From Trueperaceae bacterium (lineage in GTDB: Bacteria > Deinococcota > Deinococci > Deinococcales > Trueperaceae): 64,000 nucleotides of DNA. The stretch spans positions 32,001-96,000 of the forward strand of contig JBBDRK010000043.1 in NCBI GenBank assembly GCA_040905465.1. The letters are read 5' to 3'. Numbering within the stretch: position 1 is the first letter of the stretch; each line of letters starts with the position of its first letter. Below the pieces are notes generated by a model. That model saw nothing but the letters and a program-made list of their open reading frames with translations, made no database searches and was not told the DNA's origin. Of this stretch, positions 1 through 64,000 are shown one piece after another. Position numbers and translations under genes: made by a program.

Positions 1-142
1 CCGGATGTCGGTCGCGGAGACCCTCGACGGACTGCGGAAGCGGCTGGGAAGCGAGGAGTACGAGCGAGCGGAGGCAGCCGGCGCCGCGCTGGACCTGCCG
101 ACGGCGCTGGAACGGTTGCACCGGGAGGCGAGCGCCGCTTAG
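1..142 (+). CDS. 3' end of a gene entering the window; resembles the C-terminus of ATPase/TPR (AfsR/LuxR-type) regulators
   Basis: Frame from nt 2 reads RMSVAETLDGLRKRLGSEEYERAEAAGAALDLPTALERLHREASAA, TAG at 140-142. Confidence 0.45.
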   Translation, partial: RMSVAETLDGLRKRLGSEEYERAEAAGAALDLPTALERLHREASAA

Positions 143-471
143 CCGAGGAGCCCCATCGGAATCGTGCGGCTTTCCGACGGCTTGATCGACCGCCGGGAGG
201 CCGCATTCGACCTGAACGATGCTCTTCGACCTGGCCTCCGACCCTGAACAGCGCTCGCACGTCGACGATCCGCGGTACCGTCGTCGCGCCGCAGCAACCG
301 GCAATCGTCCAGCAGCTCCAGTGCCCTCCGGCGCCGATCGGCCGTCCCGGTTTCGTCAGCCAGGGCGCTCCAGCGTTCCTCCAGTGGACCGGGGTCGGCA
401 CCCTCCTCGCGGAGTTGCCTGAACTCGTGGACGATCAGCTCCTCCGGCGCCAGATCGCCGATGGTTATCAT
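139..471 (-). pseudogene. Truncated gene resembling the N-terminal region of ADP-ribosylglycohydrolase-family proteins
   Basis: ATG at 471 overlaps the melA stop (ATGA). Reads MITIGDLAPEELIVHEFRQLREEGADP...RW; plausible protein sequence ends near nt 272 and runs into Arg/Ser-rich off-frame-like sequence. Confidence 0.45.
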
Positions 472-1883
472 GCCCGCCCCCGCCACGACTCGCGGATATT
501 CTCCGGTATGAACTCCCCGTGCGCCGCGAGCAGCTCGTCGACCATGCTCCAGGTCTCATCCAGGGTCAGCTCGGCGCCGGTATGAGGGTCGAGCATTGCA
601 GCGTGGTAGATGTGCCGGTGGTCTCCGCTCAGGATCCCCTCGACGGTCAGCGACTGCACGTTTATGTTCGTCTGCATCAGCGCCGCCAACTGCTGCGGAA
701 GCCGCCCCACTCGAGTCGGCTGTACACCGTTGCCGTCGACCAGGCAGGGGACCTCCACGCAGCATTCGGCCGGCAGGTTATCGATGAGCCCTTGATTGGG
801 CACGTTGGCGTAGACGGTCCGCGGAGTGCCGGTCTCGATGCTGTGGATGATCCTGCTGCCGTACTCGCCGCTTTCGCGCACCTTGCTCAGCCCCTCGTAG
901 CTCGACACCAGGTGATCGATCTGACGCGGCATGACCTCGATCCCCTGGTCGCCCACCGCCTGCCGGAGCTCCTCGGGATGGTGCGCTCCGGGCCGGCGCA
1001 ACTCCTCTTCGATGAACGGCCACGACAGCTCATAGATCTGACAGCGGCCCGGATACTCGTCGAGCGGGATGTTGAAGCGTTCCAGCAGGTCCGGTCGGCC
1101 GCTCTTGATGAACCAGGGCAGGTACTCGCTCAGGTGTTCGCTCGACTCGGTTACGAAGTAGCCCAGTCGAGCGAACAGTTCGTAGCGCACTCGGTTCCAG
1201 TCCGGCACCCGTCCCTCGTCGATAACCGCACGAACGCGGGGATAGAGGTCCTCGCCGTCCCGCTCGAACTTCAGGAAGAACGCCATGTGGTTGATGCCCG
1301 CCACCAGGTAGCGGGTGTCGCCGACCGCCACCCCGACGTCGCGGCTGAGCTCTCTGGCGGTGCCCTGGACACTGTGGCAGAGTCCATAGGTCTTGATCGG
1401 GCTTGCCCTGCGCAACGCCCAGACGTTTATCGCCATCGGGTTGACATAGCTCAGGTGCACCACGTCGGGGCAGAGCCGTTCCATGTCGCGCTGCATCTCC
1501 AGCAGCACCGGAACGGTACGAACCGCCCGCATTATCCCGCCGATACCGAGGGTGTCTCCTATCGTCTGCCGCAGGCCGTACTTCTTCGGTATCTCGAAGT
1601 CGGTCACGGTGGCAGGCCGGTAACCGCCCACCTGGATCATGTTGATGGCATAGTCGGCGCCGTCGAGCGCCTTCTCGCGGTCGGTGGTCGTTTCGATCTT
1701 CGGCGTCACGCCCAGCAGCTCTGCTATTCGCCGTCCCACCGCCACGCTCAATTCCAGCCGTTTCGGGTCGATGTCGAACAGCGTGATCGTGCTGTCCGCC
1801 AGCTCCGGAAGGCTGAGGATGTCGCCGATGAGGTTCTTCGCGAACACCGTGCTGCCGGCCCCGATGAAGGTTATCTTCGCCAT
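468..1883 (-). CDS. melA: NAD-dependent alpha-galactosidase/alpha-glucosidase, GH4
   Basis: KITFIGAGSTVF, QTIGDTLGIGG, YVNPM, GLCHSVQGT, AGINHM, TESSEH motifs. Confidence 0.92.
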   Translation of the reverse strand: MAKITFIGAGSTVFAKNLIGDILSLPELADSTITLFDIDPKRLELSVAVGRRIAELLGVTPKIETTTDREKALDGADYAINMIQVGGYRPATVTDFEIPKKYGLRQTIGDTLGIGGIMRAVRTVPVLLEMQRDMERLCPDVVHLSYVNPMAINVWALRRASPIKTYGLCHSVQGTARELSRDVGVAVGDTRYLVAGINHMAFFLKFERDGEDLYPRVRAVIDEGRVPDWNRVRYELFARLGYFVTESSEHLSEYLPWFIKSGRPDLLERFNIPLDEYPGRCQIYELSWPFIEEELRRPGAHHPEELRQAVGDQGIEVMPRQIDHLVSSYEGLSKVRESGEYGSRIIHSIETGTPRTVYANVPNQGLIDNLPAECCVEVPCLVDGNGVQPTRVGRLPQQLAALMQTNINVQSLTVEGILSGDHRHIYHAAMLDPHTGAELTLDETWSMVDELLAAHGEFIPENIRESWRGRA

Positions 1884-1955
1884 GCCGTCCTTTCCTGCAG
1901 CTCCTTGTTCAGTGAGTGGACCGCGAGACATACTCCCGGGCAGGCTGTCTGCCGC

Positions 1956-2894
1956 TCAACCACCGGCTGCCTCGAGCACGTCGAAACAGAGCCGATGGGT
2001 CTCGAGCGCGTCCCGATAGGAACTGAACAGGAGCGTGTCGTCGTTGTGTCGAATCGCTTCCAGGAATGCCCGGTTCTCGCGCACGATCGGTTTCTCGCCC
2101 AGCCGCAGGAAGCGCCGCTCCCGGCCCCGTTCGAAGCTCACGCCCGCACGGTTGATCGTCACCAGTTGTCCTTCGCTCACGAGCTTCACGTACACCTCCT
2201 CGGCACCGTCGAGCAGGCAGGTTGCCGTGAACGCCCCGGTTGCGCCGCTGTCGAAGCGGATGAGGGCGGTGCTGGTGGTAGCCACGTCCAGCCCCGGATA
2301 AGCCGCCCTCTGGTGCCTGCCGGCGGTAGCCGTCACCACGGTGGCTTCCCCCAGGAGGTGCCGGGCTATGTCGAAGAGGTGGGTGGCCTGCTCGACCATC
2401 TGGCCGCCGCTCGTTTCCTGCCGCCGCCACCAACCTGGCGGCGGCGTACTGCCGTGCCAGGCGGCCAGCAGCAGTTGCGCCGGCCTTTCGGCGAGCGCCG
2501 CACGTACCTCCGGCATCGTGTCCATCGCTCGCCAGTGGTAGCCGACACCGGCGATCAGCCCTTGGGCCGCCAGCGCCCGGCCAATCTCTTCCCCGGTCTC
2601 CCTGTCGGCGGACAGAGGCTTCTCGACGAAGAAGGGGACGCGATGCTCGATCAGGCAGCGCTCGATCGCCCCGTGCGAACCGGGCGGGACCGTTATCCAG
2701 GCGGCCTCGACGCTTTCGTTGTCGAGCAGTTCCTGGCAGGTGGGGTATGCCCTGCCCCCCCACCGCCGTGCCGCAGCTTCCGTGCGCTCGGCCGTTCGCG
2801 ACACATGCCCGACGACCTCGACGCCAGGTTCGGCGGCGAGAGCCTCGAGGTGCGCCTGGGCGAAGCCGCCGCTGCCGATCATCGCAATCTTCAT
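1956..2894 (-). CDS. Gfo/Idh/MocA oxidoreductase
   Basis: MKIAMIGSGGFA Rossmann start, VEKP motif, GGQMVEQATH; GGAGG RBS upstream. Confidence 0.9.
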   Translation of the reverse strand: MKIAMIGSGGFAQAHLEALAAEPGVEVVGHVSRTAERTEAAARRWGGRAYPTCQELLDNESVEAAWITVPPGSHGAIERCLIEHRVPFFVEKPLSADRETGEEIGRALAAQGLIAGVGYHWRAMDTMPEVRAALAERPAQLLLAAWHGSTPPPGWWRRQETSGGQMVEQATHLFDIARHLLGEATVVTATAGRHQRAAYPGLDVATTSTALIRFDSGATGAFTATCLLDGAEEVYVKLVSEGQLVTINRAGVSFERGRERRFLRLGEKPIVRENRAFLEAIRHNDDTLLFSSYRDALETHRLCFDVLEAAGG

Positions 2895-2947
2895 GACTTC
2901 CCTCCGTAGGGCCGCATTTTTCGTGCTCGGGCGTGCCTCATCGTCCC

Positions 2948-3996
2948 CTAGGCGTCGCTGAAGTCCAGGACCACCTGGAGCGCGCCTGCCGGCTCCTGGT
3001 CGAGGATGCGGAAAGCTTCCGCCGCCTGCGAGTACGGATACTCGTGGGTGATCAGAGACTTCAGTTGCAGGGCTCCCTCCGCTTGCAGGCGGATTCCGGT
3101 GTGGATCAGCCGCAGTTGGTTCCAGCGGTAACTCAGCTCCGGATCCACCCCGAAAATTTGCGAGCACACGATGTTGACCCGGTTGTGGTGGAACTCCTCT
3201 CCGAGGAAGAGGCCCTCGGCGTTTCCCTGAAAGAACCCCAGCGCCACGACCCTGGCCGAGTAGGCCACCGAGCGAACCGCCTCGTTCAGCGCCCGGGTCG
3301 AGCCTGACGCCTCGATGGCTACATCCGCTCCGCGGCCCTCTGTGAGCTCGCGGATCGTCTCGGCCACCCCACCCTCGCTGGCGTCCACGATAACGTCGAC
3401 GGCGCCGCTGGCAACGGCCAGCTCGAGGCGCTCGACGATCAGGTCGACGCCTACTACACGGGCGCCGGAGCGCTTGGCGAGCTGCGCGGCGATCTGCCCC
3501 GGTACGCCCAAGCCGAAAATGGCAACGGTCTCGCCGACGCGGATTCGCGCGTCGTGCACACCGTTGAGCGAGATGGCACCGATCTGTGAAAATATGCCGA
3601 GAACCGACTCCAGAGCGGCGGGCAGGATCCTCTGCTTCGCGTACTCCTCGCTGACGACGTGGCGGCTGCGGTGGCCCCAGGCACCGTACACCCGGTCGCC
3701 GAGAGCGACGCCGCCTACGTCGGCGCCGAGTTCGATGACCTCCCCGACCTCTTCATAACCCCAGCCACGCACCGGATACTGCAGTTGCGGCGCATCGGAT
3801 TTCGTGAACAGCCGCCGCTCCGCGTCCCAGCGTTTGTGCAGGTATGGGTTGCTTCCCCGGTAGGCGGTGAGCTCGGTGCCCGCGCTGATCCCCGAGTAGA
3901 GGGTGCGGAGCGCACCTCTCCGGCCCCCAGCGGTTGTTCGGCCGCTTCCTCTATGACTACCGCACCTGGTTCTTCGAACACGACGATTTTGCTCAT
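2948..3996 (-). pseudogene. Zinc-binding alcohol dehydrogenase family gene with a 1-nt frameshift near 3911
   Basis: MSKIVVFEEPG...GEV continues in another frame as LRTLYSGISAGTE...GWGYEEVG...IFGLGVPG. Confidence 0.8.
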
Positions 3997-4165
3997 TACG
4001 CTCCGATTCGATTCACGTTTCGTTCTTACGGGAGGCTGTGCTAGCCCTTTACGGCTCCCGCGGTTATTCCCTGGATGAATTTACGCTGCGGCACTAGGTA
4101 GACGATTATTATCGGCAGCATCACAATACCGGTCGCGGCCATCGTCAACGCATAACATGGCCCGG

Positions 4166-5128
4166 ATGAGCACACTGCTGCTGGCCTTCAAACCTGACAG
4201 CCTGAGCGACGCTCAGGTCGACTCCGTCCGAGAAGCCGCGCCCGGAATGCGCGTTGTCGTCGCCAACGCCCAAGCCGATATCGAGGCCCTGCTCGACGGG
4301 ATCGAGGTGGCTGTCGGTGAGTTCCCGCGTGAGTTGCTTCCGAACGCACCACGCCTACGCTGGTTCCAGCAGTGGGGCGCCGGGGCGGATTGGTTGTTGC
4401 GGCATCCGGACGCGGTCGAGGCAGGCTTCGTACTCACCAGCGCCTCCGGAGTCCACGCAATTCCGATAAGCGAGCACATTCTGGCTGTCATGCTCGCGTT
4501 CGCGCGGGCGCTGCCGCAGGCCGTTCGCGATCAGGAAGGCGTGAACTGGAATCCCGCCGGCGAGTCGAACGTGTTCGAGCTTGCCGGCAAGACGATGCTG
4601 CTTGTCGGGGTGGGCGAGATCGGAGCGCGAACCGCCCGCCTGGCGGCTGCGTTGGACATGCGGGTCGTAGGCGTACGGCGCGACTCCTCGCAAGGGGTTG
4701 CCGGGGTGGCGCAGATGCAGGGAAGGGACGCTCTTCCCGCACTACTGCCCGAAGCGGACTTCGTAGTGCTCACGGTGCCGCTGACCCGGGCGACCCGCGG
4801 CATGATCGGCGAGGCGGAGTTGCGCGCCATGAAGGAGTCGGCGTATCTGATAAATATCGGCAGGGGCGGAACAGTGAGTGAGGCCGACCTGGTACGGGCG
4901 CTCAACGAAGGGTGGATCGCCGGGGCCGGGCTCGATGTCTTCGAGGATGAGCCGCTGCCCGAGGATTCGCCCCTGTGGGGCATGGACAACGTGCTCGTCA
5001 CCAGCCACTATTCCGGAACGACGCCCCACTACGACTCGCGCGCGCTCGAGATCTTTCTCGGCAATCTCCGACGCTACCTGGCCGGCGAGCCGCTGCGCAA
5101 TGTCGTCGACAAGAGCCGCGGGTATTGA
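4166..5128 (+). CDS. D-2-hydroxyacid dehydrogenase
   Basis: VGVGEIG, PLTRATRGMI, INIGRG, LDVFEDEPLP, TSHYSG; alternative start 4157. Confidence 0.92.
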   Translation: MSTLLLAFKPDSLSDAQVDSVREAAPGMRVVVANAQADIEALLDGIEVAVGEFPRELLPNAPRLRWFQQWGAGADWLLRHPDAVEAGFVLTSASGVHAIPISEHILAVMLAFARALPQAVRDQEGVNWNPAGESNVFELAGKTMLLVGVGEIGARTARLAAALDMRVVGVRRDSSQGVAGVAQMQGRDALPALLPEADFVVLTVPLTRATRGMIGEAELRAMKESAYLINIGRGGTVSEADLVRALNEGWIAGAGLDVFEDEPLPEDSPLWGMDNVLVTSHYSGTTPHYDSRALEIFLGNLRRYLAGEPLRNVVDKSRGY

Positions 5129-5153
5129 CGCCGGCGGCCGTCGACGATGCCCG

Positions 5154-6527
5154 TCACTCGGGCTTCAGGAACCACAGCACCTCGTTTCTTCCTGTCGGCG
5201 GTTGCGGTTCGCGGTTGAGCCGGACTTCCACCAGCGTGGTGGTGAACGGGTAGAAGAAGGAGATCCTCTCCAGCGACGACAGGTCGATCACGCCGCTCCA
5301 TTCGCCCTGAACCTCGCGCGACTCCTGATCGACGTACAGCTCGACGTCCTCGTCGGAGAAACCGTCGTAGGCCACCAGGGCGGTTCCGGAGGAGGCTACC
5401 AACCGGACGCCGAGCGTGTCGCCTTCAGCGAGGCCGAGCGAGTCGAGGTTGATGTGGAAGCAGCGGTAGCTGGCGTCGCCGCTGTACGGGCGCACGGCCA
5501 TCTCGTGGTCACGCAACTGCTCCCACTTGCGCTTGCCTTTGCGCTTCACGATGAAGTCGAGGTAGTAGTCGTTCACTCCGTCGTCGCGTTCGTCCACCAC
5601 CCGGACCACGAACTGCTGCCAGCGCGCGAGGTGCATCGCTCGGCCGAACACCGTGGTCGCGTGCGACGCGGCCCGTTGCAACCAGGCCCGGTATGACGCG
5701 GCGTCATCGACCGCCAGGGCGTCCATTACGAAGCGAACGAGGCGCTTCGGCGGATTGCTGAGGATGCTTCCGTGATCACGACCGGAAATCGGAATGACAG
5801 GGATGTCGACATTGCTCCAGGGGGCGGTCTGTACCCTCCGCGGGTCGACGTCGCCGGCGCGGTCGAGGGTCAGGTCGATAGTTATCTTGCGGGTATTGAG
5901 GGCGGCGCCGGCGAGTCGAACGGTGCCGTCCGTGCCCTCGTCACTTATCCACTTCAGCGGGGGAGGGTACTTGGCGGTCCCGCAGAAGATGAACGCGTAG
6001 GGTGTTTCGCTGCCGGGCCCGTAGAAGGCCCCTTCGCCGATGAGGTCACGGTGCGCCAGATCCCAGGTGAAGCGGCTGCCCAACTCGAGGCCGTCGAGCA
6101 CGAGGTCGCCGGCCTCCAGGAAGTCCGGGCCGAGCTCCCGGTTACCCCGGAAGATGGCGCCCAGCCAGCCGCGCCCCTTGTGCGCCAGGGGAGACCCGAA
6201 CGTAGCCGGAGCGAGCCCGATGAGGTGCTTGAGCCTGCTTCTGCGCCGGGCGTGGGAGGCGAGCCAGGCCCTCACCACCAGCATGCCGGTGGAGTGCACG
6301 ATAGCGTCGAACTCCTCGTTGCCGTCGAGGCCGGTCTGGATGCGCAGCGCCCGGTCGAGCGCTTCGGCGATGTCCTTGATGCTGACCTCGTTCGTCAGCG
6401 TCTTGTAGGTGCAGACGTGAAGCTGGTCGGGGCCGTAACCCTGTTCCGCCAGAACCTGCTTCCAGGAATCGAACGAGCTTCCGGACGCCGAGTAGCCGTG
6501 GATGAGTACGAGCGGTCTGGCCGGCAT
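5154..6527 (-). CDS. Alpha/beta hydrolase (esterase/lipase-like) with extra C-terminal domain
   Basis: LIHGYS, IVHSTG nucleophile elbow, PATFGSPLA, TDGTV, DHGSI; GAGGAG RBS. Confidence 0.8.
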   Translation of the reverse strand: MPARPLVLIHGYSASGSSFDSWKQVLAEQGYGPDQLHVCTYKTLTNEVSIKDIAEALDRALRIQTGLDGNEEFDAIVHSTGMLVVRAWLASHARRRSRLKHLIGLAPATFGSPLAHKGRGWLGAIFRGNRELGPDFLEAGDLVLDGLELGSRFTWDLAHRDLIGEGAFYGPGSETPYAFIFCGTAKYPPPLKWISDEGTDGTVRLAGAALNTRKITIDLTLDRAGDVDPRRVQTAPWSNVDIPVIPISGRDHGSILSNPPKRLVRFVMDALAVDDAASYRAWLQRAASHATTVFGRAMHLARWQQFVVRVVDERDDGVNDYYLDFIVKRKGKRKWEQLRDHEMAVRPYSGDASYRCFHINLDSLGLAEGDTLGVRLVASSGTALVAYDGFSDEDVELYVDQESREVQGEWSGVIDLSSLERISFFYPFTTTLVEVRLNREPQPPTGRNEVLWFLKPE

Positions 6528-6649
6528 GGGGGCTCCTCTCGTGTGGGGGCTGCCGCGACGAGACGTAGACTGGTACTGCCAAGTCTAATTGCCGGCTCCG
6601 CGCCCCATGCACAGGGACGCGCGCCAATGCCAAGCGTGCGACCTCCACA

Positions 6650-6663
6650 GTGCTAGCCTGACG
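6650..6663 (+). promoter_or_regulatory. Extended -10 promoter (TGcTAGCCT) 6 nt before ATG 6666, probably leaderless
   Basis: GTGCTAGCCTGACG; identical 14-mer at 9937-9950. Confidence 0.55.
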
Positions 6664-6665
6664 TG

Positions 6666-7751
6666 ATGAAACTCGACGTCCTGGAGTTCGAGGGCAGCCC
6701 TTACCAGCTCGGCTACAGCCACGGTAGGTGCTACGCCGACGCCATCTGGCACTTCGCGCGAGAGCGGGTGGAGCTGGCCGGCAGCGAAGCCTGGACCGGT
6801 CGGACGCTGGAGCGCTCCGCCGTGCTGGAGCTGGCCGAGAAGTGCCTGGACGCCCATGAGCGGTTCACGCCCAGCAGTATGGAAGAGCTCGAGGGAATGG
6901 CGGCCGCAACCGGTCTCAGCCTCCCCGAGCTGATCGTGGTCAACGGATTCACGGACTTCGTGGATACCGTGTACGCCGACGGTCGAAGTGCCGGTGCGAC
7001 GGCGGCGAGCCCGGACGACTGCACGGCCGCGTTGGTGCCTTCCGGGCGCGCCCAAGACAACCAGGCGCTTCTGGGCCAGACCTGGGACATGCACGCATCG
7101 GCAGCCGAGCACGTTCTGCTGATCAGGGGCCGGCCGGCAGGGGACCCCGAGTTCCTCACCTTCACCTCCGTGGGTTGCGTAGGCATGATCGGCATGAACG
7201 AAGCGGGCCTGGTGGTGGGCATCAACAACCTCATGGGCGGCGATGGTCAACCCGGCGTGATGTGGACGTTCGTGGTGCGCGAACTGCTGCGGCGCGAAAC
7301 CCTTGCCGAGGCGCTGGAGCTGCTCGACGCGGTTCCGCTTGCAGGGGCCCACAACTACCTGCTCCTCGACCGGCACGGCAACGGCGCCAATGTCGAGGCG
7401 ACGGGCAGCAGGCGCCATGTGACGCCCCTTGCCGACCGAACGATCCTCCACACCAACCACTGCCTTTTCCCGAACACCCAGGAAGTCGAGCGTGAGCGCG
7501 CCGACGCGTCGTTGACCGGTTCCCGGGCCAGGCTGCAGCGCGCCGCGGAGCTGCTTGCCGATGGTGAGGTCTCGCCCGAGCGGTTGCAGAGGCTCACGGC
7601 CGACGAGCCGCTCATCTGCACGAGTCCCAAGCCGCCGCTTCACGTTGCAACCTGCGGCGCGGCGGTCATGAGACCGGCCACCGGCGAGTTCTGGGCGGTC
7701 AAGGGGCCACCGGGGCGAGGTGAGTACCGGCGCTACACCGTTCCGGGCTGA
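6666..7751 (+). CDS. Peptidase C45 family Ntn hydrolase/acyltransferase
   Basis: DDCTA autoprocessing site, GQTWD, GMNEAGL, HTNH. Confidence 0.88.
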   Translation: MKLDVLEFEGSPYQLGYSHGRCYADAIWHFARERVELAGSEAWTGRTLERSAVLELAEKCLDAHERFTPSSMEELEGMAAATGLSLPELIVVNGFTDFVDTVYADGRSAGATAASPDDCTAALVPSGRAQDNQALLGQTWDMHASAAEHVLLIRGRPAGDPEFLTFTSVGCVGMIGMNEAGLVVGINNLMGGDGQPGVMWTFVVRELLRRETLAEALELLDAVPLAGAHNYLLLDRHGNGANVEATGSRRHVTPLADRTILHTNHCLFPNTQEVERERADASLTGSRARLQRAAELLADGEVSPERLQRLTADEPLICTSPKPPLHVATCGAAVMRPATGEFWAVKGPPGRGEYRRYTVPG

Positions 7752-7761
7752 ACTCGACAGG

Positions 7762-8541
7762 ATGATTCGCATCGTGCAGATCGAGCAGCGCTTCGCGGAG
7801 GACCTCGAGCGGCTTCAGCGCGACTGCTTCCCGAACCTTGCCGAACACGAGTTGATGACTCGCGAGAACTTCATCAGCCACTGCCGCATCTTCCCCGAAG
7901 GCGATTTCGTTGCCCTCGACGTCTCCGAACGAAGCCCGGTCGACGGGCAGACCGCCGACGGGCAGACCGCCGACGGGCAGACCGCCGACGGGCAGACCGC
8001 CGATGAGCAGCCCGCCGGCCATCCAGGCAACAGCGTGCCCACCAACGCCGGCGCCGCTGAGCGAGTGGTTGGGCTGGGATCAGGGTTCTTCACCGAGTTC
8101 GACTTCGACCACCCTGACCACACCTTCGAGGAAGTGATCGCCGGCGGCGACTACAGCAACCACGACCCGGACGGCGACTGGTACTACGGCGGCGACATCT
8201 CGGTGCACCCCGACTACCGCCGACGCGGCATCGGCCGAATGCTGTACGACGCCCGCAAGGATCTGGTACGGCGCTTCAACCGCCGCGGGATCGTAGCCGG
8301 CGGCGCGCTGCCCGGGTACGCCGAACAGCGTGATTCCCTCACGGTTCCCGATTACGTGCGAAAGGTCGTGGGCGGCGGGCTCAACGACCCGACGCTCAGC
8401 TTTCAGCTCAGGAACGGCTTCCGGGTCCGTGGCATGCTGCGCGATTACATCGAGGACAGCGTCACCGGGAACTGGGCGACCTTGATAGCGTGGGAGAACC
8501 CGGCCTATCGTGCGTCGCAAGGGGTCGGAGCGCGACGTTGA
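7762..8541 (+). CDS. GNAT acyltransferase (YkwB-like / nitrilase-associated type)
   Basis: ISVHPDYRRRGIGRMLY, DPTLSFQLRNGF, LIAWENP. Confidence 0.85.
   Translation: MIRIVQIEQRFAEDLERLQRDCFPNLAEHELMTRENFISHCRIFPEGDFVALDVSERSPVDGQTADGQTADGQTADGQTADEQPAGHPGNSVPTNAGAAERVVGLGSGFFTEFDFDHPDHTFEEVIAGGDYSNHDPDGDWYYGGDISVHPDYRRRGIGRMLYDARKDLVRRFNRRGIVAGGALPGYAEQRDSLTVPDYVRKVVGGGLNDPTLSFQLRNGFRVRGMLRDYIEDSVTGNWATLIAWENPAYRASQGVGARR
7942..8016 (+). repeat. In-frame 15-bp tandem repeat (4 perfect copies + 1 degenerate)
   Basis: (GACGGGCAGACCGCC)x4 then GATGAGCAGCCCGCC; encodes (DGQTA)4-DEQPA. Confidence 0.95.
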
Positions 8542-9923
8542 ATGAGGTGCCGAACGCCCTGGTCGTCGGCGCCGGCATGGCCGGCCTGGCGGCCGCCAGA
8601 CGGCTGGTCGACAGCGGAAAGAGCGTGGTGGTGCTGGAGGCTCGCGAGCGCCTCGGCGGGCGCTTGTGGACCGACCGGCACTTCGCCGAAGTACCGGTGG
8701 AGTTGGGGGCCGAGTTCATCCATGGCGACCGGGTAGCTACCTGGGAGTACGTGCGGGCGCTGGGACTGCGCACGCTTCACTGGAACAAACTCGGCGACTC
8801 GCAGGTGCGTACCGAAGGCGGCGAGTGGCTGAGCATGGCCGAGGCGCGTGCCGCCGACCGGGATCTGGAGCTCACCAGGACGTGGGAACTGCCGGACGTG
8901 CCGGCCGGCCGCTACGAGGATCTGGGGAGCTACCTGAAACGTATCGGCTTCAGCCGGCAGCAGTTGCGATACGTGGAGCGCTGGTTCGCCAACGCGCAGG
9001 GCGAGGACATGCGGTTCCTGTCGGCAGCGGCGACGCTGCGGGCGTTGCGTGGCTACGCAGGCAACGGCGAGGGTGATTACCGGGTAATAGGCGGCTACGA
9101 CGCCGTGCCCAAGCATCTGGCCCGGGGTCTGGACGTGCGTCTGAGCACTCCGGTCGCGCAGGTCCGCTGGGGCGCTGCAGGCGTTACCGCCGTGAGCGAA
9201 GCCGGCGAGAGTTTCGCGGCCGAGTCGCTGATAATCACCGTGCCGGTGGGCGTTTGGCAGGCCGACGCGATACGGTTCATCCCTGAGTTGCCGGAAGAAA
9301 AGTCGCGGGCACTGGCGGGCTTGCGAATGGGCCCGGTCATCAAGCTGGTCTATCGCTTCGCCGAGCTGGTCGTCGGACCGGAAACAATGGCCATCTACAG
9401 CCGCCACAACCCGCCCATGTGGTGGTCGCCGTCCTTTGGCCAGATCGGCAGGGGGCCCGACAAGCGCTCGGCACCGGGTAGCAGGCCGGGCGAGCGGGCC
9501 GCTACCCCCACGACCGGCCACGGAGGGCCCGGCCAGGTTTGGACTGCGTTCGTCTCGGGCTCTGCCGCGGCCTCCTTGTTGGCCTTGGGCGAGCACGGCG
9601 CCCTGGCTGCCGGTGTCGAAGCGCTGTCGCAGGAGCTCGGCCGCAGGCTGGAACCGTCGGACTCGCGACTGATCGACTGGCCGGGCGACCGGTTCTCGCT
9701 GGGTGGCTACAGCTACGTCCTGCCCGGCCACGATGGTGTACGCGGGCTGCTGGCGCGCCCGGTACCGCCGCTCTTCTTCGCCGGCGAAGCGAGCGCGTCC
9801 GAGCATCAGGCGGGCACCGTTCATGGGGCCATCGAGAGCGGCAGGCGCGCTGCCGGCGAAGTGTCGGCGTTCCTGGGCGAACCTTCGACCGGCGGCGGCC
9901 GGAGCGCTCGATCGGTCGACTGA
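8538..9923 (+). CDS. Flavin-dependent amine oxidase family protein
   Basis: VVGAGMAGLAAA, LEARERLGGR, ELGAEFIHG, FAGEA, GTVHGAIESG; TTG start overlaps the upstream TGA. Confidence 0.9.
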   Translation: MNEVPNALVVGAGMAGLAAARRLVDSGKSVVVLEARERLGGRLWTDRHFAEVPVELGAEFIHGDRVATWEYVRALGLRTLHWNKLGDSQVRTEGGEWLSMAEARAADRDLELTRTWELPDVPAGRYEDLGSYLKRIGFSRQQLRYVERWFANAQGEDMRFLSAAATLRALRGYAGNGEGDYRVIGGYDAVPKHLARGLDVRLSTPVAQVRWGAAGVTAVSEAGESFAAESLIITVPVGVWQADAIRFIPELPEEKSRALAGLRMGPVIKLVYRFAELVVGPETMAIYSRHNPPMWWSPSFGQIGRGPDKRSAPGSRPGERAATPTTGHGGPGQVWTAFVSGSAAASLLALGEHGALAAGVEALSQELGRRLEPSDSRLIDWPGDRFSLGGYSYVLPGHDGVRGLLARPVPPLFFAGEASASEHQAGTVHGAIESGRRAAGEVSAFLGEPSTGGGRSARSVD

Positions 9924-9936
9924 GCCGTCAGAGCTT

Positions 9937-9950
9937 GTGCTAGCCTGACG
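9937..9950 (+). promoter_or_regulatory. Extended -10-like element upstream of the aminotransferase
   Basis: GTGCTAGCCTGACG, identical to 6650-6663. Confidence 0.5.
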
Positions 9951-9997
9951 CCAACGGCGCAGATTGTCAGCCGCATAGGCCGGTAGCGAGGTAGCCG

Positions 9998-11290
9998 ATG
10001 AGCGACCAACTCTCAACCCATCTCTCGAGCGTGTGGAGCCACCTGACCCCGATCCGTCCGGTTCGCGGCGAGGGGGTCTATCTGTTCGATGCCGAGGGTC
10101 GGCGCTATACGGACTTCACCTCAGGGATCGGCGTCACCAGCACCGGGCACTGCCACCCGAGAGTGGTGGACGCGATCCGTCGGCAGGCGGCTGAGCTCCT
10201 GTTCAGTCAGGTGAACATCGCGGTGCCGCCGGTCGCGGAGGAGCTGGCGCTGGCCCTGTCGAAGCTCACGCCCGGCTCGATCGACAGGTTCTTCTTCGCC
10301 AATTCCGGGGCGGAGGCGATCGAGGGCGCGCTCAAGCTGGCCCGGCACGCCACCGGGCGCACCAACTTGGTCGTGTTCCAGGGGAGCTTCCACGGGCGCA
10401 CGCATCAGGCGATGGCGATGACCACCTCCAGGACCGCCTACCGGCACCGCTACCAGCCACTGCCGGGTGGCGTGTTCGTGGCGCCGTTCCCGGACGCTCG
10501 GCGGCACGGCGGAAGCGAGGCCGACGCGGTTCACTACTGCCTGGAGCAGCTCGAGCTGATGCTGATAAGCCAAAGCGCTCCCGACGAGACTGCCGCGATG
10601 TTCATAGAGCCGGTCCTGGGCGAGGGCGGCTACCACCCGGCGCCTGCCGCATTTTTGCGCGGGTTACGCGAACTGTGCGACAGGCACGGCATCCTGCTGG
10701 TGTTCGACGAAGTGCAGACCGGATTCGGCCGTACCGGCAAGACGTTCGCCTTCGAACACTCCGGCGTTGCGCCCGACATCCTGGTAATGGCCAAGGGTCT
10801 CGCTAGCGGCCTGCCGGTCTCCGCCGTGGGAGCGAGCGCCGAGCTGATGTCGCGCTGGGAGCCCGGAACGCACGGCGGGACCTACGGCGGCGGCAGCGCG
10901 GTTCCGCTGGCGGCGGCGTTGGCGACCATCGAGACGCTGCTCGACGAGGAGCTGATAGCCAACGCCGCCCGGCAGGGCGAGAGGCTTCGCTCCGGTCTGA
11001 ACGACCTGAAGCGGCGGGTCGCGGGCCACGCCGACGTCCGCGGGCTGGGGCTGATGGTTGCCGTGGAGTTCCGCGACGAGGATGGCGAACCCGACAAGGC
11101 GGCGACCAAGGGCGTTCAACGCGCCTGCCTGGACCAGGGTCTGCTGCTCCTGACCTGCGGCAGCTACGAGAACGTTATCCGCTGGATCCCGCCGTTGGTG
11201 GTGACCGGCGAGCAGATAGACGAGGCATTGGCGGTCTTTGCCGAGGCGTTGAACCGCAACTATCGGTCGGCAGTTGCCGGCGGGGGATGA
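9998..11290 (+). CDS. Class III PLP aminotransferase (4-aminobutyrate aminotransferase-like)
   Basis: NSGAEA, SFHGRT, FDEVQTGFGRTG, MAKG, HGGTYGG. Confidence 0.92.
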   Translation: MSDQLSTHLSSVWSHLTPIRPVRGEGVYLFDAEGRRYTDFTSGIGVTSTGHCHPRVVDAIRRQAAELLFSQVNIAVPPVAEELALALSKLTPGSIDRFFFANSGAEAIEGALKLARHATGRTNLVVFQGSFHGRTHQAMAMTTSRTAYRHRYQPLPGGVFVAPFPDARRHGGSEADAVHYCLEQLELMLISQSAPDETAAMFIEPVLGEGGYHPAPAAFLRGLRELCDRHGILLVFDEVQTGFGRTGKTFAFEHSGVAPDILVMAKGLASGLPVSAVGASAELMSRWEPGTHGGTYGGGSAVPLAAALATIETLLDEELIANAARQGERLRSGLNDLKRRVAGHADVRGLGLMVAVEFRDEDGEPDKAATKGVQRACLDQGLLLLTCGSYENVIRWIPPLVVTGEQIDEALAVFAEALNRNYRSAVAGGG

Positions 11291-11293
11291 GGC

Positions 11294-12766
11294 GTGCTCA
11301 TTAGCCGCGACGTGAACAGCATCGAGCAGGAGTACCGGTTCGAGATGCTGATCGGCGGCGAGTGGCGCCCCGCGGCTTCGCGCGGCAGATGGCGCCTGCT
11401 CGATCCCGGGACCGAGGAGTTGATCCAGGAGGTCCCGTTCGGCGACGCCGAGGATGCCACCGCGGCGGTCGACGCCGCCGCGGCCGCACTGCGCGCCTGG
11501 TCGCGAGCGACACCTTACGATCGTGGCGAAGTCCTGGAGCGCGCCGCCGCCTGGATTCGGCCTCGCGCGGCGGAACTGGCGCGCCTTACCACCGAGGAGT
11601 CCGGCAAACCGCTGGGCGAGTCGAAGGCCGAGTGGCTCTCGGCCTGTAACTATCTCACCTGGTTCGTCGCCGAGGGGGTTCGTGGTTACGGTCGCACTAT
11701 TCCCGCCAGGCAGGGCTCACGGCGCATTCACACCCTGCAGCAGCCGCTCGGGGTGATCGCCAGCATCACAGCCTGGAACTTCCCGGTCTACAACAACGTT
11801 CGCTGCTGGGCGGCCGCCCTCGCCGCTGGTTGCACGGTAGTGGGGCGTCCGTCCGAGTACACGCCGCGCTCGGGGATGCTTCTCGCTCAGGCACTGCACG
11901 AGGGCGGCGCCCCTCCTGGAGTGGTGAATCTCGTGAACGGCGATCCGGAGGCGATGGCGGGGGTATTCCTCGACGACCCGAGAGTGCGCAAGATCCAGTT
12001 CACCGGCTCACCCCGGGTGGGCAGGCTGCTCATGGATGGCGCCTCACGGACGATCACCCGACTTTCGCTCGAGCTGGGCGGCAACGCCCCGGTGCTGGTG
12101 TTCCCGGACGTGGCCGACGTCCACGCCGCCGCCAGGAGCGCAGTCATCTGGAAGTACCGCAATTGCGGTCAGGTCTGCGTGGCACCGCAGCGCTTCCTGG
12201 TGCACCGCGATATCGCCGAACCATTCATGGAGGAAGCGGTGGTCGCATCGAATGGGCTGCGGGTGGGACACGGCCTGGACCGGGGTACGCAGGTAGGTCC
12301 GCTGATCAACGCGCGGCAACGCGACCGTGTCGGCGATCTGATCGCCGCCAGCCGTTCGGCCGGCGCCGAGGTGTTGAGTGGCGGCATAGCGCTGGAGAGG
12401 CCAGGTTACTTTTTCCATCCGACAGTCGTAGCCGGTGCCGGACCGGGCGTTCCGGTGTTCGACGAGGAGATCTTCGGCCCGGTCATGCCGGTGACCGTCT
12501 TCGACGACACCGACGAGGCTCTGGCGCTGGCCAATGGGAGCGAGAACGGGCTCGCCGCGTTCGTGCTGACGCGCGACCTCAACACCGCGATCCGCGTATC
12601 CGAGGAGCTGGAGTTCGGTATGGTCTGCATCAACGACTGGTTGCCGGCAACTCCCGAGGCGCCGTTCGGCGGTGTAAAGGGCAGCGGGTTCGGTCGCGAA
12701 ACCGGGCTCGAGGGGCTGCGCGAGTACCAGGAGACGAAAACGATCTTCACCGGCGGCGTGGAGTAG
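11294..12766 (+). CDS. NAD(P)-dependent aldehyde dehydrogenase (succinate-semialdehyde dehydrogenase-like)
   Basis: TAWNFP, FTGS, LELGGNAP, NCGQVC, EEIFGP, APFGGVKGSG. Confidence 0.92.
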   Translation: MLISRDVNSIEQEYRFEMLIGGEWRPAASRGRWRLLDPGTEELIQEVPFGDAEDATAAVDAAAAALRAWSRATPYDRGEVLERAAAWIRPRAAELARLTTEESGKPLGESKAEWLSACNYLTWFVAEGVRGYGRTIPARQGSRRIHTLQQPLGVIASITAWNFPVYNNVRCWAAALAAGCTVVGRPSEYTPRSGMLLAQALHEGGAPPGVVNLVNGDPEAMAGVFLDDPRVRKIQFTGSPRVGRLLMDGASRTITRLSLELGGNAPVLVFPDVADVHAAARSAVIWKYRNCGQVCVAPQRFLVHRDIAEPFMEEAVVASNGLRVGHGLDRGTQVGPLINARQRDRVGDLIAASRSAGAEVLSGGIALERPGYFFHPTVVAGAGPGVPVFDEEIFGPVMPVTVFDDTDEALALANGSENGLAAFVLTRDLNTAIRVSEELEFGMVCINDWLPATPEAPFGGVKGSGFGRETGLEGLREYQETKTIFTGGVE

Positions 12767-12798
12767 GCCGACGGATGGACTCAAAAGGAGGAGAAACG

Positions 12799-13383
12799 AT
12801 GGTAGACACCTCGTCGACGATGATGCCGTTGAACAGCCCGGCACCGCAGTTCTCGCTCATCGATGTGACCGGCGGGCAGGAAGTGCGGTCGACCGACTTC
12901 GAAGGGAGTCGAGGACTGCTGGTGATGTTCCTGTCGCGCCACTGTCCGTTCGTGAAACACGTGCAGCGGAAGGTGGCCGAACTGTGCAACTCCTATCTGG
13001 ACCGGGGGCTCGGCGTCGTTGCCATCTGCGCCAACGATGTCGAGCGCTACCCCGGAGACTCGCCGGATAACCTTCGCGAGCAGGCAGCAGAGCTCGGCTT
13101 TCGCTTCCCTTACCTGCACGACGAGTCGCAGGAGTGCGCGCGGGCCTACCGCGCGGCCTGTACCCCGGACTTTTTTCTGTTCGACGGCAGGCTCCGGTTG
13201 ACCTACCGCGGGCAGTTCGACAGCAGCCGGCCCGGCAACGACATCGAGGTGAGTGGCGAGGATCTGAACGCGGCGGTCGACGCCGTGCTGGCAGGGCGCG
13301 CCGGACCGGCCGATCAAAGGCCCAGTATGGGTTGCAACATCAAGTGGAAGCCGGGAAACGAACCGGAGTACTTTCTGACCTGA
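12799..13383 (+). CDS. Thioredoxin-like (AhpC/TSA-type) protein
   Basis: AAGGAGG RBS; SRHCPFV, AACTPDFFLFD, YRGQFD, PSMGCNIKW. Confidence 0.9.
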   Translation: MVDTSSTMMPLNSPAPQFSLIDVTGGQEVRSTDFEGSRGLLVMFLSRHCPFVKHVQRKVAELCNSYLDRGLGVVAICANDVERYPGDSPDNLREQAAELGFRFPYLHDESQECARAYRAACTPDFFLFDGRLRLTYRGQFDSSRPGNDIEVSGEDLNAAVDAVLAGRAGPADQRPSMGCNIKWKPGNEPEYFLT

Positions 13384-13424
13384 CCGCGCCGGGGCGGGCG
13401 TGCTCCGTTGGTTATCCTGCAACC

Positions 13425-13856
13425 ATGCTCAGCGATGAGAGTGTCCGGCTTGCCGTCGACGACGACGAGATCAATGCCTGCTTTCCGGTGATGAGGGAGT
13501 TGCGCACGCATCTCGACAAAGGGTCCTTCCTCTCTCGAGTGCGCACTCAGGAAAAGCAAGGGTACAGGCTCGCCTACGTCCGTAGAGATGGAGAGTGCGT
13601 GGCCGTGGCCGGCTTTCGAATTATCGAGAACCTCGCCTACGGGCGCTTGCTGTACGTGGACGACCTGGTTACCTCCGCTGCCCGGCGATCCACGGGCGTC
13701 GGGTCGGTGCTAATCGAATGGCTCGAAACCCATGCCCGGGAGCACGGCTGCGAGAGGTTGCATCTGGACTCGGGTACCCAGAGGACAGCTGCCCACCGGT
13801 TCTACATTCGTGGAGGGCTGGAGATAGTCAACTTCCACTTCGCAAAGAGGATTTGA
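13425..13856 (+). CDS. GNAT acetyltransferase
   Basis: LYVDDLVT, RRSTGVG, LDSGTQRTAAHRFY; TATCCT 6 nt before ATG. Confidence 0.9.
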   Translation: MLSDESVRLAVDDDEINACFPVMRELRTHLDKGSFLSRVRTQEKQGYRLAYVRRDGECVAVAGFRIIENLAYGRLLYVDDLVTSAARRSTGVGSVLIEWLETHAREHGCERLHLDSGTQRTAAHRFYIRGGLEIVNFHFAKRI

Positions 13857-13867
13857 AAGAGGATTTG
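13844..13867 (+). repeat. 12-bp tandem duplication at the GNAT stop codon
   Basis: AAAGAGGATTTG AAAGAGGATTTG. Confidence 0.85.
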
Positions 13868-13936
13868 ACGGCGCGACAGCGTAAACGCCGGTAACGCCTT
13901 GGTCTGCCGCTGTTGAGCCACAACCTCGATCGGCGC

Positions 13937-14500
13937 TCAGGCGGCGTTCTCACCGCTCTTTGCGGCCACCCAGTCGATGCCGATTCCGGCCGCCGCCCGC
14001 AGCCGATCTGCGAGTTGCGCGGCGTGATGCTGCACGTGGCGCACGTTGATGATCTGGTGCTCGAGCTTCGAAAGTCGGTACCAATGGAAGCCACTGGTGG
14101 GGCTGTTCAGGTCCAGCGCATCGACGGCCCTATCCACCATCTGGTCGCAGTGGCGCCAGTACTCCAGCACCTGCTCGCGACTGTACGGTTCGGGCATCAA
14201 CGGCAGAGGGCTGTCCGGATCCGGCGGGCCCGATATGCCGTCCTCGTGTTGGACCTCGGACTGGTGCTGCTCCCAGGGGCGAAACGCCTCTTCGCTCTCC
14301 TGCAGGTACAGGTGGGTGAAGTACAAGGTGTGATACGCCACCTGCCAGAAAGCGTTCAAGTGCTCCCTGCCGTACCACGTGTCGTCCGGGCACAGCTCGA
14401 TGGCCTCCCTGAGCATCTCCAGCGACGCATGATACTGGCTCTTCAGCACGGTTCGGAACGAGTCCGCGGTGAAACCACGCGATAGTTCTTGCCTGCTCAT
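13937..14500 (-). CDS. DinB family protein
   Basis: FWQVAYHTL...NVRHVQHHAAQL His pattern; AAGGAG RBS. Confidence 0.82.
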   Translation of the reverse strand: MSRQELSRGFTADSFRTVLKSQYHASLEMLREAIELCPDDTWYGREHLNAFWQVAYHTLYFTHLYLQESEEAFRPWEQHQSEVQHEDGISGPPDPDSPLPLMPEPYSREQVLEYWRHCDQMVDRAVDALDLNSPTSGFHWYRLSKLEHQIINVRHVQHHAAQLADRLRAAAGIGIDWVAAKSGENAA

Positions 14501-14552
14501 GGCACACTCCTTATCGGCCTGCTTCGGCACTTCCGGGTGGACGTCGGCGATT

Positions 14553-15452
14553 TTACCGTCCCAGGCTGCTCGAGCGCCGCGGGTCGAAGGCGTCGCGTAG
14601 CCCGTCGCCGATCGCGTTCACCGAGATCACGGTAAGGAAGATCATCAGGCCCGGAAAGACCGCCAGCAGCGGCTGCCGGGTCATATACGTCTGGGCGTCC
14701 TTGAGCATGTTGCCCCAGGTCGCGGTGGGCGGCTGGATACCGAAGCCGAGGTACGACAGCCCCGACTCGGCGATGATGGCTACGGCAACCTGCAGGGTCG
14801 CCTGAACCAGGAGCGGACCGATGGCGTTCGGGAGGATGTGACGCGCCATCAATCGGCCGTGACGTGCTCCGTAGGCGCGGGCGGCCTCCACGAACTCGCG
14901 CTCGCGTATTGCCAGGAAGCTCGAGCGGACGATCCGCGCGACAGTCATCCAGGAGAGCACCGCGATGATGACGACAATCAGCAGCATGCCTCCGAATGCG
15001 TTCAGGAGCGGATGCCCGATCAGCAGAGTGGAGAGCACTATCAGCACGAACAGCGATGGCAGGCTCAGGAACAGGTCGGTCGGGCGCATGAGGAGGCTGT
15101 CGACCCAGCCGCCGAAGTAGCCTGCCATTCCGCCGATCAGAGTCCCTACGGCGATTGCCAGCCCCATGGCCAGCCCGCCGACCGCCAGCGAGACGCGTCC
15201 GCCGAAAAGCACTCTGGTGAGTACGTCGCGGCCGAGATCGTCGGTGCCGAACGGGTGACTGAGGCTCGGGGGCTCGAAGCGCTTCCGTAGGGAGATGCCG
15301 TCGGGATCGTATGGCGAGAAGTGCGCGAAGGTTACCGCCAGGAGGATCAGCGTGAGCGTTGCAAGTCCCGCCAGCGCCAACCGGTTGCGCACGAAGGCCC
15401 GGGCGGAGCGCGGCAGCCGGGGCGGTCCCGGTCGTTGGGCAACGCTAGTCAT
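14553..15452 (-). CDS. Dpp/Opp ABC permease (C-type)
   Basis: HPFGTDDLGRD, EFVEAARAYGA, LSYLGFGIQPP. Confidence 0.93.
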   Translation of the reverse strand: MTSVAQRPGPPRLPRSARAFVRNRLALAGLATLTLILLAVTFAHFSPYDPDGISLRKRFEPPSLSHPFGTDDLGRDVLTRVLFGGRVSLAVGGLAMGLAIAVGTLIGGMAGYFGGWVDSLLMRPTDLFLSLPSLFVLIVLSTLLIGHPLLNAFGGMLLIVVIIAVLSWMTVARIVRSSFLAIREREFVEAARAYGARHGRLMARHILPNAIGPLLVQATLQVAVAIIAESGLSYLGFGIQPPTATWGNMLKDAQTYMTRQPLLAVFPGLMIFLTVISVNAIGDGLRDAFDPRRSSSLGR

Positions 15453-16419
15453 AACGGATCCGGGGATCGAGATAGGCGTAGGCGAGGTCGGCCAGAAGAT
15501 TCGACAGCACGATGAGAGCCGAGGTGAGCATCACTACCGCCATCAGGATCGGGTAGTCGCGCCGCAACGCCGACTGGTAGAAGAGCCGCCCCATTCCTGG
15601 CCAGGAGAAGATCGTCTCCGTGAACAGGGCGCCCGAGAAGATCATCGGCAGGTCCAGGCCGATGAGCGTGACGAGCGGGAGCGAGGCGTTCTTGAGGGCG
15701 TGACGGTAGACGACTGCCCTTTCCGGCAGGCCTTTGGCTCGAGCCGTGCGAACGTAGTCCTGCGACAGTGTCTCGAGCATCGAACCGCGCAGGAAGCGGG
15801 TGTACCAGGCTACCCAGCTTCCGGTGAGCATGGTGACGGGCAGTACCAGGTGCCAGGCGCGATTCACCAGAGAACGCTCGCGATCGATGTCGAACATGCC
15901 GGCGGCGGGGAAGAGCGGTCCTCCCGTGAACGGGTTCGACAGTGCCAGGTAGAAGACCAGGATCAGCAGCAAACCGAACCAGAAGATCGGGATCGACTGG
16001 CCCATGAAAGCCAGGGTGGTGACCACCTGGTCGAAGGTCGAGTACGGGCGTACCGCGCTCAATACCCCCACCGGAATTGCGACGAGCAGCGTCACGGCGA
16101 ACGCGATTCCCACCAGGAGCGCGGTATTGGGCAAGCGGTCGATGATCTCCGTCATCACGGGCCGGCCAGTCTGCAGAGAGGTCCCGAAGTCCCCGCGAAG
16201 GACGGCGCCGGCCCACCTTCCGTATTGCACAAGCCAGGGATCGTCGAGGCCTCGCTCGGCCGCCCTGCGGGTGATGTCCTCGGGCCGAATCGTGGGGTCA
16301 CGTTCCAGTTGCGACAGCGGATTGCCGGGACTCGCCTGGAGGAGCGCGTACACCAGCAGACTCAGCAGCAACAGCAGCGGCAGTGCCTCGAGGATTCGCC
16401 GGGTCAGGTAGCGACCCAT
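15445..16419 (-). CDS. Dpp/Opp ABC permease (B-type)
   Basis: DYVRTARAKGL, HALKNA, FSWPGMG, DPRIRY. Confidence 0.93.
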   Translation of the reverse strand: MGRYLTRRILEALPLLLLLSLLVYALLQASPGNPLSQLERDPTIRPEDITRRAAERGLDDPWLVQYGRWAGAVLRGDFGTSLQTGRPVMTEIIDRLPNTALLVGIAFAVTLLVAIPVGVLSAVRPYSTFDQVVTTLAFMGQSIPIFWFGLLLILVFYLALSNPFTGGPLFPAAGMFDIDRERSLVNRAWHLVLPVTMLTGSWVAWYTRFLRGSMLETLSQDYVRTARAKGLPERAVVYRHALKNASLPLVTLIGLDLPMIFSGALFTETIFSWPGMGRLFYQSALRRDYPILMAVVMLTSALIVLSNLLADLAYAYLDPRIRYD

Positions 16420-16465
16420 TCGCCCCTTGCCTCCGCATCGCCCAAAGGCGCCGTCGCCACAGAGG

Positions 16466-16493
16466 CAGGGGCAGGCCGCGAAGCCTGCCCCTG
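16466..16493 (-). terminator. Stem-loop after substrate-binding gene (attenuating or stabilising)
   Basis: CAGGGGCAGGC-6 nt-GCCTGCCCCTG perfect 11-bp stem. Confidence 0.65.
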
Positions 16494-16513
16494 TGACTGC
16501 AGTTTCGGTTCGC

Positions 16514-18180
16514 TTACTCCAGCCACCAGTTCTCGATATCCCAGCTGATCCCGGCCCAGGTACTTGGCGTCACGCCCTGGAGGCGGTTGGCGAGCGTGTG
16601 ACCATCCTGGAACTGGTAGAGGTAGACCTGCGGAAGCTCCTCGTTCACCAGTTCCGCCACTTCGCAGTACGCTGCCCGGCGCTCGTTGAGCGAAGGCTCG
16701 CCGGCAGCCGCGGACAGCAACTCGTCGGTCCGGTCGTTTGCCCAGCGGCTGTAGTTGCCGCCTGCGCCAGCGTTCTCTTCGCTGGGAATGCGGCTCGAGT
16801 GAAGCAGGTCGAACACGTGGATCTGCGGGTTGATGCCGGCGCCGGTGTCGTAGATGAGGATGTCGAAGTCACCGATCTTGCGCGCCGCGCGGTCCGACCA
16901 GCCGCCGAACAGGACGCTCTGCTCGACATTGCGCACCTCGATGTCGAAGCCGATGTCGGCGAGCAGGTCGGCGATTACCAGCTCGGTCTGCTCCAGCAGG
17001 CGGAAGTCGGTGTAGCCGACCATCTCGAGCCGCAGCGGGGTACCGTCGGGGGCGTACGGCGCACCCACTGCGCACCCACTGCCTCGCGTACGCCGTCGCC
17101 GTCGGTGTCCACCCAGCCGGCCTCATCGAGCAGCGCTCGCGCCCGCTCCGGGTCGAACGCATAACCCTCCGTTCCGCAGTCGTACCAGCCGAGCGCAAAC
17201 GGGCTGGTGGCACGCTTCACCCGACCCTCGGCCAATTCTTCGGTGAGGAGGTCGTAGTCGATTCCGTGGGCTATCGCCTGACGGACACGTTGGTCACCGA
17301 GGACGGGATGCGGGTCCTGGCCGGTGGTCGGGTTGCCGCGTTCGCCAAGGTTGAGGAACATGCGCAGTACCCAGATAGAGGGAACCAGTTCGTAGCGGGT
17401 CTGCGGCGACTCCTGAAAGATCTCGCGCTGGGTGGCGCTCGGCCACAGCATCCGCTGTGCGTCTCCCCGGGTCATCATGGCCGCTCTGGTGTCTTCGCTC
17501 GGTACCACCTGGAAGACCACGCGGTCGAGGTACGCCTCTCCGTGATAGTTCTCGTTTCGCGTCAGGACGATCCTGTCGCCGGTGCTCCAGCTCTGCAAGG
17601 CGAACGGTCCCGTACCCACGGGCTCGCGATTGAATTCCCAGTTGGCGATCTCTTCCGGTGCGCCGGCGGCGTGCCTAGGCAGGATTCCCCATTGGAACTG
17701 GTCGAAATAGGATGAGTCGAACTCGGAGTAGCGCACCTGCACCGTCGTATCGTCGATGGCCTCGACCGAGACCACTCGCTCGAAAGCTCCGGAGCGGACG
17801 GATCCCGTGGCGGTGGCCGACTCGTAGGTGAAGACCACGTCGTCGGCGGTCACCGGTTCGCCATCCGACCAAAGCAGGCCGTCGCGAAGCCGCCAGGTAA
17901 TAAGCAGGCCCTCCTCGCCTATGCCGCCGTTGTCGCGAGTCGGAATCTCGGAAACCAGCACCGGTTGGTACTGACCGTCGGCGTCTACCTCCACCAGCGG
18001 TTCGATGATGGCCGGCGTGACCTGAAGCGCGATGAAGGCGGTCGACACGTAAGGGTTCAGCGTCGGCAGATCCTCAGGCAGCAGCACCGTGGCGGTGCCG
18101 CCCTATTGCTGGGCCAGCGATGTGCCGGTGAAGGCGATAGTCGAAGCGACGAGGGCGAGACGTACGGCTAAACGACGCAT
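16514..18180 (-). pseudogene. Family 5 ABC substrate-binding protein with two lesions
   Basis: Signal peptide MRRLAVRLALVASTIAFTGTSLAQQ, in-frame TAG at 18103-18105, then an 11-bp duplication (17060-17081) that shifts frame; PVGTGPF and RVRQAI motifs. Confidence 0.88.
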
Positions 18181-18193
18181 ATGTTCCCCTTCC

Positions 18194-19261
18194 CTAAACC
18201 GGGTCGCACGAAACCTCGATCCTTGATTCCGAAGCGTTCAGCCGGGAAACCCGACATCTTGTTGGAGTATCGGCGAACACGGCGCTCTCTCCTTTCGCCA
18301 ACGAGCTGGAGAAGTGCTCTTCGAGGTGCGAGCTGATTTCGTAGCGAAAGGCCCAGTCCTTCAAGCGGTCTCGCAATCCGGGTGCCCCATCCTCCTGCGC
18401 CCAACTGGGCAGGACTGTCGTCAGATGAGTGCACTTGGCGGGATAGAGATACGACTCGAACGTGATGTCGTCCCCGTCTGCCAGCATCGCTTCGCTAAGA
18501 TCATCGACAACCTCATGGGATACGTGAACAGGTATCTCCGCCCGCCGTGAAACTTCCAAGGTTTCCCGCCAGGCCCCCTCGCGACCTAAGCGGTTGTAAC
18601 GGATGTGGGCGGCATAGATCCCGCCCATCTCCCTGGTCGTTTTCGCCAGTTCGATGAGCTCATCGGTGGTGGCGAACGCGCTCGGCTGGTAGTCGAGGCC
18701 GAGACACAGGGAGACGGCGCCAGCATCCATCCATTGAGCGACCAGTTCCTTCATACGTTCGAGCTCGGAAGATGTCGGGCCGCGATTGTCCCAACCCACG
18801 GTCGCGGTACGCAGGGCGCAGTGCGGAACCTGAGGAACCAGATTGCCCGGGATTCCGCGGTCGAAGAGGCTCAGGTAGCTCTCTACGGTAGGGAACTCGG
18901 ACCGGGGCTGTCGCATGCCGACGGAGAAGTACAGCGTGTCCCACAGGGCGGCTGCGTCGGCACTGCCGAGTGGAGCCCAACCGAATCCGTCCGGGGCCAT
19001 TAGTTGCGTTGTCACTCCTTGCAGCAAGCCGGCGTGGCGGTGCTTGCCGCCCAACAGGGCGATCTCGGAATGTACATGCACATCGATGAACCCGGGAGCT
19101 ATGGTCAGGCCCGAGGCGTCGATCACTCTTGCGGCCGCGGCGTTCGCCAGATCCCCTACCGCCTGTATACGGCCACCGTTGATGCCCACATCGGCCCTTT
19201 CGGGGCGGTCGTGCCGTTCACCGCCGACTACCTCGCCACCTTGAATGAGAACGTCGAACAT
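18194..19261 (-). pseudogene. N-acyl-D-amino-acid deacylase (amidohydrolase), internally deleted and 3' truncated
   Basis: APGFIDVHVHSE, GVTT, YAAHIR, VHVSH; jumps near 18260 to out-of-frame KMSGFPAERFGIKDRGFVRPG, then directly to the RBS of the next gene. Confidence 0.8.
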
Positions 19262-19366
19262 CAGGTTATCTCCGGTCGACCTCGGCGAAGTGGGCCCGCA
19301 TGGCGTGCCGGCCGCACCCTCACCCCAAACAGCTTGCGTCCGCCCAGCCAGGTACTGCCTGTTCCC

Positions 19367-20047
19367 CTACCGCCGCTCGCGCGGCTCGCCACCGGCCGCG
19401 ATCGCCGACATCAGTATGGAGGCGCGCTCCCCGACATTTCCCCGACGGAACAGGGCGCTTCCCGTCACGAAAACCTCGGCACCGCTCTCTGCCAGCTCCG
19501 CTATGTTGCTTTCGTCGACGCCGCCGTCAACCGAGATCAGGAACTCGGCACCTCGGGCTCGCCTCATCTCGGCGGCTCGTCTGACCTTCGACACGGCATT
19601 GGGGATGAAGGATGCGCCGCCGTAGCCAGGATTGACGCTCATTATGAGCAGGACGTCGATTGCCTCGACCAATTCCGCTATCGCTTCTACCGGTGTAGCG
19701 GGATTGATCGCGAGTCCGGCCTTCCGGCCCGCCTGACGGATTTTGGTCAAGTGCCTATGGTGGTGTTGGCCGGCCTCCATATGGATGGTCACCCAGTCCG
19801 CACCAGCGTCGATGTAGGTGTCGATGTAGTATTGCGGCTCCGTCAGCATCAGATGGACGTCGAACACGGCGTTTGTGAGGGGTCGGAGCGCTGCTGCCGT
19901 GTCGGGCCCAAAGGCGATGTTGGGGACGAAGTGTCCGTCCATTGCATCTATGTGGAAGTGGTCGATGCCTTCATCGAGTGCGGCACGGAGATCCCGTTCG
20001 AGATTGAGCGGATCGGCGCCCAGCAGCGACGCAGCCAAACGCTTCAA
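19367..20047 (-). CDS. rpe: Ribulose-phosphate 3-epimerase family (copy 1)
   Basis: HIDAMDGHFVPN, DVHLM, MSVNPG, SVDGG; TTG start. Confidence 0.9.
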   Translation of the reverse strand: MKRLAASLLGADPLNLERDLRAALDEGIDHFHIDAMDGHFVPNIAFGPDTAAALRPLTNAVFDVHLMLTEPQYYIDTYIDAGADWVTIHMEAGQHHHRHLTKIRQAGRKAGLAINPATPVEAIAELVEAIDVLLIMSVNPGYGGASFIPNAVSKVRRAAEMRRARGAEFLISVDGGVDESNIAELAESGAEVFVTGSALFRRGNVGERASILMSAIAAGGEPRERR

Positions 20048-20619
20048 GGTCTCCGCCGGCCTTCCGTGCCAAGTCGGTCGCGCCGCCGTTCAACCGTGCC
20101 GTGCCGGCCGGAGTTCAGGCGAAACGAGCAAGTTCGTACGCTTGCGATCATGAACTGTGCACCTCCTCGCCTTTGCCCTCGAGTCACACAATCCCCTATT
20201 CGGAGAGAGCGGACCGCTGTCCCAGTCGCAGTGTACACTTCTCCGCTCGCCGCCCTCGAACCGGCATCCCCTCAAGGGTCGGCGGCCGAGGGGCGAGGCG
20301 GCCTGTTGCACCTGCCAGGGCCCACGAGTTGATTGCGTCGACTTCGGCATGCTCGGATGTGATCATCTGTGCACAGGCGAACCGACGCGGTTTCTTCCGG
20401 TGGAGTTGTGGGCCAACATGAACTTTCGTTACGTCACTCGTATCCCGCACCGTTCGACCGAGTGTTGTGGATTTGCATTGGCTGGCGTGCAGGACAGGAA
20501 CAACCTGCGTCACGTGCCTCTCGCCGAACCGTTCGGACGGTGGCAGGCCAGCTCCCCCAAGGCAGCCACGGTGGCTGTTTCGAGCGTTCCTCGGCGCCTC
20601 CGAGGGCGAAGGGCATCTG

Positions 20620-20649
20620 TGGACAAATATGGCCACAGTCTGATAGGCT
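20620..20649 (+). promoter_or_regulatory. Putative sigma70 promoter for the ABC-kinase-epimerase operon
   Basis: TGGACA-18 nt-TAGGCT with extended TG. Confidence 0.4.
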
Positions 20650-20778
20650 TTGAGCACTCAGCAGGATGTTTCTAGTTGGCCCGGACACCGCGGTAAGTCC
20701 GATTCAGGTCCAGAGGAGGGGACGACTACACCGGTAGAGAGATGCTGAGGACGCTTCGCTCAGGATAGAGGAGGAGTC

Positions 20779-22278
20779 GTGAAGAGAACCTTATTTATCG
20801 TGCTCGTGTGCCTTGTGCTGGTGCCTTCGTTCGCGTTCGCACAGAAGACGCTGAGATTCGGCATCCCGGTCGACCCGATCAATCTCGATCCGGCCCAGAT
20901 GAGTCACATGGTCGCCCACCGCTTCGTAGCCTTCATGTACCCGAGCCTGTTGCAGTACGACAACGAACTGGCCCTGATACCCGACCTCGCCGAGAGCTTC
21001 CAGATCATAGACGACACTACGTATGAGTTCACGCTTCGCGACGGGATCACGTTCCACCACGGTGAAGAGATAACGTCGGAACACGTCAAGTTCTCGATCG
21101 AAAGGCTTCTGGACCCTGCCGTTCCCTCACCTGAAGCCTTCGAGCTTGCACCGATCACCGAAGTCGAGATTATCGATGATCGCACCTTCCGGCTGGTCAC
21201 CGAGGAGCCGTTTGCCCCGATTCTTCACGGGATCGCCTTCGGCCTGGGCATTCACTCGCCGGAAACGGTCGAGCAGTTCGGTGACTTGCGGTTTCAGGGC
21301 TCCGGTACCGGACCCTTCCAGCTCGTCGAGTACCGGGCGGATGAGATCGTGATCTTCGAGAGATACGAAGGCTACGACGGACCGCAGCCGGCGCTCGATC
21401 GCATCGAGTTCCACGTCATAGCCGACGATGTCGCGCGTTCGACCGCACTGACCGCCGGCGACCTCGACGCCGCACGATTCCTGTCGACGCGGGCTGTCCT
21501 GCCGCTGCGCGGCGTACAGGGACTGACGGTGAACTACACGGGTCAGCCCTCTATCAGCCACTTCCATCTGAACACGCGCCGCGAGCCGTTCGATGACCAG
21601 CGTGTCCGGCTGGCGATGAGCTGCGCATTGGATCGGCAGGCTATCGCCGATATCATCTTCAGCGGCGATGCCGAACCGACCGGTCCGATTCCTCCCTCGA
21701 TGGGTGCCTGGGCGCTTCCGGTCGAGGAGTTCGAATGCTACACCCAGGACCTGGATCGCTCGCGTGAACTCCTGGCGGAGGCAGGTTATCCGGACGGCTT
21801 CTCCAGCACCATGATCGGCAGAGCCGACAACAGCACCGACATCGATCAGTTGCAGATGATGGCCGAGCAGTTCGCGCAGGTCGGAATCGACATGGAGATC
21901 CGTCAGATCGAGTGGGGCGAGATGCTCGACCTCTGGATAACCCAGAAGAACTTCGACACTCTGCTGATCGGTTCCTCTACCGGTCGCGATCCGGACGCCA
22001 ACTTCTTCCGGCGATTCCACTCCGAGTCGGACAGGAACACCGTCGGCTACGAGAACCCGGAAGTCGACGAGCTGATGGAACGGGGCCGCACCACGATCGA
22101 CTTTGATGAGCGCTACGAGATCTACGCCGAGCTCCAGCGCATCATCACCACCGATTCACCCAAGATCTTCACCGTCCAGCTTCCCCTCTACGACGTGTTC
22201 TGGGACCATGTCGAAAATTGGGAGACTCATCCCATGGGCATGTACTACTTCCTCGACGAGGTAGACCTCCAAGAGTAG
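20779..22278 (+). CDS. Family 5 ABC substrate-binding protein
   Basis: GAGGAGGAG RBS, signal peptide ending AFA-Q, FTLRDGITFHHG, GTGPF, RVRLAM. Confidence 0.93.
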   Translation: MKRTLFIVLVCLVLVPSFAFAQKTLRFGIPVDPINLDPAQMSHMVAHRFVAFMYPSLLQYDNELALIPDLAESFQIIDDTTYEFTLRDGITFHHGEEITSEHVKFSIERLLDPAVPSPEAFELAPITEVEIIDDRTFRLVTEEPFAPILHGIAFGLGIHSPETVEQFGDLRFQGSGTGPFQLVEYRADEIVIFERYEGYDGPQPALDRIEFHVIADDVARSTALTAGDLDAARFLSTRAVLPLRGVQGLTVNYTGQPSISHFHLNTRREPFDDQRVRLAMSCALDRQAIADIIFSGDAEPTGPIPPSMGAWALPVEEFECYTQDLDRSRELLAEAGYPDGFSSTMIGRADNSTDIDQLQMMAEQFAQVGIDMEIRQIEWGEMLDLWITQKNFDTLLIGSSTGRDPDANFFRRFHSESDRNTVGYENPEVDELMERGRTTIDFDERYEIYAELQRIITTDSPKIFTVQLPLYDVFWDHVENWETHPMGMYYFLDEVDLQE

Positions 22279-22285
22279 GGGCTGT

Positions 22286-22325
22286 TGCGTCTGGCGCCGG
22301 CCGATCTGAACCGGTGCCAGACGCA
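22286..22325 (+). terminator. Stem-loop after substrate-binding gene
   Basis: TGCGTCTGGCGCCGG-10 nt-CCGGTGCCAGACGCA (one G-U pair). Confidence 0.65.
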
Positions 22326-22342
22326 CCTTCATATCTTCAGTC

Positions 22343-23296
22343 ATGTTGATCTATACGGCCCGTCGGTTCCTGCAACTCACCCCGTTGCTCCTCGGAGTCA
22401 TCCTTGTCGTGATGCTTCTGCCACGGCTGATTCCTGGCGACGTGGTAACGATCATGCTTGGCACCGAGTCCGTGATATCGCCGGAACGGGCTGCCGAGAT
22501 GCGAACTCTGCTCGGCCTCGATCGGAGTTTGCCACAGCAGTACTGGGACTATCTCACCGATCTGGCCCAGGGCGATCTGGGGAGGTCTCTAAGAACCGGG
22601 CGTCCGCTCGGTCCGGTGATCGCAGACCGGTTTCTTCTCAGCGCCAATGTGGCTCTGTTGGCGCTCGCGATGGCCATCATCGTCGGAATTCCACTGGGTG
22701 TTCTCGGCGCCCGCCACCGGAGGTCGCGCTTCAGCGTGTTGCTGCAGACCTTCAATCTCCTGGGGTTATCGCTACCTACCTTCTGGACCGGAACGATTCT
22801 CCTGCTCGTCGCTACCTTCTATTTCGACGACGTCTTTCCGACGATCGGATCGGCCGGTGCCGGTGCACCGTGGTACGAACACCTGCGCTATGCGTTCCTG
22901 CCGAGCCTCACTCTGGCGATCCCCGTTGCCGCGGTGCTGGCTCGAATCACCCAGTCGGCAATGATCGAGGTGCTGGCACAGGACTACATTACGGTTGCAC
23001 GCGCCAAAGGCGTTGCTGAGCGGCTGGTTTTCTACAAGCATGCGTTGAGGAACTCCTTGATCCCGGTCGTCACCGAGCTGGGCTTGCAGGCAGGACTCAT
23101 TCTCGGCGGGGTCGTGACGATCGAATTGGTCTTCTCTTACCCCGGGATCGGATTACTGGTGCTGACCGCCATCGGTCAACGCGACTATCCGATCCTCCAG
23201 TCCGTTCTCCTGATCGTGAGCTTCCTGTTCTTCGTCATAAACTTCCTGGTCGATCTCTCCTACGCCTTGCTCAATCCGCGGATCACCTACTCGTGA
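22343..23296 (+). CDS. Dpp/Opp ABC permease (B-type)
   Basis: DYITVARAKG, HALRN, YPGIG, NPRI. Confidence 0.93.
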   Translation: MLIYTARRFLQLTPLLLGVILVVMLLPRLIPGDVVTIMLGTESVISPERAAEMRTLLGLDRSLPQQYWDYLTDLAQGDLGRSLRTGRPLGPVIADRFLLSANVALLALAMAIIVGIPLGVLGARHRRSRFSVLLQTFNLLGLSLPTFWTGTILLLVATFYFDDVFPTIGSAGAGAPWYEHLRYAFLPSLTLAIPVAAVLARITQSAMIEVLAQDYITVARAKGVAERLVFYKHALRNSLIPVVTELGLQAGLILGGVVTIELVFSYPGIGLLVLTAIGQRDYPILQSVLLIVSFLFFVINFLVDLSYALLNPRITYS

Positions 23297-24144
23297 CCCA
23301 CAGACGCTGGCGACTCATGACCAAGCCCTTCAGGCAGAGCGCCGAGCTGTCTATCGGCACGTTCATGCTCGTAGGGCTTGCCGCGCTGTTCCTGGTAGGC
23401 CCGTCTCTGGCACCCTATCCGCCATCGCGCATGGGCGTGGGACCTCCGTTCGCGCCGGCGTTCGAGAGTGGACACCTGTTGGGCACCGACGAGCTCGGGA
23501 GGGACGTCCTGTCGCGGGTCGTGCACGGCACGCGCTACTCGCTCCTGGTCACCCTCGCGTCGGCGGTCCTCGCCACGGTGGTAGGCGGCTTCCTCGGGAT
23601 GCTCTCAGGGTACTACTCGGGTTGGCTGGACATCGGGGTCATGCGCCTGGCAGACCTGCTGCTGTCGTTCCCCGGGCTCCTGTTGGCGATCGTGATCGTA
23701 GCCATAATGGGACCCGGCATCACCAACACCGCGATCGTGATCGGCGCAGTGTACGCTCCTCGCGTCGCCCGCATCAGCCGTGGTGCCGTGTTGGCGGCGA
23801 AGGAGAATGACTACGTTACCGCCGCCACCGCCCTCGGCGTGCGCTCGCTGAGGGTCCTCATGCGGCACATCCTTCCCAACATCCTGCCCACGGTCGCAAT
23901 CTATATGAGCCTGCTCCTTGCATACGGGCTCCTCTTCGAAGCCTCGCTGTCGTTCCTGGGCCTGGGCGTGCAGCCGCCGTTGCCTTCATGGGGCGGCATG
24001 CTGCGCTCTGCCCGCACGTTCATCCAGATCGCCCCCGGCCTTTCGATCTGGCCCGGTTTGGCGATTCTGTATGCGGTGCTGACCTTTTTCTTCCTTTCCG
24101 AAGGCCTTCGTGCCGTTCTGGACCCGAGGCTTCGCGATCGGTGA
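23293..24144 (+). CDS. Dpp/Opp ABC permease (C-type)
   Basis: HLLGTDELGRD, LSFLGLGVQPP, DPR. Confidence 0.93.
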   Translation: MTHRRWRLMTKPFRQSAELSIGTFMLVGLAALFLVGPSLAPYPPSRMGVGPPFAPAFESGHLLGTDELGRDVLSRVVHGTRYSLLVTLASAVLATVVGGFLGMLSGYYSGWLDIGVMRLADLLLSFPGLLLAIVIVAIMGPGITNTAIVIGAVYAPRVARISRGAVLAAKENDYVTAATALGVRSLRVLMRHILPNILPTVAIYMSLLLAYGLLFEASLSFLGLGVQPPLPSWGGMLRSARTFIQIAPGLSIWPGLAILYAVLTFFFLSEGLRAVLDPRLRDR

Positions 24145-24187
24145 GAGCGACTCGGTCTACTCGTAACCCTGAACCGGAGGAGTCCGA

Positions 24188-25720
24188 ATGAACGTATGGG
24201 TTCTCTCGCTCGATATAGGCACCACCTCTGTGAAGGCGGCGGCCGTTACGCTCGATGGGCAGTCGCTCGCTTCAAGGACCTCCCCGTACCGCACCCACCG
24301 GCCGCGCCCGAACGTAGTCGAGCATGATCCGAACGACTGGTGGGCGGCGACCCGAAAGGCCTGTGCCGAGCTGTTCGGCGCCTCCGGTGTCGAGCCGTCG
24401 GACCTGGTCGCCGTCGGGCTGAGCGGGATGGCGGCCACGCATGTGCTGCTTGGAGCCGACGGTGGCCTGATGGGTCCCGCCATCATCTGGCAGGACACCC
24501 GGGCAACGCGTGAAGCAGCTCGGTTGAATGAGCAACTTGGCGAAGATGGGATTCGCGCCGCACTCGGGTCCGGCATCGGCATGACGGCCTCGATGCAGGG
24601 CGCCCGCATGCTGTGGCTGCACGAAAATGCGCCCGAACTCCTGGCTGGAACGCGCCACATCCTGGGCTCGAAGGATTACCTTCTCTACCTGCTCACAGGG
24701 GAGCTGGCCACCGATAGGACCTCGTGCAGTGGCTTGTGCCATATTCTTACCGGGGAGTTGCATGCGGCGATGGCGAGCGCGACCGGCGTCGATGCAAGCC
24801 TCCTTCCGCCACGGCTGGACCCGACAACCGTCGGAGGTCGTGTCACAGCGGGGGCGTCTCGCGCAACGGGCATTCCCGAGGGGACACCGGTTGCGGTGGG
24901 AATGATCGACTCCTGGTGCAATATCCTTGGCGCCGCCGTCACCGATCCCGGCGACGCGTTCGATACCGCCGGCACGGCGGAGGTCGTAGGTGTGGCGGCT
25001 GCCGCCAACTCCAGGCTGGCCCAGACGTCCGAGCGCCAGTTCCTCACCGAGGTGGCGCTGTCGTACGGTGTCACCCAGTGCGGAACGGACGCATTGACCT
25101 GGTACGGGGAGGTTTTTCCTGAGCATGGTGCCGATGGCGCCCAGCTCGGTGAGGATTCGCTCTATCGTCATCTGGATGGCCTGGCGGACTCGGCTGCCCC
25201 CGGAGCCGACGGACTGATCTTCCTCCCATACCTGCAGGGGGAACGGGCCCCCTTCTCGGACTCCCGCGTACGGGCCGGGTTCCACGGGGTTCACCGGGGT
25301 CACCGCCGTCCCGATTTCGTCCGTTCTGTGCTCGAGGGAGTCGCTTTCAGCGTGCGTCATGTCCTGGAGGCGCACGAGGAGCTCGGTGAGGTCCAGGCAA
25401 GTCAGGTAGTGGTGACCAGTGGCGGATCGAAGAGCCGGCTGTGGAACCAGATCAAGGCGGACGTGGTGGGCCGGCCGTTCGCCAGCCTCGAAGTCAGCGA
25501 CGCCGGGTCGGTCGGTGCCGCTATACTCGGCGCGGTTGCCGTCGGACGGTATTCGATTACGGAGGGGGTAGAGCGAATGGTCCGTATTGCCACCGTGTCC
25601 GAGCCCCAGCCGGGGCTTCGCGACCGATACGACGAACTCTACGGGTTGTATCTGCAGCTCGGCACGACGTTGCGAGACGTCCATCATCGGATCGCCGACT
25701 ATCAGGCACGGGAAGGGTGA
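24188..25720 (+). CDS. FGGY carbohydrate kinase (xylulokinase-like)
   Basis: LDIGTTSVK, AIIWQDTR, LPYLQGERAP, VLEGVAF. Confidence 0.92.
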   Translation: MNVWVLSLDIGTTSVKAAAVTLDGQSLASRTSPYRTHRPRPNVVEHDPNDWWAATRKACAELFGASGVEPSDLVAVGLSGMAATHVLLGADGGLMGPAIIWQDTRATREAARLNEQLGEDGIRAALGSGIGMTASMQGARMLWLHENAPELLAGTRHILGSKDYLLYLLTGELATDRTSCSGLCHILTGELHAAMASATGVDASLLPPRLDPTTVGGRVTAGASRATGIPEGTPVAVGMIDSWCNILGAAVTDPGDAFDTAGTAEVVGVAAAANSRLAQTSERQFLTEVALSYGVTQCGTDALTWYGEVFPEHGADGAQLGEDSLYRHLDGLADSAAPGADGLIFLPYLQGERAPFSDSRVRAGFHGVHRGHRRPDFVRSVLEGVAFSVRHVLEAHEELGEVQASQVVVTSGGSKSRLWNQIKADVVGRPFASLEVSDAGSVGAAILGAVAVGRYSITEGVERMVRIATVSEPQPGLRDRYDELYGLYLQLGTTLRDVHHRIADYQAREG

Positions 25721-25795
25721 AGCGGTGCTAAAACTCGAAGCCGGCACATCTTGCCCTCCAATCGACGCGGCACATGCACTGTCTGGGGGAGGCTC

Positions 25796-26494
25796 ATGGC
25801 CAGGCTAGCCGCGTCGCTTCTCGCTGCCGACCCCGGGCGGCTGGCAGAGGCAACGATAGCCGCCGACGAGTTCGGTATACCCGTATTGCACCTCGATGCC
25901 GTCGACGGCCACTTCGCCAGGTGGATAGCCTTTGGACCTGATACGGTCGCCGCCCTGCGCCCGTTGTTCAAGGGCTTCTTCGATGTGCACCTGATGCTCA
26001 TGCAGCCGGAGCGGCACATCGAGCGCTATGCCGAGGCCGGAGCGGACGGGATGACGGTTCACCTCGACGCTACCCTTCACCATCATCGGCACCTCGGTTC
26101 GATCCGCAAGCTCGGCTGCGAAGCGGGCGTGGCTATCAGTCCCGGCACCCCGATCGAAGCCGCCCTGGAGCTGTTCCAGCTCGAGTCGGTCGATCGCCTG
26201 CTCATCATGAGTGTCAATCCCGGATTCGCAGCGGCACCGTTTCTGGAGAATCTGTTGCGGAAGGTCGACCGTGCCAGACGGTTACGGGACGAAAACGGGT
26301 GGCACTTTCAGATATCGGTCGATGGCGGGATGAACATTCAAAACGTCGGGCCGGTCGTCGATGCCGGGGCCGACGTTATAGTCAGCGGCAGCGGCCTCTA
26401 CTCCGGTCCGTCGTTCGCAGAGAGTGCCAGGGCCCTGATGGATGCCCTCGAGCAGCGGTTTGATGAAGACGGTCGGCGCGATCAGGCGGTATAA
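25796..26494 (+). CDS. rpe: Ribulose-phosphate 3-epimerase family (copy 2)
   Basis: HLDAVDGHF, DVHLM, MSVNPG, SVDGG; GGAGG RBS. Confidence 0.88.
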   Translation: MARLAASLLAADPGRLAEATIAADEFGIPVLHLDAVDGHFARWIAFGPDTVAALRPLFKGFFDVHLMLMQPERHIERYAEAGADGMTVHLDATLHHHRHLGSIRKLGCEAGVAISPGTPIEAALELFQLESVDRLLIMSVNPGFAAAPFLENLLRKVDRARRLRDENGWHFQISVDGGMNIQNVGPVVDAGADVIVSGSGLYSGPSFAESARALMDALEQRFDEDGRRDQAV

Positions 26495-27276
26495 CCGCCG
26501 TCGACGGCCAGGATGGCTCCGGTAGTGTATCCGGCGTCGTCACAGGCAAAGTAGGCGATGGCCGCTGCGATCTCCTGCGGTGTCCCCAGTCTGCCGGCGG
26601 GCCGCGTCGCATAGCGTGCCAGAGCGGCCTGCGGATCGGGGGTGAGCGCCACCGCGTTCAGAACCATGGGCGTACGCGTCGTTCCAGGGCAGACGCAATT
26701 CACCCGCACGCCGTCATCGGCCAGATCGAGTGCCATGCAGCGCGTGAGCTCGACCACGGCCGCCTTGGCTGCACAGTATCCCGCCAGCCCTCGTATTCCT
26801 TTCAGGCCCGCCTCCGAAGAGACGTTTACGATGGCGCCGCGGCCCTGCCGCTTCATGATCCGGGCCCCTTCACGGGCGCAGTAGAACGTCCCGGTGAGGT
26901 TGACAGCTATCAGCTCGTTCCACACGTCGCTGGACGTCTCGTCTGCAGCGCCGCGCGTCAGCAGCCCGGCCGAGTTCACGAGCACCGTAGGAGAACCCAA
27001 TCGCGACTCCACTTCGGCAAAGGCGTTCTCGACGCTGCCGTCGTCGGTCACGTCGCAGCGAACCCACTCACCCTGCGGAGCATCGCTCGGCAGTCGTCGC
27101 AGAACTTTGCGTGCCGCCTTCTCGTCGCGGCTGAGTATCGCCACTCTGGCACCGGACGAAGCGAGCAGTTCGGCGGTGGCCGCGCCTATACCGCTCGAGC
27201 CGCCGACCACCACTGCTACATGGCCCGCGAAGTCGTAGCGTATTGAAGCCCGAGCCGTTCCTTGCGATTCCGTCAT
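26482..27276 (-). CDS. Short-chain dehydrogenase/reductase
   Basis: GGSSGIG, NSAG, YCAAK, VDGG. Confidence 0.92.
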   Translation of the reverse strand: MTESQGTARASIRYDFAGHVAVVVGGSSGIGAATAELLASSGARVAILSRDEKAARKVLRRLPSDAPQGEWVRCDVTDDGSVENAFAEVESRLGSPTVLVNSAGLLTRGAADETSSDVWNELIAVNLTGTFYCAREGARIMKRQGRGAIVNVSSEAGLKGIRGLAGYCAAKAAVVELTRCMALDLADDGVRVNCVCPGTTRTPMVLNAVALTPDPQAALARYATRPAGRLGTPQEIAAAIAYFACDDAGYTTGAILAVDGGYTA

Positions 27277-27302
27277 GAGCAAACCTCCGCCGTCCACGGC
27301 GC

Positions 27303-28418
27303 CTAGCGGCGAGAAAAGTCGAAACCGGAGTCAATACCCCCGATGGCGGATGCCAGAAGCTCGATCAGGCCATCGAGGTCGGCAAGGTCCGTGGTTTCGA
27401 TCGGGGTATGCGCGTAGCGCCGAGGGGTTCCGACATCTATACAGGCGACGCCTTCCCCCACGAGCTGTACGTATGCGGCGTCCGTGAGTCCCCCGAACCC
27501 TGCATTGCGTTGGAGCGGGACACCGGTTGCTTTGGCCGTACCCTCGATCAGACGAACCAGTGCCGGGTGCGGCAGTAGTCCGTTTAGTGTGCCCCTACCG
27601 TGGAAGTTGTAAAGCGACATGGTTGGCCCTTCGCCCAACCTCACATGACTCATTCCATAGAGATCAGGGGTGTCCGCGGCCGCTCCCCCATCGACGCAGA
27701 TCGCGATGTCTGGACGAAGCGCATTGGCCGCGGGCTGTGCGCCCCTGAGGTTGAATTCCTCCTGCACGGTGGCGACCACATGGACGGTTGCAGCCGGTTT
27801 TTTGACATGCAACTCCCGAAGGACCTCGAGGATTACCAGGCAGCCGCTACGGTTGTCGACGGCCGTGCCACTCACCCGGTTCTTTCCCAACCATTGGGCG
27901 TGACCCACGTAGGTGACGGGATCTCCGATCTGCACCCCCATCTCGCGCACTTCTTCGGCACTCGTCGCCCCGAGGTCGAGGAACAACTCGGCTAGCGGCG
28001 TAACACGCAGCTTCTCTTCCGCCGGGGTTACGTGATGGGCCTTCACGGCGATGACTGCGGGGACGTCAGTGCCGTCGCTGGTAGAGACGACCACGCGCAG
28101 CGCGGGAAGGACCTTCTCCGGAATGCCTCCGAGACGGTAGACGCGCACGAACCCGTCGTCTTCGATCTTCCGCACGATGAACCCGAGCGAGTCCATGTGG
28201 GCGAAGAGCATCACCGTGGGAGCGGCAGGATCGCTGCCGTTCACCGTGGCGATGACGTTCCCTAGTCGGTCTTCACGGACCTCATCGGCGAACGGTTGCA
28301 TGTTGTCCGCCATGAACGACGCCACTCTTTGTTCGTGTCCGGCGAGCCCCTGCAGGCGCATGAGATCGAACAGCAGCGTGCTGCGCCTATCCCTCTGGTC
28401 CGGTTGATTACTATCCAT
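27303..28418 (-). CDS. sgcX: M42 family metallohydrolase, SgcX-like (copy 1)
   Basis: AHMD, DNR, QEEFNLRG, FHGRGTLNGL, RYAHTP. QEEFNxRG and HGRGTL match E. coli SgcX as I recall it. Confidence 0.82.
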   Translation of the reverse strand: MDSNQPDQRDRRSTLLFDLMRLQGLAGHEQRVASFMADNMQPFADEVREDRLGNVIATVNGSDPAAPTVMLFAHMDSLGFIVRKIEDDGFVRVYRLGGIPEKVLPALRVVVSTSDGTDVPAVIAVKAHHVTPAEEKLRVTPLAELFLDLGATSAEEVREMGVQIGDPVTYVGHAQWLGKNRVSGTAVDNRSGCLVILEVLRELHVKKPAATVHVVATVQEEFNLRGAQPAANALRPDIAICVDGGAAADTPDLYGMSHVRLGEGPTMSLYNFHGRGTLNGLLPHPALVRLIEGTAKATGVPLQRNAGFGGLTDAAYVQLVGEGVACIDVGTPRRYAHTPIETTDLADLDGLIELLASAIGGIDSGFDFSRR

Positions 28419-28474
28419 GCTTGCTCACGCTCCTTGTGTGCCAAGAGACTCGTATAGGGTCGAACAGAGGTCGG

Positions 28475-29206
28475 CTATCCGGTCCGCCTCATCAGGCTGA
28501 AGGTTTGGCCGGAGGGGCCGGGGGCTGGGCAGCTAGCCAGGTACAGCGCCAGAGGCACGACATCGTCGGGGTTTTTGATCCACTCCGAGCCAACGTTCAT
28601 GACCGAACCCGAGCCCTTCTCGGCGACGGTCATCTCGGTCCGTACCGGACCGGGAATGAGCTCGTTGACGGATATACCGTACGGAGCGAGTTCGTCGGAC
28701 AATAGTCTGGTGAGTGCCCAAAGTGCAGCCTTCGAGCAGATGTATGACGAGTTGCTGTTGCGGGCATGGTGTCCCGTTCCCGATCCGATCGTCACAACGC
28801 GCCCTCCTGAACTCGACTTCAGGTATGGGATCGCGAGCCGAATACAGTGATACGCCCCAGTGAGGTTGACAGCGATGGTCTGCTGCCAAGCCAGGGGATC
28901 GCTCTCTTCTACCGGACGCTGGTCTACGTTGATCCCCGCGTTCACTACCAGCAGGTCGAGTCGGGCCGCGTCGCCCGTTAGCTCTCTGATCGCTCGCTCC
29001 ACTGAGCCGGGGTCGGTGACGTCGGCCTCCAATGGAAGCGCCTTGCCGCCGGCGCTCTCTATGGCAGCACTGGTCGTCCGGATGTCGTCGCGGTTGCGGC
29101 CAAGGCACCCGACGAGCGCGCCTTCCGCGCCATAGGCGCGTGCAATTGCCGCCCCTATGCCGCGACTGGCCCCGGTAACGAGTGCGATCTTCCCTTGTAG
29201 TCGCAT
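28475..29206 (-). CDS. Short-chain dehydrogenase/reductase
   Basis: TGASRGIG, NAG, YICSK. Confidence 0.92.
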   Translation of the reverse strand: MRLQGKIALVTGASRGIGAAIARAYGAEGALVGCLGRNRDDIRTTSAAIESAGGKALPLEADVTDPGSVERAIRELTGDAARLDLLVVNAGINVDQRPVEESDPLAWQQTIAVNLTGAYHCIRLAIPYLKSSSGGRVVTIGSGTGHHARNSNSSYICSKAALWALTRLLSDELAPYGISVNELIPGPVRTEMTVAEKGSGSVMNVGSEWIKNPDDVVPLALYLASCPAPGPSGQTFSLMRRTG

Positions 29207-29253
29207 GGCCTCACCTTCTTTGGTCGGGTTGCGAACTGGCGAGCTGGCGTTCG

Positions 29254-30039
29254 TTACCAGGACGTATACCCGCCGTCTATCACGAGATTTGTGCCTGTTG
29301 CATATGAGGAAGCGTCGGAAGCCAGATAGAGTACTGCCCGGGCGACTTCGAGAGGCTCACCGACCCTCCCCATGGGGGTCATGCTGACCCACGTTTCCGC
29401 CCAGGCAGGATTGGCCATACCCCGCTTGGTCAAGGCGGTGCCGATATAGCCTGGCGACACCGAGTTCACCCGCACGTTGCGCCCAGCCCACTCTGTCGCC
29501 AACGACTTGGTAAGCATGATGACCCCGGCCTTCGAAACGTTGTAATGGACCTGCGGCTGCGGCTTGTTGGCAACGAGGCCGGACATGGACGCGATATTCA
29601 CGATGACTCCGGCTTCCTTCCGGAGCATGTGCCGCCCTACCTCGCGGCACATCCAGAAGGCACCGTTGAGGTTCACGTCGAGCACATCGCGCCACTCGGT
29701 ATCCGCGATCTCTTCCGCGGCGGTGTTGTATACGATCCCGGCATTGTTGACCAGCACGTCGATCCGGGAGAAGTCGTCGACCACATTGGCGACCACGTCA
29801 CGAACCTGTTCCGGATCACGCACGTCCAATTCGTACGATGCTGCCTTCGCCCCGGTTCGACCCAGCTCCTCGGCCGCCGTTCGGCCGGCTTTGCCGTCGA
29901 ACTCGGCGATGGCGACGTCGGCTCCCGCAGCAGCCAGAAGGTCGGCGATCGCCCGGCCGATTCCCCGACCAGCGCCGGTTATCAGTGCTGTACGCCCCGC
30001 CAGGCTCGTATGCGGTTCGCTGCTCGGTCTCCCATTCAC
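29254..30039 (-). CDS. Short-chain dehydrogenase/reductase (polyol/sugar dehydrogenase-like)
   Basis: TGAGRGIG, NNAG, ASMSG..NKPQPQVHYNVSK. Confidence 0.92.
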   Translation of the reverse strand: MNGRPSSEPHTSLAGRTALITGAGRGIGRAIADLLAAAGADVAIAEFDGKAGRTAAEELGRTGAKAASYELDVRDPEQVRDVVANVVDDFSRIDVLVNNAGIVYNTAAEEIADTEWRDVLDVNLNGAFWMCREVGRHMLRKEAGVIVNIASMSGLVANKPQPQVHYNVSKAGVIMLTKSLATEWAGRNVRVNSVSPGYIGTALTKRGMANPAWAETWVSMTPMGRVGEPLEVARAVLYLASDASSYATGTNLVIDGGYTSW

Positions 30040-30097
30040 TGTCGTCGCCTCCCGAACGAAAGTGGCGGCCTGACAGAAGAACGCAGAACGGCGTCGA

Positions 30098-31537
30098 TCA
30101 TCGCCACTCGCGACTCCAATCCGCGGTTGTCCGGTTGCTCTCTATGAGCCACTCGCGAAGTACCGAAAGGAGTTCCTGTTTGATGTGACCGCTCGCAGGG
30201 TCGTCCCACAGGTTGCGTGTCTCCTCCGGGTCATCGGTCAGGTCGAACAGTTGGCCGAACGCCTCTTGGTGGAAGTGCACCAACTTCCATTCGACAGACC
30301 TGACCATAGTCATGAAGGAGGTCTCGTTCAGGATGAAGTCTCGCCCCTGCTCGGCGAACACGTAGTCGCGTCCTTCGCTGCTGATGCCGGTAAGAACCGG
30401 CATCAGCGAACGCGCTTCCATGTGAGACGGAGGATCTATTCCGGCCAGCTGAAGGATCGTTGGGCCGAGGTCCATCCACTGGAATAGCTGGTCGAACACC
30501 TCACCGGCCGGAATCCTGCCCGGACTCCAAACGATCGCTGGAACCCGAGTGACGATGTCGTACATTGTCCACTTCTGGCTGTGGCCGTGGTCCCCGAGAC
30601 AGTCGCCGTGGTCTGAGGTGAAGATCACGACAGCATCGTCCAGATAGCCTCTCTCTTCGAGCTTGGCGAAGATCGCGCCGACCTTCTCGTCGATCAAGGT
30701 CACGTTTGCCAGGTAGTGGGCGCGGACCCGTCTGAGCTTCTCCGGAGACGCATCCAGGTCGAATACGACGGCGTCATGGTCGACTTCTGCATGATTGCGC
30801 CGTAGCGCATGCAACGGCGGCGGTTGCAGGTCTAACTCCGGGGCCGTCACACCTTGGATCGGCAGCTCCTTCTCGAGGTAGGGATCGACGTATCGCTGCG
30901 GCGGGTCATAGGGAGGATGGGGCCCAGGGAAGCCGATCTCCATAAACAGCGGTTCCTGCTTCGGTTGCTTATCGAGCCACCAGCATGCGAGGTCGCCGAC
31001 AAAGGTGTCGGGATGCAGGTCCTCGGGAAGCTCCCAGGGGATAGCTCCCATCTCCTCGTCGTAGTCGGGGCGGTTGCGATAGCTGACACGCCCCGGCTTA
31101 TCTAGGCCTCGGGCGTGGAGCGCCTTGTCCCACTCGTCGAGATACAGTTCCGCTCCGAAATGACGATCCTTGTTCTCGACGACATAGCGCTCGTGGAAGC
31201 CCAGCGGAGTTTCGGGAGGGAAGGTGTGCATCTTGCCGATATTCACACAGCGGTAGCCGGCATCCGCGAGGAGTTCGACCCAGGAGTGTTTCCACTGGTC
31301 CTCGTTCTTGAAGACACCGGTAGTATGCGGATAGTGGCCGGAAAAGAGGCTGGCACGAGAAGGAGCGCAGCTCGGCGCGGTTATGTGGCAGTTGGCCAGC
31401 ACTGCTCCCTCGTTCGCCAGACGATCGAGGTGCGGGGTGTCGACGAAGGGGAACCCCAGTGCAGCGATGGTGTCATACCGCTGCTGGTCCGTGATGATTA
31501 GGATGATGTTGGGGGGGCCGGCTGTCATACTCGACAC
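30098..31537 (-). CDS. Sulfatase (Cys-type)
   Basis: PNIILIITDQQR, CAPSRAS, GKMH, FTSDHG, LFDLTDDPEE. Confidence 0.92.
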   Translation of the reverse strand: MSSMTAGPPNIILIITDQQRYDTIAALGFPFVDTPHLDRLANEGAVLANCHITAPSCAPSRASLFSGHYPHTTGVFKNEDQWKHSWVELLADAGYRCVNIGKMHTFPPETPLGFHERYVVENKDRHFGAELYLDEWDKALHARGLDKPGRVSYRNRPDYDEEMGAIPWELPEDLHPDTFVGDLACWWLDKQPKQEPLFMEIGFPGPHPPYDPPQRYVDPYLEKELPIQGVTAPELDLQPPPLHALRRNHAEVDHDAVVFDLDASPEKLRRVRAHYLANVTLIDEKVGAIFAKLEERGYLDDAVVIFTSDHGDCLGDHGHSQKWTMYDIVTRVPAIVWSPGRIPAGEVFDQLFQWMDLGPTILQLAGIDPPSHMEARSLMPVLTGISSEGRDYVFAEQGRDFILNETSFMTMVRSVEWKLVHFHQEAFGQLFDLTDDPEETRNLWDDPASGHIKQELLSVLREWLIESNRTTADWSREWR

Positions 31538-31580
31538 CTTTCGACACTCACAAGTTCGGCCGCCTGCAAGCCGGCGACAG

Positions 31581-32621
31581 CTAGCCTTCGGAAGTAATCG
31601 CGACCTTCAGGCCGATCTGATTGCCTGCAGCTTCGAATGCCTCGACAGTCTTCGCGAGTGGAAAGGTGTGCGTTATCACCTGACGGCCGTCCACCTTACC
31701 CTCTGCCAGCATCTTCAGGGCACGGCGCGAATGTTCGACACCGGCGTTGGAGGTTCCGAATACGAAGATCTGGCGATAGTGGATCTTGTTGGTGTCGAGT
31801 GCGACCTCTTTGGTGCCGAAAGGGAGACCGGCAAAGAATGAGACCGTGCCACCGGCTCGTACCAGATCGAGAGACTGTTGCTGGGCCACTGGAACCGGGG
31901 CAGCGACGATCACCACGTCTGCTCCCAGGCCGTCGGTAGCAGCAAGCACCTCGGCCACGACATCCTGTCTCGACGCATTGATGAGTGTGGCCGAGAGATC
32001 TTGTGGAACCATACCGAGTCGCTCGTCCGAGACATCGACCACCAACAGCGGCTGTACTCTCCGAGCGCTGCACACTTGTGCATGCATGATGCCGATCGGG
32101 CCCGCCCCGATCACCACTACGGAATCGCCTGGCTTCAGGTCCAGGTGACCGTGGGTGTTGAGGATGCATGCAAGGGGCTCTGTAAGCGCAGCCTCCTCCA
32201 GGCTGAGGTGCGGAGGCACATGATGCAGGTTGCCGTTTGAAACCATCGACTCCGGAATGCGAACTGATTCGGCGAAGCCGCCCTTTCCGCCGAGGCCCTG
32301 GTAGTTCGTGCAGAGCCATTCCTGGTCTGTGTTGCAGTAGTGACACTCGCCGCAGCCTCTACCGGAGGGAGACAGGGCAACCCGGTCCCCTACCTCGAAC
32401 CCCTCTACCTCGGCGCCTACCTCACTTACGATACCGGCGACTTCGTGGCCCAATACCGCGGGAAGCTTGATCTTCCGGTGACCATACTTGAAGACCTTCA
32501 GGTCCGTCCCGCAGATGGTGCAGACTTTGACTTGTACTATCACGTCGCCGGGTCCGCACACGGGCTCCGGCAGATCCTGCATCTCCAGTTGACCTACACT
32601 CGATAGCATTGCCGCTTTCAT
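31581..32621 (-). CDS. Zinc-dependent polyol dehydrogenase
   Basis: ICGTD, GHE, CGECHYC...C, GAGPIG. Confidence 0.92.
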   Translation of the reverse strand: MKAAMLSSVGQLEMQDLPEPVCGPGDVIVQVKVCTICGTDLKVFKYGHRKIKLPAVLGHEVAGIVSEVGAEVEGFEVGDRVALSPSGRGCGECHYCNTDQEWLCTNYQGLGGKGGFAESVRIPESMVSNGNLHHVPPHLSLEEAALTEPLACILNTHGHLDLKPGDSVVVIGAGPIGIMHAQVCSARRVQPLLVVDVSDERLGMVPQDLSATLINASRQDVVAEVLAATDGLGADVVIVAAPVPVAQQQSLDLVRAGGTVSFFAGLPFGTKEVALDTNKIHYRQIFVFGTSNAGVEHSRRALKMLAEGKVDGRQVITHTFPLAKTVEAFEAAGNQIGLKVAITSEG

Positions 32622-32729
32622 CTCAGGTCTCGCTTCCAGGTGAATTGGAACCCGCGTGGCGGGTTGGGCGTCGAGTACTGCATCTGCCGCTCCTCGCCGC
32701 CCTGCCCCGCAGGCCCGGCGGCCAGAAAC

Positions 32730-33542
32730 TCAAGCGCGCCTGCTGAGCTCCGGGTGGAATATCTCGTTGAGCCTCTTCCAGACGGTCTTGGGGTCGCTGT
32801 GTTGCCAGACGTTGCGGCCGACGATCAGTCCCTTTACGCCTTCGCCGGCGATCTTCTCGACCCAGTGATAGAGATCCTCGATCGTGTCGGTCTTGGCGCC
32901 GCCCATCACGGTGACGGGAACCGGGAGGGCCTTGCAGAGGTCTTCGAAGACGCCTTCTGCATACGGCGTCTTGATGGCATCTGCCCCCAGCTCAACTGCG
33001 ACCCGACAGATGTTGGGGATGTGCTGAGGGTCGTTCTTCTGATCATCGGGAATGCCGTCTCCCCAAAGTGTCGGTTCGAAGATCACTGGTATACCCAGAA
33101 TCTCGGATTCGCGGACTACCTCGCTCACGAGACGTACGTTGTCCGCATGGACTTCTATGTCCCGACGCCCAAACGCCAGCACTACCTTGACGGCGTCCGC
33201 ACCCATTGCAGCGGCCTCGTTGACCGTCGACAACAGGCGATAAGCCTGGCGACCGCTCGACTCTCCGGGAATCGTCCCGGTGATGTGGATGTCTAGCGCC
33301 AGCACTACTCCCGGACTGGGATAGCGGGTCCATAAATCTGTATAGCGCCGGAAAATGCCTGGGTTCAGCAGGACGGCATCAGTGCCGGAGGCCAACGCCC
33401 ATTCGAGCGTCTCTCCTGCGTCCTGTAGCCCTTTCATCATGCCGTGCGTCTTTCCGTGATCGATGGTGAACACAACCGAACGGCCATCTCCCCTGAACAC
33501 GCGAGACAACCTCAGGGCCTTCGCTGTCGAATGTGTATGCAT
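32730..33542 (-). CDS. Class I aldolase, DhnA/LsrF family
   Basis: IDHG, GADAVK, ELGADAIKT, MGG, GRNVWQ. Confidence 0.88.
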   Translation of the reverse strand: MHTHSTAKALRLSRVFRGDGRSVVFTIDHGKTHGMMKGLQDAGETLEWALASGTDAVLLNPGIFRRYTDLWTRYPSPGVVLALDIHITGTIPGESSGRQAYRLLSTVNEAAAMGADAVKVVLAFGRRDIEVHADNVRLVSEVVRESEILGIPVIFEPTLWGDGIPDDQKNDPQHIPNICRVAVELGADAIKTPYAEGVFEDLCKALPVPVTVMGGAKTDTIEDLYHWVEKIAGEGVKGLIVGRNVWQHSDPKTVWKRLNEIFHPELSRRA

Positions 33543-33588
33543 AGCTGGCTTCTCCTCCCAGATGGGTATTCAACGCGCCGTGCTAGAT

Positions 33589-33608
33589 GGAACGATCAGG
33601 AACGATCA
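33589..33608. promoter_or_regulatory. 10-bp direct repeat, candidate DeoR-family operator
   Basis: GGAACGATCA x2 just downstream of the aldolase-operon promoter. Confidence 0.5.
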
Positions 33609-33628
33609 ACTGTTGTGCAGTGTGTGTC

Positions 33629-33657
33629 ATTATAGTGCAGCCCGCAGTGCGTGTCAA
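33629..33657 (-). promoter_or_regulatory. Consensus sigma70 promoter for the aldolase-to-SDR operon
   Basis: Minus strand TTGACA (33657-33652), 17 nt, TATAAT (33634-33629). Confidence 0.85.
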
Positions 33658-33702
33658 CGCGATGGCGATGGTCGCTGCGAGCGTCCCGAAACCGAGCATG
33701 CC

Positions 33703-34479
33703 TCAATGTGAGCGCGGAGCGAGCGTAAGTGCGATGCCCGCGTCGAGATAGTCCTCCGCCTGTGCCGGATCTAGGCCATCATCGGTGATCATGCCGTCGA
33801 ACTCCGCCAAATCGGCGACCTTTATCAGGTGCACCCGACCGAACTTGCTGTGATCTGCTATCAGGGTTACCCGGTTGCTGCAGGCCATGACAAGACGCTT
33901 GATCGGGGCCTGGTGGATTCGGGAGCTCGTCATGCCCGCAACCAGGTCGATACCGTCCGCCCCGACGAACGCGTGGTGAGCGTGCAGCGTCTTCAGCGTG
34001 TTCTCTGCGATCATGCCGCCGACGTTGTAGTTGTCACGAATAACCGTGCCACCGACGGAAACCACGTTGAAGTTGGGGACGTCGGAAAGCTCGAGCGCGA
34101 TCTTGAGGTCGGTCGTGATGACCGTCAGGTCCCGCCGCGACTTCAACTCGCGTGCAAGTAGCAGTGCCGAGGAGCCGGAGTCCAGAATGATGACTTCACC
34201 GTTCGTAACACGCTGACTAGCCACCCGAGCAATGGCGAGCTTCTCTTCGAAATGCTCGCGTGCCTTGCTTTCCGCCAGCGGAAAGAAGGCGGAACTCTGG
34301 TAGGGGAGGACCGCGCCGCCACGAATCCGCTTGAGGTGACCTTGCTGTTCGAGGAGGTGTAGGTCACGCCTCACCGTTGCATGCGACGCATCGAGCGCTT
34401 CCGCCAGCGTGGCCACGTCGGCGCCGCCGTCGTGCGTGAGGATGTCTAGAAGTCGTTTTCGACGCCTATCCGGCAGCAT
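33703..34479 (-). CDS. DeoR/GlpR family regulator (copy 1)
   Basis: SHATVRRDL, RGGA, ILDSGSS, ADHSKFG. Confidence 0.93.
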   Translation of the reverse strand: MLPDRRRKRLLDILTHDGGADVATLAEALDASHATVRRDLHLLEQQGHLKRIRGGAVLPYQSSAFFPLAESKAREHFEEKLAIARVASQRVTNGEVIILDSGSSALLLARELKSRRDLTVITTDLKIALELSDVPNFNVVSVGGTVIRDNYNVGGMIAENTLKTLHAHHAFVGADGIDLVAGMTSSRIHQAPIKRLVMACSNRVTLIADHSKFGRVHLIKVADLAEFDGMITDDGLDPAQAEDYLDAGIALTLAPRSH

Positions 34480-34619
34480 ATTTACTCCGGTTTACAGTAT
34501 GGCACGGCCATGGTAGCTTTTGCTCGGAGTCGCACATCTTCGCGCAGTTGCTCATAGGTCATCATGGTCTTCGTGTCGTCGATTCGGGTACCGCAAAGCT
34601 GTTCGGAAGGAGAGAAGGG

Positions 34620-36185
34620 ATGCCGGAAAGAGCACATCTGATAGGCGTCGACGTCGGCACCTACAGTGCCAAAGGGGTGCTGGTGCACTCCGACGGTACC
34701 ATCAAGGCCACGGCTACCTCAGAGTATGCATTGAGCATTCCCCGGCCCGGGTGGGCGGAGCACGACGCCGAGACGATCTGGTGGGGGAGTTTCGTCAGGA
34801 TCGTGCGCACACTGCTCGAACAGAGCGGAGTGGCTGCGAGCGAGGTAGCTGCAGTTGGATGCAGTGCAATCGGGCTCACCATGCTGCCGGTGGACGCGGA
34901 CGGGAATCCGCTCCGTCCCTCGATACTCTACGGCATCGATACTCGAGCGTCGCGCGAGATCGAGTATCTGACCAAAGAACTGGGCAATGATGCCATTGTC
35001 GCCAATTCCGGCAGCCCGCTCTCGGCCAACTCGGTCGGTCCGAAGATATTGTGGTTCCGCAACCACGAGCCCGAGCTGTTTGCCCGCACGCACAAGGTGC
35101 TCACCGCCTCCTCCTACCTCGGTTTGAAGCTCACGGGCGAGTTCGTGATAGACGAGTACTCGGCGCAGGGCTTCGCACCGATGTTCGACGTCACGCAGCG
35201 GGCATGGAACCCGGCCATGACCGAGCCGATCTGCTCGCTGGAACTCCTGCCGGGCCTGCACCCGACTACTGACGTGATCGGGACGGTCACGGCTGCCGCG
35301 GCCGGTGAGACGGGACTGGTTGCCGGGACCCCGGTAATCGCAGGCACGGTCGACGCGGCGGCCGAAGCGATCAGCATCGGAGCGACCGCTCCCGGCGAAA
35401 CGATGCTGATGCTGGGTACGACTGCGTTCATTACCCAGGTGCTCGGCGAAAGGAGGCGCCACGGCTCGCTGTGGTCGTCGCGCTATCTGGTCGAGGGCAC
35501 CTATGCGCTGAGTGCCGGCATGGCCACGTCGGCCGCCCTCACCCGCTGGTTCAAGGACAATTTCGCCGGAGCGGAGCAGCTCATCGAGGAACGCGACGGC
35601 ACCAGTGCATATCAGCAGTTGGCCGAGCAGGCCTCCGAGGTCCCGGTGGGGAGCGAAGGTCTGATAGTACTGCCCTACTTCAGCGGCGAGCGTGCTCCGA
35701 TTCACGATGCGAGGGCCCGGGGAACGATCACGGGCTTGACCCTGTCGCACACGAGAAAACATGTCTACCGAGCACTCCTCGAGGGCGTGGCCTACGCGAT
35801 ACGGCACAATCTCGAAGTGATGGCCGAGGCCGACGCCATTCCCGCCAGGCTTATCGCCGTAGGGGGCGGCGCAAAGAACCAAGTATGGCTTCACATCATC
35901 GCCGACTGTTGTAATCAGCGGGTCGACGTGCCCGCGCAGACGATCGGGGCGTCGTTCGGCGACGCTTACCTGGCCGGGATCGGTGCGGGCATCTTCCGAG
36001 GCTTCGGCGAGCTTAGACGCAACTGGATCACCCTAGGTCGTACCATCGAGCCGGACGAACGGAATCATAGCCTCTACGGCCCCTACTACGAGATTTACCG
36101 GCGATGTTATTCGGCACTGAAGGCTGAAATGCACGACCTCGCCGATCTCCAGGCGGGAGAGGGAGCGGTTAGCCCGCCTGCCTGA
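34620..36185 (+). CDS. FGGY carbohydrate kinase
   Basis: GVDVGTYSAKG, ILYGIDTR, LPYFSGERAP, GGGAKN. Confidence 0.92.
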   Translation: MPERAHLIGVDVGTYSAKGVLVHSDGTIKATATSEYALSIPRPGWAEHDAETIWWGSFVRIVRTLLEQSGVAASEVAAVGCSAIGLTMLPVDADGNPLRPSILYGIDTRASREIEYLTKELGNDAIVANSGSPLSANSVGPKILWFRNHEPELFARTHKVLTASSYLGLKLTGEFVIDEYSAQGFAPMFDVTQRAWNPAMTEPICSLELLPGLHPTTDVIGTVTAAAAGETGLVAGTPVIAGTVDAAAEAISIGATAPGETMLMLGTTAFITQVLGERRRHGSLWSSRYLVEGTYALSAGMATSAALTRWFKDNFAGAEQLIEERDGTSAYQQLAEQASEVPVGSEGLIVLPYFSGERAPIHDARARGTITGLTLSHTRKHVYRALLEGVAYAIRHNLEVMAEADAIPARLIAVGGGAKNQVWLHIIADCCNQRVDVPAQTIGASFGDAYLAGIGAGIFRGFGELRRNWITLGRTIEPDERNHSLYGPYYEIYRRCYSALKAEMHDLADLQAGEGAVSPPA

Positions 36186-36451
36186 ATCGTGCTGAGATCG
36201 TAATTGATCGAAGAAGTGCATCTCGGTGCAACGTGCACGAAACGTCAGACCCCCTCGGAAGCATCGCGGCGAATAACCCTCGAGGCGGGCACCAGACGCG
36301 GAGGCGCTCCGGACTGCCCGCCCGCCCAGGCGTTTTTCGTCAGCCACGCGTGAACCGCACATGACACGGGCAACGCGAGGCCGCTCTTACAGGGTGGCGC
36401 GGCGCCCTTTCGTGCCTGGAAACGGCTGACCACCGTGCCGACGCGACTCGC

Positions 36452-36482
36452 TTGACATCGATCAGGAGTAAGCGTATATAAT
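36452..36482 (+). promoter_or_regulatory. Sigma70 promoter for the second ABC operon
   Basis: TTGACA at 36452-36457, TATATAAT at 36475-36482. Confidence 0.7.
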
Positions 36483-36655
36483 AACGATTACAGCGCGAAG
36501 TGAACCTGAGTGATCATCGAGGACCCGAAAGGGGGTACCGGCTGGTCAAGACATCCACAGCAGGCCATCGGTGTGTCCACATTCGAGGTAGTAGCTCGTG
36601 CCCTTTGGGAAACCAGGCAGTTTACGACCGAATCGCAAGCCATAGGAGTCGAAAC

Positions 36656-38257
36656 ATGAGAATGTACGACAAGCCCCGCGCGCACGGAAGTAGAAGTACA
36701 GGCAAGACTTCCCTGTTGCTGATCTTGATGCTGCCACTCATCCTCCTGTCGAATGCTCAGGCCCAGGTCCCGGAAGAGGAAAGGTACGGCAACACGCTGC
36801 GAGTGGCGATCGCCGAGCCGGTACCGTCCCTCGACATTCATAAGGCGATCGCCGCCGGCATTCAGAGCGTCACCTCGAACGTAGTCGAAACCCTGATCCT
36901 CAAGGACTTCGGTGGTGCCGACGTTCCCGGTCTGGCACGCGACTGGGAAATCAGCGACGACCAGCTCACCTACACTCTTTACCTGAGAGAAGGCGTCAAG
37001 TTCCACGACGGAAGCGACATGACGGCGGAGGACGTCAAGGCCTCGCTCGATCGATGGTTCGCCGTTACCCCGGTGCAATGGGAGGTCGCGAGCTTCGAAG
37101 AGGTAGAGATCGTCGACGACTACACGATCAGGGCGCACCTCAGCGAACCGTTTACCGGCACGCTCGATGCGCTGGGTCTCAACCCGGCCGCCATCCTGCC
37201 GAAAGAGATTGTCGATCGCGTTGGCGAGGGGGAACTCGACGGCAGTGATCTCATCGGGACCGGTATCTACAAACTGGCCGACTTCACTCCTGAGCGCACC
37301 TGGATGCTCGAGCGTTTCGAGGACTATCACGGGCAATTCACCGGAGAGTTGAGCTTCATGGCCGGTGAGAGAAAGGGTTACGCCGATACCATCGAGATAA
37401 CCAGGGTCGCGGAAGCCGGAACGAGGCTCGCGGGTTTGCTGGCCGGCGACTACGACATCGCGGACGACCTGTCGCCCGATGACCTCGACCTCGTCGAGAG
37501 CCGTCGTGGCGTCAACGCCGATGTGATCCCCGGCGCTCTCGGCTGGTACACCAAGTTCAACAGCCAGGAAGGACCGTTCGCCAATGAACTGCTCCGCCAG
37601 GCAGTGCGAGTCGGTATAAGACCCATGGAAATCATGGCCGGCTTCGGCGACGAGCGGCTCTGGGAGCTCAACCTGTTCCCGAGGTTCCATCCGGAGTCGC
37701 CGTACAACCTCAATGACCAGGTCCATGCCGAGTACTACTACCCGGAAGACATGGAGCTGGCGCGCGCGATGGTTGAGGCTTCCGGCTACAATGGCGAGCC
37801 CATCCGCGTGATCGGCAGTCGTGACCTGGCAGGTTGGTACGTGCAGGCGATCGGCATCCTGCCGATGCTTCAGGAGATGGGCCTCAATGCCGAGCTGATC
37901 ATCGTTGACCGTCCGCAGCAACTCGAGCTCACGCTCGACACCTCGCAGTGGGAGATCAAGACCAGCTACAGCACCCCGATCAGGCGGGCGGCAGTGCTCG
38001 GCTTCCACGGCCGGCACCGCGACGGCACCCAGTGGTCGTGGGCTGGTGACGAGCACCTGTACTACGAAGGCGTTCTGTGGCGCGACCTCGAACGCCGTGA
38101 CGAGGCGATCACCCGGATGGTGGAGATCGAGCTCGAGCGTGCCGGACAGCTGTGGCTGGGCCATACCGCTATGCTCCGCGGTTACGGAGATCACGTTCAG
38201 GACATGCCCTTCAGCCACTACCTCAACCTGTACAACACCTGGATCGAGGGGCGTTAG
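36656..38257 (+). CDS. Family 5 ABC substrate-binding protein
   Basis: AGGAG RBS, signal peptide ending AQA-Q, LREGVKFHDG, IGTGIYK. Confidence 0.9.
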   Translation: MRMYDKPRAHGSRSTGKTSLLLILMLPLILLSNAQAQVPEEERYGNTLRVAIAEPVPSLDIHKAIAAGIQSVTSNVVETLILKDFGGADVPGLARDWEISDDQLTYTLYLREGVKFHDGSDMTAEDVKASLDRWFAVTPVQWEVASFEEVEIVDDYTIRAHLSEPFTGTLDALGLNPAAILPKEIVDRVGEGELDGSDLIGTGIYKLADFTPERTWMLERFEDYHGQFTGELSFMAGERKGYADTIEITRVAEAGTRLAGLLAGDYDIADDLSPDDLDLVESRRGVNADVIPGALGWYTKFNSQEGPFANELLRQAVRVGIRPMEIMAGFGDERLWELNLFPRFHPESPYNLNDQVHAEYYYPEDMELARAMVEASGYNGEPIRVIGSRDLAGWYVQAIGILPMLQEMGLNAELIIVDRPQQLELTLDTSQWEIKTSYSTPIRRAAVLGFHGRHRDGTQWSWAGDEHLYYEGVLWRDLERRDEAITRMVEIELERAGQLWLGHTAMLRGYGDHVQDMPFSHYLNLYNTWIEGR

Positions 38258-38299
38258 CACTTCGAGGTCGTTGAGGGAAAGCAGAATATAGTCCGACCG

Positions 38300-38345
38300 T
38301 CTCCTTGTGTCGAAGTCCCACTCCGGGCGCATCGACACAAGGAGA
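38300..38345 (+). terminator. Stem-loop after substrate-binding gene
   Basis: TCTCCTTGTGTCGA-18 nt-TCGACACAAGGAGA perfect 14-bp inverted repeat. Confidence 0.65.
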
Positions 38346-38425
38346 ACACTGTGAAGTCTCATGCTCCGAACTTGGTATTTTGACGCAGGGCCAGTCACCG
38401 AGCTGGCAGATTGCAACGGGAGCCG

Positions 38426-39367
38426 ATGGTATTCATTCTCCGCAGGCTGATCCAACTGATTCCTACTCTGGCAGTGATAGCCGTCGTCGCTTTCTTCCTC
38501 ATCCGGGTCGCCGGGGGAGATCCCACCGCCCTCCTGTTGCCGCAGGATGCGTCCCAAGAGGACATCCAGCGCATGAGACGGTCCATGGGCCTGCACCAGC
38601 CGCTATTTCTCCAATTCTTTTACTGGATGCGCGACTTGCTCAGCGGCAACCTGGGAATCTCCTACTACACCCGCGACACGGTCGTCAGCACGATCATCGA
38701 TCGCGCCTATCCGACTCTATGGCTCGCTGTCAGCGCCCAAATGGTCGCAATAGTGATCGCGGTGCCGGCCGGAATCATCTCCGCCGTACGGCAAAACTCC
38801 TGGCTCGACCGGTTGTTCACCATCTTCGCGCTTGGCGGCGTAGCCATTCCCAATTTCTGGTTCGCCATGATGCTCGTCATGGTCGTGAGCATCAGTCTGG
38901 GGTGGCTGCCGTCGCAAGGCTTCACCGATCCGCTCCAGGATCCCTGGCAGGGATTTCGTCGACTGGTGCTGCCCTCGGTGGCGCTCGGCTATCTTCAGGC
39001 CGGGCTGATCACCAGGATGACGAGGTCCGCCATGCTCGACGTGCTGCGGCTGGACTACGTCAGGACGGCCCGAGCGAAGGGCCTGAGGGAGACTGCTATC
39101 GTCGGCCGTCACGCCCTCTCCAACGCCATGAACCCCATTCTCACGGTAATCGGGATCTCGATGGCGTCCCTGTTCACCGGGGCCGTGGTAACAGAACTGG
39201 TATTCAATTTCCCAGGGCTCGGACAGTTGATAGTCGAGGCGGTCGGACGACGCGACTTCCCGCTCATACAGGGCGTTCTGGTGATTCTCGCGGTCATCAC
39301 TTTGCTTATCAACTTCTTTATCGACATCTCCTACGGCCTTTTCGATCCGAGGATCAGATATGACTAG
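38426..39367 (+). CDS. Dpp/Opp ABC permease (B-type)
   Basis: DYVRTARAKGL, HALSNA, FPGLG, DPRIRY. Confidence 0.93.
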   Translation: MVFILRRLIQLIPTLAVIAVVAFFLIRVAGGDPTALLLPQDASQEDIQRMRRSMGLHQPLFLQFFYWMRDLLSGNLGISYYTRDTVVSTIIDRAYPTLWLAVSAQMVAIVIAVPAGIISAVRQNSWLDRLFTIFALGGVAIPNFWFAMMLVMVVSISLGWLPSQGFTDPLQDPWQGFRRLVLPSVALGYLQAGLITRMTRSAMLDVLRLDYVRTARAKGLRETAIVGRHALSNAMNPILTVIGISMASLFTGAVVTELVFNFPGLGQLIVEAVGRRDFPLIQGVLVILAVITLLINFFIDISYGLFDPRIRYD

Positions 39368-39409
39368 TGCAACAGCTCTGCCTTCCAAGCCAACCGGAAG
39401 GATCCTCCA

Positions 39410-40312
39410 GTGAAGCCCACGGCCGTATCGACGGCCGCTCACGCCGGGGGAAGTGCCGGTCAACCGCAACGGGGCTCGTTCCGTGAGCGGATGCGTCGGG
39501 CCCGCCGCTTCCTTGCCACGAATCCTCTCATCCTCATCGGCCTGATCATGACGGTGTTCATGCTCGCCGTCGCGATCGTGGGGCCCGAGGTGGCCCCCTA
39601 CGATCCCACCCGCATAAACAACCTCAATCGGCTCAAGGCTCCGAACGCCGAGCATTGGCTGGGGACCGACGAGTTCGGCCGTGACGTGCTCTCGCGCCTG
39701 CTCTACGGTGCCCGCGTGTCGGCGTTGATCGGATTCACCACCCTGGTCCTCACCACCGTGTTCGGCACGGTCGTCGGGCTGGTCTCGGGCTACTTCCGCC
39801 CGCTCGACGCGATCCTGATGCGAGTCATGGACGGGCTGATGACCTTTCCCTCGCTGATCCTGGCTATCGCCCTGATCGCGGTCCTCGGCATCAATGCGTT
39901 CAACGTGGTGATCGCCCTGACAATCGTCTACACCCCGCAGACCGCTCGTGTCGTCAGGTCCTCGGTGCTGAGCGTGAAGGCTACCGACTTCATCGAGGCG
40001 ACTCGGGCCTTGGGCAATCGCCACGTGAGAATCATGTTCCGCCATGTCCTGCCGAATTGCGTTTCCCCCCTGATCGTACAGAGCACGTTCATAATGGGCT
40101 ACGCCATCCTGGCAGAGGCCGCTTTGAGCTTCATAGGCGCCGGCGTGCCGCCGCCGGCGCCCAGTTGGGGCAATATGCTCGCCGACAGCCGGGTCTATAT
40201 GTACCAGGCCCCGTGGATGACCTATTTCCCCGGCATCGGCATATCGATCTTCGTGCTCGGTTTGATCCTGCTCGGTGACGGCGTTCGCGACTACCTCGAT
40301 CCCCGCAATTGA
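39410..40312 (+). CDS. Dpp/Opp ABC permease (C-type)
   Basis: HWLGTDEFGRD, DFIEATRALG, PSWGNML. Confidence 0.92.
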   Translation: MKPTAVSTAAHAGGSAGQPQRGSFRERMRRARRFLATNPLILIGLIMTVFMLAVAIVGPEVAPYDPTRINNLNRLKAPNAEHWLGTDEFGRDVLSRLLYGARVSALIGFTTLVLTTVFGTVVGLVSGYFRPLDAILMRVMDGLMTFPSLILAIALIAVLGINAFNVVIALTIVYTPQTARVVRSSVLSVKATDFIEATRALGNRHVRIMFRHVLPNCVSPLIVQSTFIMGYAILAEAALSFIGAGVPPPAPSWGNMLADSRVYMYQAPWMTYFPGIGISIFVLGLILLGDGVRDYLDPRN

Positions 40313-40471
40313 AGGTTTACCCGGTTCGCCGCCGAGCACCCGGACGGTACCCGGCATTCTCGGAGTGGACGCAGTTCGCGCGAATAAGTCGCAAGTCGGG
40401 GAGCAGGCCGCCGATTGCCTGCTCCAGCCGGCCTGCGAGTCGCGGCGACGCGAGATGGAAAGGGGAAACGG

Positions 40472-42034
40472 ATGCCTGAGAGCGCTTACCTCCTCGGCAT
40501 AGACGTCGGAACGTACAGTGCCAAGGGGGTGCTCGTCACGCTCGAAGGACGCGTTATCGCCAGCCACACGGTCGAGTACGAACTAGGTATCCCGCGACCG
40601 GGTTGGGCGGAGCACGATGCCGAATCGGATTGGTGGGCCTCCCTCGCTCGAGTGACCAACAGCCTGGTCGCCGACAGCAAAGTGGATCCGGCAGAGATTG
40701 CAGCCATCGGCTGCAGCGCGATCGGACCTACCATGCTGCCCGTCGACGGAAACGGGACGCCCCTTCGCACGGCCATTCTCTACGGTATCGACACCCGTAG
40801 CTGGCGGGAGGCAGAGGAGCTCGGCGAAGAGTACGGGCTCGACGTTCTGCTCGAAAGCACCGGGAAACCGGTGACGACCCAGTCCAACGGGCCGAAAATC
40901 CTCTGGTTCCGCCGCAATCAACCGGAACTGTTCGATCGTACTCACAAGATTCTTACGGCAAACGGATACCTGGCCTTCAAACTGACGGGCGAGTATACTC
41001 TCGACCGCTACTCTGCTTCGGCTTTCGATCCCATGTACGACGTCCCCTCGCGCAATTGGAACAAAGAGCGAGTGGAACGAATATGTCCTGTCGAAATGCT
41101 CCCCAGCCTGGTGAGTCCGACGGAGGTTGTCGGGAAGATTACCCGGACCGCCGCACGCGAGACCGGTCTTGCTGCCGGCACCCCGGTGATCGCTGGAACC
41201 ATCGATGCAGTGGCAGAGGCTTTCAGTGTGGGAGTCACCAATCCGGGTGAAACGATGCTGATGTACGGAACGACTCTCTTCATCATCAACGTGAATGCCG
41301 AATGGCGCCGCCATGGGAAGCTCTGGTCCGGACCGTATCTGTTCGACGGTCACTACACTTTGGCCGGTGGGCTTGCCACGAGTGCGGCGCTAACCCGCTG
41401 GTATCGCGATCAGTTCGCTGCCCTCGAACTGCAGGAGGAGCGCGCCGGCGGCGAAAACGCATACCAGATGCTGGCCGCACAGGCGGAGTCGGTGGCCCCG
41501 GGGAGCAACGGGCTAATCGTCCTTCCTTACTTCAGCGGCGAGCGGACTCCAATATTCGACCCGAAGGCGCGTGGGGTAATCGCCGGGCTCACGCTGTCGC
41601 ATACTCGGGCAGACGTATACCGGGCGTTGCTGGAGGGGGTCGCCTACGCTCTTCGGCACAATCTGGAGGCGATGCGGTCCGTGGGAGCGGACCTCACCAG
41701 GCTGGTAGCCGTCGGCGGTGGCACGAAGAATCGAACGTGGCTCCAGATAATCAGCGACTGCATCGGACAGCCTCAGCACCTGCCCAAAAACACGGTCGGC
41801 GCCTCTTACGGGGACGCATACCTCGCCGGTTACGGCGTCGGGCTGTTCGACGACCTGCTCACGCTACGCGAGCAGTGGATCGAGTGGGACGGCACTATTG
41901 AGCCGAACCGAGAGCGTCAGGCTGTTTATGACGACTATTATCCAATCTATCGTCGAACGTACGAAAGTCTCGTCGGTGAGCTGCACGAGCTTGCCGACCT
42001 TCAGGCGGCCCACGCCGGGAGGGAAGGCGAGTAG
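40472..42034 (+). CDS. FGGY carbohydrate kinase (close paralogue of 34620-36185)
   Basis: GIDVGTYSAKG, ILYGIDTR, LPYFSGERTP, GGGTKN. Confidence 0.92.
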   Translation: MPESAYLLGIDVGTYSAKGVLVTLEGRVIASHTVEYELGIPRPGWAEHDAESDWWASLARVTNSLVADSKVDPAEIAAIGCSAIGPTMLPVDGNGTPLRTAILYGIDTRSWREAEELGEEYGLDVLLESTGKPVTTQSNGPKILWFRRNQPELFDRTHKILTANGYLAFKLTGEYTLDRYSASAFDPMYDVPSRNWNKERVERICPVEMLPSLVSPTEVVGKITRTAARETGLAAGTPVIAGTIDAVAEAFSVGVTNPGETMLMYGTTLFIINVNAEWRRHGKLWSGPYLFDGHYTLAGGLATSAALTRWYRDQFAALELQEERAGGENAYQMLAAQAESVAPGSNGLIVLPYFSGERTPIFDPKARGVIAGLTLSHTRADVYRALLEGVAYALRHNLEAMRSVGADLTRLVAVGGGTKNRTWLQIISDCIGQPQHLPKNTVGASYGDAYLAGYGVGLFDDLLTLREQWIEWDGTIEPNRERQAVYDDYYPIYRRTYESLVGELHELADLQAAHAGREGE

Positions 42035-42061
42035 TGCGGTTGACCGCGAATTCCGGACAAC

Positions 42062-43330
42062 ATGAGTGATGCTCGGCATCGTTCGCGTGTCGTAGCCGGC
42101 TCACCATTTTTCTACGGTTGGATGATCCTCGCCACTGCGACCGCCAGCATGTTCATGACGCTGCCCGGCCAGACCGCCGGAATAGCGGTGTTCCTGGAAC
42201 AGATCATCGCCGACTTGACGCTGCAGCGCACCACGGTATCTCTGCTCTACCTGATCGGAACGCTCATTGCGGCCTTTACGCTGACCTTGGTGGGATGGGC
42301 GATCGACCGGTACGGTCCGCGCAGAGCCGCCAGCGGAATCGTGATCCTGTTCATTTGCGGTTGCCTGGTCATGAGCTCGGCAACGGGGCCGTTGTCGCTC
42401 CTGCTGGGGCTCATCCTGGTCCGCGCATTCGGCCAGGGGGCCCTGCCGCTGGTGAGCATGCATAGCGTGAACCTCTGGTTCATTCGGAACCGCGGAATGG
42501 CGGTCGGGATTGCAGGACTGGGAATCGCCCTCGGCACTGCGGCTTTCCCTCCGCTGATCGAGCTGATGATGGGGAACTACGGCTGGCGAACGACCTACGC
42601 CATGCTCGGCGGTCTAATTGCATTGGTCGTGCTCCCGCTGGTGGTGACATTCTTCCGAGACCATCCAGAAAGCTACGGCCTGCTACCCGACGGGGACACG
42701 GTCACGTCCAGACGGGAAAATGAGCACCGAGCCGACGACACAGGTAGCGAGCCGGCTCTTACGCTGCCGCAGGCACAACGAACCGCAACGTACTGGCTGT
42801 TCGTTCTGGGCGGGGTGGCGGTGTCCTGTTTCGGCACTGCACTCGTATTCCATCACTACGCGATCATGACGGCGAACGGGGTAGATAGAACAGTCGCGGC
42901 CCTGATGTTCGTTCCCTTCGGGATCGCCATGGCGACGTCCAACCTGCTTACGGGCCTCGCCATGGATCGTCTGGCGCCACGTTACCTGTTGAGCTTCAAT
43001 CTCGCACTTCTGGTGACCGCCCTGGCTTGCGCCAGCAGGGTAGACAGCCCGGCTTTGGTAATAGCCTACGGAGTAGGAATCGGTGCCCTACAGGGAATGC
43101 ACGGAGCCTTGCAGGCGGGCGTGTACGCCCACTACTTTGGCAGGCGCCATCTCGGTGTCGTCAGGGGATTCGCGAGTACGCTGTCGGTCGGCGGCTCGGC
43201 CGCCGGGCCGTTTCTCTTCGCCCTCGGCTTCGATCTGTTCGACGACCAAGTCACTACCTTGGTGGTGGCCACCGCGGTGCCGCTGGTGATCGCAGTTACG
43301 GCCCCATTCCTGAAACCGGTGCGAGCGTGA
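42062..43330 (+). CDS. MFS transporter
   Basis: About 12 hydrophobic segments, FFYGW, GWAIDRYGPRR, WFIRNRG. Confidence 0.9.
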   Translation: MSDARHRSRVVAGSPFFYGWMILATATASMFMTLPGQTAGIAVFLEQIIADLTLQRTTVSLLYLIGTLIAAFTLTLVGWAIDRYGPRRAASGIVILFICGCLVMSSATGPLSLLLGLILVRAFGQGALPLVSMHSVNLWFIRNRGMAVGIAGLGIALGTAAFPPLIELMMGNYGWRTTYAMLGGLIALVVLPLVVTFFRDHPESYGLLPDGDTVTSRRENEHRADDTGSEPALTLPQAQRTATYWLFVLGGVAVSCFGTALVFHHYAIMTANGVDRTVAALMFVPFGIAMATSNLLTGLAMDRLAPRYLLSFNLALLVTALACASRVDSPALVIAYGVGIGALQGMHGALQAGVYAHYFGRRHLGVVRGFASTLSVGGSAAGPFLFALGFDLFDDQVTTLVVATAVPLVIAVTAPFLKPVRA

Positions 43331-43420
43331 GCGAACGCAGAGCTGCACTCGAGGAAGTTACGCCGGCCGGGAGCAGACGGCTTCCGAAAACGAAGGTCGA
43401 ACTGGTTGAGAGGGAGGCAT

Positions 43421-44305
43421 ATGAGCACAGAAGGTAGATCGTTGCGCCTCGCCATAGTCGCCGACATTCATCACGGTCCGGATGCCCCCCCGAAGCTGGG
43501 GAGCAGGGCACTTGGCCTGTTGAATGAGGTGATCGACGAAATAAACGAGAGAGCTCCTGACCTGGTGGTGGATCTTGGAGATCGCATCAACGATGTGGGC
43601 AAGGAGGATGACGAGCGGCTGTTGGCCGAGGTGGCGGATGCCTTCTCTCGTCTGCGGGTGCCGGTTCGCCACCTCTTGGGTAATCACGACGTCGCACGGC
43701 TCTCCATAGATACCACCGAATCCCTGCTGGGTGCGACGCTCGACCACCAGAGCCTGGAGCTGAACGACTGGCACCTGGTCTTTTGGCAGGTCAACAGTGC
43801 GTTTCGCGGTGGCGACGGGCTTCAGATAGACGAGAGCGACTTTCTCTGGCTACAAGAGGAGCTCGCCGTAACCGATCGACCCACTGTGGTATTCACGCAT
43901 GCGCCCCTGGACAACGGGCCGATGGTGGGGAACTACTACTTCGAACCCATGCCTCCTCAATTCTCGGGTTACGCCAACGCAGAGCGCGCTCGCCGGTTGA
44001 TGGAGAGGAGCACGACGAGCGTTGCCGTCGCCGGCCACGTACATTGGAACTCAGCCAGGACGATTCACGGCATCCACTACCTGACCGTCCAGTCGCTGTC
44101 CGAGTGCTTCACCACCTATCCAGAGCCGGCCCGGGCTTGGGCCGAGCTGACGTTGGGCGAGCGGGTCTCGCTCGACGTTCACGGCACGGATGAGATGCGG
44201 GTGCAGTTGACGCCGCGGCGGGGCAGTAGCCAGTGGCTCACCAGAAACACGAGACCTAGCGAGTGGGTAACCGTCGGAACCAGCCGCCGGAGGGGCAACG
44301 GATAG
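43421..44305 (+). CDS. Metallophosphoesterase (calcineurin-like)
   Basis: ADIH, LGD, GNHD, FTH, GHVH; GGAGG RBS. Confidence 0.9.
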   Translation: MSTEGRSLRLAIVADIHHGPDAPPKLGSRALGLLNEVIDEINERAPDLVVDLGDRINDVGKEDDERLLAEVADAFSRLRVPVRHLLGNHDVARLSIDTTESLLGATLDHQSLELNDWHLVFWQVNSAFRGGDGLQIDESDFLWLQEELAVTDRPTVVFTHAPLDNGPMVGNYYFEPMPPQFSGYANAERARRLMERSTTSVAVAGHVHWNSARTIHGIHYLTVQSLSECFTTYPEPARAWAELTLGERVSLDVHGTDEMRVQLTPRRGSSQWLTRNTRPSEWVTVGTSRRRGNG

Positions 44306-44380
44306 CACGCGCGGGTCCGTGACGGTTGCTGGCGTCAAGCTTCGGGCGTTCAGGCCCCGAGGGCGTCTACCGGTTCCGCG

Positions 44381-45772
44381 TCAGTTTTGAGCATTTCGGT
44401 CGAGTTCGGCCAGGGCAGCGATGATTTCGAGGGTGGAATGGACCCCCAACTCGAAATGATCCAGCCGGAGATTCTCATTCGGACCGTGATTGTTCTGATC
44501 GTGGTGGCCGTAGCTCAGGACGATTGGCTTGGCCTCGAGTGCAGTTAGGAACCCCGCGGCGGGCAGGCTTCCGCCCAGTGACGGATAGACCAGAGGCTCG
44601 CTTTGCCAGGCCCTTGCCAATGAAGCGAGTACGGCGGTAGTTGCGTGATCGCTCGGCTCTATCCGATACGGAGTCATTCGGGCCAGATAGTTCACGGTGG
44701 CTTCCGGCTCGAGCCGCCGAATCTCGCTTGCCAGGAGTTCAGCTATTTCGGTGGGATCCTGATCGGGCACCAGCCTGGCATCGAGTTTCAGGACAGCCTT
44801 GGACGGGATGACCGACTTCATCCCCGTTCTGGTATAGCCCGAAGCGATTCCACTCACGTTCAGATTCGGCTCGAACATGATCCGCCGCCAGTATTCCAGG
44901 TTATCGGAGATGGACGGTTCGAGCGCCCGAACCCCGATGGTTCGCCTGAATCCGGCTGCGGAGAATGGGATGGCGCGGGCCAACTCGACTTCGGATCGTG
45001 ACGGCGCCCGCACTCTGTCGTAAAAACCCGGGGCGTTTACGGTTCGGTCGGTTCCGATGAGGTTGGAGATGAGGCGAGAGAGCGCAACGGCGGGATTCGG
45101 CGTTACTCCGCCGTAGGTGCCGGAATGCTGGTCGGTCTCGGCGTTACGTAGAGAGACTTCGAGGTATACCAGGCCACGGGCGCCGAAGACGGCAACGGGC
45201 CTGCCGCTCGGATGACCCGGGCCGTCGGCGATCAGAACGAGGTCCGCGGCGAGCCGCTCCCGCTGGGACTGGAGAAAGCTGTCGATGTTCGGTGAGCCTG
45301 TCTCTTCTTCACCCTCGAGCAGGACAGTTACATTCACCGGAATGTGAGCATCGGCGGCAAGGAGGGACGCGATCGCTGCGATATGGGCGTAGAATTGCCC
45401 CTTGTTGTCGCTGGCCCCCCTTGCATAGATCCTCCCGTCGCGAACGGTGGGGGCGAACGGGTCCGACTGCCACTCCGGCTCGTCAGCCGGCTGGACGTCG
45501 TAGTGACCGTACAGCAGCAGGGTGAACCGGTTCCCAGGACGCTCGTACTCTCCGATGACCATCGGAGCGCCGTCGGTAGCGATGGTCGATGCACGGAGGC
45601 CGGCTTTCTCGAGCAGGGTCCGCACCAGTTCGGCGCACTCGGGTATTCCCTCCCCGGTCGTGCTCACGCTCCTCTGAGCCAACAGGGCGAAGAGTTGCTC
45701 CAGGAAGGATTCGCGATTGCTGGAGAAGTACTCCGATGCTGCTGCCGTTTGGCTTCGGCTACTGTCTGTCAT
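44381..45772 (-). CDS. M20 family dipeptidase/deacylase
   Basis: YGHYDVQP, RGASDNKG, EGEEETGS, HSG, HGPNE. Confidence 0.9.
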   Translation of the reverse strand: MTDSSRSQTAAASEYFSSNRESFLEQLFALLAQRSVSTTGEGIPECAELVRTLLEKAGLRASTIATDGAPMVIGEYERPGNRFTLLLYGHYDVQPADEPEWQSDPFAPTVRDGRIYARGASDNKGQFYAHIAAIASLLAADAHIPVNVTVLLEGEEETGSPNIDSFLQSQRERLAADLVLIADGPGHPSGRPVAVFGARGLVYLEVSLRNAETDQHSGTYGGVTPNPAVALSRLISNLIGTDRTVNAPGFYDRVRAPSRSEVELARAIPFSAAGFRRTIGVRALEPSISDNLEYWRRIMFEPNLNVSGIASGYTRTGMKSVIPSKAVLKLDARLVPDQDPTEIAELLASEIRRLEPEATVNYLARMTPYRIEPSDHATTAVLASLARAWQSEPLVYPSLGGSLPAAGFLTALEAKPIVLSYGHHDQNNHGPNENLRLDHFELGVHSTLEIIAALAELDRNAQN

Positions 45773-45966
45773 GATTCGATCGCTCTCTCGATCATCGGGC
45801 GCAGGACCGTACACGCGTCCGTACCGGGTGTCCTGATGCGATAGTGACGGAGTTCGACTGTCGGCTTCGGCGAATCGTTTCCGGCCGCTCTACTCGCGAA
45901 CGGAATCCCCCTTTCAAAGATGGTCATAGCGTAGGCGTGGGCGGCTCTCCTGTCCCGATCTCGAGA

Positions 45967-46629
45967 TCACCTGAGCAATTCTGTGACCTCGTCGGCCACC
46001 GTCCTGGCCAGTACCGCGTGAGCTCCCGCATCGAGGTGAACGCCGTCGTGTTCGCTCGCCTTGACGTGCTGTGCAACGTCCAGGAAGTCGCACCCGTGCT
46101 CCAGGGCGACTTCTCGAAGGCTTGCTCCCAACTGGCGGGACTTCTTCTCGGCACCGTCGAAGAACTCCGCGAACTCGCTGAGCCTACCTATCAGCGGGGG
46201 AGAGAGTAACAGTACGCCAGGACTATCCTGCGCGGGACCGCTCGCACTGGAGAGGATGACTCCGATAAGCCGGGAGACCCCGAGTGCGATCTCCTTCGGT
46301 GAAAGTGAGAAGCGCGCCTTCAGGTCGTTGGTGCCTAACATCAGCAGCACCAAGTGAAGGGGAGCGTGCGAATCGAGGCACGGCAGCAGGTAGTCGATCC
46401 CTTTGCGCCCCGGTTGCAGGGGATCTTCGAATACTGTCGTCCTGCTGTTGAGCCCCTCCTCCACTACATGGACCTTGCTGCCTAGCAACTCCTGCAGGAC
46501 ACCGGTCCACCGAATCCGTCGCGGGAAGCGTTCCTTGGTATTCGGATCGAAGCCCCAAGTGTTGGAGTCGCCATAGCACAAGACGGTGCGTTCGAACTCG
46601 ACGCTCTCGCTCCCTCCTGCTGCTGTCAC
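45967..46629 (-). CDS. SGNH/GDSL hydrolase (arylesterase-like)
   Basis: GDSNTWG, EGLNSRTT, LGTND, DGVH. Confidence 0.92.
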   Translation of the reverse strand: MTAAGGSESVEFERTVLCYGDSNTWGFDPNTKERFPRRIRWTGVLQELLGSKVHVVEEGLNSRTTVFEDPLQPGRKGIDYLLPCLDSHAPLHLVLLMLGTNDLKARFSLSPKEIALGVSRLIGVILSSASGPAQDSPGVLLLSPPLIGRLSEFAEFFDGAEKKSRQLGASLREVALEHGCDFLDVAQHVKASEHDGVHLDAGAHAVLARTVADEVTELLR

Positions 46630-46644
46630 TTCACCCGATCCGAA

Positions 46645-47748
46645 CTAACGGCTGAAGTCGAAATCGGCCGACACCTTTGGAATGAACTCGGAAAGCAGGT
46701 CGATGAGCCCTTGCACGTCACCGAGGTGGCACATCTCCGCCGGGGAGTGGGAGTAGCGCATCGAGAAGCTCAGGTCTATCGTAGGGGTGCCGCCGTTTTC
46801 CAGCTGAACGTACGAGCCTTCGGTAAGCCCGCCGAAGAAAGCGCTTCGTTGCAACACGAGTCCGTCCTCCTCGGCACTGCGGCTTATGGCGCGAACCAAT
46901 GCCGGGTGGGGGACGAGACCGTTGAGGGTGCCGCGGCCGTGAAAGGAGTAAAGGTTCATCGCCGGGCCCCCGCCCATCCTCACGTCGTTGCTGCCCGCAA
47001 GGTCAGGGGTATCGCCAGGCACGGTGCCGTCTACACAGAGTGCAATGGCCGGCCGGAGTGCATGGGCTACCGGCGCGGCGCCGCGCAGGTTGAACTCTTC
47101 CTGAACGGTGGCAACGATGTGAGTCGTGGCTTTGGGTCGGTTCTTGGCTAGCCGCCTCAGGGTCTCGAGGACCGCCAGGCAACCGCCACGGTTGTCGATG
47201 AAGGTCGCCGTCACCGTGTCGTTCGCGAGCCGCTGGAATTGACCGGTGTAGGTAATCGGGTCACCCGTCTGGATACCTGCTTGCTGAACTTCTGCCTTGC
47301 TCCGCGCACCTATGTCGATGAACAGTTCCTGGAGGGGAGTAACCTTGTACTTCTCTTCGGGCGGTGTGACGTGGTGGGCCTTTATCCCTATAATGCCTGG
47401 AATGTCCTTGCCTCGGCTGTTGGTGATGGTGATCTTGGTCGCCGGGAGTACTTTTTCCGGTATGCCCCCCAACCGATAAACTCTGATGAAGCCGTCGTCC
47501 TCGATCTTCCGGACGATGAATCCCAGCGAGTCCATGTGGGCGGAGACCATGATACTTGGCGCATCGGCGTCGCTACCGTTTACGGTAGCTATTACGTTGC
47601 CTAGCGTATCCGTGTAGACGTTGTCCGCATGGGGCCTCATCTTCTCGCTCATGAACGAAGCTACGCGCTGCTCGTGACCAGCGAGTCCGGGCAGCGTAGC
47701 CAGGGTCTGGAAATCGGTGAGTGCCTCGTCGCTTATGCTCTTGCTCAT
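46645..47748 (-). CDS. sgcX: M42 family metallohydrolase, SgcX-like (copy 2)
   Basis: AHMD, DNR, QEEFNLRG, FHGRGTLNGL, RYSHSP; adjacent to sgcQ. Confidence 0.85.
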   Translation of the reverse strand: MSKSISDEALTDFQTLATLPGLAGHEQRVASFMSEKMRPHADNVYTDTLGNVIATVNGSDADAPSIMVSAHMDSLGFIVRKIEDDGFIRVYRLGGIPEKVLPATKITITNSRGKDIPGIIGIKAHHVTPPEEKYKVTPLQELFIDIGARSKAEVQQAGIQTGDPITYTGQFQRLANDTVTATFIDNRGGCLAVLETLRRLAKNRPKATTHIVATVQEEFNLRGAAPVAHALRPAIALCVDGTVPGDTPDLAGSNDVRMGGGPAMNLYSFHGRGTLNGLVPHPALVRAISRSAEEDGLVLQRSAFFGGLTEGSYVQLENGGTPTIDLSFSMRYSHSPAEMCHLGDVQGLIDLLSEFIPKVSADFDFSR

Positions 47749-47778
47749 TCTATCGTCTCCAGTCCGGAAGCCACGGCC

Positions 47779-48588
47779 TCATCGGATGCTTTCGACTGCG
47801 TCCATGAATCTGCTGACCCTGTCGGGATCCACCGGATTCCAGGTGTTTCCATCCCGCTTGAAGCTCGTGCCCACGATGGCGGCATCGGCTACTTCCATGA
47901 TTGCGTTGACGTTTTCGACTCGAACGCCGGTATTGGCGATGACGGGTATCTCCGGAATCGCCTCCTTGACTTCGCGGATATCTGACAGGTCCACGGCTTG
48001 CCCGGTCATCGGACCTGAGACGCAGATGCCATCGGCGAGACTCGCAAAGACCGCGCTTTTCGCTTTAGCCGCATTCGAGCGCGTGCCGATAGGCGAGGCG
48101 AACTCGGCGTTGATGTTGTACAGGAGCAGGCAATCCGCGCCGAGGTTGGTGCGCAGGCGGACGGCGGTAGCGGCGTCGGGTTGCCACAGGCCCATGTCGG
48201 CGTCGTAGACGCCGGTAAAGACCTCCCGCACGAACCGCGCCCCGGTGGCGTGCGCCAAGGCGACTGATGCCACTGGGTCCCATAGGTAGTTGACGCCGAA
48301 GGGCACACGCACATGTTCCACCGCGCGGGTAACGATTGCGGTCATTGCCGCCAGGCTTTCGGGGGTCGAGCGGGTCAAGTACGGCCGGTCGCCTTCGTTG
48401 CCGAACATGATCGCATCGACACCGCCATTTTGCAGAGCATCGATGTCCTGCACGACCGAGTCGAGGATCCGACCGATACTGCCGCTCTTGTCGTAGAGGG
48501 CGCTTCCGGGCAGGGGAAGCAGATGGGCCATGGCAATGATCGGCTTTCTCTTCCCGAATAGCTTTACGAAATCGTTCAAGACGTTCAC
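47779..48588 (-). CDS. sgcQ: BtpA/SgcQ family TIM-barrel protein
   Basis: IAMAHL..LPG, LQNGGVDA, PFGVNYLWDP, REVFTG, CVSG, ANTGV. Confidence 0.9.
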   Translation of the reverse strand: MNVLNDFVKLFGKRKPIIAMAHLLPLPGSALYDKSGSIGRILDSVVQDIDALQNGGVDAIMFGNEGDRPYLTRSTPESLAAMTAIVTRAVEHVRVPFGVNYLWDPVASVALAHATGARFVREVFTGVYDADMGLWQPDAATAVRLRTNLGADCLLLYNINAEFASPIGTRSNAAKAKSAVFASLADGICVSGPMTGQAVDLSDIREVKEAIPEIPVIANTGVRVENVNAIMEVADAAIVGTSFKRDGNTWNPVDPDRVSRFMDAVESIR

Positions 48589-49358
48589 TCTCCGTTTGCG
48601 CGCGTAAGTTTGATGCCGGCGTCGGTGTAGATGCGTGCCACTTGAGGTTCGAGTCCGGCGTCCGTGATTATCTCGTCGAAGTCATCCAGGTCGCCTACCT
48701 TGGCCAGGCTCCTCTTGCCAAACTTCGTGTGGTCAGCGAGAAGCACTGCCCGTTGTCCACAATCCCTCATCAGCCGCTTGACCGGCACTTCTTCCAATGT
48801 CGCGTTCGTCAGCCCCGCCTCGAGGCTCACGGCGTCGGCACCGATGAAGCTGCTGTTCGCATTGAGATTTGCGAGCGACTCTTCTACGGCGTGTCCGATC
48901 ACCGAGTAGATAGAGGGTCGCACGCTCCCTCCCAGGATGATCACCCCGAAGCCGGGCGTGTCGCACAACTCCAGTGCGATCTTAAGATCACTGGTGATTA
49001 CGGTAATGTCGCGTTTTCCCTTTAGTTCGCGTGCCAATGCCAGGGTCGTGCTTCCGGAGTCGAGAACGATTACTTCCCCATCCGACACCGACCGGGCCGC
49101 AACTCGGGCGATTGCTCGCTTCTGTTCGAGTTGCCTCCCCGCTTTCTCCGAATGCAATGGTTCGAAGGCCGTACTGATATGGGGGAGAACGGCGCCGCCG
49201 TGCGTTCGCTTTATATGCCCCTGCGTCTCGAGCAGGTGCAGGTCACGGCGTATCGTGGCCGGGGAAACGTCGAGGAGCCTGGCAAGATAGGCGACATCAG
49301 CCCCGCCGTTTTCCGTAAGGAGTTCGAGCAGTCTCCGTTTCCTCTGCTCGGGCAACAT
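48585..49358 (-). CDS. DeoR/GlpR family regulator (copy 2)
   Basis: VSPATIRRDL, RTHGGA, LDSGST, ADHTKFG; stop overlaps sgcQ start (GTGA). Confidence 0.93.
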   Translation of the reverse strand: MLPEQRKRRLLELLTENGGADVAYLARLLDVSPATIRRDLHLLETQGHIKRTHGGAVLPHISTAFEPLHSEKAGRQLEQKRAIARVAARSVSDGEVIVLDSGSTTLALARELKGKRDITVITSDLKIALELCDTPGFGVIILGGSVRPSIYSVIGHAVEESLANLNANSSFIGADAVSLEAGLTNATLEEVPVKRLMRDCGQRAVLLADHTKFGKRSLAKVGDLDDFDEIITDAGLEPQVARIYTDAGIKLTRANGE

Positions 49359-49397
49359 AGTTACAAGACCTCAATTCGTGGATGTAATGTAAAAGTC

Positions 49398-49452
49398 TGA
49401 TTATTTCTGGCTATTAATGCTTATCTTACGATTGGCGTTTATGGGCTGTCAA
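49398..49452 (-). promoter_or_regulatory. Promoter for the deoR-sgcQ-sgcX operon with overlapping 10-bp-period repeats
   Basis: Minus strand TTGACA (49452-49447), 18 nt, TAAGAT (49428-49423); plus strand TGATTATTTC TGGCTATTAA TGCTTATCTT. Confidence 0.6.
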
Positions 49453-49567
49453 TAGAATTCGAGCGCTCAGCGACAGCGAGCACAGAAACACCTACCGTTG
49501 CCGACGCTACACGACCAAACAGCAGACATGCTACCGGGTCGCTTGTTGCGCCGGTTATGCTCTAGCC

Positions 49568-50635
49568 ATGCATCCACGTACCCTTCTTGTCACCGGCGGC
49601 GCCGGCTTTATCGGCTCGGCACTCGTGCGACACCTGATCTCCGATACGCCGCATCGGGTGGTGAACGTCGACAAGCTCACATATGCCGGTCACGTCGAGA
49701 GCCTCGCTGATGCCGCTGAAAGCTCGCGGCACCACCTGGAGCGGATCGACATCGCCGACGGGGCCGCGGTGGCGGACGTGTTCGAGCGCTACCAACCCGA
49801 CGCGGTCGTGCACCTTGCCGCCGAGACGCACGTGGACCGCTCGATCGACGGGCCGGCCGAATTCCTGCGCACCAACGTGCAGGGAACGTTCGTGATGCTG
49901 GAAGCCTCCCGCCGCTATTGGGACCGGCTGAGCGGCGGGCAGTGGGAGGAGTTCCGCTTCCTGCACGTCTCCACGGACGAGGTCTACGGTTCGCTCGGTG
50001 ACGAGGGGCGCTTCCGTGAAGACAGCAGGTACGACCCCCGCTCGCCATATTCGGCGTCGAAGGCGTCTGCGGATCACTTCGCCAAGGCGTACCACCACAC
50101 CTATGACCTCCCGGTCATCGTCACGAACTGCTCCAACAACTACGGTCCGTACCAGTTCCCGGAGAAGCTGATCCCCCTCGCTACCCTGCGCGCTTCGGCA
50201 GGAGAGCCGATCCCCGTCTACGGCGAGGGCGAAAACGTGCGCGACTGGCTGCACGTTGACGATCACGTGCGAGGCCTGATGGCGGCGCTCGAGGAGGGAC
50301 GGCCCGGCGAAACCTACAACATCGGCGGCGACAGCGAACGCACCAACCTGCAGGTGGTAAAGACGATCTGCGAAGCGCTCGACGAGTTGGTGCCGTCGAC
50401 CCGCCCCTACCATCGGCTCATCGAGTTCGTAGCGGATCGGCCCGGACACGACCTCCGTTACGCGGTCGACGCCGGCAAGATCCGCAACGAGCTGGGCTGG
50501 GCCCCACGGGTCGCCTTCGAGAGTGCCCTGCGCGAAACGGTCGCCTGGTACCTGGACAACAGGGCCTGGTGCGAGGCGGTAACCCGGGGCGCCGCCTACC
50601 GGCTGGAGCGCCTGGGCAAGCGCGAACAGGAGTAG
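49568..50635 (+). CDS. rfbB: dTDP-glucose 4,6-dehydratase
   Basis: TGGAGFIG, DKLTYAG, AAETHVDRS, STDEVYG, YSASK, NNYGP, DRPGHD. Confidence 0.95.
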   Translation: MHPRTLLVTGGAGFIGSALVRHLISDTPHRVVNVDKLTYAGHVESLADAAESSRHHLERIDIADGAAVADVFERYQPDAVVHLAAETHVDRSIDGPAEFLRTNVQGTFVMLEASRRYWDRLSGGQWEEFRFLHVSTDEVYGSLGDEGRFREDSRYDPRSPYSASKASADHFAKAYHHTYDLPVIVTNCSNNYGPYQFPEKLIPLATLRASAGEPIPVYGEGENVRDWLHVDDHVRGLMAALEEGRPGETYNIGGDSERTNLQVVKTICEALDELVPSTRPYHRLIEFVADRPGHDLRYAVDAGKIRNELGWAPRVAFESALRETVAWYLDNRAWCEAVTRGAAYRLERLGKREQE

Positions 50636-50652
50636 GGAGCGGTCGTCCTCCG

Positions 50653-51477
50653 ATGGAACTTCGTTCGCTCGGCCTGCGGACCGAGCTTATTTTCCACCGT
50701 TTTGAAGGTCAGGTGACGGACCGCGGCGCGTATCTGCTGATTCGCACACCGTCGAACCCGAACTATCACTGGGGCAACATGCTGATGTTTCCGGGGCCCC
50801 CGGGGCCCGGAGACTACGAGCGCTGGGAGGAGTTGTTCCGGTCCGAGTTGGGGAATCCGCCGCACCGGGTGTACGGCTGGGACAAGGAGCGCGAGGTTGC
50901 CGGTGGCGGTTGCGGCGGCGAGGCGAGCGGGCCGGCTCCGGTCGGTGCTATCGAGCCGTTTCTTGCCGCCGGTTTCAGGGTAGAGCAAACCGTGGTGCTG
51001 ACGGCCACCGAAGTGCATGACCCGCCGAGCATCAACCGCGAGGCCGTGGTGCGGCCCCTGAAGAGCGACGCCGACTGGCAGGCGGCGCTCGAGCTGGGGG
51101 TGCTGTGCCGCGACTTCCGCTACGGCGAGGAAGGCTACCGCACCTATCTGGCTCCCAAGATGAAGACGTACCGTCGGATGCAAGACGCCGGACTGGGCAG
51201 TTGGTTCGGTGCGTTCTGGGGCGAGAAGCTCGTGGCGGACATGGGCGTGTTCGCTGAGGCCGGGATAGCACGTTTTCAGTCGGTCAAGACGCACCCCGAC
51301 TTCCGCAGGAGAGGAATTTGCGGCACTTCCGTAGCAGAGGTGGCCAGGTACGCGCTCGGCGAACTCGGAGCGTCGCAGCTCGTGATGCTCGCCGATCCCG
51401 GCTACCAGGCGGCGCGCATCTACGAGTCGGTCGGGTTCGTTCCCCGCGAGAGGGTGGCGGGAGTCGCGCGGCCGTAG
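50653..51477 (+). CDS. GNAT acetyltransferase (two-domain)
   Basis: TPSNPNYHWGN, VKTHPDFRRRG, AARIYESVGF. Confidence 0.85.
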   Translation: MELRSLGLRTELIFHRFEGQVTDRGAYLLIRTPSNPNYHWGNMLMFPGPPGPGDYERWEELFRSELGNPPHRVYGWDKEREVAGGGCGGEASGPAPVGAIEPFLAAGFRVEQTVVLTATEVHDPPSINREAVVRPLKSDADWQAALELGVLCRDFRYGEEGYRTYLAPKMKTYRRMQDAGLGSWFGAFWGEKLVADMGVFAEAGIARFQSVKTHPDFRRRGICGTSVAEVARYALGELGASQLVMLADPGYQAARIYESVGFVPRERVAGVARP

Positions 51478-51492
51478 GAGATACCGAACCGG

Positions 51493-52869
51493 CTACCGCA
51501 AGACCTCCCATGTTCCGCCTGTCGCTTCCAACAGCTCGGCAACGGCCCTGACGTATGCGATCCAGGCGCGGTGAAGACGGACCCGGGTGCCGCCGACGGC
51601 GCTCTCCGAGCGGGCGAGGTCGCGCTTTGCCCGCGCCAGGTCACGCTCGCCGGCCGAGGCGCTCGCCTCTTCGGAACGGGTTGCGGCCGCCACTTCATCC
51701 CTGTTCAGAGTCCGCTGCGCGAGCAACTGCTCGGCGAGCGCTACCTCCTCTTCGGCCAGGGATAGCGCGGCTTCGGCCAGCTCGGCTTCGGTCACGGCCC
51801 GCTCCACGTCGATTCCGAAACGTTCGGCGAATGCGGTGATGCGCTCACGCGCTTCTTCTAGCGACCGCACCAGGAGCGGCAAGCCTTGCCAACTGTCGTC
51901 CAGGACGATCTCGGCGCTTATCTCCAATTGCCAGCGTTCGGGACCGCCGGGAGCACTCAGGCCGAAGGTCGCTCCCGGCCGGCCGTTCACGATGCCACCC
52001 TCTAAGTCCACCGTGGCGGCTCGTGTACGGTAGGCGGCGCCCAGGCGCAGGTCATCGAGAGGTCCCGCTCGGGTTTCGTCCAGTTCGGCCTCGGCCTCGA
52101 GCAGCTCGAGTTCCAGCATCCGGTAGTCATGGACATTCTCGAGGAGCATGCCGGCGCCGGCGGGATCCGGGAGCGCGAAGCGCAGCGGCTGGTACCGTGC
52201 CGGCCCGGCGAAGCCGAATTCGAATGCTCGTTCGCGTGCCTGCGCCAAATGGTGAAGGGCGCGTCGGTAGTCGAGAGCGGCCTTGCGCTGGTCCAGCCGA
52301 GCGATCCTCAGCTCGGCATGTCCGGTGGGGGAGGTGGCTGCGGCGCTCGCCGTGGTGGCGGCAAGCGCCGCGTCCGCTTCCGCCAGGTCGCGACGCTCCC
52401 GCGCCTCCTGCTCCTGCGCAAGAAGAAGCTCGGCGTGTGCCAGCAGCGCGTCTCTGACCCCGAGAACGCGCAACCGGTGGAGATCCCGGCGGGCGCGCTG
52501 GAGGGACTGCAGGCTTCTGGCGTGCGTTGCCGGGCGATCCGCGAAGTTCATCCAAGCCGACAGGCCGAAACGGGTCGTGAGTTCTCCGGCATCCGGTTCG
52601 CCGGGATAACCCTGGAAACGGAGCAGCGGGCGCAGCCGGGCCGAGTAGTCGACCTGTCCCCAGGGGGTGAGCTCCTGTGCCAGTCTCTCGACGCGCCGGC
52701 GAGCGGCTTCGGCGTCCGGGTGCTCCCAGGCCAGTGCCCTTTGGGCGAGCTGTTCGGGTTGCGCGGCGCCGGCCAACTGCGTCCACTGCAAAACGAGCAG
52801 CGCCGCCAGAAGGAGCTTCGCCGTCGTCCGGCTTGCCGGGGTTCTACGGGTGCTTTCCAAGCGATTCAT
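51493..52869 (-). CDS. Exported helical protein, probably TolC-like outer-membrane factor
   Basis: Signal peptide; two long Ala/Glu/Arg/Leu helical halves each with short beta-like segments; ends VAELLEATGG. Confidence 0.5.
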   Translation of the reverse strand: MNRLESTRRTPASRTTAKLLLAALLVLQWTQLAGAAQPEQLAQRALAWEHPDAEAARRRVERLAQELTPWGQVDYSARLRPLLRFQGYPGEPDAGELTTRFGLSAWMNFADRPATHARSLQSLQRARRDLHRLRVLGVRDALLAHAELLLAQEQEARERRDLAEADAALAATTASAAATSPTGHAELRIARLDQRKAALDYRRALHHLAQARERAFEFGFAGPARYQPLRFALPDPAGAGMLLENVHDYRMLELELLEAEAELDETRAGPLDDLRLGAAYRTRAATVDLEGGIVNGRPGATFGLSAPGGPERWQLEISAEIVLDDSWQGLPLLVRSLEEARERITAFAERFGIDVERAVTEAELAEAALSLAEEEVALAEQLLAQRTLNRDEVAAATRSEEASASAGERDLARAKRDLARSESAVGGTRVRLHRAWIAYVRAVAELLEATGGTWEVLR

Positions 52870-53121
52870 GCGTCCACCCTTTCCGGTCTCGGCCGATATC
52901 GGGATGGGCAGTCGCCTCGCTAGGTCACGGCGGCCTGCAGCCTGATTCGGCCTCTGACCAGCCAGCGGGAGGAGTGGTGGAATCGGCGAACGTGATGCCT
53001 GCTCTAATTTGTTTCAGAATACTGCCATACTATTTTCATATGCCAGACCGAAGTCCCGGGGTAGACTCCGGTCTGAGCGGGAAGTTCATCGAGAGCTACA
53101 TCGTTGACAGATGGAGGGGGC

Positions 53122-53346
53122 ATGCCGGACCAAGGGGTCGACCGAGGGGGCATTCAGGAAGTAGTCAGGGACGTTACTTCATTGGCTGAGGCCAAGGGGC
53201 GCGACCAGACGTTCGAGTTCGAGTTGTACCTGTTGCAGTGGCAGGCGGAGTTGGCGGCCGATAACGGCAGCGAGGAACTCGAGGGGTTGGTGCTGCGTGA
53301 GGCAGCCGAGTTGCGGCGGCAGATCGAGAAGATGACGACCGCCTGA
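53122..53346 (+). CDS. Small hypothetical protein (74 aa)
   Basis: GGAGG RBS, acidic helical composition. Confidence 0.6.
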   Translation: MPDQGVDRGGIQEVVRDVTSLAEAKGRDQTFEFELYLLQWQAELAADNGSEELEGLVLREAAELRRQIEKMTTA

Positions 53347-53452
53347 GAGCCGGCAGAGGAGTCTTCTACCAGTGGAACCGCGCGCGCGGCCTCGAGCGGC
53401 GCGCGCACTTCTGGTGTGCCGGAGCGCCAGCTCGGTTTCGCGTGACGTTATC

Positions 53453-54217
53453 ATGCCCCGCGTGTCCGGTTCTCAGCACCTCCCACCTGACCCGGACGGC
53501 AGGCAGACAGTCGCCGAGTCGGGCGGAGCGAGCGCTAGGACCACCTTCCTGGAGGGGGTTCGTGACATTACGCCGATGGTGCTGGCCGTGACGCCGTTCG
53601 GCGCCGTCGCCGGCCTTGCCGCGGTGGGTTCGGGGCTCGGGTTCCACGAGGCGGTCGCCCTGTCGGCCCTGGTCAATGCCGGCTCGTCGCAACTCGCCGC
53701 GTTACAGCTCTACGCGCAGGGTGCGCCGCTGCTCGTGATCCTGGCTACCACCCTCGTCGTGAACCTGCGCTTCCTCATGTACAGCATGGCCCTTGCTCCA
53801 TACCTCCACGGCGTGCCGAAGCGCTGGCGTCTGGCTGTCAGCCACGTGTTGGTGGACCAGACGTTCGCCTTCGCCGTCCGCCGCTTCGGTGACAGGCCGG
53901 GAGCCGGGCATCGCGTGGCCTACTTCCTCGGGCTGGGGATACCGCTGTTGCTGGCCTGGAACGGCGGCACCATCATCGGCGCTGCCCTGGGCGCCCAGGT
54001 TCCGGCCGGCTGGTCGCTCGACTTCGCGATTCCACTCACGTTCCTGGCGCTGTTGCTCCCGGCCATCAGGGACAGGCCGGCAGCGGTGGCCGCCGCTGCC
54101 GGCGGCGCGACGGCATTCCTCGGCCTCGGGCTCCCGTATAACCTCGGCCTGATCGTCGCCGCCCTAGTGGGAATAGCTGCCGGATTGCTGGCAGAGCGCA
54201 GATGGTGGCGAACATGA
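53453..54217 (+). CDS. azlC: AzlC family branched-chain amino acid exporter
   Basis: AGSSQ, VNLRFLMYS, LVDQTFA, LDFAIPLTF. Confidence 0.9.
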   Translation: MPRVSGSQHLPPDPDGRQTVAESGGASARTTFLEGVRDITPMVLAVTPFGAVAGLAAVGSGLGFHEAVALSALVNAGSSQLAALQLYAQGAPLLVILATTLVVNLRFLMYSMALAPYLHGVPKRWRLAVSHVLVDQTFAFAVRRFGDRPGAGHRVAYFLGLGIPLLLAWNGGTIIGAALGAQVPAGWSLDFAIPLTFLALLLPAIRDRPAAVAAAAGGATAFLGLGLPYNLGLIVAALVGIAAGLLAERRWWRT

Positions 54218-54531
54218 GTCAGTACGCCTGGCTCCTGATAGTCAGCATGGGGCTCGTGACCTTTGCGCTGCGGCTCTCCTTCCTCATGCTCAACGGCCGC
54301 CTGGTATTCCCGCCGCTGGTGCAACGGGCATTGCGCTACGTGCCCTACGCGGTGCTGGCTGCGCTGGTGGTTCCGGCACTATTCGGCGGCCGCGAGGTCG
54401 ATTTCGCGGTACAGCCGACTCGGCTGATCGCCGCCCTGGTCGGCGCCGCCATCGCCTGGCGTTCCGGCTCGGTGCTCCTGACGCTTACGCTCGGCATGGT
54501 TACCCTCTGGCTCGGCAAGTTCCTGGTCTGA
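54214..54531 (+). CDS. azlD: AzlD family protein
   Basis: TFALR, ALRYVP.AVLAALV; overlaps the azlC stop. Confidence 0.9.
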   Translation: MSQYAWLLIVSMGLVTFALRLSFLMLNGRLVFPPLVQRALRYVPYAVLAALVVPALFGGREVDFAVQPTRLIAALVGAAIAWRSGSVLLTLTLGMVTLWLGKFLV

Positions 54532-54599
54532 CTCCACGGTGGCCCGGGACCACGTCGGTTCCCGCGCCGCCGCCTACCGTGAGGCGGGAAGAGGTAACC

Positions 54600-54827
54600 A
54601 TGGCCGAGCACCGATCCGACGACTTGCCGGGCAACGACGACTCGCGTCCGACCGACACTTCAGAGAAGTACTCCCTGAGCCGATTGGCGCAGATGTTGGA
54701 TGCGCCTCTCGAGAAGGTGCGCGCGTGGTTGACCGATGAGGGCATCCACCCTGTGCACCCCGACTACCCGGAGGATTACGGGGTAGATGCGATCGAGTTC
54801 GTGCGACTGAAGGGCCACCAGTTCTGA
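54600..54827 (+). CDS. Small protein with MerR/excisionase-like HTH pattern
   Basis: GAGGT RBS; YSLSRLAQMLDAPLEKVRAWL...GIHP. Confidence 0.55.
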   Translation: MAEHRSDDLPGNDDSRPTDTSEKYSLSRLAQMLDAPLEKVRAWLTDEGIHPVHPDYPEDYGVDAIEFVRLKGHQF

Positions 54828-54852
54828 CCATCTGTACTCTCGACGAGCGATC

Positions 54853-55671
54853 CTAATCCGCGTCCCAGGCTGGTGCGTCTTTCGGCGCCACCAGTCGCTC
54901 ACTGCGGGCCAGCGTGCCTATCCTGCTCATCTCCTCCTCGCTCAACGCGAAGTCGAATACCTCGAAATTGCTGTGCCGGTGCTCGCCTGTCGACGCCTTG
55001 GGAATGGCAGCCACCCGCTCCTGCTGTATCAGCCACCGTAGCGTGACCTGAACCGGGGTCTTGCCGTGCTCCCGGCTGATTGCCTTGAGTGTCTGGTCTT
55101 TCGACACGGCGCCCCTGGCGATAGGGCTGTAGGCGGTAAGAAGATAGTCCAGCTCGTGGGCGAGTTCGATCAGCGTCTTCTGCGAGAGAAAGGGGTGGTA
55201 CTCGACCTGATTGGCGAAGATCCGGGCGTGGCGGCTGGCCTCGCGGACCAGTGCCGAGGGGAAGTTGCTGACACCCAGGTTGCGGGCCGCTCCCTCCTCC
55301 TGGAGTTCGCGCAAGGCCGCCAGGGTCTCTTCGAGCGGCACGTCGTCGTTGGGCCAGTGGAGCAACAGGAGGTCGACGTAATCGGTTCGCAGCTTGCGCA
55401 GGCTGTCGCGGGTGCTGGCGAGGGCCGCGTCGTGCCGAAAGTTGCCGGGGTGCACCTTGGTGACCAGGAAGACCTGGTCGCGCGGCACGGTCGAGTTGGC
55501 GAGGGCCGCGCCTACATGCTCCTCGTTGTCGTAGGACTGTGCGGTGTCGATGTGACGGTAGCCGATCGCGAGGGCGTCGGCTACGCTGTTGCGGCACTCG
55601 TCGCCGCTCATCCTGAACGTGCCGAATCCCAGTGCCGGTACCCGCGTCCCGTGAATGACGTGATCGATCAT
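54853..55671 (-). CDS. Aldo/keto reductase
   Basis: GYRHIDTAQSY, DLLLLHWP, GVSNF, NQVEYHP, AYSP, IPKA. Confidence 0.95.
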   Translation of the reverse strand: MIDHVIHGTRVPALGFGTFRMSGDECRNSVADALAIGYRHIDTAQSYDNEEHVGAALANSTVPRDQVFLVTKVHPGNFRHDAALASTRDSLRKLRTDYVDLLLLHWPNDDVPLEETLAALRELQEEGAARNLGVSNFPSALVREASRHARIFANQVEYHPFLSQKTLIELAHELDYLLTAYSPIARGAVSKDQTLKAISREHGKTPVQVTLRWLIQQERVAAIPKASTGEHRHSNFEVFDFALSEEEMSRIGTLARSERLVAPKDAPAWDAD

Positions 55672-55799
55672 GTTGGCCTCCTGGGGACGAAGTTACCGCA
55701 CCGAACAGGCCGCGGTGGAACACCACGGCCTGTGTCGCGCACTGTATCTCGGCCACTGCCGCTATCGGACCGGCGCAACCGGTCCGATAGCGGCTCCCG

Positions 55800-56519
55800 T
55801 CAGGCGTGAGCCATCTGGTCGCGCACCGCCGACGGCAACTGCTGCTCGAGCCACTCCGACATCGCCTCTTCCTCGCGCAGGATCTGCCGGCAGACACGCG
55901 CCGTCTCGCTATCGCCGATCTCGTCGGCGGCGGTGATTATCCCTTGGTAGGAGGCGATCTCCAACCGTTCGGCCGCGGAGTCCGCCAGGATGTTCTTCAC
56001 GAGCTCATCCTTGGCGGGCGTGGTTGCGACCCCTTGGACCGTGCCCATGACCGTGCTCATGCCGCTCTTGAGCATGGAGACCCGTCCGCCCAGGCGTTCG
56101 ATACACTCCCGAACCAGCTCGGCGTGGTGACGGGTCTCTTCCAGGTGGCGCTCGAGCCGCGCCTGCATTACCGGGTGTTCCTTCGCGTTGTGGGCGTGAT
56201 GCCTGAGGCTCTGCGCTACCGCTTTCTCCATGGCATGGGCGTCGGTGAGCCACGCGAGCAGCGTGCGCTTCTTCGCGTCCTTGGTGCCGCCGCGGTAGGC
56301 CATGCCGGCCTCGCCACCGGCCCAGCCGTACTGGTCGTCAGTTCCGGCGCGAGAACGGCGGCGCGCCAAGAACATCCCTACCGCCAGCGCGATCCCGGTG
56401 CCCATAAGCACGGTTCGCAGCGGACGACGGCGAACCATGCCGGTCAGATTCGAGCCCGTGCCGGCCTCCCGGTTCCTCTCCCGGTGTTCGATCATCGGTT
56501 CGGTTGCGTGGTAATCCAT
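55800..56519 (-). CDS. YciE/YciF (DUF892) ferritin-like protein with N-terminal membrane segment
   Basis: WLTDAHAME, HLEETRHH, EIASY, EEEAM; GGAGG RBS before MDYH. Confidence 0.82.
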   Translation of the reverse strand: MDYHATEPMIEHRERNREAGTGSNLTGMVRRRPLRTVLMGTGIALAVGMFLARRRSRAGTDDQYGWAGGEAGMAYRGGTKDAKKRTLLAWLTDAHAMEKAVAQSLRHHAHNAKEHPVMQARLERHLEETRHHAELVRECIERLGGRVSMLKSGMSTVMGTVQGVATTPAKDELVKNILADSAAERLEIASYQGIITAADEIGDSETARVCRQILREEEAMSEWLEQQLPSAVRDQMAHA

Positions 56520-56764
56520 CGGAGTAGCCCCTCCCGTGTTCTGAATCGGTGTCGACTCGGCGCTATTCTCGAGCATTAGTCCGCCGGCAACTGCCCGTCC
56601 GCGCGCCGAGTACATAGCGGTCCGCGGTGCAGTCGTCTCGGCTCGCCCCCGAGTCTAGCGGTAGCGGCCTCGGGGCTCTTGGATGTAGGCCACGAAGGAT
56701 CGACAGTATGCCGGAACTCGCCGGCCACGTGCCTCCGCAGTTACAGTCGACTATTGGAGGCCTT

Positions 56765-57151
56765 ATGCCGAAAGTAACCGTCGACGGCAAGAGCATCGAG
56801 AGCACGCCGGACCGCAGATTGGTCCTGGCGGTCGAGGAGCTGGGAATCGATATCGGCCACCGTTGCGGTGGCAAGGCGCGGTGCACCACCTGCCGGGTCG
56901 AAGTCGTCACCGGCGAACCTGACAGCATGACCAAGGCGGAGTACGCCAAGCTCGAGGAGAAAGGGTTGCTGGGCCAGGTCCGCCTGTCCTGCCAGATCCT
57001 CACCTCCCATGACATGGAGGTTCGCCCGCTGATGACACTGCAGAGCGAAGGCTGGCCAGACACCGGACCCACCCCGGACGAGGTGGTGGAGCCGGACCCG
57101 GAATGGCACCCGATGTCGGAGCTGGAGGCGGCCGCGCATGACCAACACTAG
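56765..57151 (+). CDS. 2Fe-2S ferredoxin
   Basis: CGGKARCTTC...RLSCQ; GGAGG RBS. Confidence 0.92.
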   Translation: MPKVTVDGKSIESTPDRRLVLAVEELGIDIGHRCGGKARCTTCRVEVVTGEPDSMTKAEYAKLEEKGLLGQVRLSCQILTSHDMEVRPLMTLQSEGWPDTGPTPDEVVEPDPEWHPMSELEAAAHDQH

Positions 57152-57239
57152 GAGCGATTTCTAGGAACAAACTCGGGTTGAACGAACTCACGGCGACGCG
57201 GCCAGGCTGACGGCTTTACGACCGTCAACCCAGGTCGCG

Positions 57240-57788
57240 CTACCCGCCATGACCGCCTTCGAGGAGCTCGTCTCGGGTGTTGTCCATCGCTATCGGGCCG
57301 TGGCCATCGAGGATTCGGCCTGCGTCGGCAACCCGGTCGTCCGGCACGTACAGGAACAGCAGGGTTTCGCCGCGGCGCAAGGCGTGGCTGTATTCGTTGG
57401 AGTCGAGAGGCGGAATGCCACTTCGAGCCAGTGCACCGGCAACTCCGCCGGTCGCCCCACCGAGGCCCGCCCCGGCCAGAGCGGAAGCCAACGGACCGAC
57501 CGCCAGGGCGGGGCCGATCCCGGGGATCACCAACAGGCCCAGTCCCATCAACAACCCGGTAGCGCCACCGAGAGCGGCGCCGGCTGTCACCCCGAGCGCC
57601 GCCCCGGAGGACATCTTCTCGGGATCGTCCGCCAGCGGCATCTCGTCCATGGTGTCGAATCCCAGGGACTGAGACGAGTGCGGCGCGATGAGGCTTATCG
57701 CGGCGCGATCGAACCCCGCGGCAACCAGGGCTTCGGTAGCGTCGCTCGCGTCTTCGAGCCTTTCGAATAGCCGAGAGACCGATTTCAT
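57240..57788 (-). CDS. General stress protein (Gly-rich membrane hairpin family)
   Basis: GAALGG..GLL.GLG...IPGIGP..AVGP; AAGGAGG RBS. Confidence 0.82.
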   Translation of the reverse strand: MKSVSRLFERLEDASDATEALVAAGFDRAAISLIAPHSSQSLGFDTMDEMPLADDPEKMSSGAALGVTAGAALGGATGLLMGLGLLVIPGIGPALAVGPLASALAGAGLGGATGGVAGALARSGIPPLDSNEYSHALRRGETLLFLYVPDDRVADAGRILDGHGPIAMDNTRDELLEGGHGG

Positions 57789-57987
57789 TACCCCTCCTTC
57801 CGGGGCATTGCCTTACCCGTCCATGCCCGCTCGCTGGCGTCTTCAGCACCCGAACCGACAGGGCGTGGCATCTACCCTAGCGGCTCGAGGTGCCGGCGAC
57901 AATGGCGGCTCGCACGCAAACCGGCGGGCGTGAAATCGGCTGTGGTGGGGGAAGCTTCGCGCGGAACGGCGCCCGTGAAGTGCGAAG

Positions 57988-59571
57988 ATGGTTCGCGTGG
58001 ACCCTGCGGCTTCCGAACCGACGGTAGAAGTGGCCGGTAGCGCGCCCAGGCGCTCGAGCGCACGCGGGGCGCTCACCCTGATGGTCGGCACGCTCGCCAG
58101 CCGGGTCACCGGCCTGCTGCGTAGTTCGATCCTCACCCAGTTCTTTCCCGCGGGCGTCTCCGACGCCTTCCTTACCGCTTTCAAGGTTCCCAACCTGTTT
58201 CGTGAGTTGTTGGCCGAGGGCGCCCTGACCAACTCGTTCGTGCCCGTTTATCGCCGGGTCGCAGGCGACGAGCGGCGGCGGCTGACCGGCGCGCTGCTCG
58301 GCCTGCTGGCGCTCGTCAACGGCCTGCTGATGCTGATCGCCTACCTGGCGGCGCCGCTGCTGGCGCGGCTGCTGATCGATGTCGATGCCGGAAACGTCGA
58401 CGTGGAGCTGACGACCAGGCTGATCCGGATCGTGTTCCCGTTCCTTCCGGCGATCTCGTTCTCGGCGCTGGCCATGGGGATACTAAACGCAGAAGAAAGG
58501 TTCCTGGCCCCGGCGTGGGCGCCGGTGATGCTCAACGTTGTGACGGTGACGCTGATGGCGCTCTTCCCCGGCCAGGCAGTCATCCTCACGCTGGCGCATG
58601 TGCTCGGCGGTACCGCCCAGCTCCTGGTGCAACTGCCGGCACTGGCTCGCAACGGCCTGCTGCCCAGCGCGCGATCGCTGTGGCATCCGGCGCTCGGCGG
58701 GGTGCTGCTGCTGATGGCGCCGTTCGCGTTCACGACCAGCGGCCGGCAGCTTCTCAACGTGCTCGCGTCGAACCTCGTCACGGGGCTCTTCGAAGGAGCC
58801 CAGAACGCATTCACCAACGCCGACCTGTTCCTGAGCCTGATGCTCGGGCTCTTCTCGATCTCGCCGGCCCTGGCTTACTACTCGCGGCTCTCGGCCCACG
58901 CGGTCGACCAGCCCGAGTCGTTCGGACCGACCCTGACGGAGGGCCTTCGGCTCATCGCCTTCCTGACCGTTCCGGCCGGGCTGGCGCTGGCGGTGCTGGC
59001 CGAGCCGGCCGTGCAGGTGGCGTTCAACTGGCGGACGTTGTTCGGACCTCCGCTCGACGACGCGCGGCTCCTGGGGTCGATCGCCGCTACCGCCCCTCTC
59101 GGCCTGGCGGTGTTCCCGATCGGCATGTTCAACCTGCTCGTCCGCACATTCTATGTCCGGCGCCAGGTAGTCACACCCGTCCTCGTGGTGTTGGGAACGC
59201 TGGTCGTACAGGGCACGCTCTACCTGTTGCTGGTGGAGCCGTACGGCATCGCCGGACTCTCCTGGGGAGCGGTGGCGGCAGCGTGGGCGCAGTTGCTGGT
59301 CACGCTGACGTTGGTTGCGCGTCGGGAAGGCCTGGCGCTCCCCGAACTGCTGCGCGGACTCGCGCTGGTGTGGCTGGCGGCGCTGGCCGCGGCCGCCGGA
59401 ACCGTGGGCATGCTGCTGCTGCTGGGCGTCTCCGGCGGCTGGTCGGCGGAGCTTCTGGAGTTCACGGTGGGCGCGATCGCGTTCGGCGCCATCTACGCCG
59501 TGGCCGGTTGGCTCCTGGGCGTCAGCGAGCTGCGCACTCTGGTGGCGCGGCTGACGTCGCGGGGAAGGTAG
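57988..59571 (+). CDS. murJ: Lipid II flippase MurJ (MviN)
   Basis: SRVTGLLR, DAFLTAFKVPNLFRELLAEGAL..SFVPV. Confidence 0.9.
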   Translation: MVRVDPAASEPTVEVAGSAPRRSSARGALTLMVGTLASRVTGLLRSSILTQFFPAGVSDAFLTAFKVPNLFRELLAEGALTNSFVPVYRRVAGDERRRLTGALLGLLALVNGLLMLIAYLAAPLLARLLIDVDAGNVDVELTTRLIRIVFPFLPAISFSALAMGILNAEERFLAPAWAPVMLNVVTVTLMALFPGQAVILTLAHVLGGTAQLLVQLPALARNGLLPSARSLWHPALGGVLLLMAPFAFTTSGRQLLNVLASNLVTGLFEGAQNAFTNADLFLSLMLGLFSISPALAYYSRLSAHAVDQPESFGPTLTEGLRLIAFLTVPAGLALAVLAEPAVQVAFNWRTLFGPPLDDARLLGSIAATAPLGLAVFPIGMFNLLVRTFYVRRQVVTPVLVVLGTLVVQGTLYLLLVEPYGIAGLSWGAVAAAWAQLLVTLTLVARREGLALPELLRGLALVWLAALAAAAGTVGMLLLLGVSGGWSAELLEFTVGAIAFGAIYAVAGWLLGVSELRTLVARLTSRGR

Positions 59572-59590
59572 AGGCGGCCAGACGGTTCCG

Positions 59591-60280
59591 TCAGCCGAAC
59601 GAGGGCGTGCCGTGAATCCGCTCGGCCAGTTCATACGACACCGCAACCGCATGCCCCTCCCGCTCGAGCGTCAGGGGACCGGCCAGAGGGGCGATGTCGG
59701 TTATCACGATCTCGCTGCCCGGCACCAGGCCGTGGCCGTCGAGGTACCGCAGAACGTCGGTTCGCTGATCGGTAATCCGCGTGATCCGCAACCGCGCGCC
59801 GAGCTCCCAGGCGACCAGGGGCTGGCCGGAGTCTTCCGGCAGACGGCCGTCGCGAGCGGGTATCGGGTCGCCGTGCGGATCGTGGGTGGGATGGCCGAGC
59901 GCCGTGGCGATCCGGTCCTCGAAGTCTTCGCTGATGTGGTGTTCCAGCTTTTCGGCTTCGTCGTGCACTTCGTGCCACTCGTAGCCGAGCGCTTCCGCCA
60001 GATAGGTTTCCAGCAGGCGATGATGGCGAATGGTCTCCAGCGCCATCTTGCGTCCGGCCGAAGTCAGCGATGCGCCTTGGTACGGCTCGTATTCGATCAG
60101 GTGGAGCTCGAAGAGCTTTCTGAGCATCCCGGTTACCGAGGCCGGGCTCACGCCGAGCGTAGCCGCCAGCGCCTGCGTCTTGACCGCCTGCTCGCCGAGC
60201 TCGAATAGCGCCTTCAGGTAGTCTTCAACGGCGCTGGTCACCACGCGCGTCGGCCGTGCGCCGCCAGGCTGGTCGCTCAT
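59591..60280 (-). CDS. mntR: DtxR/MntR metal-dependent regulator with FeoA domain
   Basis: EDYLK, VSPASVTGM, RHHRLLE, EAEKLEH, DPHGDPIP. Confidence 0.9.
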   Translation of the reverse strand: MSDQPGGARPTRVVTSAVEDYLKALFELGEQAVKTQALAATLGVSPASVTGMLRKLFELHLIEYEPYQGASLTSAGRKMALETIRHHRLLETYLAEALGYEWHEVHDEAEKLEHHISEDFEDRIATALGHPTHDPHGDPIPARDGRLPEDSGQPLVAWELGARLRITRITDQRTDVLRYLDGHGLVPGSEIVITDIAPLAGPLTLEREGHAVAVSYELAERIHGTPSFG

Positions 60281-60566
60281 CGGTGGTGATCCGCTCGTGT
60301 AGTCGCGCCGAGTTCCATGATCTTCGAGTTTAGCCGGGTACGGCTGCCGGCGGGGCGGGTCGCCGTCCGCGGCCGGGGGTTCGCCGGCGGGACGTGGGGG
60401 CGACGGCGGTGAACGTGGGACAGGGCGTGGTCTCGCCTCCCGGCGCGACCTAGCATTGGCTTGCCGGGAACCGCGGCCGAGACGCACGGTCGATACAGGC
60501 GATCGGGACAGGCGGTTGGCCAGCGAAGGTCCCCGACCGCTCGGGGGTCCCGGCGAAGGGGGAACC

Positions 60567-60746
60567 GTGGAAGCCATCGAAACAGCGCTAGCACCAGCTC
60601 TCGTCGCGTTGGCGAGCGTTGCCGGGCTGGCGGCCACCTACCGTGCCTCGCGCACTGGCCGGGATCGCGAGTTACGACGTCGCCGGCAGCCGATCGGCGT
60701 TCGTTCACGCTGTTCGCCGACCCGCCGGCAGCGTTCCGGCGCATAG
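60567..60746 (+). CDS. Possible small protein: N-terminal hydrophobic helix and basic tail
   Basis: AAGGGGG before GTG; MEAIETALAPALVALASVAGLAATYRASR... Confidence 0.35.
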   Translation: MEAIETALAPALVALASVAGLAATYRASRTGRDRELRRRRQPIGVRSRCSPTRRQRSGA

Positions 60747-60831
60747 CCTTGCGGCCGGGACGGCGGCGAAGTAGGAGCGCGACGCAGAATCACACCATCA
60801 CCGGACGCGGCCCGGAAACGGCCCACCGCCG

Positions 60832-63417
60832 CTACAGCTCGCTCTCCAGCAACCGCAGGCGTTCCCGCTGCCGGCGCACCAGGTTCGCCTCGCCGAGTTC
60901 GGCGTAGATTCCGATGAGGTTTCGGTGGGATTCGACGTCGTAGGGGTCGAGACGAAGCAGCGCTTCCAACGACTCGGCGGCTCGGCGCGGTTCGGACGAG
61001 TCTAGCTCCGCGAGGCGGCGCCAGAGCCGCAGCCGCAGGGCTTCGGCGCGGCGGCGCTCCTCGTCGAACCACTCGGGAAACTCCGCCAGGGGCTCTCCCG
61101 CGGCTATCGCCAGGGCCAGACGCACCCCCTCGGCGTCGTGCGCCCAGGCGTTCTCGGGAGCGGATCCCTCCAGCGACCGGGTGGCGGCCTGCTCGAACTC
61201 CGCGAGGTCGAGAGCCACCGGATAGATCAACTCGACGGTGCCCTTGCGGCCCCCCACTACCTGAGCGCTCAGTGTGCGGTTGAGATGATAGAGCGCGGTC
61301 TGCAGGCTGTGGACCGGATTGCTGGTGTCGCTCCAGAACTCCTCGGCCAACGTTTCGCGCGCCAGCGGGCGCCGGGCGAGCGCCAGGCGCAGGAGAAGCG
61401 CCGCACTCTTGCGGGTCGGAAACTCGGCCAACGTGAGGGCGTGGCCCAGGAAACGCACAGTGAATCCGCCGAAGGTCGACATGCGAAGCGGAAACAGTTC
61501 GACCGTGGCCGGGTCGTTCTGGGCAAGAGCCGCGAGCGCCGGCGCATGCTGCGGTGAATCGAGCAGGATGCGGTAGCCATGAGCACGAATCAGAGCCAAC
61601 GATTCCTCCAGGTCGCCGGACGCCCCCCTGTGCAGGAGCGCCGTGGCGAGTTCGAAACGTGCCTCCTGGGTACGCGCCAGGGCGATGGCGTCGTCGAGCG
61701 ACGGGCCGCGGTCGCCCGCTCGGCACAAAGCCTCCTCCACCATCGCCGCCACGCCCACCGGCCCGGCCGACCTGGCATGCTCGAGCGCTTCCTCCCGCTC
61801 GCCCTGCAGTCGCAACGCCCTTGCCAGCAGCAGCCTGGCCTCGGCGTGCAGATGCGCTTCGAGGCCCTCCTGGCGGAGCAACTCGCGAAGCTGGCGCCCG
61901 GCCGCCTCCGTCTGGCCCTGGCTAAGTCGCCAGAAGGCCAGGTTCACCTGGACGTAGCCGCTGGCGCGAGCGTCGTGGAGGGCTTCGCCGGCGGCCAGTT
62001 CCAGCTGGTTCTTCGCTTCGTCGGCGTTTCCGGTGAGCAGCAGCACCTCGGCGAGGTTGACGCGAAGCAGCGCGGTCGGCTGTCCCAAGGTCGCGAGCAG
62101 TTCGAGCGCTTCGCCGTAGCCGGTTCTCGCTTCCTGCAGAAGCCCGCGACGATGCCAGGAGAGCGCCAGCAACTGCAAGCTGCGCGCCTCGCGAACGTAG
62201 TCGGCCGCGTCGCGAAAGCTGCCGACGGCCAGGCGGAGGTCGGTTTCCGCCTGGGCGAAGTGGCCCTGCTGGATGAACACGCCGGCACGGTTGTGCCTTG
62301 CTTCGCCCTCGAGCCGCGCCGCGCTGGGCGCCCCCCGCTTTCCGCCCGCACCCTTGGCAGCCGCGCCGAACGCCTTGCGCGCGTCCTCCAGTTTTCCCCG
62401 CAGCGCGTAGGCGATACCCCGGGCGTTGTCGATCCTCGCCCGCAACTCGCCCGCGGCCAGCGTTCGGGCCGACCGGTACTGGGCTTGCGCCCGCTCGAGC
62501 TCGCCCCGCAGGCGCTCGAGCGATCCCACCAGGTAGCGGTACTCGCCGGTTCCGTGCGTCCATGCCGGCAGCACGCGCAGCGACCGCCTCAGCCGCGCTT
62601 CGCCGTCGGAGGCCGTCGGCTCGTACCCCTGCGCCAGCAGTTCGAGGTACGCCTCCCACAGCTCCGCTTCGGCGAGGGCGGTGAGCGCCTCGTCCAGGTG
62701 GCGCCGGTCGGCGAGCGTGCGCGCCACGGCCAGCGTCAGCTCCTTCTCCGCCGGACCCGCCTCGCCGGCGGTGCTCTCCGAGTGAGGCGCAACCGGAAGC
62801 TGCCTCAGATAGCGGCGCAGCAGGCGGGGAAGGGAAAGCCCGTCGCGCTCCGGTCTCAGGTAGCCCTTGTTCAGAAGCTCGTCCACCTCGGCCGGTTCGA
62901 TCGACAGGGGCAGGTAGTGATCGGGAACCAGCAGAGGCGTGATGGCCGCCCGCCCGAGGGTTTCCCGCAAACGACCCTCAGGCAGGAGTCGCTCGAGCGC
63001 GACGGCAGCCAGCGGGTGCCGATGAAGCGGTGTGGGGCAGTCGCCGATCCGCTGGGCCAACTCGAGCCCCAGTGGCCAGCCTCGGCACTCCTCGAAGGTC
63101 TCGTCGGAAAAGTTGGCGGGCAGGCCGTCCATCGCGTCCCGCCAGCCGGCTGCGTCGAACACGGTGTCCGATTCGTCGATAACCAGGAGTTCGGAGAGCG
63201 GCAGGGCCCGCGGGATCCGGGCGAGTTGAGACCGGCGCGCACAGATCAGCAGCGCCGGCCGCTCGGCGAGTGCGCCGGGATCGTGCAGCACCGTTCGCCC
63301 GGTTCCTTCGGCCCAGGCCCTCAGGGCAGCCTGCCCGAAGCCGACGGCAACGGGAGCGACCACCACCCTCGGGGCGTGCCTGAGGGCTTCCCGCAACTGC
63401 GCCGGGAGGAGAAGCAT
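60832..63417 (-). CDS. Large TPR regulator with C-terminal wHTH + BTAD domain
   Basis: ECRGWPLGL, TPR helices, TFGGFTV, RETLAEEFW, LDPYDVE; TAAACT 5 nt before ATG. Confidence 0.8.
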   Translation of the reverse strand: MLLLPAQLREALRHAPRVVVAPVAVGFGQAALRAWAEGTGRTVLHDPGALAERPALLICARRSQLARIPRALPLSELLVIDESDTVFDAAGWRDAMDGLPANFSDETFEECRGWPLGLELAQRIGDCPTPLHRHPLAAVALERLLPEGRLRETLGRAAITPLLVPDHYLPLSIEPAEVDELLNKGYLRPERDGLSLPRLLRRYLRQLPVAPHSESTAGEAGPAEKELTLAVARTLADRRHLDEALTALAEAELWEAYLELLAQGYEPTASDGEARLRRSLRVLPAWTHGTGEYRYLVGSLERLRGELERAQAQYRSARTLAAGELRARIDNARGIAYALRGKLEDARKAFGAAAKGAGGKRGAPSAARLEGEARHNRAGVFIQQGHFAQAETDLRLAVGSFRDAADYVREARSLQLLALSWHRRGLLQEARTGYGEALELLATLGQPTALLRVNLAEVLLLTGNADEAKNQLELAAGEALHDARASGYVQVNLAFWRLSQGQTEAAGRQLRELLRQEGLEAHLHAEARLLLARALRLQGEREEALEHARSAGPVGVAAMVEEALCRAGDRGPSLDDAIALARTQEARFELATALLHRGASGDLEESLALIRAHGYRILLDSPQHAPALAALAQNDPATVELFPLRMSTFGGFTVRFLGHALTLAEFPTRKSAALLLRLALARRPLARETLAEEFWSDTSNPVHSLQTALYHLNRTLSAQVVGGRKGTVELIYPVALDLAEFEQAATRSLEGSAPENAWAHDAEGVRLALAIAAGEPLAEFPEWFDEERRRAEALRLRLWRRLAELDSSEPRRAAESLEALLRLDPYDVESHRNLIGIYAELGEANLVRRQRERLRLLESEL

Positions 63418-63536
63418 GAACCAGTTTAACGGTCGGCTTTTGAGGTTTTTTTGTGCGGACGCTCCTAGAATGAACGCATCTTCCCGTCCGGGGGGTCAGT
63501 GGGGCCACGAAGCAAAGGTCCAGGAGGGGTCTAAGC

Positions 63537-64000
63537 ATGCGTATGTATCTGCGTACCCTGACACTACCTCTGCTCGCAGCCGTCCTGGTTGCGTGCAGCA
63601 GCGTGTCGTCGAAGCCTGATGCGGGCAGTGATTCGTTCGACCTGCAAGGCGCCGGTAAGGTCAGCGACTGCGAGGCTCTCTACGCCAACGCGCCCGGCAG
63701 CACCCAGGTCTCCTCGAACCTGCGTTACGGCGAGGTCGACACGCTGATCCTGTCGTTCCTGGAAAACGGCACCAAGGCCAAGGCGGTCGACTGGATGGGT
63801 ATCGAGCTGGGCCTGGCGGTCGGTGAAGGCGTGGGCGTGTTCGAGAACCTGCCTATGGTCGCCGTCGAGACCTTGGTCACCCATGAGCTGGTCGAGGCGA
63901 TCAGGTCCGAGTTCGAGCCGCAGGGGCTGCTCTCGATCTGGGGCAATGAGCCGCTCAGCTTCTTCCTCGACGAGAGCGTCTCGTTCATCGGCGCCGACGC
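63537..64000 (+). CDS. 5' part of a lipoprotein, probably an S8 (subtilisin-like) peptidase prodomain
   Basis: AGGAGG RBS; lipobox LVA-C; ends SIWGNEPLSFFLDESVSFIGAD, resembling S8 pro/mature junctions; catalytic domain is outside the window. Confidence 0.6.
   Translation, partial: MRMYLRTLTLPLLAAVLVACSSVSSKPDAGSDSFDLQGAGKVSDCEALYANAPGSTQVSSNLRYGEVDTLILSFLENGTKAKAVDWMGIELGLAVGEGVGVFENLPMVAVETLVTHELVEAIRSEFEPQGLLSIWGNEPLSFFLDESVSFIGAD

Follow-up and report, generated by a model that had tools for sequence, protein, structure and literature searches.

Gene content and setting of the locus

The window analysed here is a 64,000-nucleotide stretch of a Trueperaceae genome, and its genes were mapped by Pfam and NCBIfam profile scans of the open reading frames. 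All 26 genes of positions 19367..49452 were placed from the open reading frame list and these scans, and every item that an earlier note on this DNA had listed was found, namely two M42 genes, one BtpA, two Rpe-family epimerases, two DeoR regulators, two importers, three FGGY kinases, a DhnA aldolase, three SDRs and a Zn dehydrogenase. The GC content is 0.60–0.65 within the locus against 0.64–0.70 outside. At the conserved right flank, the locus is missing from one genome of the same genus (G287). A second (G288) holds both of the gene modules discussed below, rearranged and on separate contigs, with one BtpA per module compared with the single BtpA of the window. A genome of another genus (G268) carries, on one strand, the series DeoR-BtpA-SBP_bac_5-PermB-PermC-FGGY-M42-Rpe. 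Since the gene grouping recurs, in rearranged form in G288 and within a single compact array in G268, it is not a product of chance.

Two family-5 importers are encoded on the plus strand. The first comprises the solute-binding protein SBP1 (20779..22278; PF00496, 4.3e-80), which has an N-terminal signal peptide and counterparts in G288 (86% identity) and G268 (66%), and the DppB/C-type membrane subunits PermB1 and PermC1 (22343..24144; PF00528 in both). The second comprises SBP2 (36500/36656..38257; PF00496, 5.7e-56), for which 36656 is the likely true start, its signal peptide starting at the Met encoded there, and the DppB/C-type subunits PermB2 and PermC2 (38411..40312; PF00528 in both), which are 67% and 75% identical in G288. 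No ATPase gene was found at either importer, with none following either permease pair; Oligo_HPY-type ATPases are confined to four loci elsewhere in the genome (C67, C56, C36 and C17), against at least 14 sets of family-5 binding protein and permeases. The solved structures closest to SBP1 are an unassigned binding protein (5u4o), GsiB/YliB, AgaA, DppA and AccA, while those closest to SBP2 include AccA and AgaA, as weak matches of 79–93 bits. A search of the genome (G000, 95% complete) for HPr and Gat-type EIIC gave no matches. An MFS transporter (42062..43330, plus strand; PF07690, 1.3e-36) is 66% identical to its G288 counterpart, which adjoins FGGY3 there.

The three FGGY kinases are also on the plus strand. 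FGGY1 (24188..25720; FGGY_N and FGGY_C) scores 286 bits against XylB, the nearest model for all three (286–330 bits), and each falls short of its cut-off of 380. The FGGY domains of FGGY2 (34548..36185) begin at residue 32, and the ATG at 34621, which a GGAGAG motif precedes, is probably the true start. FGGY3 (40415..42034) carries FGGY domains and is 59% identical to FGGY2. FGGY1 is 33% identical to these two and 51% to the kinase of the G268 array, and on sequence it constitutes a subfamily apart from FGGY2 and FGGY3.

Rpe1, an extra ribulose-phosphate 3-epimerase paralogue (19367..20047, minus strand; PF00834, 9.7e-70), scores 248 bits against TIGR01163 (cut-off 212.6); the genome has three Rpe genes in all, with the top scorer on C69. 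Rpe2, a divergent family member (25751..26494, plus strand; PF00834, 4e-54), falls below that cut-off at 195 bits and is 72% identical in G288. Rpe1 is 32% identical to SgcE, but SgcE orthology is ruled out for both paralogues by their scores of 117 and 80 bits against the SgcE-like model NF005944, far under its cut-off of 376, and Rpe1 passes the ordinary rpe model.

A run of minus-strand genes encodes SDR1 (26482..27297; adh_short_C2, 1.6e-64; 70% identical in G288), SDR2 (28475..29206; adh_short, 1.6e-52), SDR3 (29254..30039; adh_short, 6.7e-59), a cytoplasmic Cys-type sulfatase with a CAPSR motif and no signal peptide (30098..31537; PF00884, 1e-48, and SGSH_C), a Zn-dependent alcohol/polyol dehydrogenase (Zn-ADH; 31581..32621; ADH_N and ADH_zinc_N; 78% identical in G288) and a DhnA-type class I aldolase of the DeoC/LacD family (32730..33542; PF01791, 2.8e-30; 83% identical in G288), whose nearest solved relative is MJ0400, then an archaeal class I FBP aldolase and LsrF. 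The module A locus of G288 has no counterparts of SDR2 and SDR3, and the sulfatase is missing from the counterpart locus there. Further hydrolases are a calcineurin-like metallophosphoesterase (43406..44305, plus strand; PF00149, 1.7e-13; no NCBIfam match), an M20 family hydrolase (44381..45814, minus strand; PF01546 and M20_dimer; dipeptidase-like NCBIfam models below cut-offs) and a GDSL/SGNH esterase with no signal peptide (45967..46629, minus strand; PF13472, 3e-16). The earlier note did not name the sulfatase, the MFS carrier, the metallophosphoesterase, the M20 hydrolase or the GDSL esterase.

Relationship to the sgc system

The two M42 metallohydrolases, M42_1 (27303..28418; PF05343, 1.6e-78) and M42_2 (46645..47748; PF05343, 9.2e-81), both on the minus strand, are the sole M42 genes of the genome. 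M42_1 is 39% identical to E. coli SgcX, 31% to FrvX and 32% to YpdE, and M42_2 is 38% identical to SgcX and 75% to its G288 counterpart, with the window proteins spanning 29–32% against FrvX and YpdE. The window proteins have the motifs QEEFN[LI]RG, FHGRGTL and DTPDL in common with SgcX, whereas FrvX and YpdE lack them; QEEFNLRG and HGRGTL, which the earlier note had picked out, are thus real. The alignment shows a full set of metal ligands and an intact catalytic Glu pair. A tree of 105 rows places 21 motif-less rows, including FrvX and YpdE, on one side of a branch (SH-aLRT 99) and the window proteins with SgcX on the opposite side, where E. coli SgcX clusters with the PTS-linked loci L215–L218 (SH-aLRT 99). 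Identities, motifs and tree bear out the proposal that both proteins are SgcX-type, in a clade that the sequences separate from FrvX, YpdE and generic M42 proteins. A generic TET peptidase identity is ruled out on the same grounds, the phylogeny that the earlier note had suggested siding the window proteins with SgcX and not with generic TET aminopeptidases.

The BtpA/SgcQ phosphate-binding TIM barrel (47779..48588, minus strand; PF03437, 2.2e-79; TIGR00259, 270.6 bits, cut-off 153.4) shares 45% identity with SgcQ and 31% with a second BtpA of the same genome, and the SgcQ type is, by sequence identity, its nearest relationship among the sequences compared, in agreement with the earlier assignment. 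Its AF2 model (pLDDT 92.6) gave Foldseek matches to GGGPS, HisF, TrpA, TrpF, Rpe, KDPG aldolase and ThiE, which are generic for the fold (TM 0.55–0.66, 13–20% identity), and hhalign aligned beta6–beta8 with the Rpe phosphate site at E 1.9e-4 and a probability of only 48%. Two repressors with DeoRC and HTH_DeoR domains, DeoR1 (33703..34479) and DeoR2 (48585..49358), lie on the minus strand, the latter with a 4-nt overlap with the BtpA start; they are 57% identical to each other and 31% and 35% identical, respectively, to SgcR.

The window therefore has in common with the E. coli K-12 sgcXBCQAER / sgcR locus (KpLE2 island) an SgcX-type M42 (38–39%), an SgcQ-type BtpA (45%), an Rpe-family epimerase and a DeoR regulator (31–35%). 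It differs in having no Gat-family PTS, with family-5 ABC permeases predicted to import and FGGY kinases to phosphorylate, in having two paralogous modules and Rpe paralogues that are not SgcE orthologues, and in adding the sulfatase, M20, GDSL, phosphoesterase, MFS, DhnA aldolase, Zn-ADH and three SDR genes. The E. coli frvABXR and fryABC-ypdEF operons likewise hold an M42 gene within a sugar-uptake operon, but theirs are PTS operons with no BtpA partner, and FrvX and YpdE are without the SgcX motifs and 7-residue insert. The L-ascorbate ula regulon proceeds from uptake with phosphorylation to a metallohydrolase, a phosphate-binding barrel enzyme and epimerases under a DeoR regulator; other enzyme families serve every one of its steps (UlaG, UlaD, UlaE, UlaF), and the pathway design alone is similar.

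Conservation of the BtpA-M42-FGGY set

Among 80 metagenome loci with an SgcX-type M42, BtpA is present in 61, FGGY in 53, ABC permeases in 40 and PTS EIIC in 6, and the 42 loci with adequate flank hold BtpA in 38, FGGY in 38 and both in 34. The order BtpA>M42>FGGY is kept in 51 loci, with ∼20–30 nt between aligned ends. Many other, environmental bacteria carry the BtpA-M42-FGGY core as a strongly conserved cassette, in line with the sgcQ/sgcX/FGGY linkage proposed earlier, and its linkage in G268 and the metagenome loci shows that the ABC/FGGY form is widespread and not peculiar to the window. Two of 401 sampled Pseudomonadota genomes have an SgcX-type M42; in one it belongs to a complete sgcXBCQAER array, in the other to a BtpA-M42-FGGY array with ABC genes. 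The suggested alternation between PTS and ABC plus FGGY holds in that both forms exist, but it is not strict, with PTS and FGGY genes both present in L189 and L213. Because this survey and the BtpA survey described below were both drawn from the sequences closest to the query, the shares of the ABC and PTS forms are biased.

The arrays with a CUT1 importer (metagenome contigs and G742) share the three core families with the window (BtpA 42–59% and M42 39–59% identity) and occasionally have an adjoining GDSL gene, as in the window. Of 54 FGGY genes linked to the array, 52 find their best match in the window in FGGY3 (mean identity 46%), which by sequence is the counterpart of the array kinase. 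In the window, however, the trio is split, with BtpA and M42_2 on the minus strand and FGGY3 in a transporter operon; the importer is of family 5 with no ATPase, whereas the arrays have CUT1 with MalK; and there is a second module with another kinase subfamily. A literature search on this array found no paper. Rpe is linked to SgcX-type M42 in 6/80 loci, Zn-ADH in 5/80 and DhnA aldolase in 0/80. The genes for the aldolase, Zn-ADH and SDRs are additions specific to the lineage, and on the Rpe and DhnA counts the conserved core does not include the final steps of the earlier scheme, epimerisation and splitting.

The closest BtpA relatives (58–73% identity) belong to a DeoR-BtpA-FGGY-SDR-CUT1 module of Alphaproteobacteria (Rhizobium leguminosarum, Dongia and Falsiroseomonas among them) and some Deinococcales MAGs, which has DeoR, FGGY and SDR in common with the window, but an FGGY of another subfamily (∼32% identity) and a sugar-type SBP_bac_1 importer. 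Across 80 such loci, FGGY is present in 70, SDR in 57 and M42 in one, and an M42 search of five alphaproteobacterial genomes with this type of BtpA gave no match, so the barrel can do without the hydrolase, and the core chemistry does not depend on a 'decoration' of the substrate.

A proposed pathway and competing readings

A paper of July 2026 (PMC13343008) still terms the sgc substrate unestablished, as the earlier note had held. We consider it probable that the ∼30-kb stretch comprises two paralogous modules, each of them a version of the orphan sgc-type pathway that does without a PTS, and that together they form an accessory catabolic island working as follows; the earlier interpretation is, overall, partly supported. 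The substrate would be neutral and polyol- or ketose-like, probably with an acyl, aminoacyl, sulfate or phosphodiester decoration. SBP1 or SBP2 would bind it and the permease pairs import it, using ATPases from elsewhere in the genome, and an FGGY kinase would phosphorylate it in the cytoplasm, import and kinase taking two steps for what the SgcABC PTS does in one. The SgcX-type M42, predicted from its conserved ligands to be a two-metal-site hydrolase, would then remove an amide- or ester-linked group, with the M20, GDSL, sulfatase and phosphoesterase proteins as putative lineage-specific trimming enzymes. The SgcQ barrel may bind the sugar phosphate via the standard beta7/beta8 phosphate site and isomerise or cleave it, and the Rpe paralogues, dehydrogenases and DhnA aldolase could pass the products to the pentose-phosphate pathway or triose phosphates. 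Each module would stay under DeoR repression until a phosphorylated intermediate is formed. The recurrence of the core genes in many environmental bacteria offers a practical route to finding the substrate.

The earlier note favoured a sugar-amino acid or sugar-peptide conjugate (of Amadori, opine or aminoacyl-sugar type), from whose phosphorylated form SgcX would free the amino acid. We regard this as possible but doubtful. The intact metal ligands and Glu pair of the M42s, the M20 hydrolase and the opine binders AgaA and AccA among the solved relatives of both binding proteins are consistent with it, as are Creatininase-family (9/80) and Amidohydro_2 (8/80) genes in SgcX-type loci, gamma-glutamyltranspeptidase (9/80) and amidohydrolase (6/80) genes beside BtpA-FGGY, and the induction of E. 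coli sgc on nitrogen-containing substrates described in PMC13343008. The AgaA/AccA matches are weak, however (79–147 bits), the nearest BtpA clade is without M42, the window has no deglycase-type SIS gene, and the commonest partners in relatives are polyol-type (SDR, aldo-keto reductase, xylose-isomerase-like barrel). The argument from peptide-class transporters is weakened by the CUT1 sugar-type importers of most relatives (40/80 loci in the M42 survey, 54/80 in another 80-locus set).

A chance mosaic, in which Dpp-type peptide uptake and M42/M20 peptidases lie beside unrelated pentitol/pentulose catabolism, is unlikely. GsiB, NikA and DppA are the best NCBIfam matches of SBP1, XylB is nearest to the kinases, Rpe1 clears the rpe model, family-5 importers are many in the genome, and the linkage of DhnA, Zn-ADH and SDR to SgcX is not kept elsewhere. 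Against this, the G268 importer sits inside a same-strand array between BtpA and FGGY-M42-Rpe, the BtpA-M42-FGGY array is fixed in 51 loci, the only M42s of the genome are SgcX-type and no FGGY reaches the XylB cut-off. The position that aligns with DppA Asp408, a residue of presumed functional importance, is moreover Thr in SBP1 and its two orthologues and Pro in SBP2. It is similarly improbable that module B imports a sugar phosphodiester or other esterified sugar, agrocinopine-like, which the kinase and SgcQ/SgcX would process once the metallophosphoesterase and GDSL esterase had opened it. Here, the Pfam scan of the window revealed no AccF-type GDPD enzyme, and searches of G288 and the 80 metagenome loci with the window protein as query gave no homologue of the metallophosphoesterase. 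AccA proteins are the best liganded relatives of SBP2, but at low scores (81–84 bits) and outranked by the unassigned 4wed and 8vdx. Both of the proposed opening enzymes do lie in module B, and GDSL homologues adjoin the array in G288, G742, L183 and L190 as well.

Organisation of the island and its counterparts in the phylum

We determined the gene content of the island by open-reading-frame listing with Pfam and NCBIfam scans, which placed 26 genes over window positions 19367–49358 in four transcription blocks. The first block has Rpe1 on the minus strand, divergent from SBP1-PermB1-PermC1-FGGY1-Rpe2 on the plus strand, where SBP denotes a solute-binding protein and PermB and PermC are permease subunits. 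The second, on the minus strand, comprises DeoR1, a DhnA aldolase, a Zn dehydrogenase (ZnADH), a sulfatase, SDR3, SDR2, M42_1 and SDR1. The third, on the plus strand, comprises FGGY2-SBP2-PermB2-PermC2-FGGY3, an MFS carrier and a metallophosphoesterase, and the fourth, on the minus strand, DeoR2-BtpA-M42_2, a GDSL esterase and an M20 hydrolase. Every gene listed in the earlier note was found; the sulfatase, MFS carrier, phosphoesterase, GDSL esterase and M20 hydrolase are additional to that list. The sulfatase carries a Cys-type CAPSR motif and, like the GDSL esterase, has no signal peptide. The signal peptide of SBP1 is classical, and that of SBP2 starts with the Met whose codon is at 36656. 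From the intergenic sequence, a start at 34621 is suggested for FGGY2. A repeat search, together with reading of the island's intergenic regions, gave no convincing common palindrome as a shared DeoR operator.

Sequence comparison indicates that the two halves of the island are paralogous, with identities of 62% for M42_1/M42_2, 57% for DeoR1/DeoR2, 59% for FGGY2/FGGY3, 50% for Rpe1/Rpe2 and 43% for PermC1/PermC2. FGGY1 belongs to a separate subfamily (33% identity to the other window kinases). The GC content is 0.60–0.65 within the island, against 0.64–0.70 outside it.

Across 364 genomes of the phylum (a tally that includes genome G324), M42 matches are common, with 233 genomes reaching E ≤ 1e-40. 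Identities above 60% are confined to the genome of origin (3.53 Mb in 81 contigs, 95% complete, with the window at C43:32001–96000) and a second genome of the same genus, G288, with three further genomes at 42–44%. The closest relatives of the window BtpA are in Trueperaceae and Deinococcales MAGs. In G288, the module of M42_1, SBP1 and FGGY1 lies on one contig with a BtpA of its own and an additional DeoR, and without the sulfatase, SDR2 and SDR3, while the module of SBP2, FGGY3 and M42_2 lies on a separate contig. A GDP-mannose-dehydratase-like gene on the right flank is retained in G288 and in another member of the genus, G287; island genes are absent from the 19 kb beside it in G287, where the best M42 match reaches only E 4e-42. 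G288 also has a third SgcX-type M42 copy (L132 6000–7100; G288:C37:24006–25097), 69% identical to M42_2, which sits between the SBP2 operon and this flanking gene and has no counterpart in the window.

A compact arrangement is seen in G268, a genome of another genus, where a 9.6-kb contig carries DeoR-BtpA-SBP_bac_5-PermB-PermC-FGGY-M42-Rpe on the same strand. This array corresponds one-for-one with sgcR/Q/[ABC]/X/E of the Escherichia coli sgcXBCQAER operon, with the importer and kinase replacing the phosphotransferase system (PTS).

Just upstream of the island is a third family-5 importer (window 14553–19261, minus strand), beside an Amidohydro_3 gene. Its SBP frame (370 aa, profile positions 14–288 of 368) and the Amidohydro_3 frame (355 aa, positions 1–219 of 472) both look truncated or frameshifted. 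Further upstream, at 468–5128 and 8490–12766, are a GH4 glycosidase, a GFO/IDH/MocA oxidoreductase and a D-2-hydroxyacid dehydrogenase, and further on a trio of amine oxidase, class-III aminotransferase and aldehyde dehydrogenase, the last without a close counterpart in G287 or G288 (39–40% identity).

The SgcX-type hydrolases and the BtpA barrel

The window M42 proteins are 39% and 38% identical to SgcX (259 and 249 bits), compared with 179 bits to FrvX and 161 and 147 bits to YpdE. On alignment, QEEFN[LI]RG, a seven-residue insert within FHGRGTLxGL, DTPDL and an invariant His at 126 are restricted to the window M42s, their relatives and SgcX. A quick IQ-TREE phylogeny (LG+G4, 105 rows) combined both window M42s and three E. 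coli K-12 proteins with the ORFs of loci L102–L218, keeping those of 300–480 aa with more than 300 columns aligned to M42_2 at E ≤ 1e-30 and dropping shorter or over-extended frames. The tree includes no archaeal TET sequences, and its E. coli SgcX branch is long. A split with SH-aLRT 99 sets apart the 21 rows that lack the SgcX motifs (FrvX, YpdE and the phylum's generic M42), and SgcX clusters with the PTS-linked loci L215–L218 (SH-aLRT 99). The assignment of both proteins to the SgcX type, as proposed earlier, is borne out by the identities, the motifs and insert, and the split from generic M42 proteins.

Residues H71, D185, E217/E218, D240 and H334, which we take to be the two-metal ligands and Glu-Glu catalytic pair of M42 enzymes, are invariant in the window M42s, SgcX, FrvX and YpdE. 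Because the full hydrolase site is retained, the simplest reading would be that the window M42s hydrolyse an amide or ester. Neither protein reaches a characterised aminopeptidase equivalog, with the best NCBIfam models at 212.6 and 202.1 bits against a cut-off of 412 and the glutamyl aminopeptidase model at 174 and 157 bits against 469.7. A PDB search placed M42_2 in its family, near no enzyme of informative specificity.

The window genes for BtpA and M42_2 share a strand, with BtpA 30 nt upstream, and the BtpA protein is 45% identical to SgcQ, compared with 31% to a second BtpA in the same genome. It scores 270.6 bits on TIGR00259 (cut-off 153.4) and 186.1 bits on the photosystem I biogenesis model NF045918, below the cut-off of 400. 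The description of it as SgcQ-type therefore holds. The predicted structure (pLDDT 92.6, pTM 0.92) is a (β/α)8 barrel whose top structural matches are the phosphate-binding barrels GGGPS, HisF, TrpA/BX1, TrpF, Rpe, KDPG aldolase and ThiE, none of them close (TM 0.55–0.66, 13–20% identity), and in hhalign β6–β8 aligned with the end of Rpe that binds phosphate (E 1.9e-4, probability 48%). A PDB sequence search gave no meaningful match (best E 0.24), and an ESM Atlas search with PF03437 excluded returned low-scoring BtpA-like clusters only, with no lead. The modelled barrel would fit an enzyme that takes the kinase product, with a fold that does not name the reaction.

Linkage of BtpA, M42 and FGGY genes

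To survey SgcX-type loci in metagenomes, an SgcX-type alignment was used as the query, and 80 of 543 confirmed loci were kept and searched by tblastn with the window and reference proteins. BtpA was found in 61 of the 80 loci, FGGY in 53, CUT1-type (sugar-class) ABC permeases in 40 and a MalK-type ATPase in 21; EIIC-GAT, Rpe and DeoR were each found in six, Zn-ADH in five, GDSL in two and DhnA in none. These shares are skewed toward the window's own type, as both the phylum and the metagenome surveys rank by likeness to the window protein. BtpA and FGGY are each present in 38, and both in 34, of the 42 loci whose flanks extend at least 1.2 kb upstream of M42 and 1.8 kb downstream. The order BtpA>M42>FGGY occurs in 51 loci, with the aligned ends a median of 32 and 20 nt apart, and FGGY3 is the best match for 52 of 54 array-linked kinase genes. 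Other recurrent neighbours are a xylose-isomerase-like barrel (18), an aldo-keto reductase (16), a PfkB kinase (13), the creatininase family (9), Amidohydro_2 (8), SIS (7) and SDR (7). The conserved linkage of sgcQ, sgcX and FGGY genes anticipated in the earlier note is thus found well beyond the island.

An even sample of 401 Pseudomonadota genomes contained an SgcX-type M42 (E ≤ 1e-90) in two. One carries a complete sgcXBCQAER array, 54–87% identical to that of E. coli, and the other BtpA-M42-FGGY with CUT1 permeases, MalK and GDSL; therefore both forms are represented, with the kinase going with the ABC one. The proposed alternation of PTS with ABC and FGGY is not strict, because loci L189 and L213 carry both PTS and FGGY genes.

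Using the window BtpA as the query gave 80 genome loci. Its closest relatives (58–73% identity) lie in a DeoR-BtpA-FGGY module, with FGGY in 70 and SDR in 57 of the 80 loci, and the importer of this BtpA-FGGY-SDR module is of the CUT1 class (SBP in 54, MalK in 47). The FGGY of the module is only ∼32% identical to the window kinases, and a HAD phosphatase is present in 14 loci. M42 occurs in a single locus, that of G288, and at E ≤ 1e-20 none was found in five alphaproteobacterial genomes carrying DeoR-BtpA-FGGY-SDR-CUT1. Given these counts, and the PfkB kinase that accompanies the second BtpA in the genome of origin, the constant partner of the BtpA barrel family is thus a sugar kinase, and M42 is an add-on of some lineages.

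The second BtpA terminates an operon at C49:115293–124170 (L005 7293–16170) that comprises GntR, a Peripla_BP_4 SBP, an ABC ATPase, a BPD_transp_2 permease, a 395-aa protein without a Pfam match, the PfkB kinase and a Cof-type HAD phosphatase, and is followed by an Xre-RES toxin-antitoxin pair. Near the alphaproteobacterial module, a gamma-glutamyltranspeptidase follows in nine of the 80 loci, for example L056 of Rhizobium leguminosarum (3582–14050), a fused SMP-30/isochorismatase gene occurs in seven and a questin-oxidase-like gene in nine. In a DeoR-FGGY-BtpA-CUT1...M42 locus on G248:C2, the BtpA frame (L134 16138–16680) has 180 aa covering profile positions 87–253 of 254, and may be truncated or have its start mis-set.

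Uptake, accompanying enzymes and a candidate pathway

In the island, ABC permeases and FGGY kinases occupy the place of the Gat-family PTS. Neither HPr (PF00381) nor Gat-type EIIC (PF03611) had a match in the genome of origin, an assembly that at 95% completeness does not prove absence, and with the ABC permeases and kinases present this agrees with the PTS-free uptake put forward earlier. The importers consist of family-5 SBPs and DppB/DppC-type permeases with PF00496, PF00528, OppC_N and BPD_transp_1_N domains. For the cognate DppD/DppF ATPases, no ABC_tran or oligo_HPY gene lies within the island, which might be read as a defect. We rejected this explanation because family-5 systems in this genome generally lack an ATPase: at least 14 family-5 SBP/permease sets stand against four ATPase loci, three of which (C36:7217–8458, C56:95362–96602 and C67:50715–51936) have no permease within ∼10 kb among the matches listed. 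The ATPases are therefore presumably shared between importers. The importers lack ATPase genes in the window, G288 and G268 alike. The eight oligo_HPY matches are on contigs C67, C56, C36 and C17, and those on C36 fall in a single 711-aa frame that may encode two fused ATPases.

At the position aligned with DppA Asp408, which presumably holds the amino terminus of the peptide, SBP1 and both of its orthologues carry Thr, whereas SBP2 carries Pro; with the alignment at 24–28% identity, this is a weak hint that the ligands are not plain peptides. Among the solved relatives of the SBPs are GsiB, DppA, AgaA and AccA, all low-scoring.

On NF005944 (cut-off 376), which we take to be the SgcE equivalog model, Rpe1 and Rpe2 reach 117 and 80 bits; their identities to SgcE are 32% and 27%, and they appear not to be its orthologues. 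Rpe1 exceeds the cut-off of the ordinary rpe model (248 bits against 212.6); its candidacy as the housekeeping epimerase was rejected because a third Rpe, on C69, scores better and is the likely housekeeping copy. The two DeoR proteins are 31% and 35% identical to SgcR, which denotes family membership only. None of the FGGY proteins (286, 329 and 330 bits) reaches the XylB model TIGR01312 (cut-off 380.25). The nearest solved protein is the FGGY of PDB 3ifr, which has no assigned function, and PDB searches of FGGY1, FGGY3 and the aldolase gave family placement and no neighbour of informative specificity.

To our knowledge, the sgc operon has for decades had no assigned substrate or chemistry. 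A recent article (PNAS, July 2026, PMC13343008) describes its substrate and biochemistry as still to be established, reports that mutants deleted for sgc show normal growth on 190 Biolog carbon sources, and notes induction of the operon on nitrogen-containing, slow-growth substrates. The literature searched, which covers few subscription journals, contains no functional study tying BtpA/SgcQ or SgcX to FGGY kinases or a substrate, and assigns no reaction to BtpA/SgcQ. The claim that the island is an ABC/FGGY version of sgc and an undescribed pathway is supported, the array being a further form of a system that is known yet still unexplained.

What the data show is gene content, homologies and linkages; in the candidate sequence of steps, the substrate would be imported, phosphorylated, hydrolysed, isomerised or cleaved, epimerised and split by an aldol reaction. 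A broader reading, which we put forward tentatively and consider rather doubtful, makes SgcQ, SgcX and the FGGY kinase the core enzymes of a catabolic route that would be widespread and entirely uncharacterised. On this view the aminopeptidase-fold enzyme would act on a phosphorylated sugar or polyol conjugate and not a peptide, after which a new family of phosphate-binding barrels would commit the route by an isomerase or lyase reaction. The E. coli sgc operon would then represent the same route fed by a PTS, and the soluble SBPs and kinases of the island would permit substrate identification. The ABC/FGGY form swaps a membrane-bound PTS for soluble binding proteins, kinases and regulators, making direct ligand screening feasible and a long-standing orphan system experimentally approachable, and the conserved three-gene core indicates which proteins to assay jointly. 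Solving this form would give function to two widespread protein families and to the E. coli orphan operon.

A GDSL esterase 42–46% identical to that of the window lies directly beside the MalK ATPase of a BtpA-M42-FGGY locus in unrelated bacteria (L225 2241–3955, L183 and L190), and its position beside the array hints at an O-acylated substrate.
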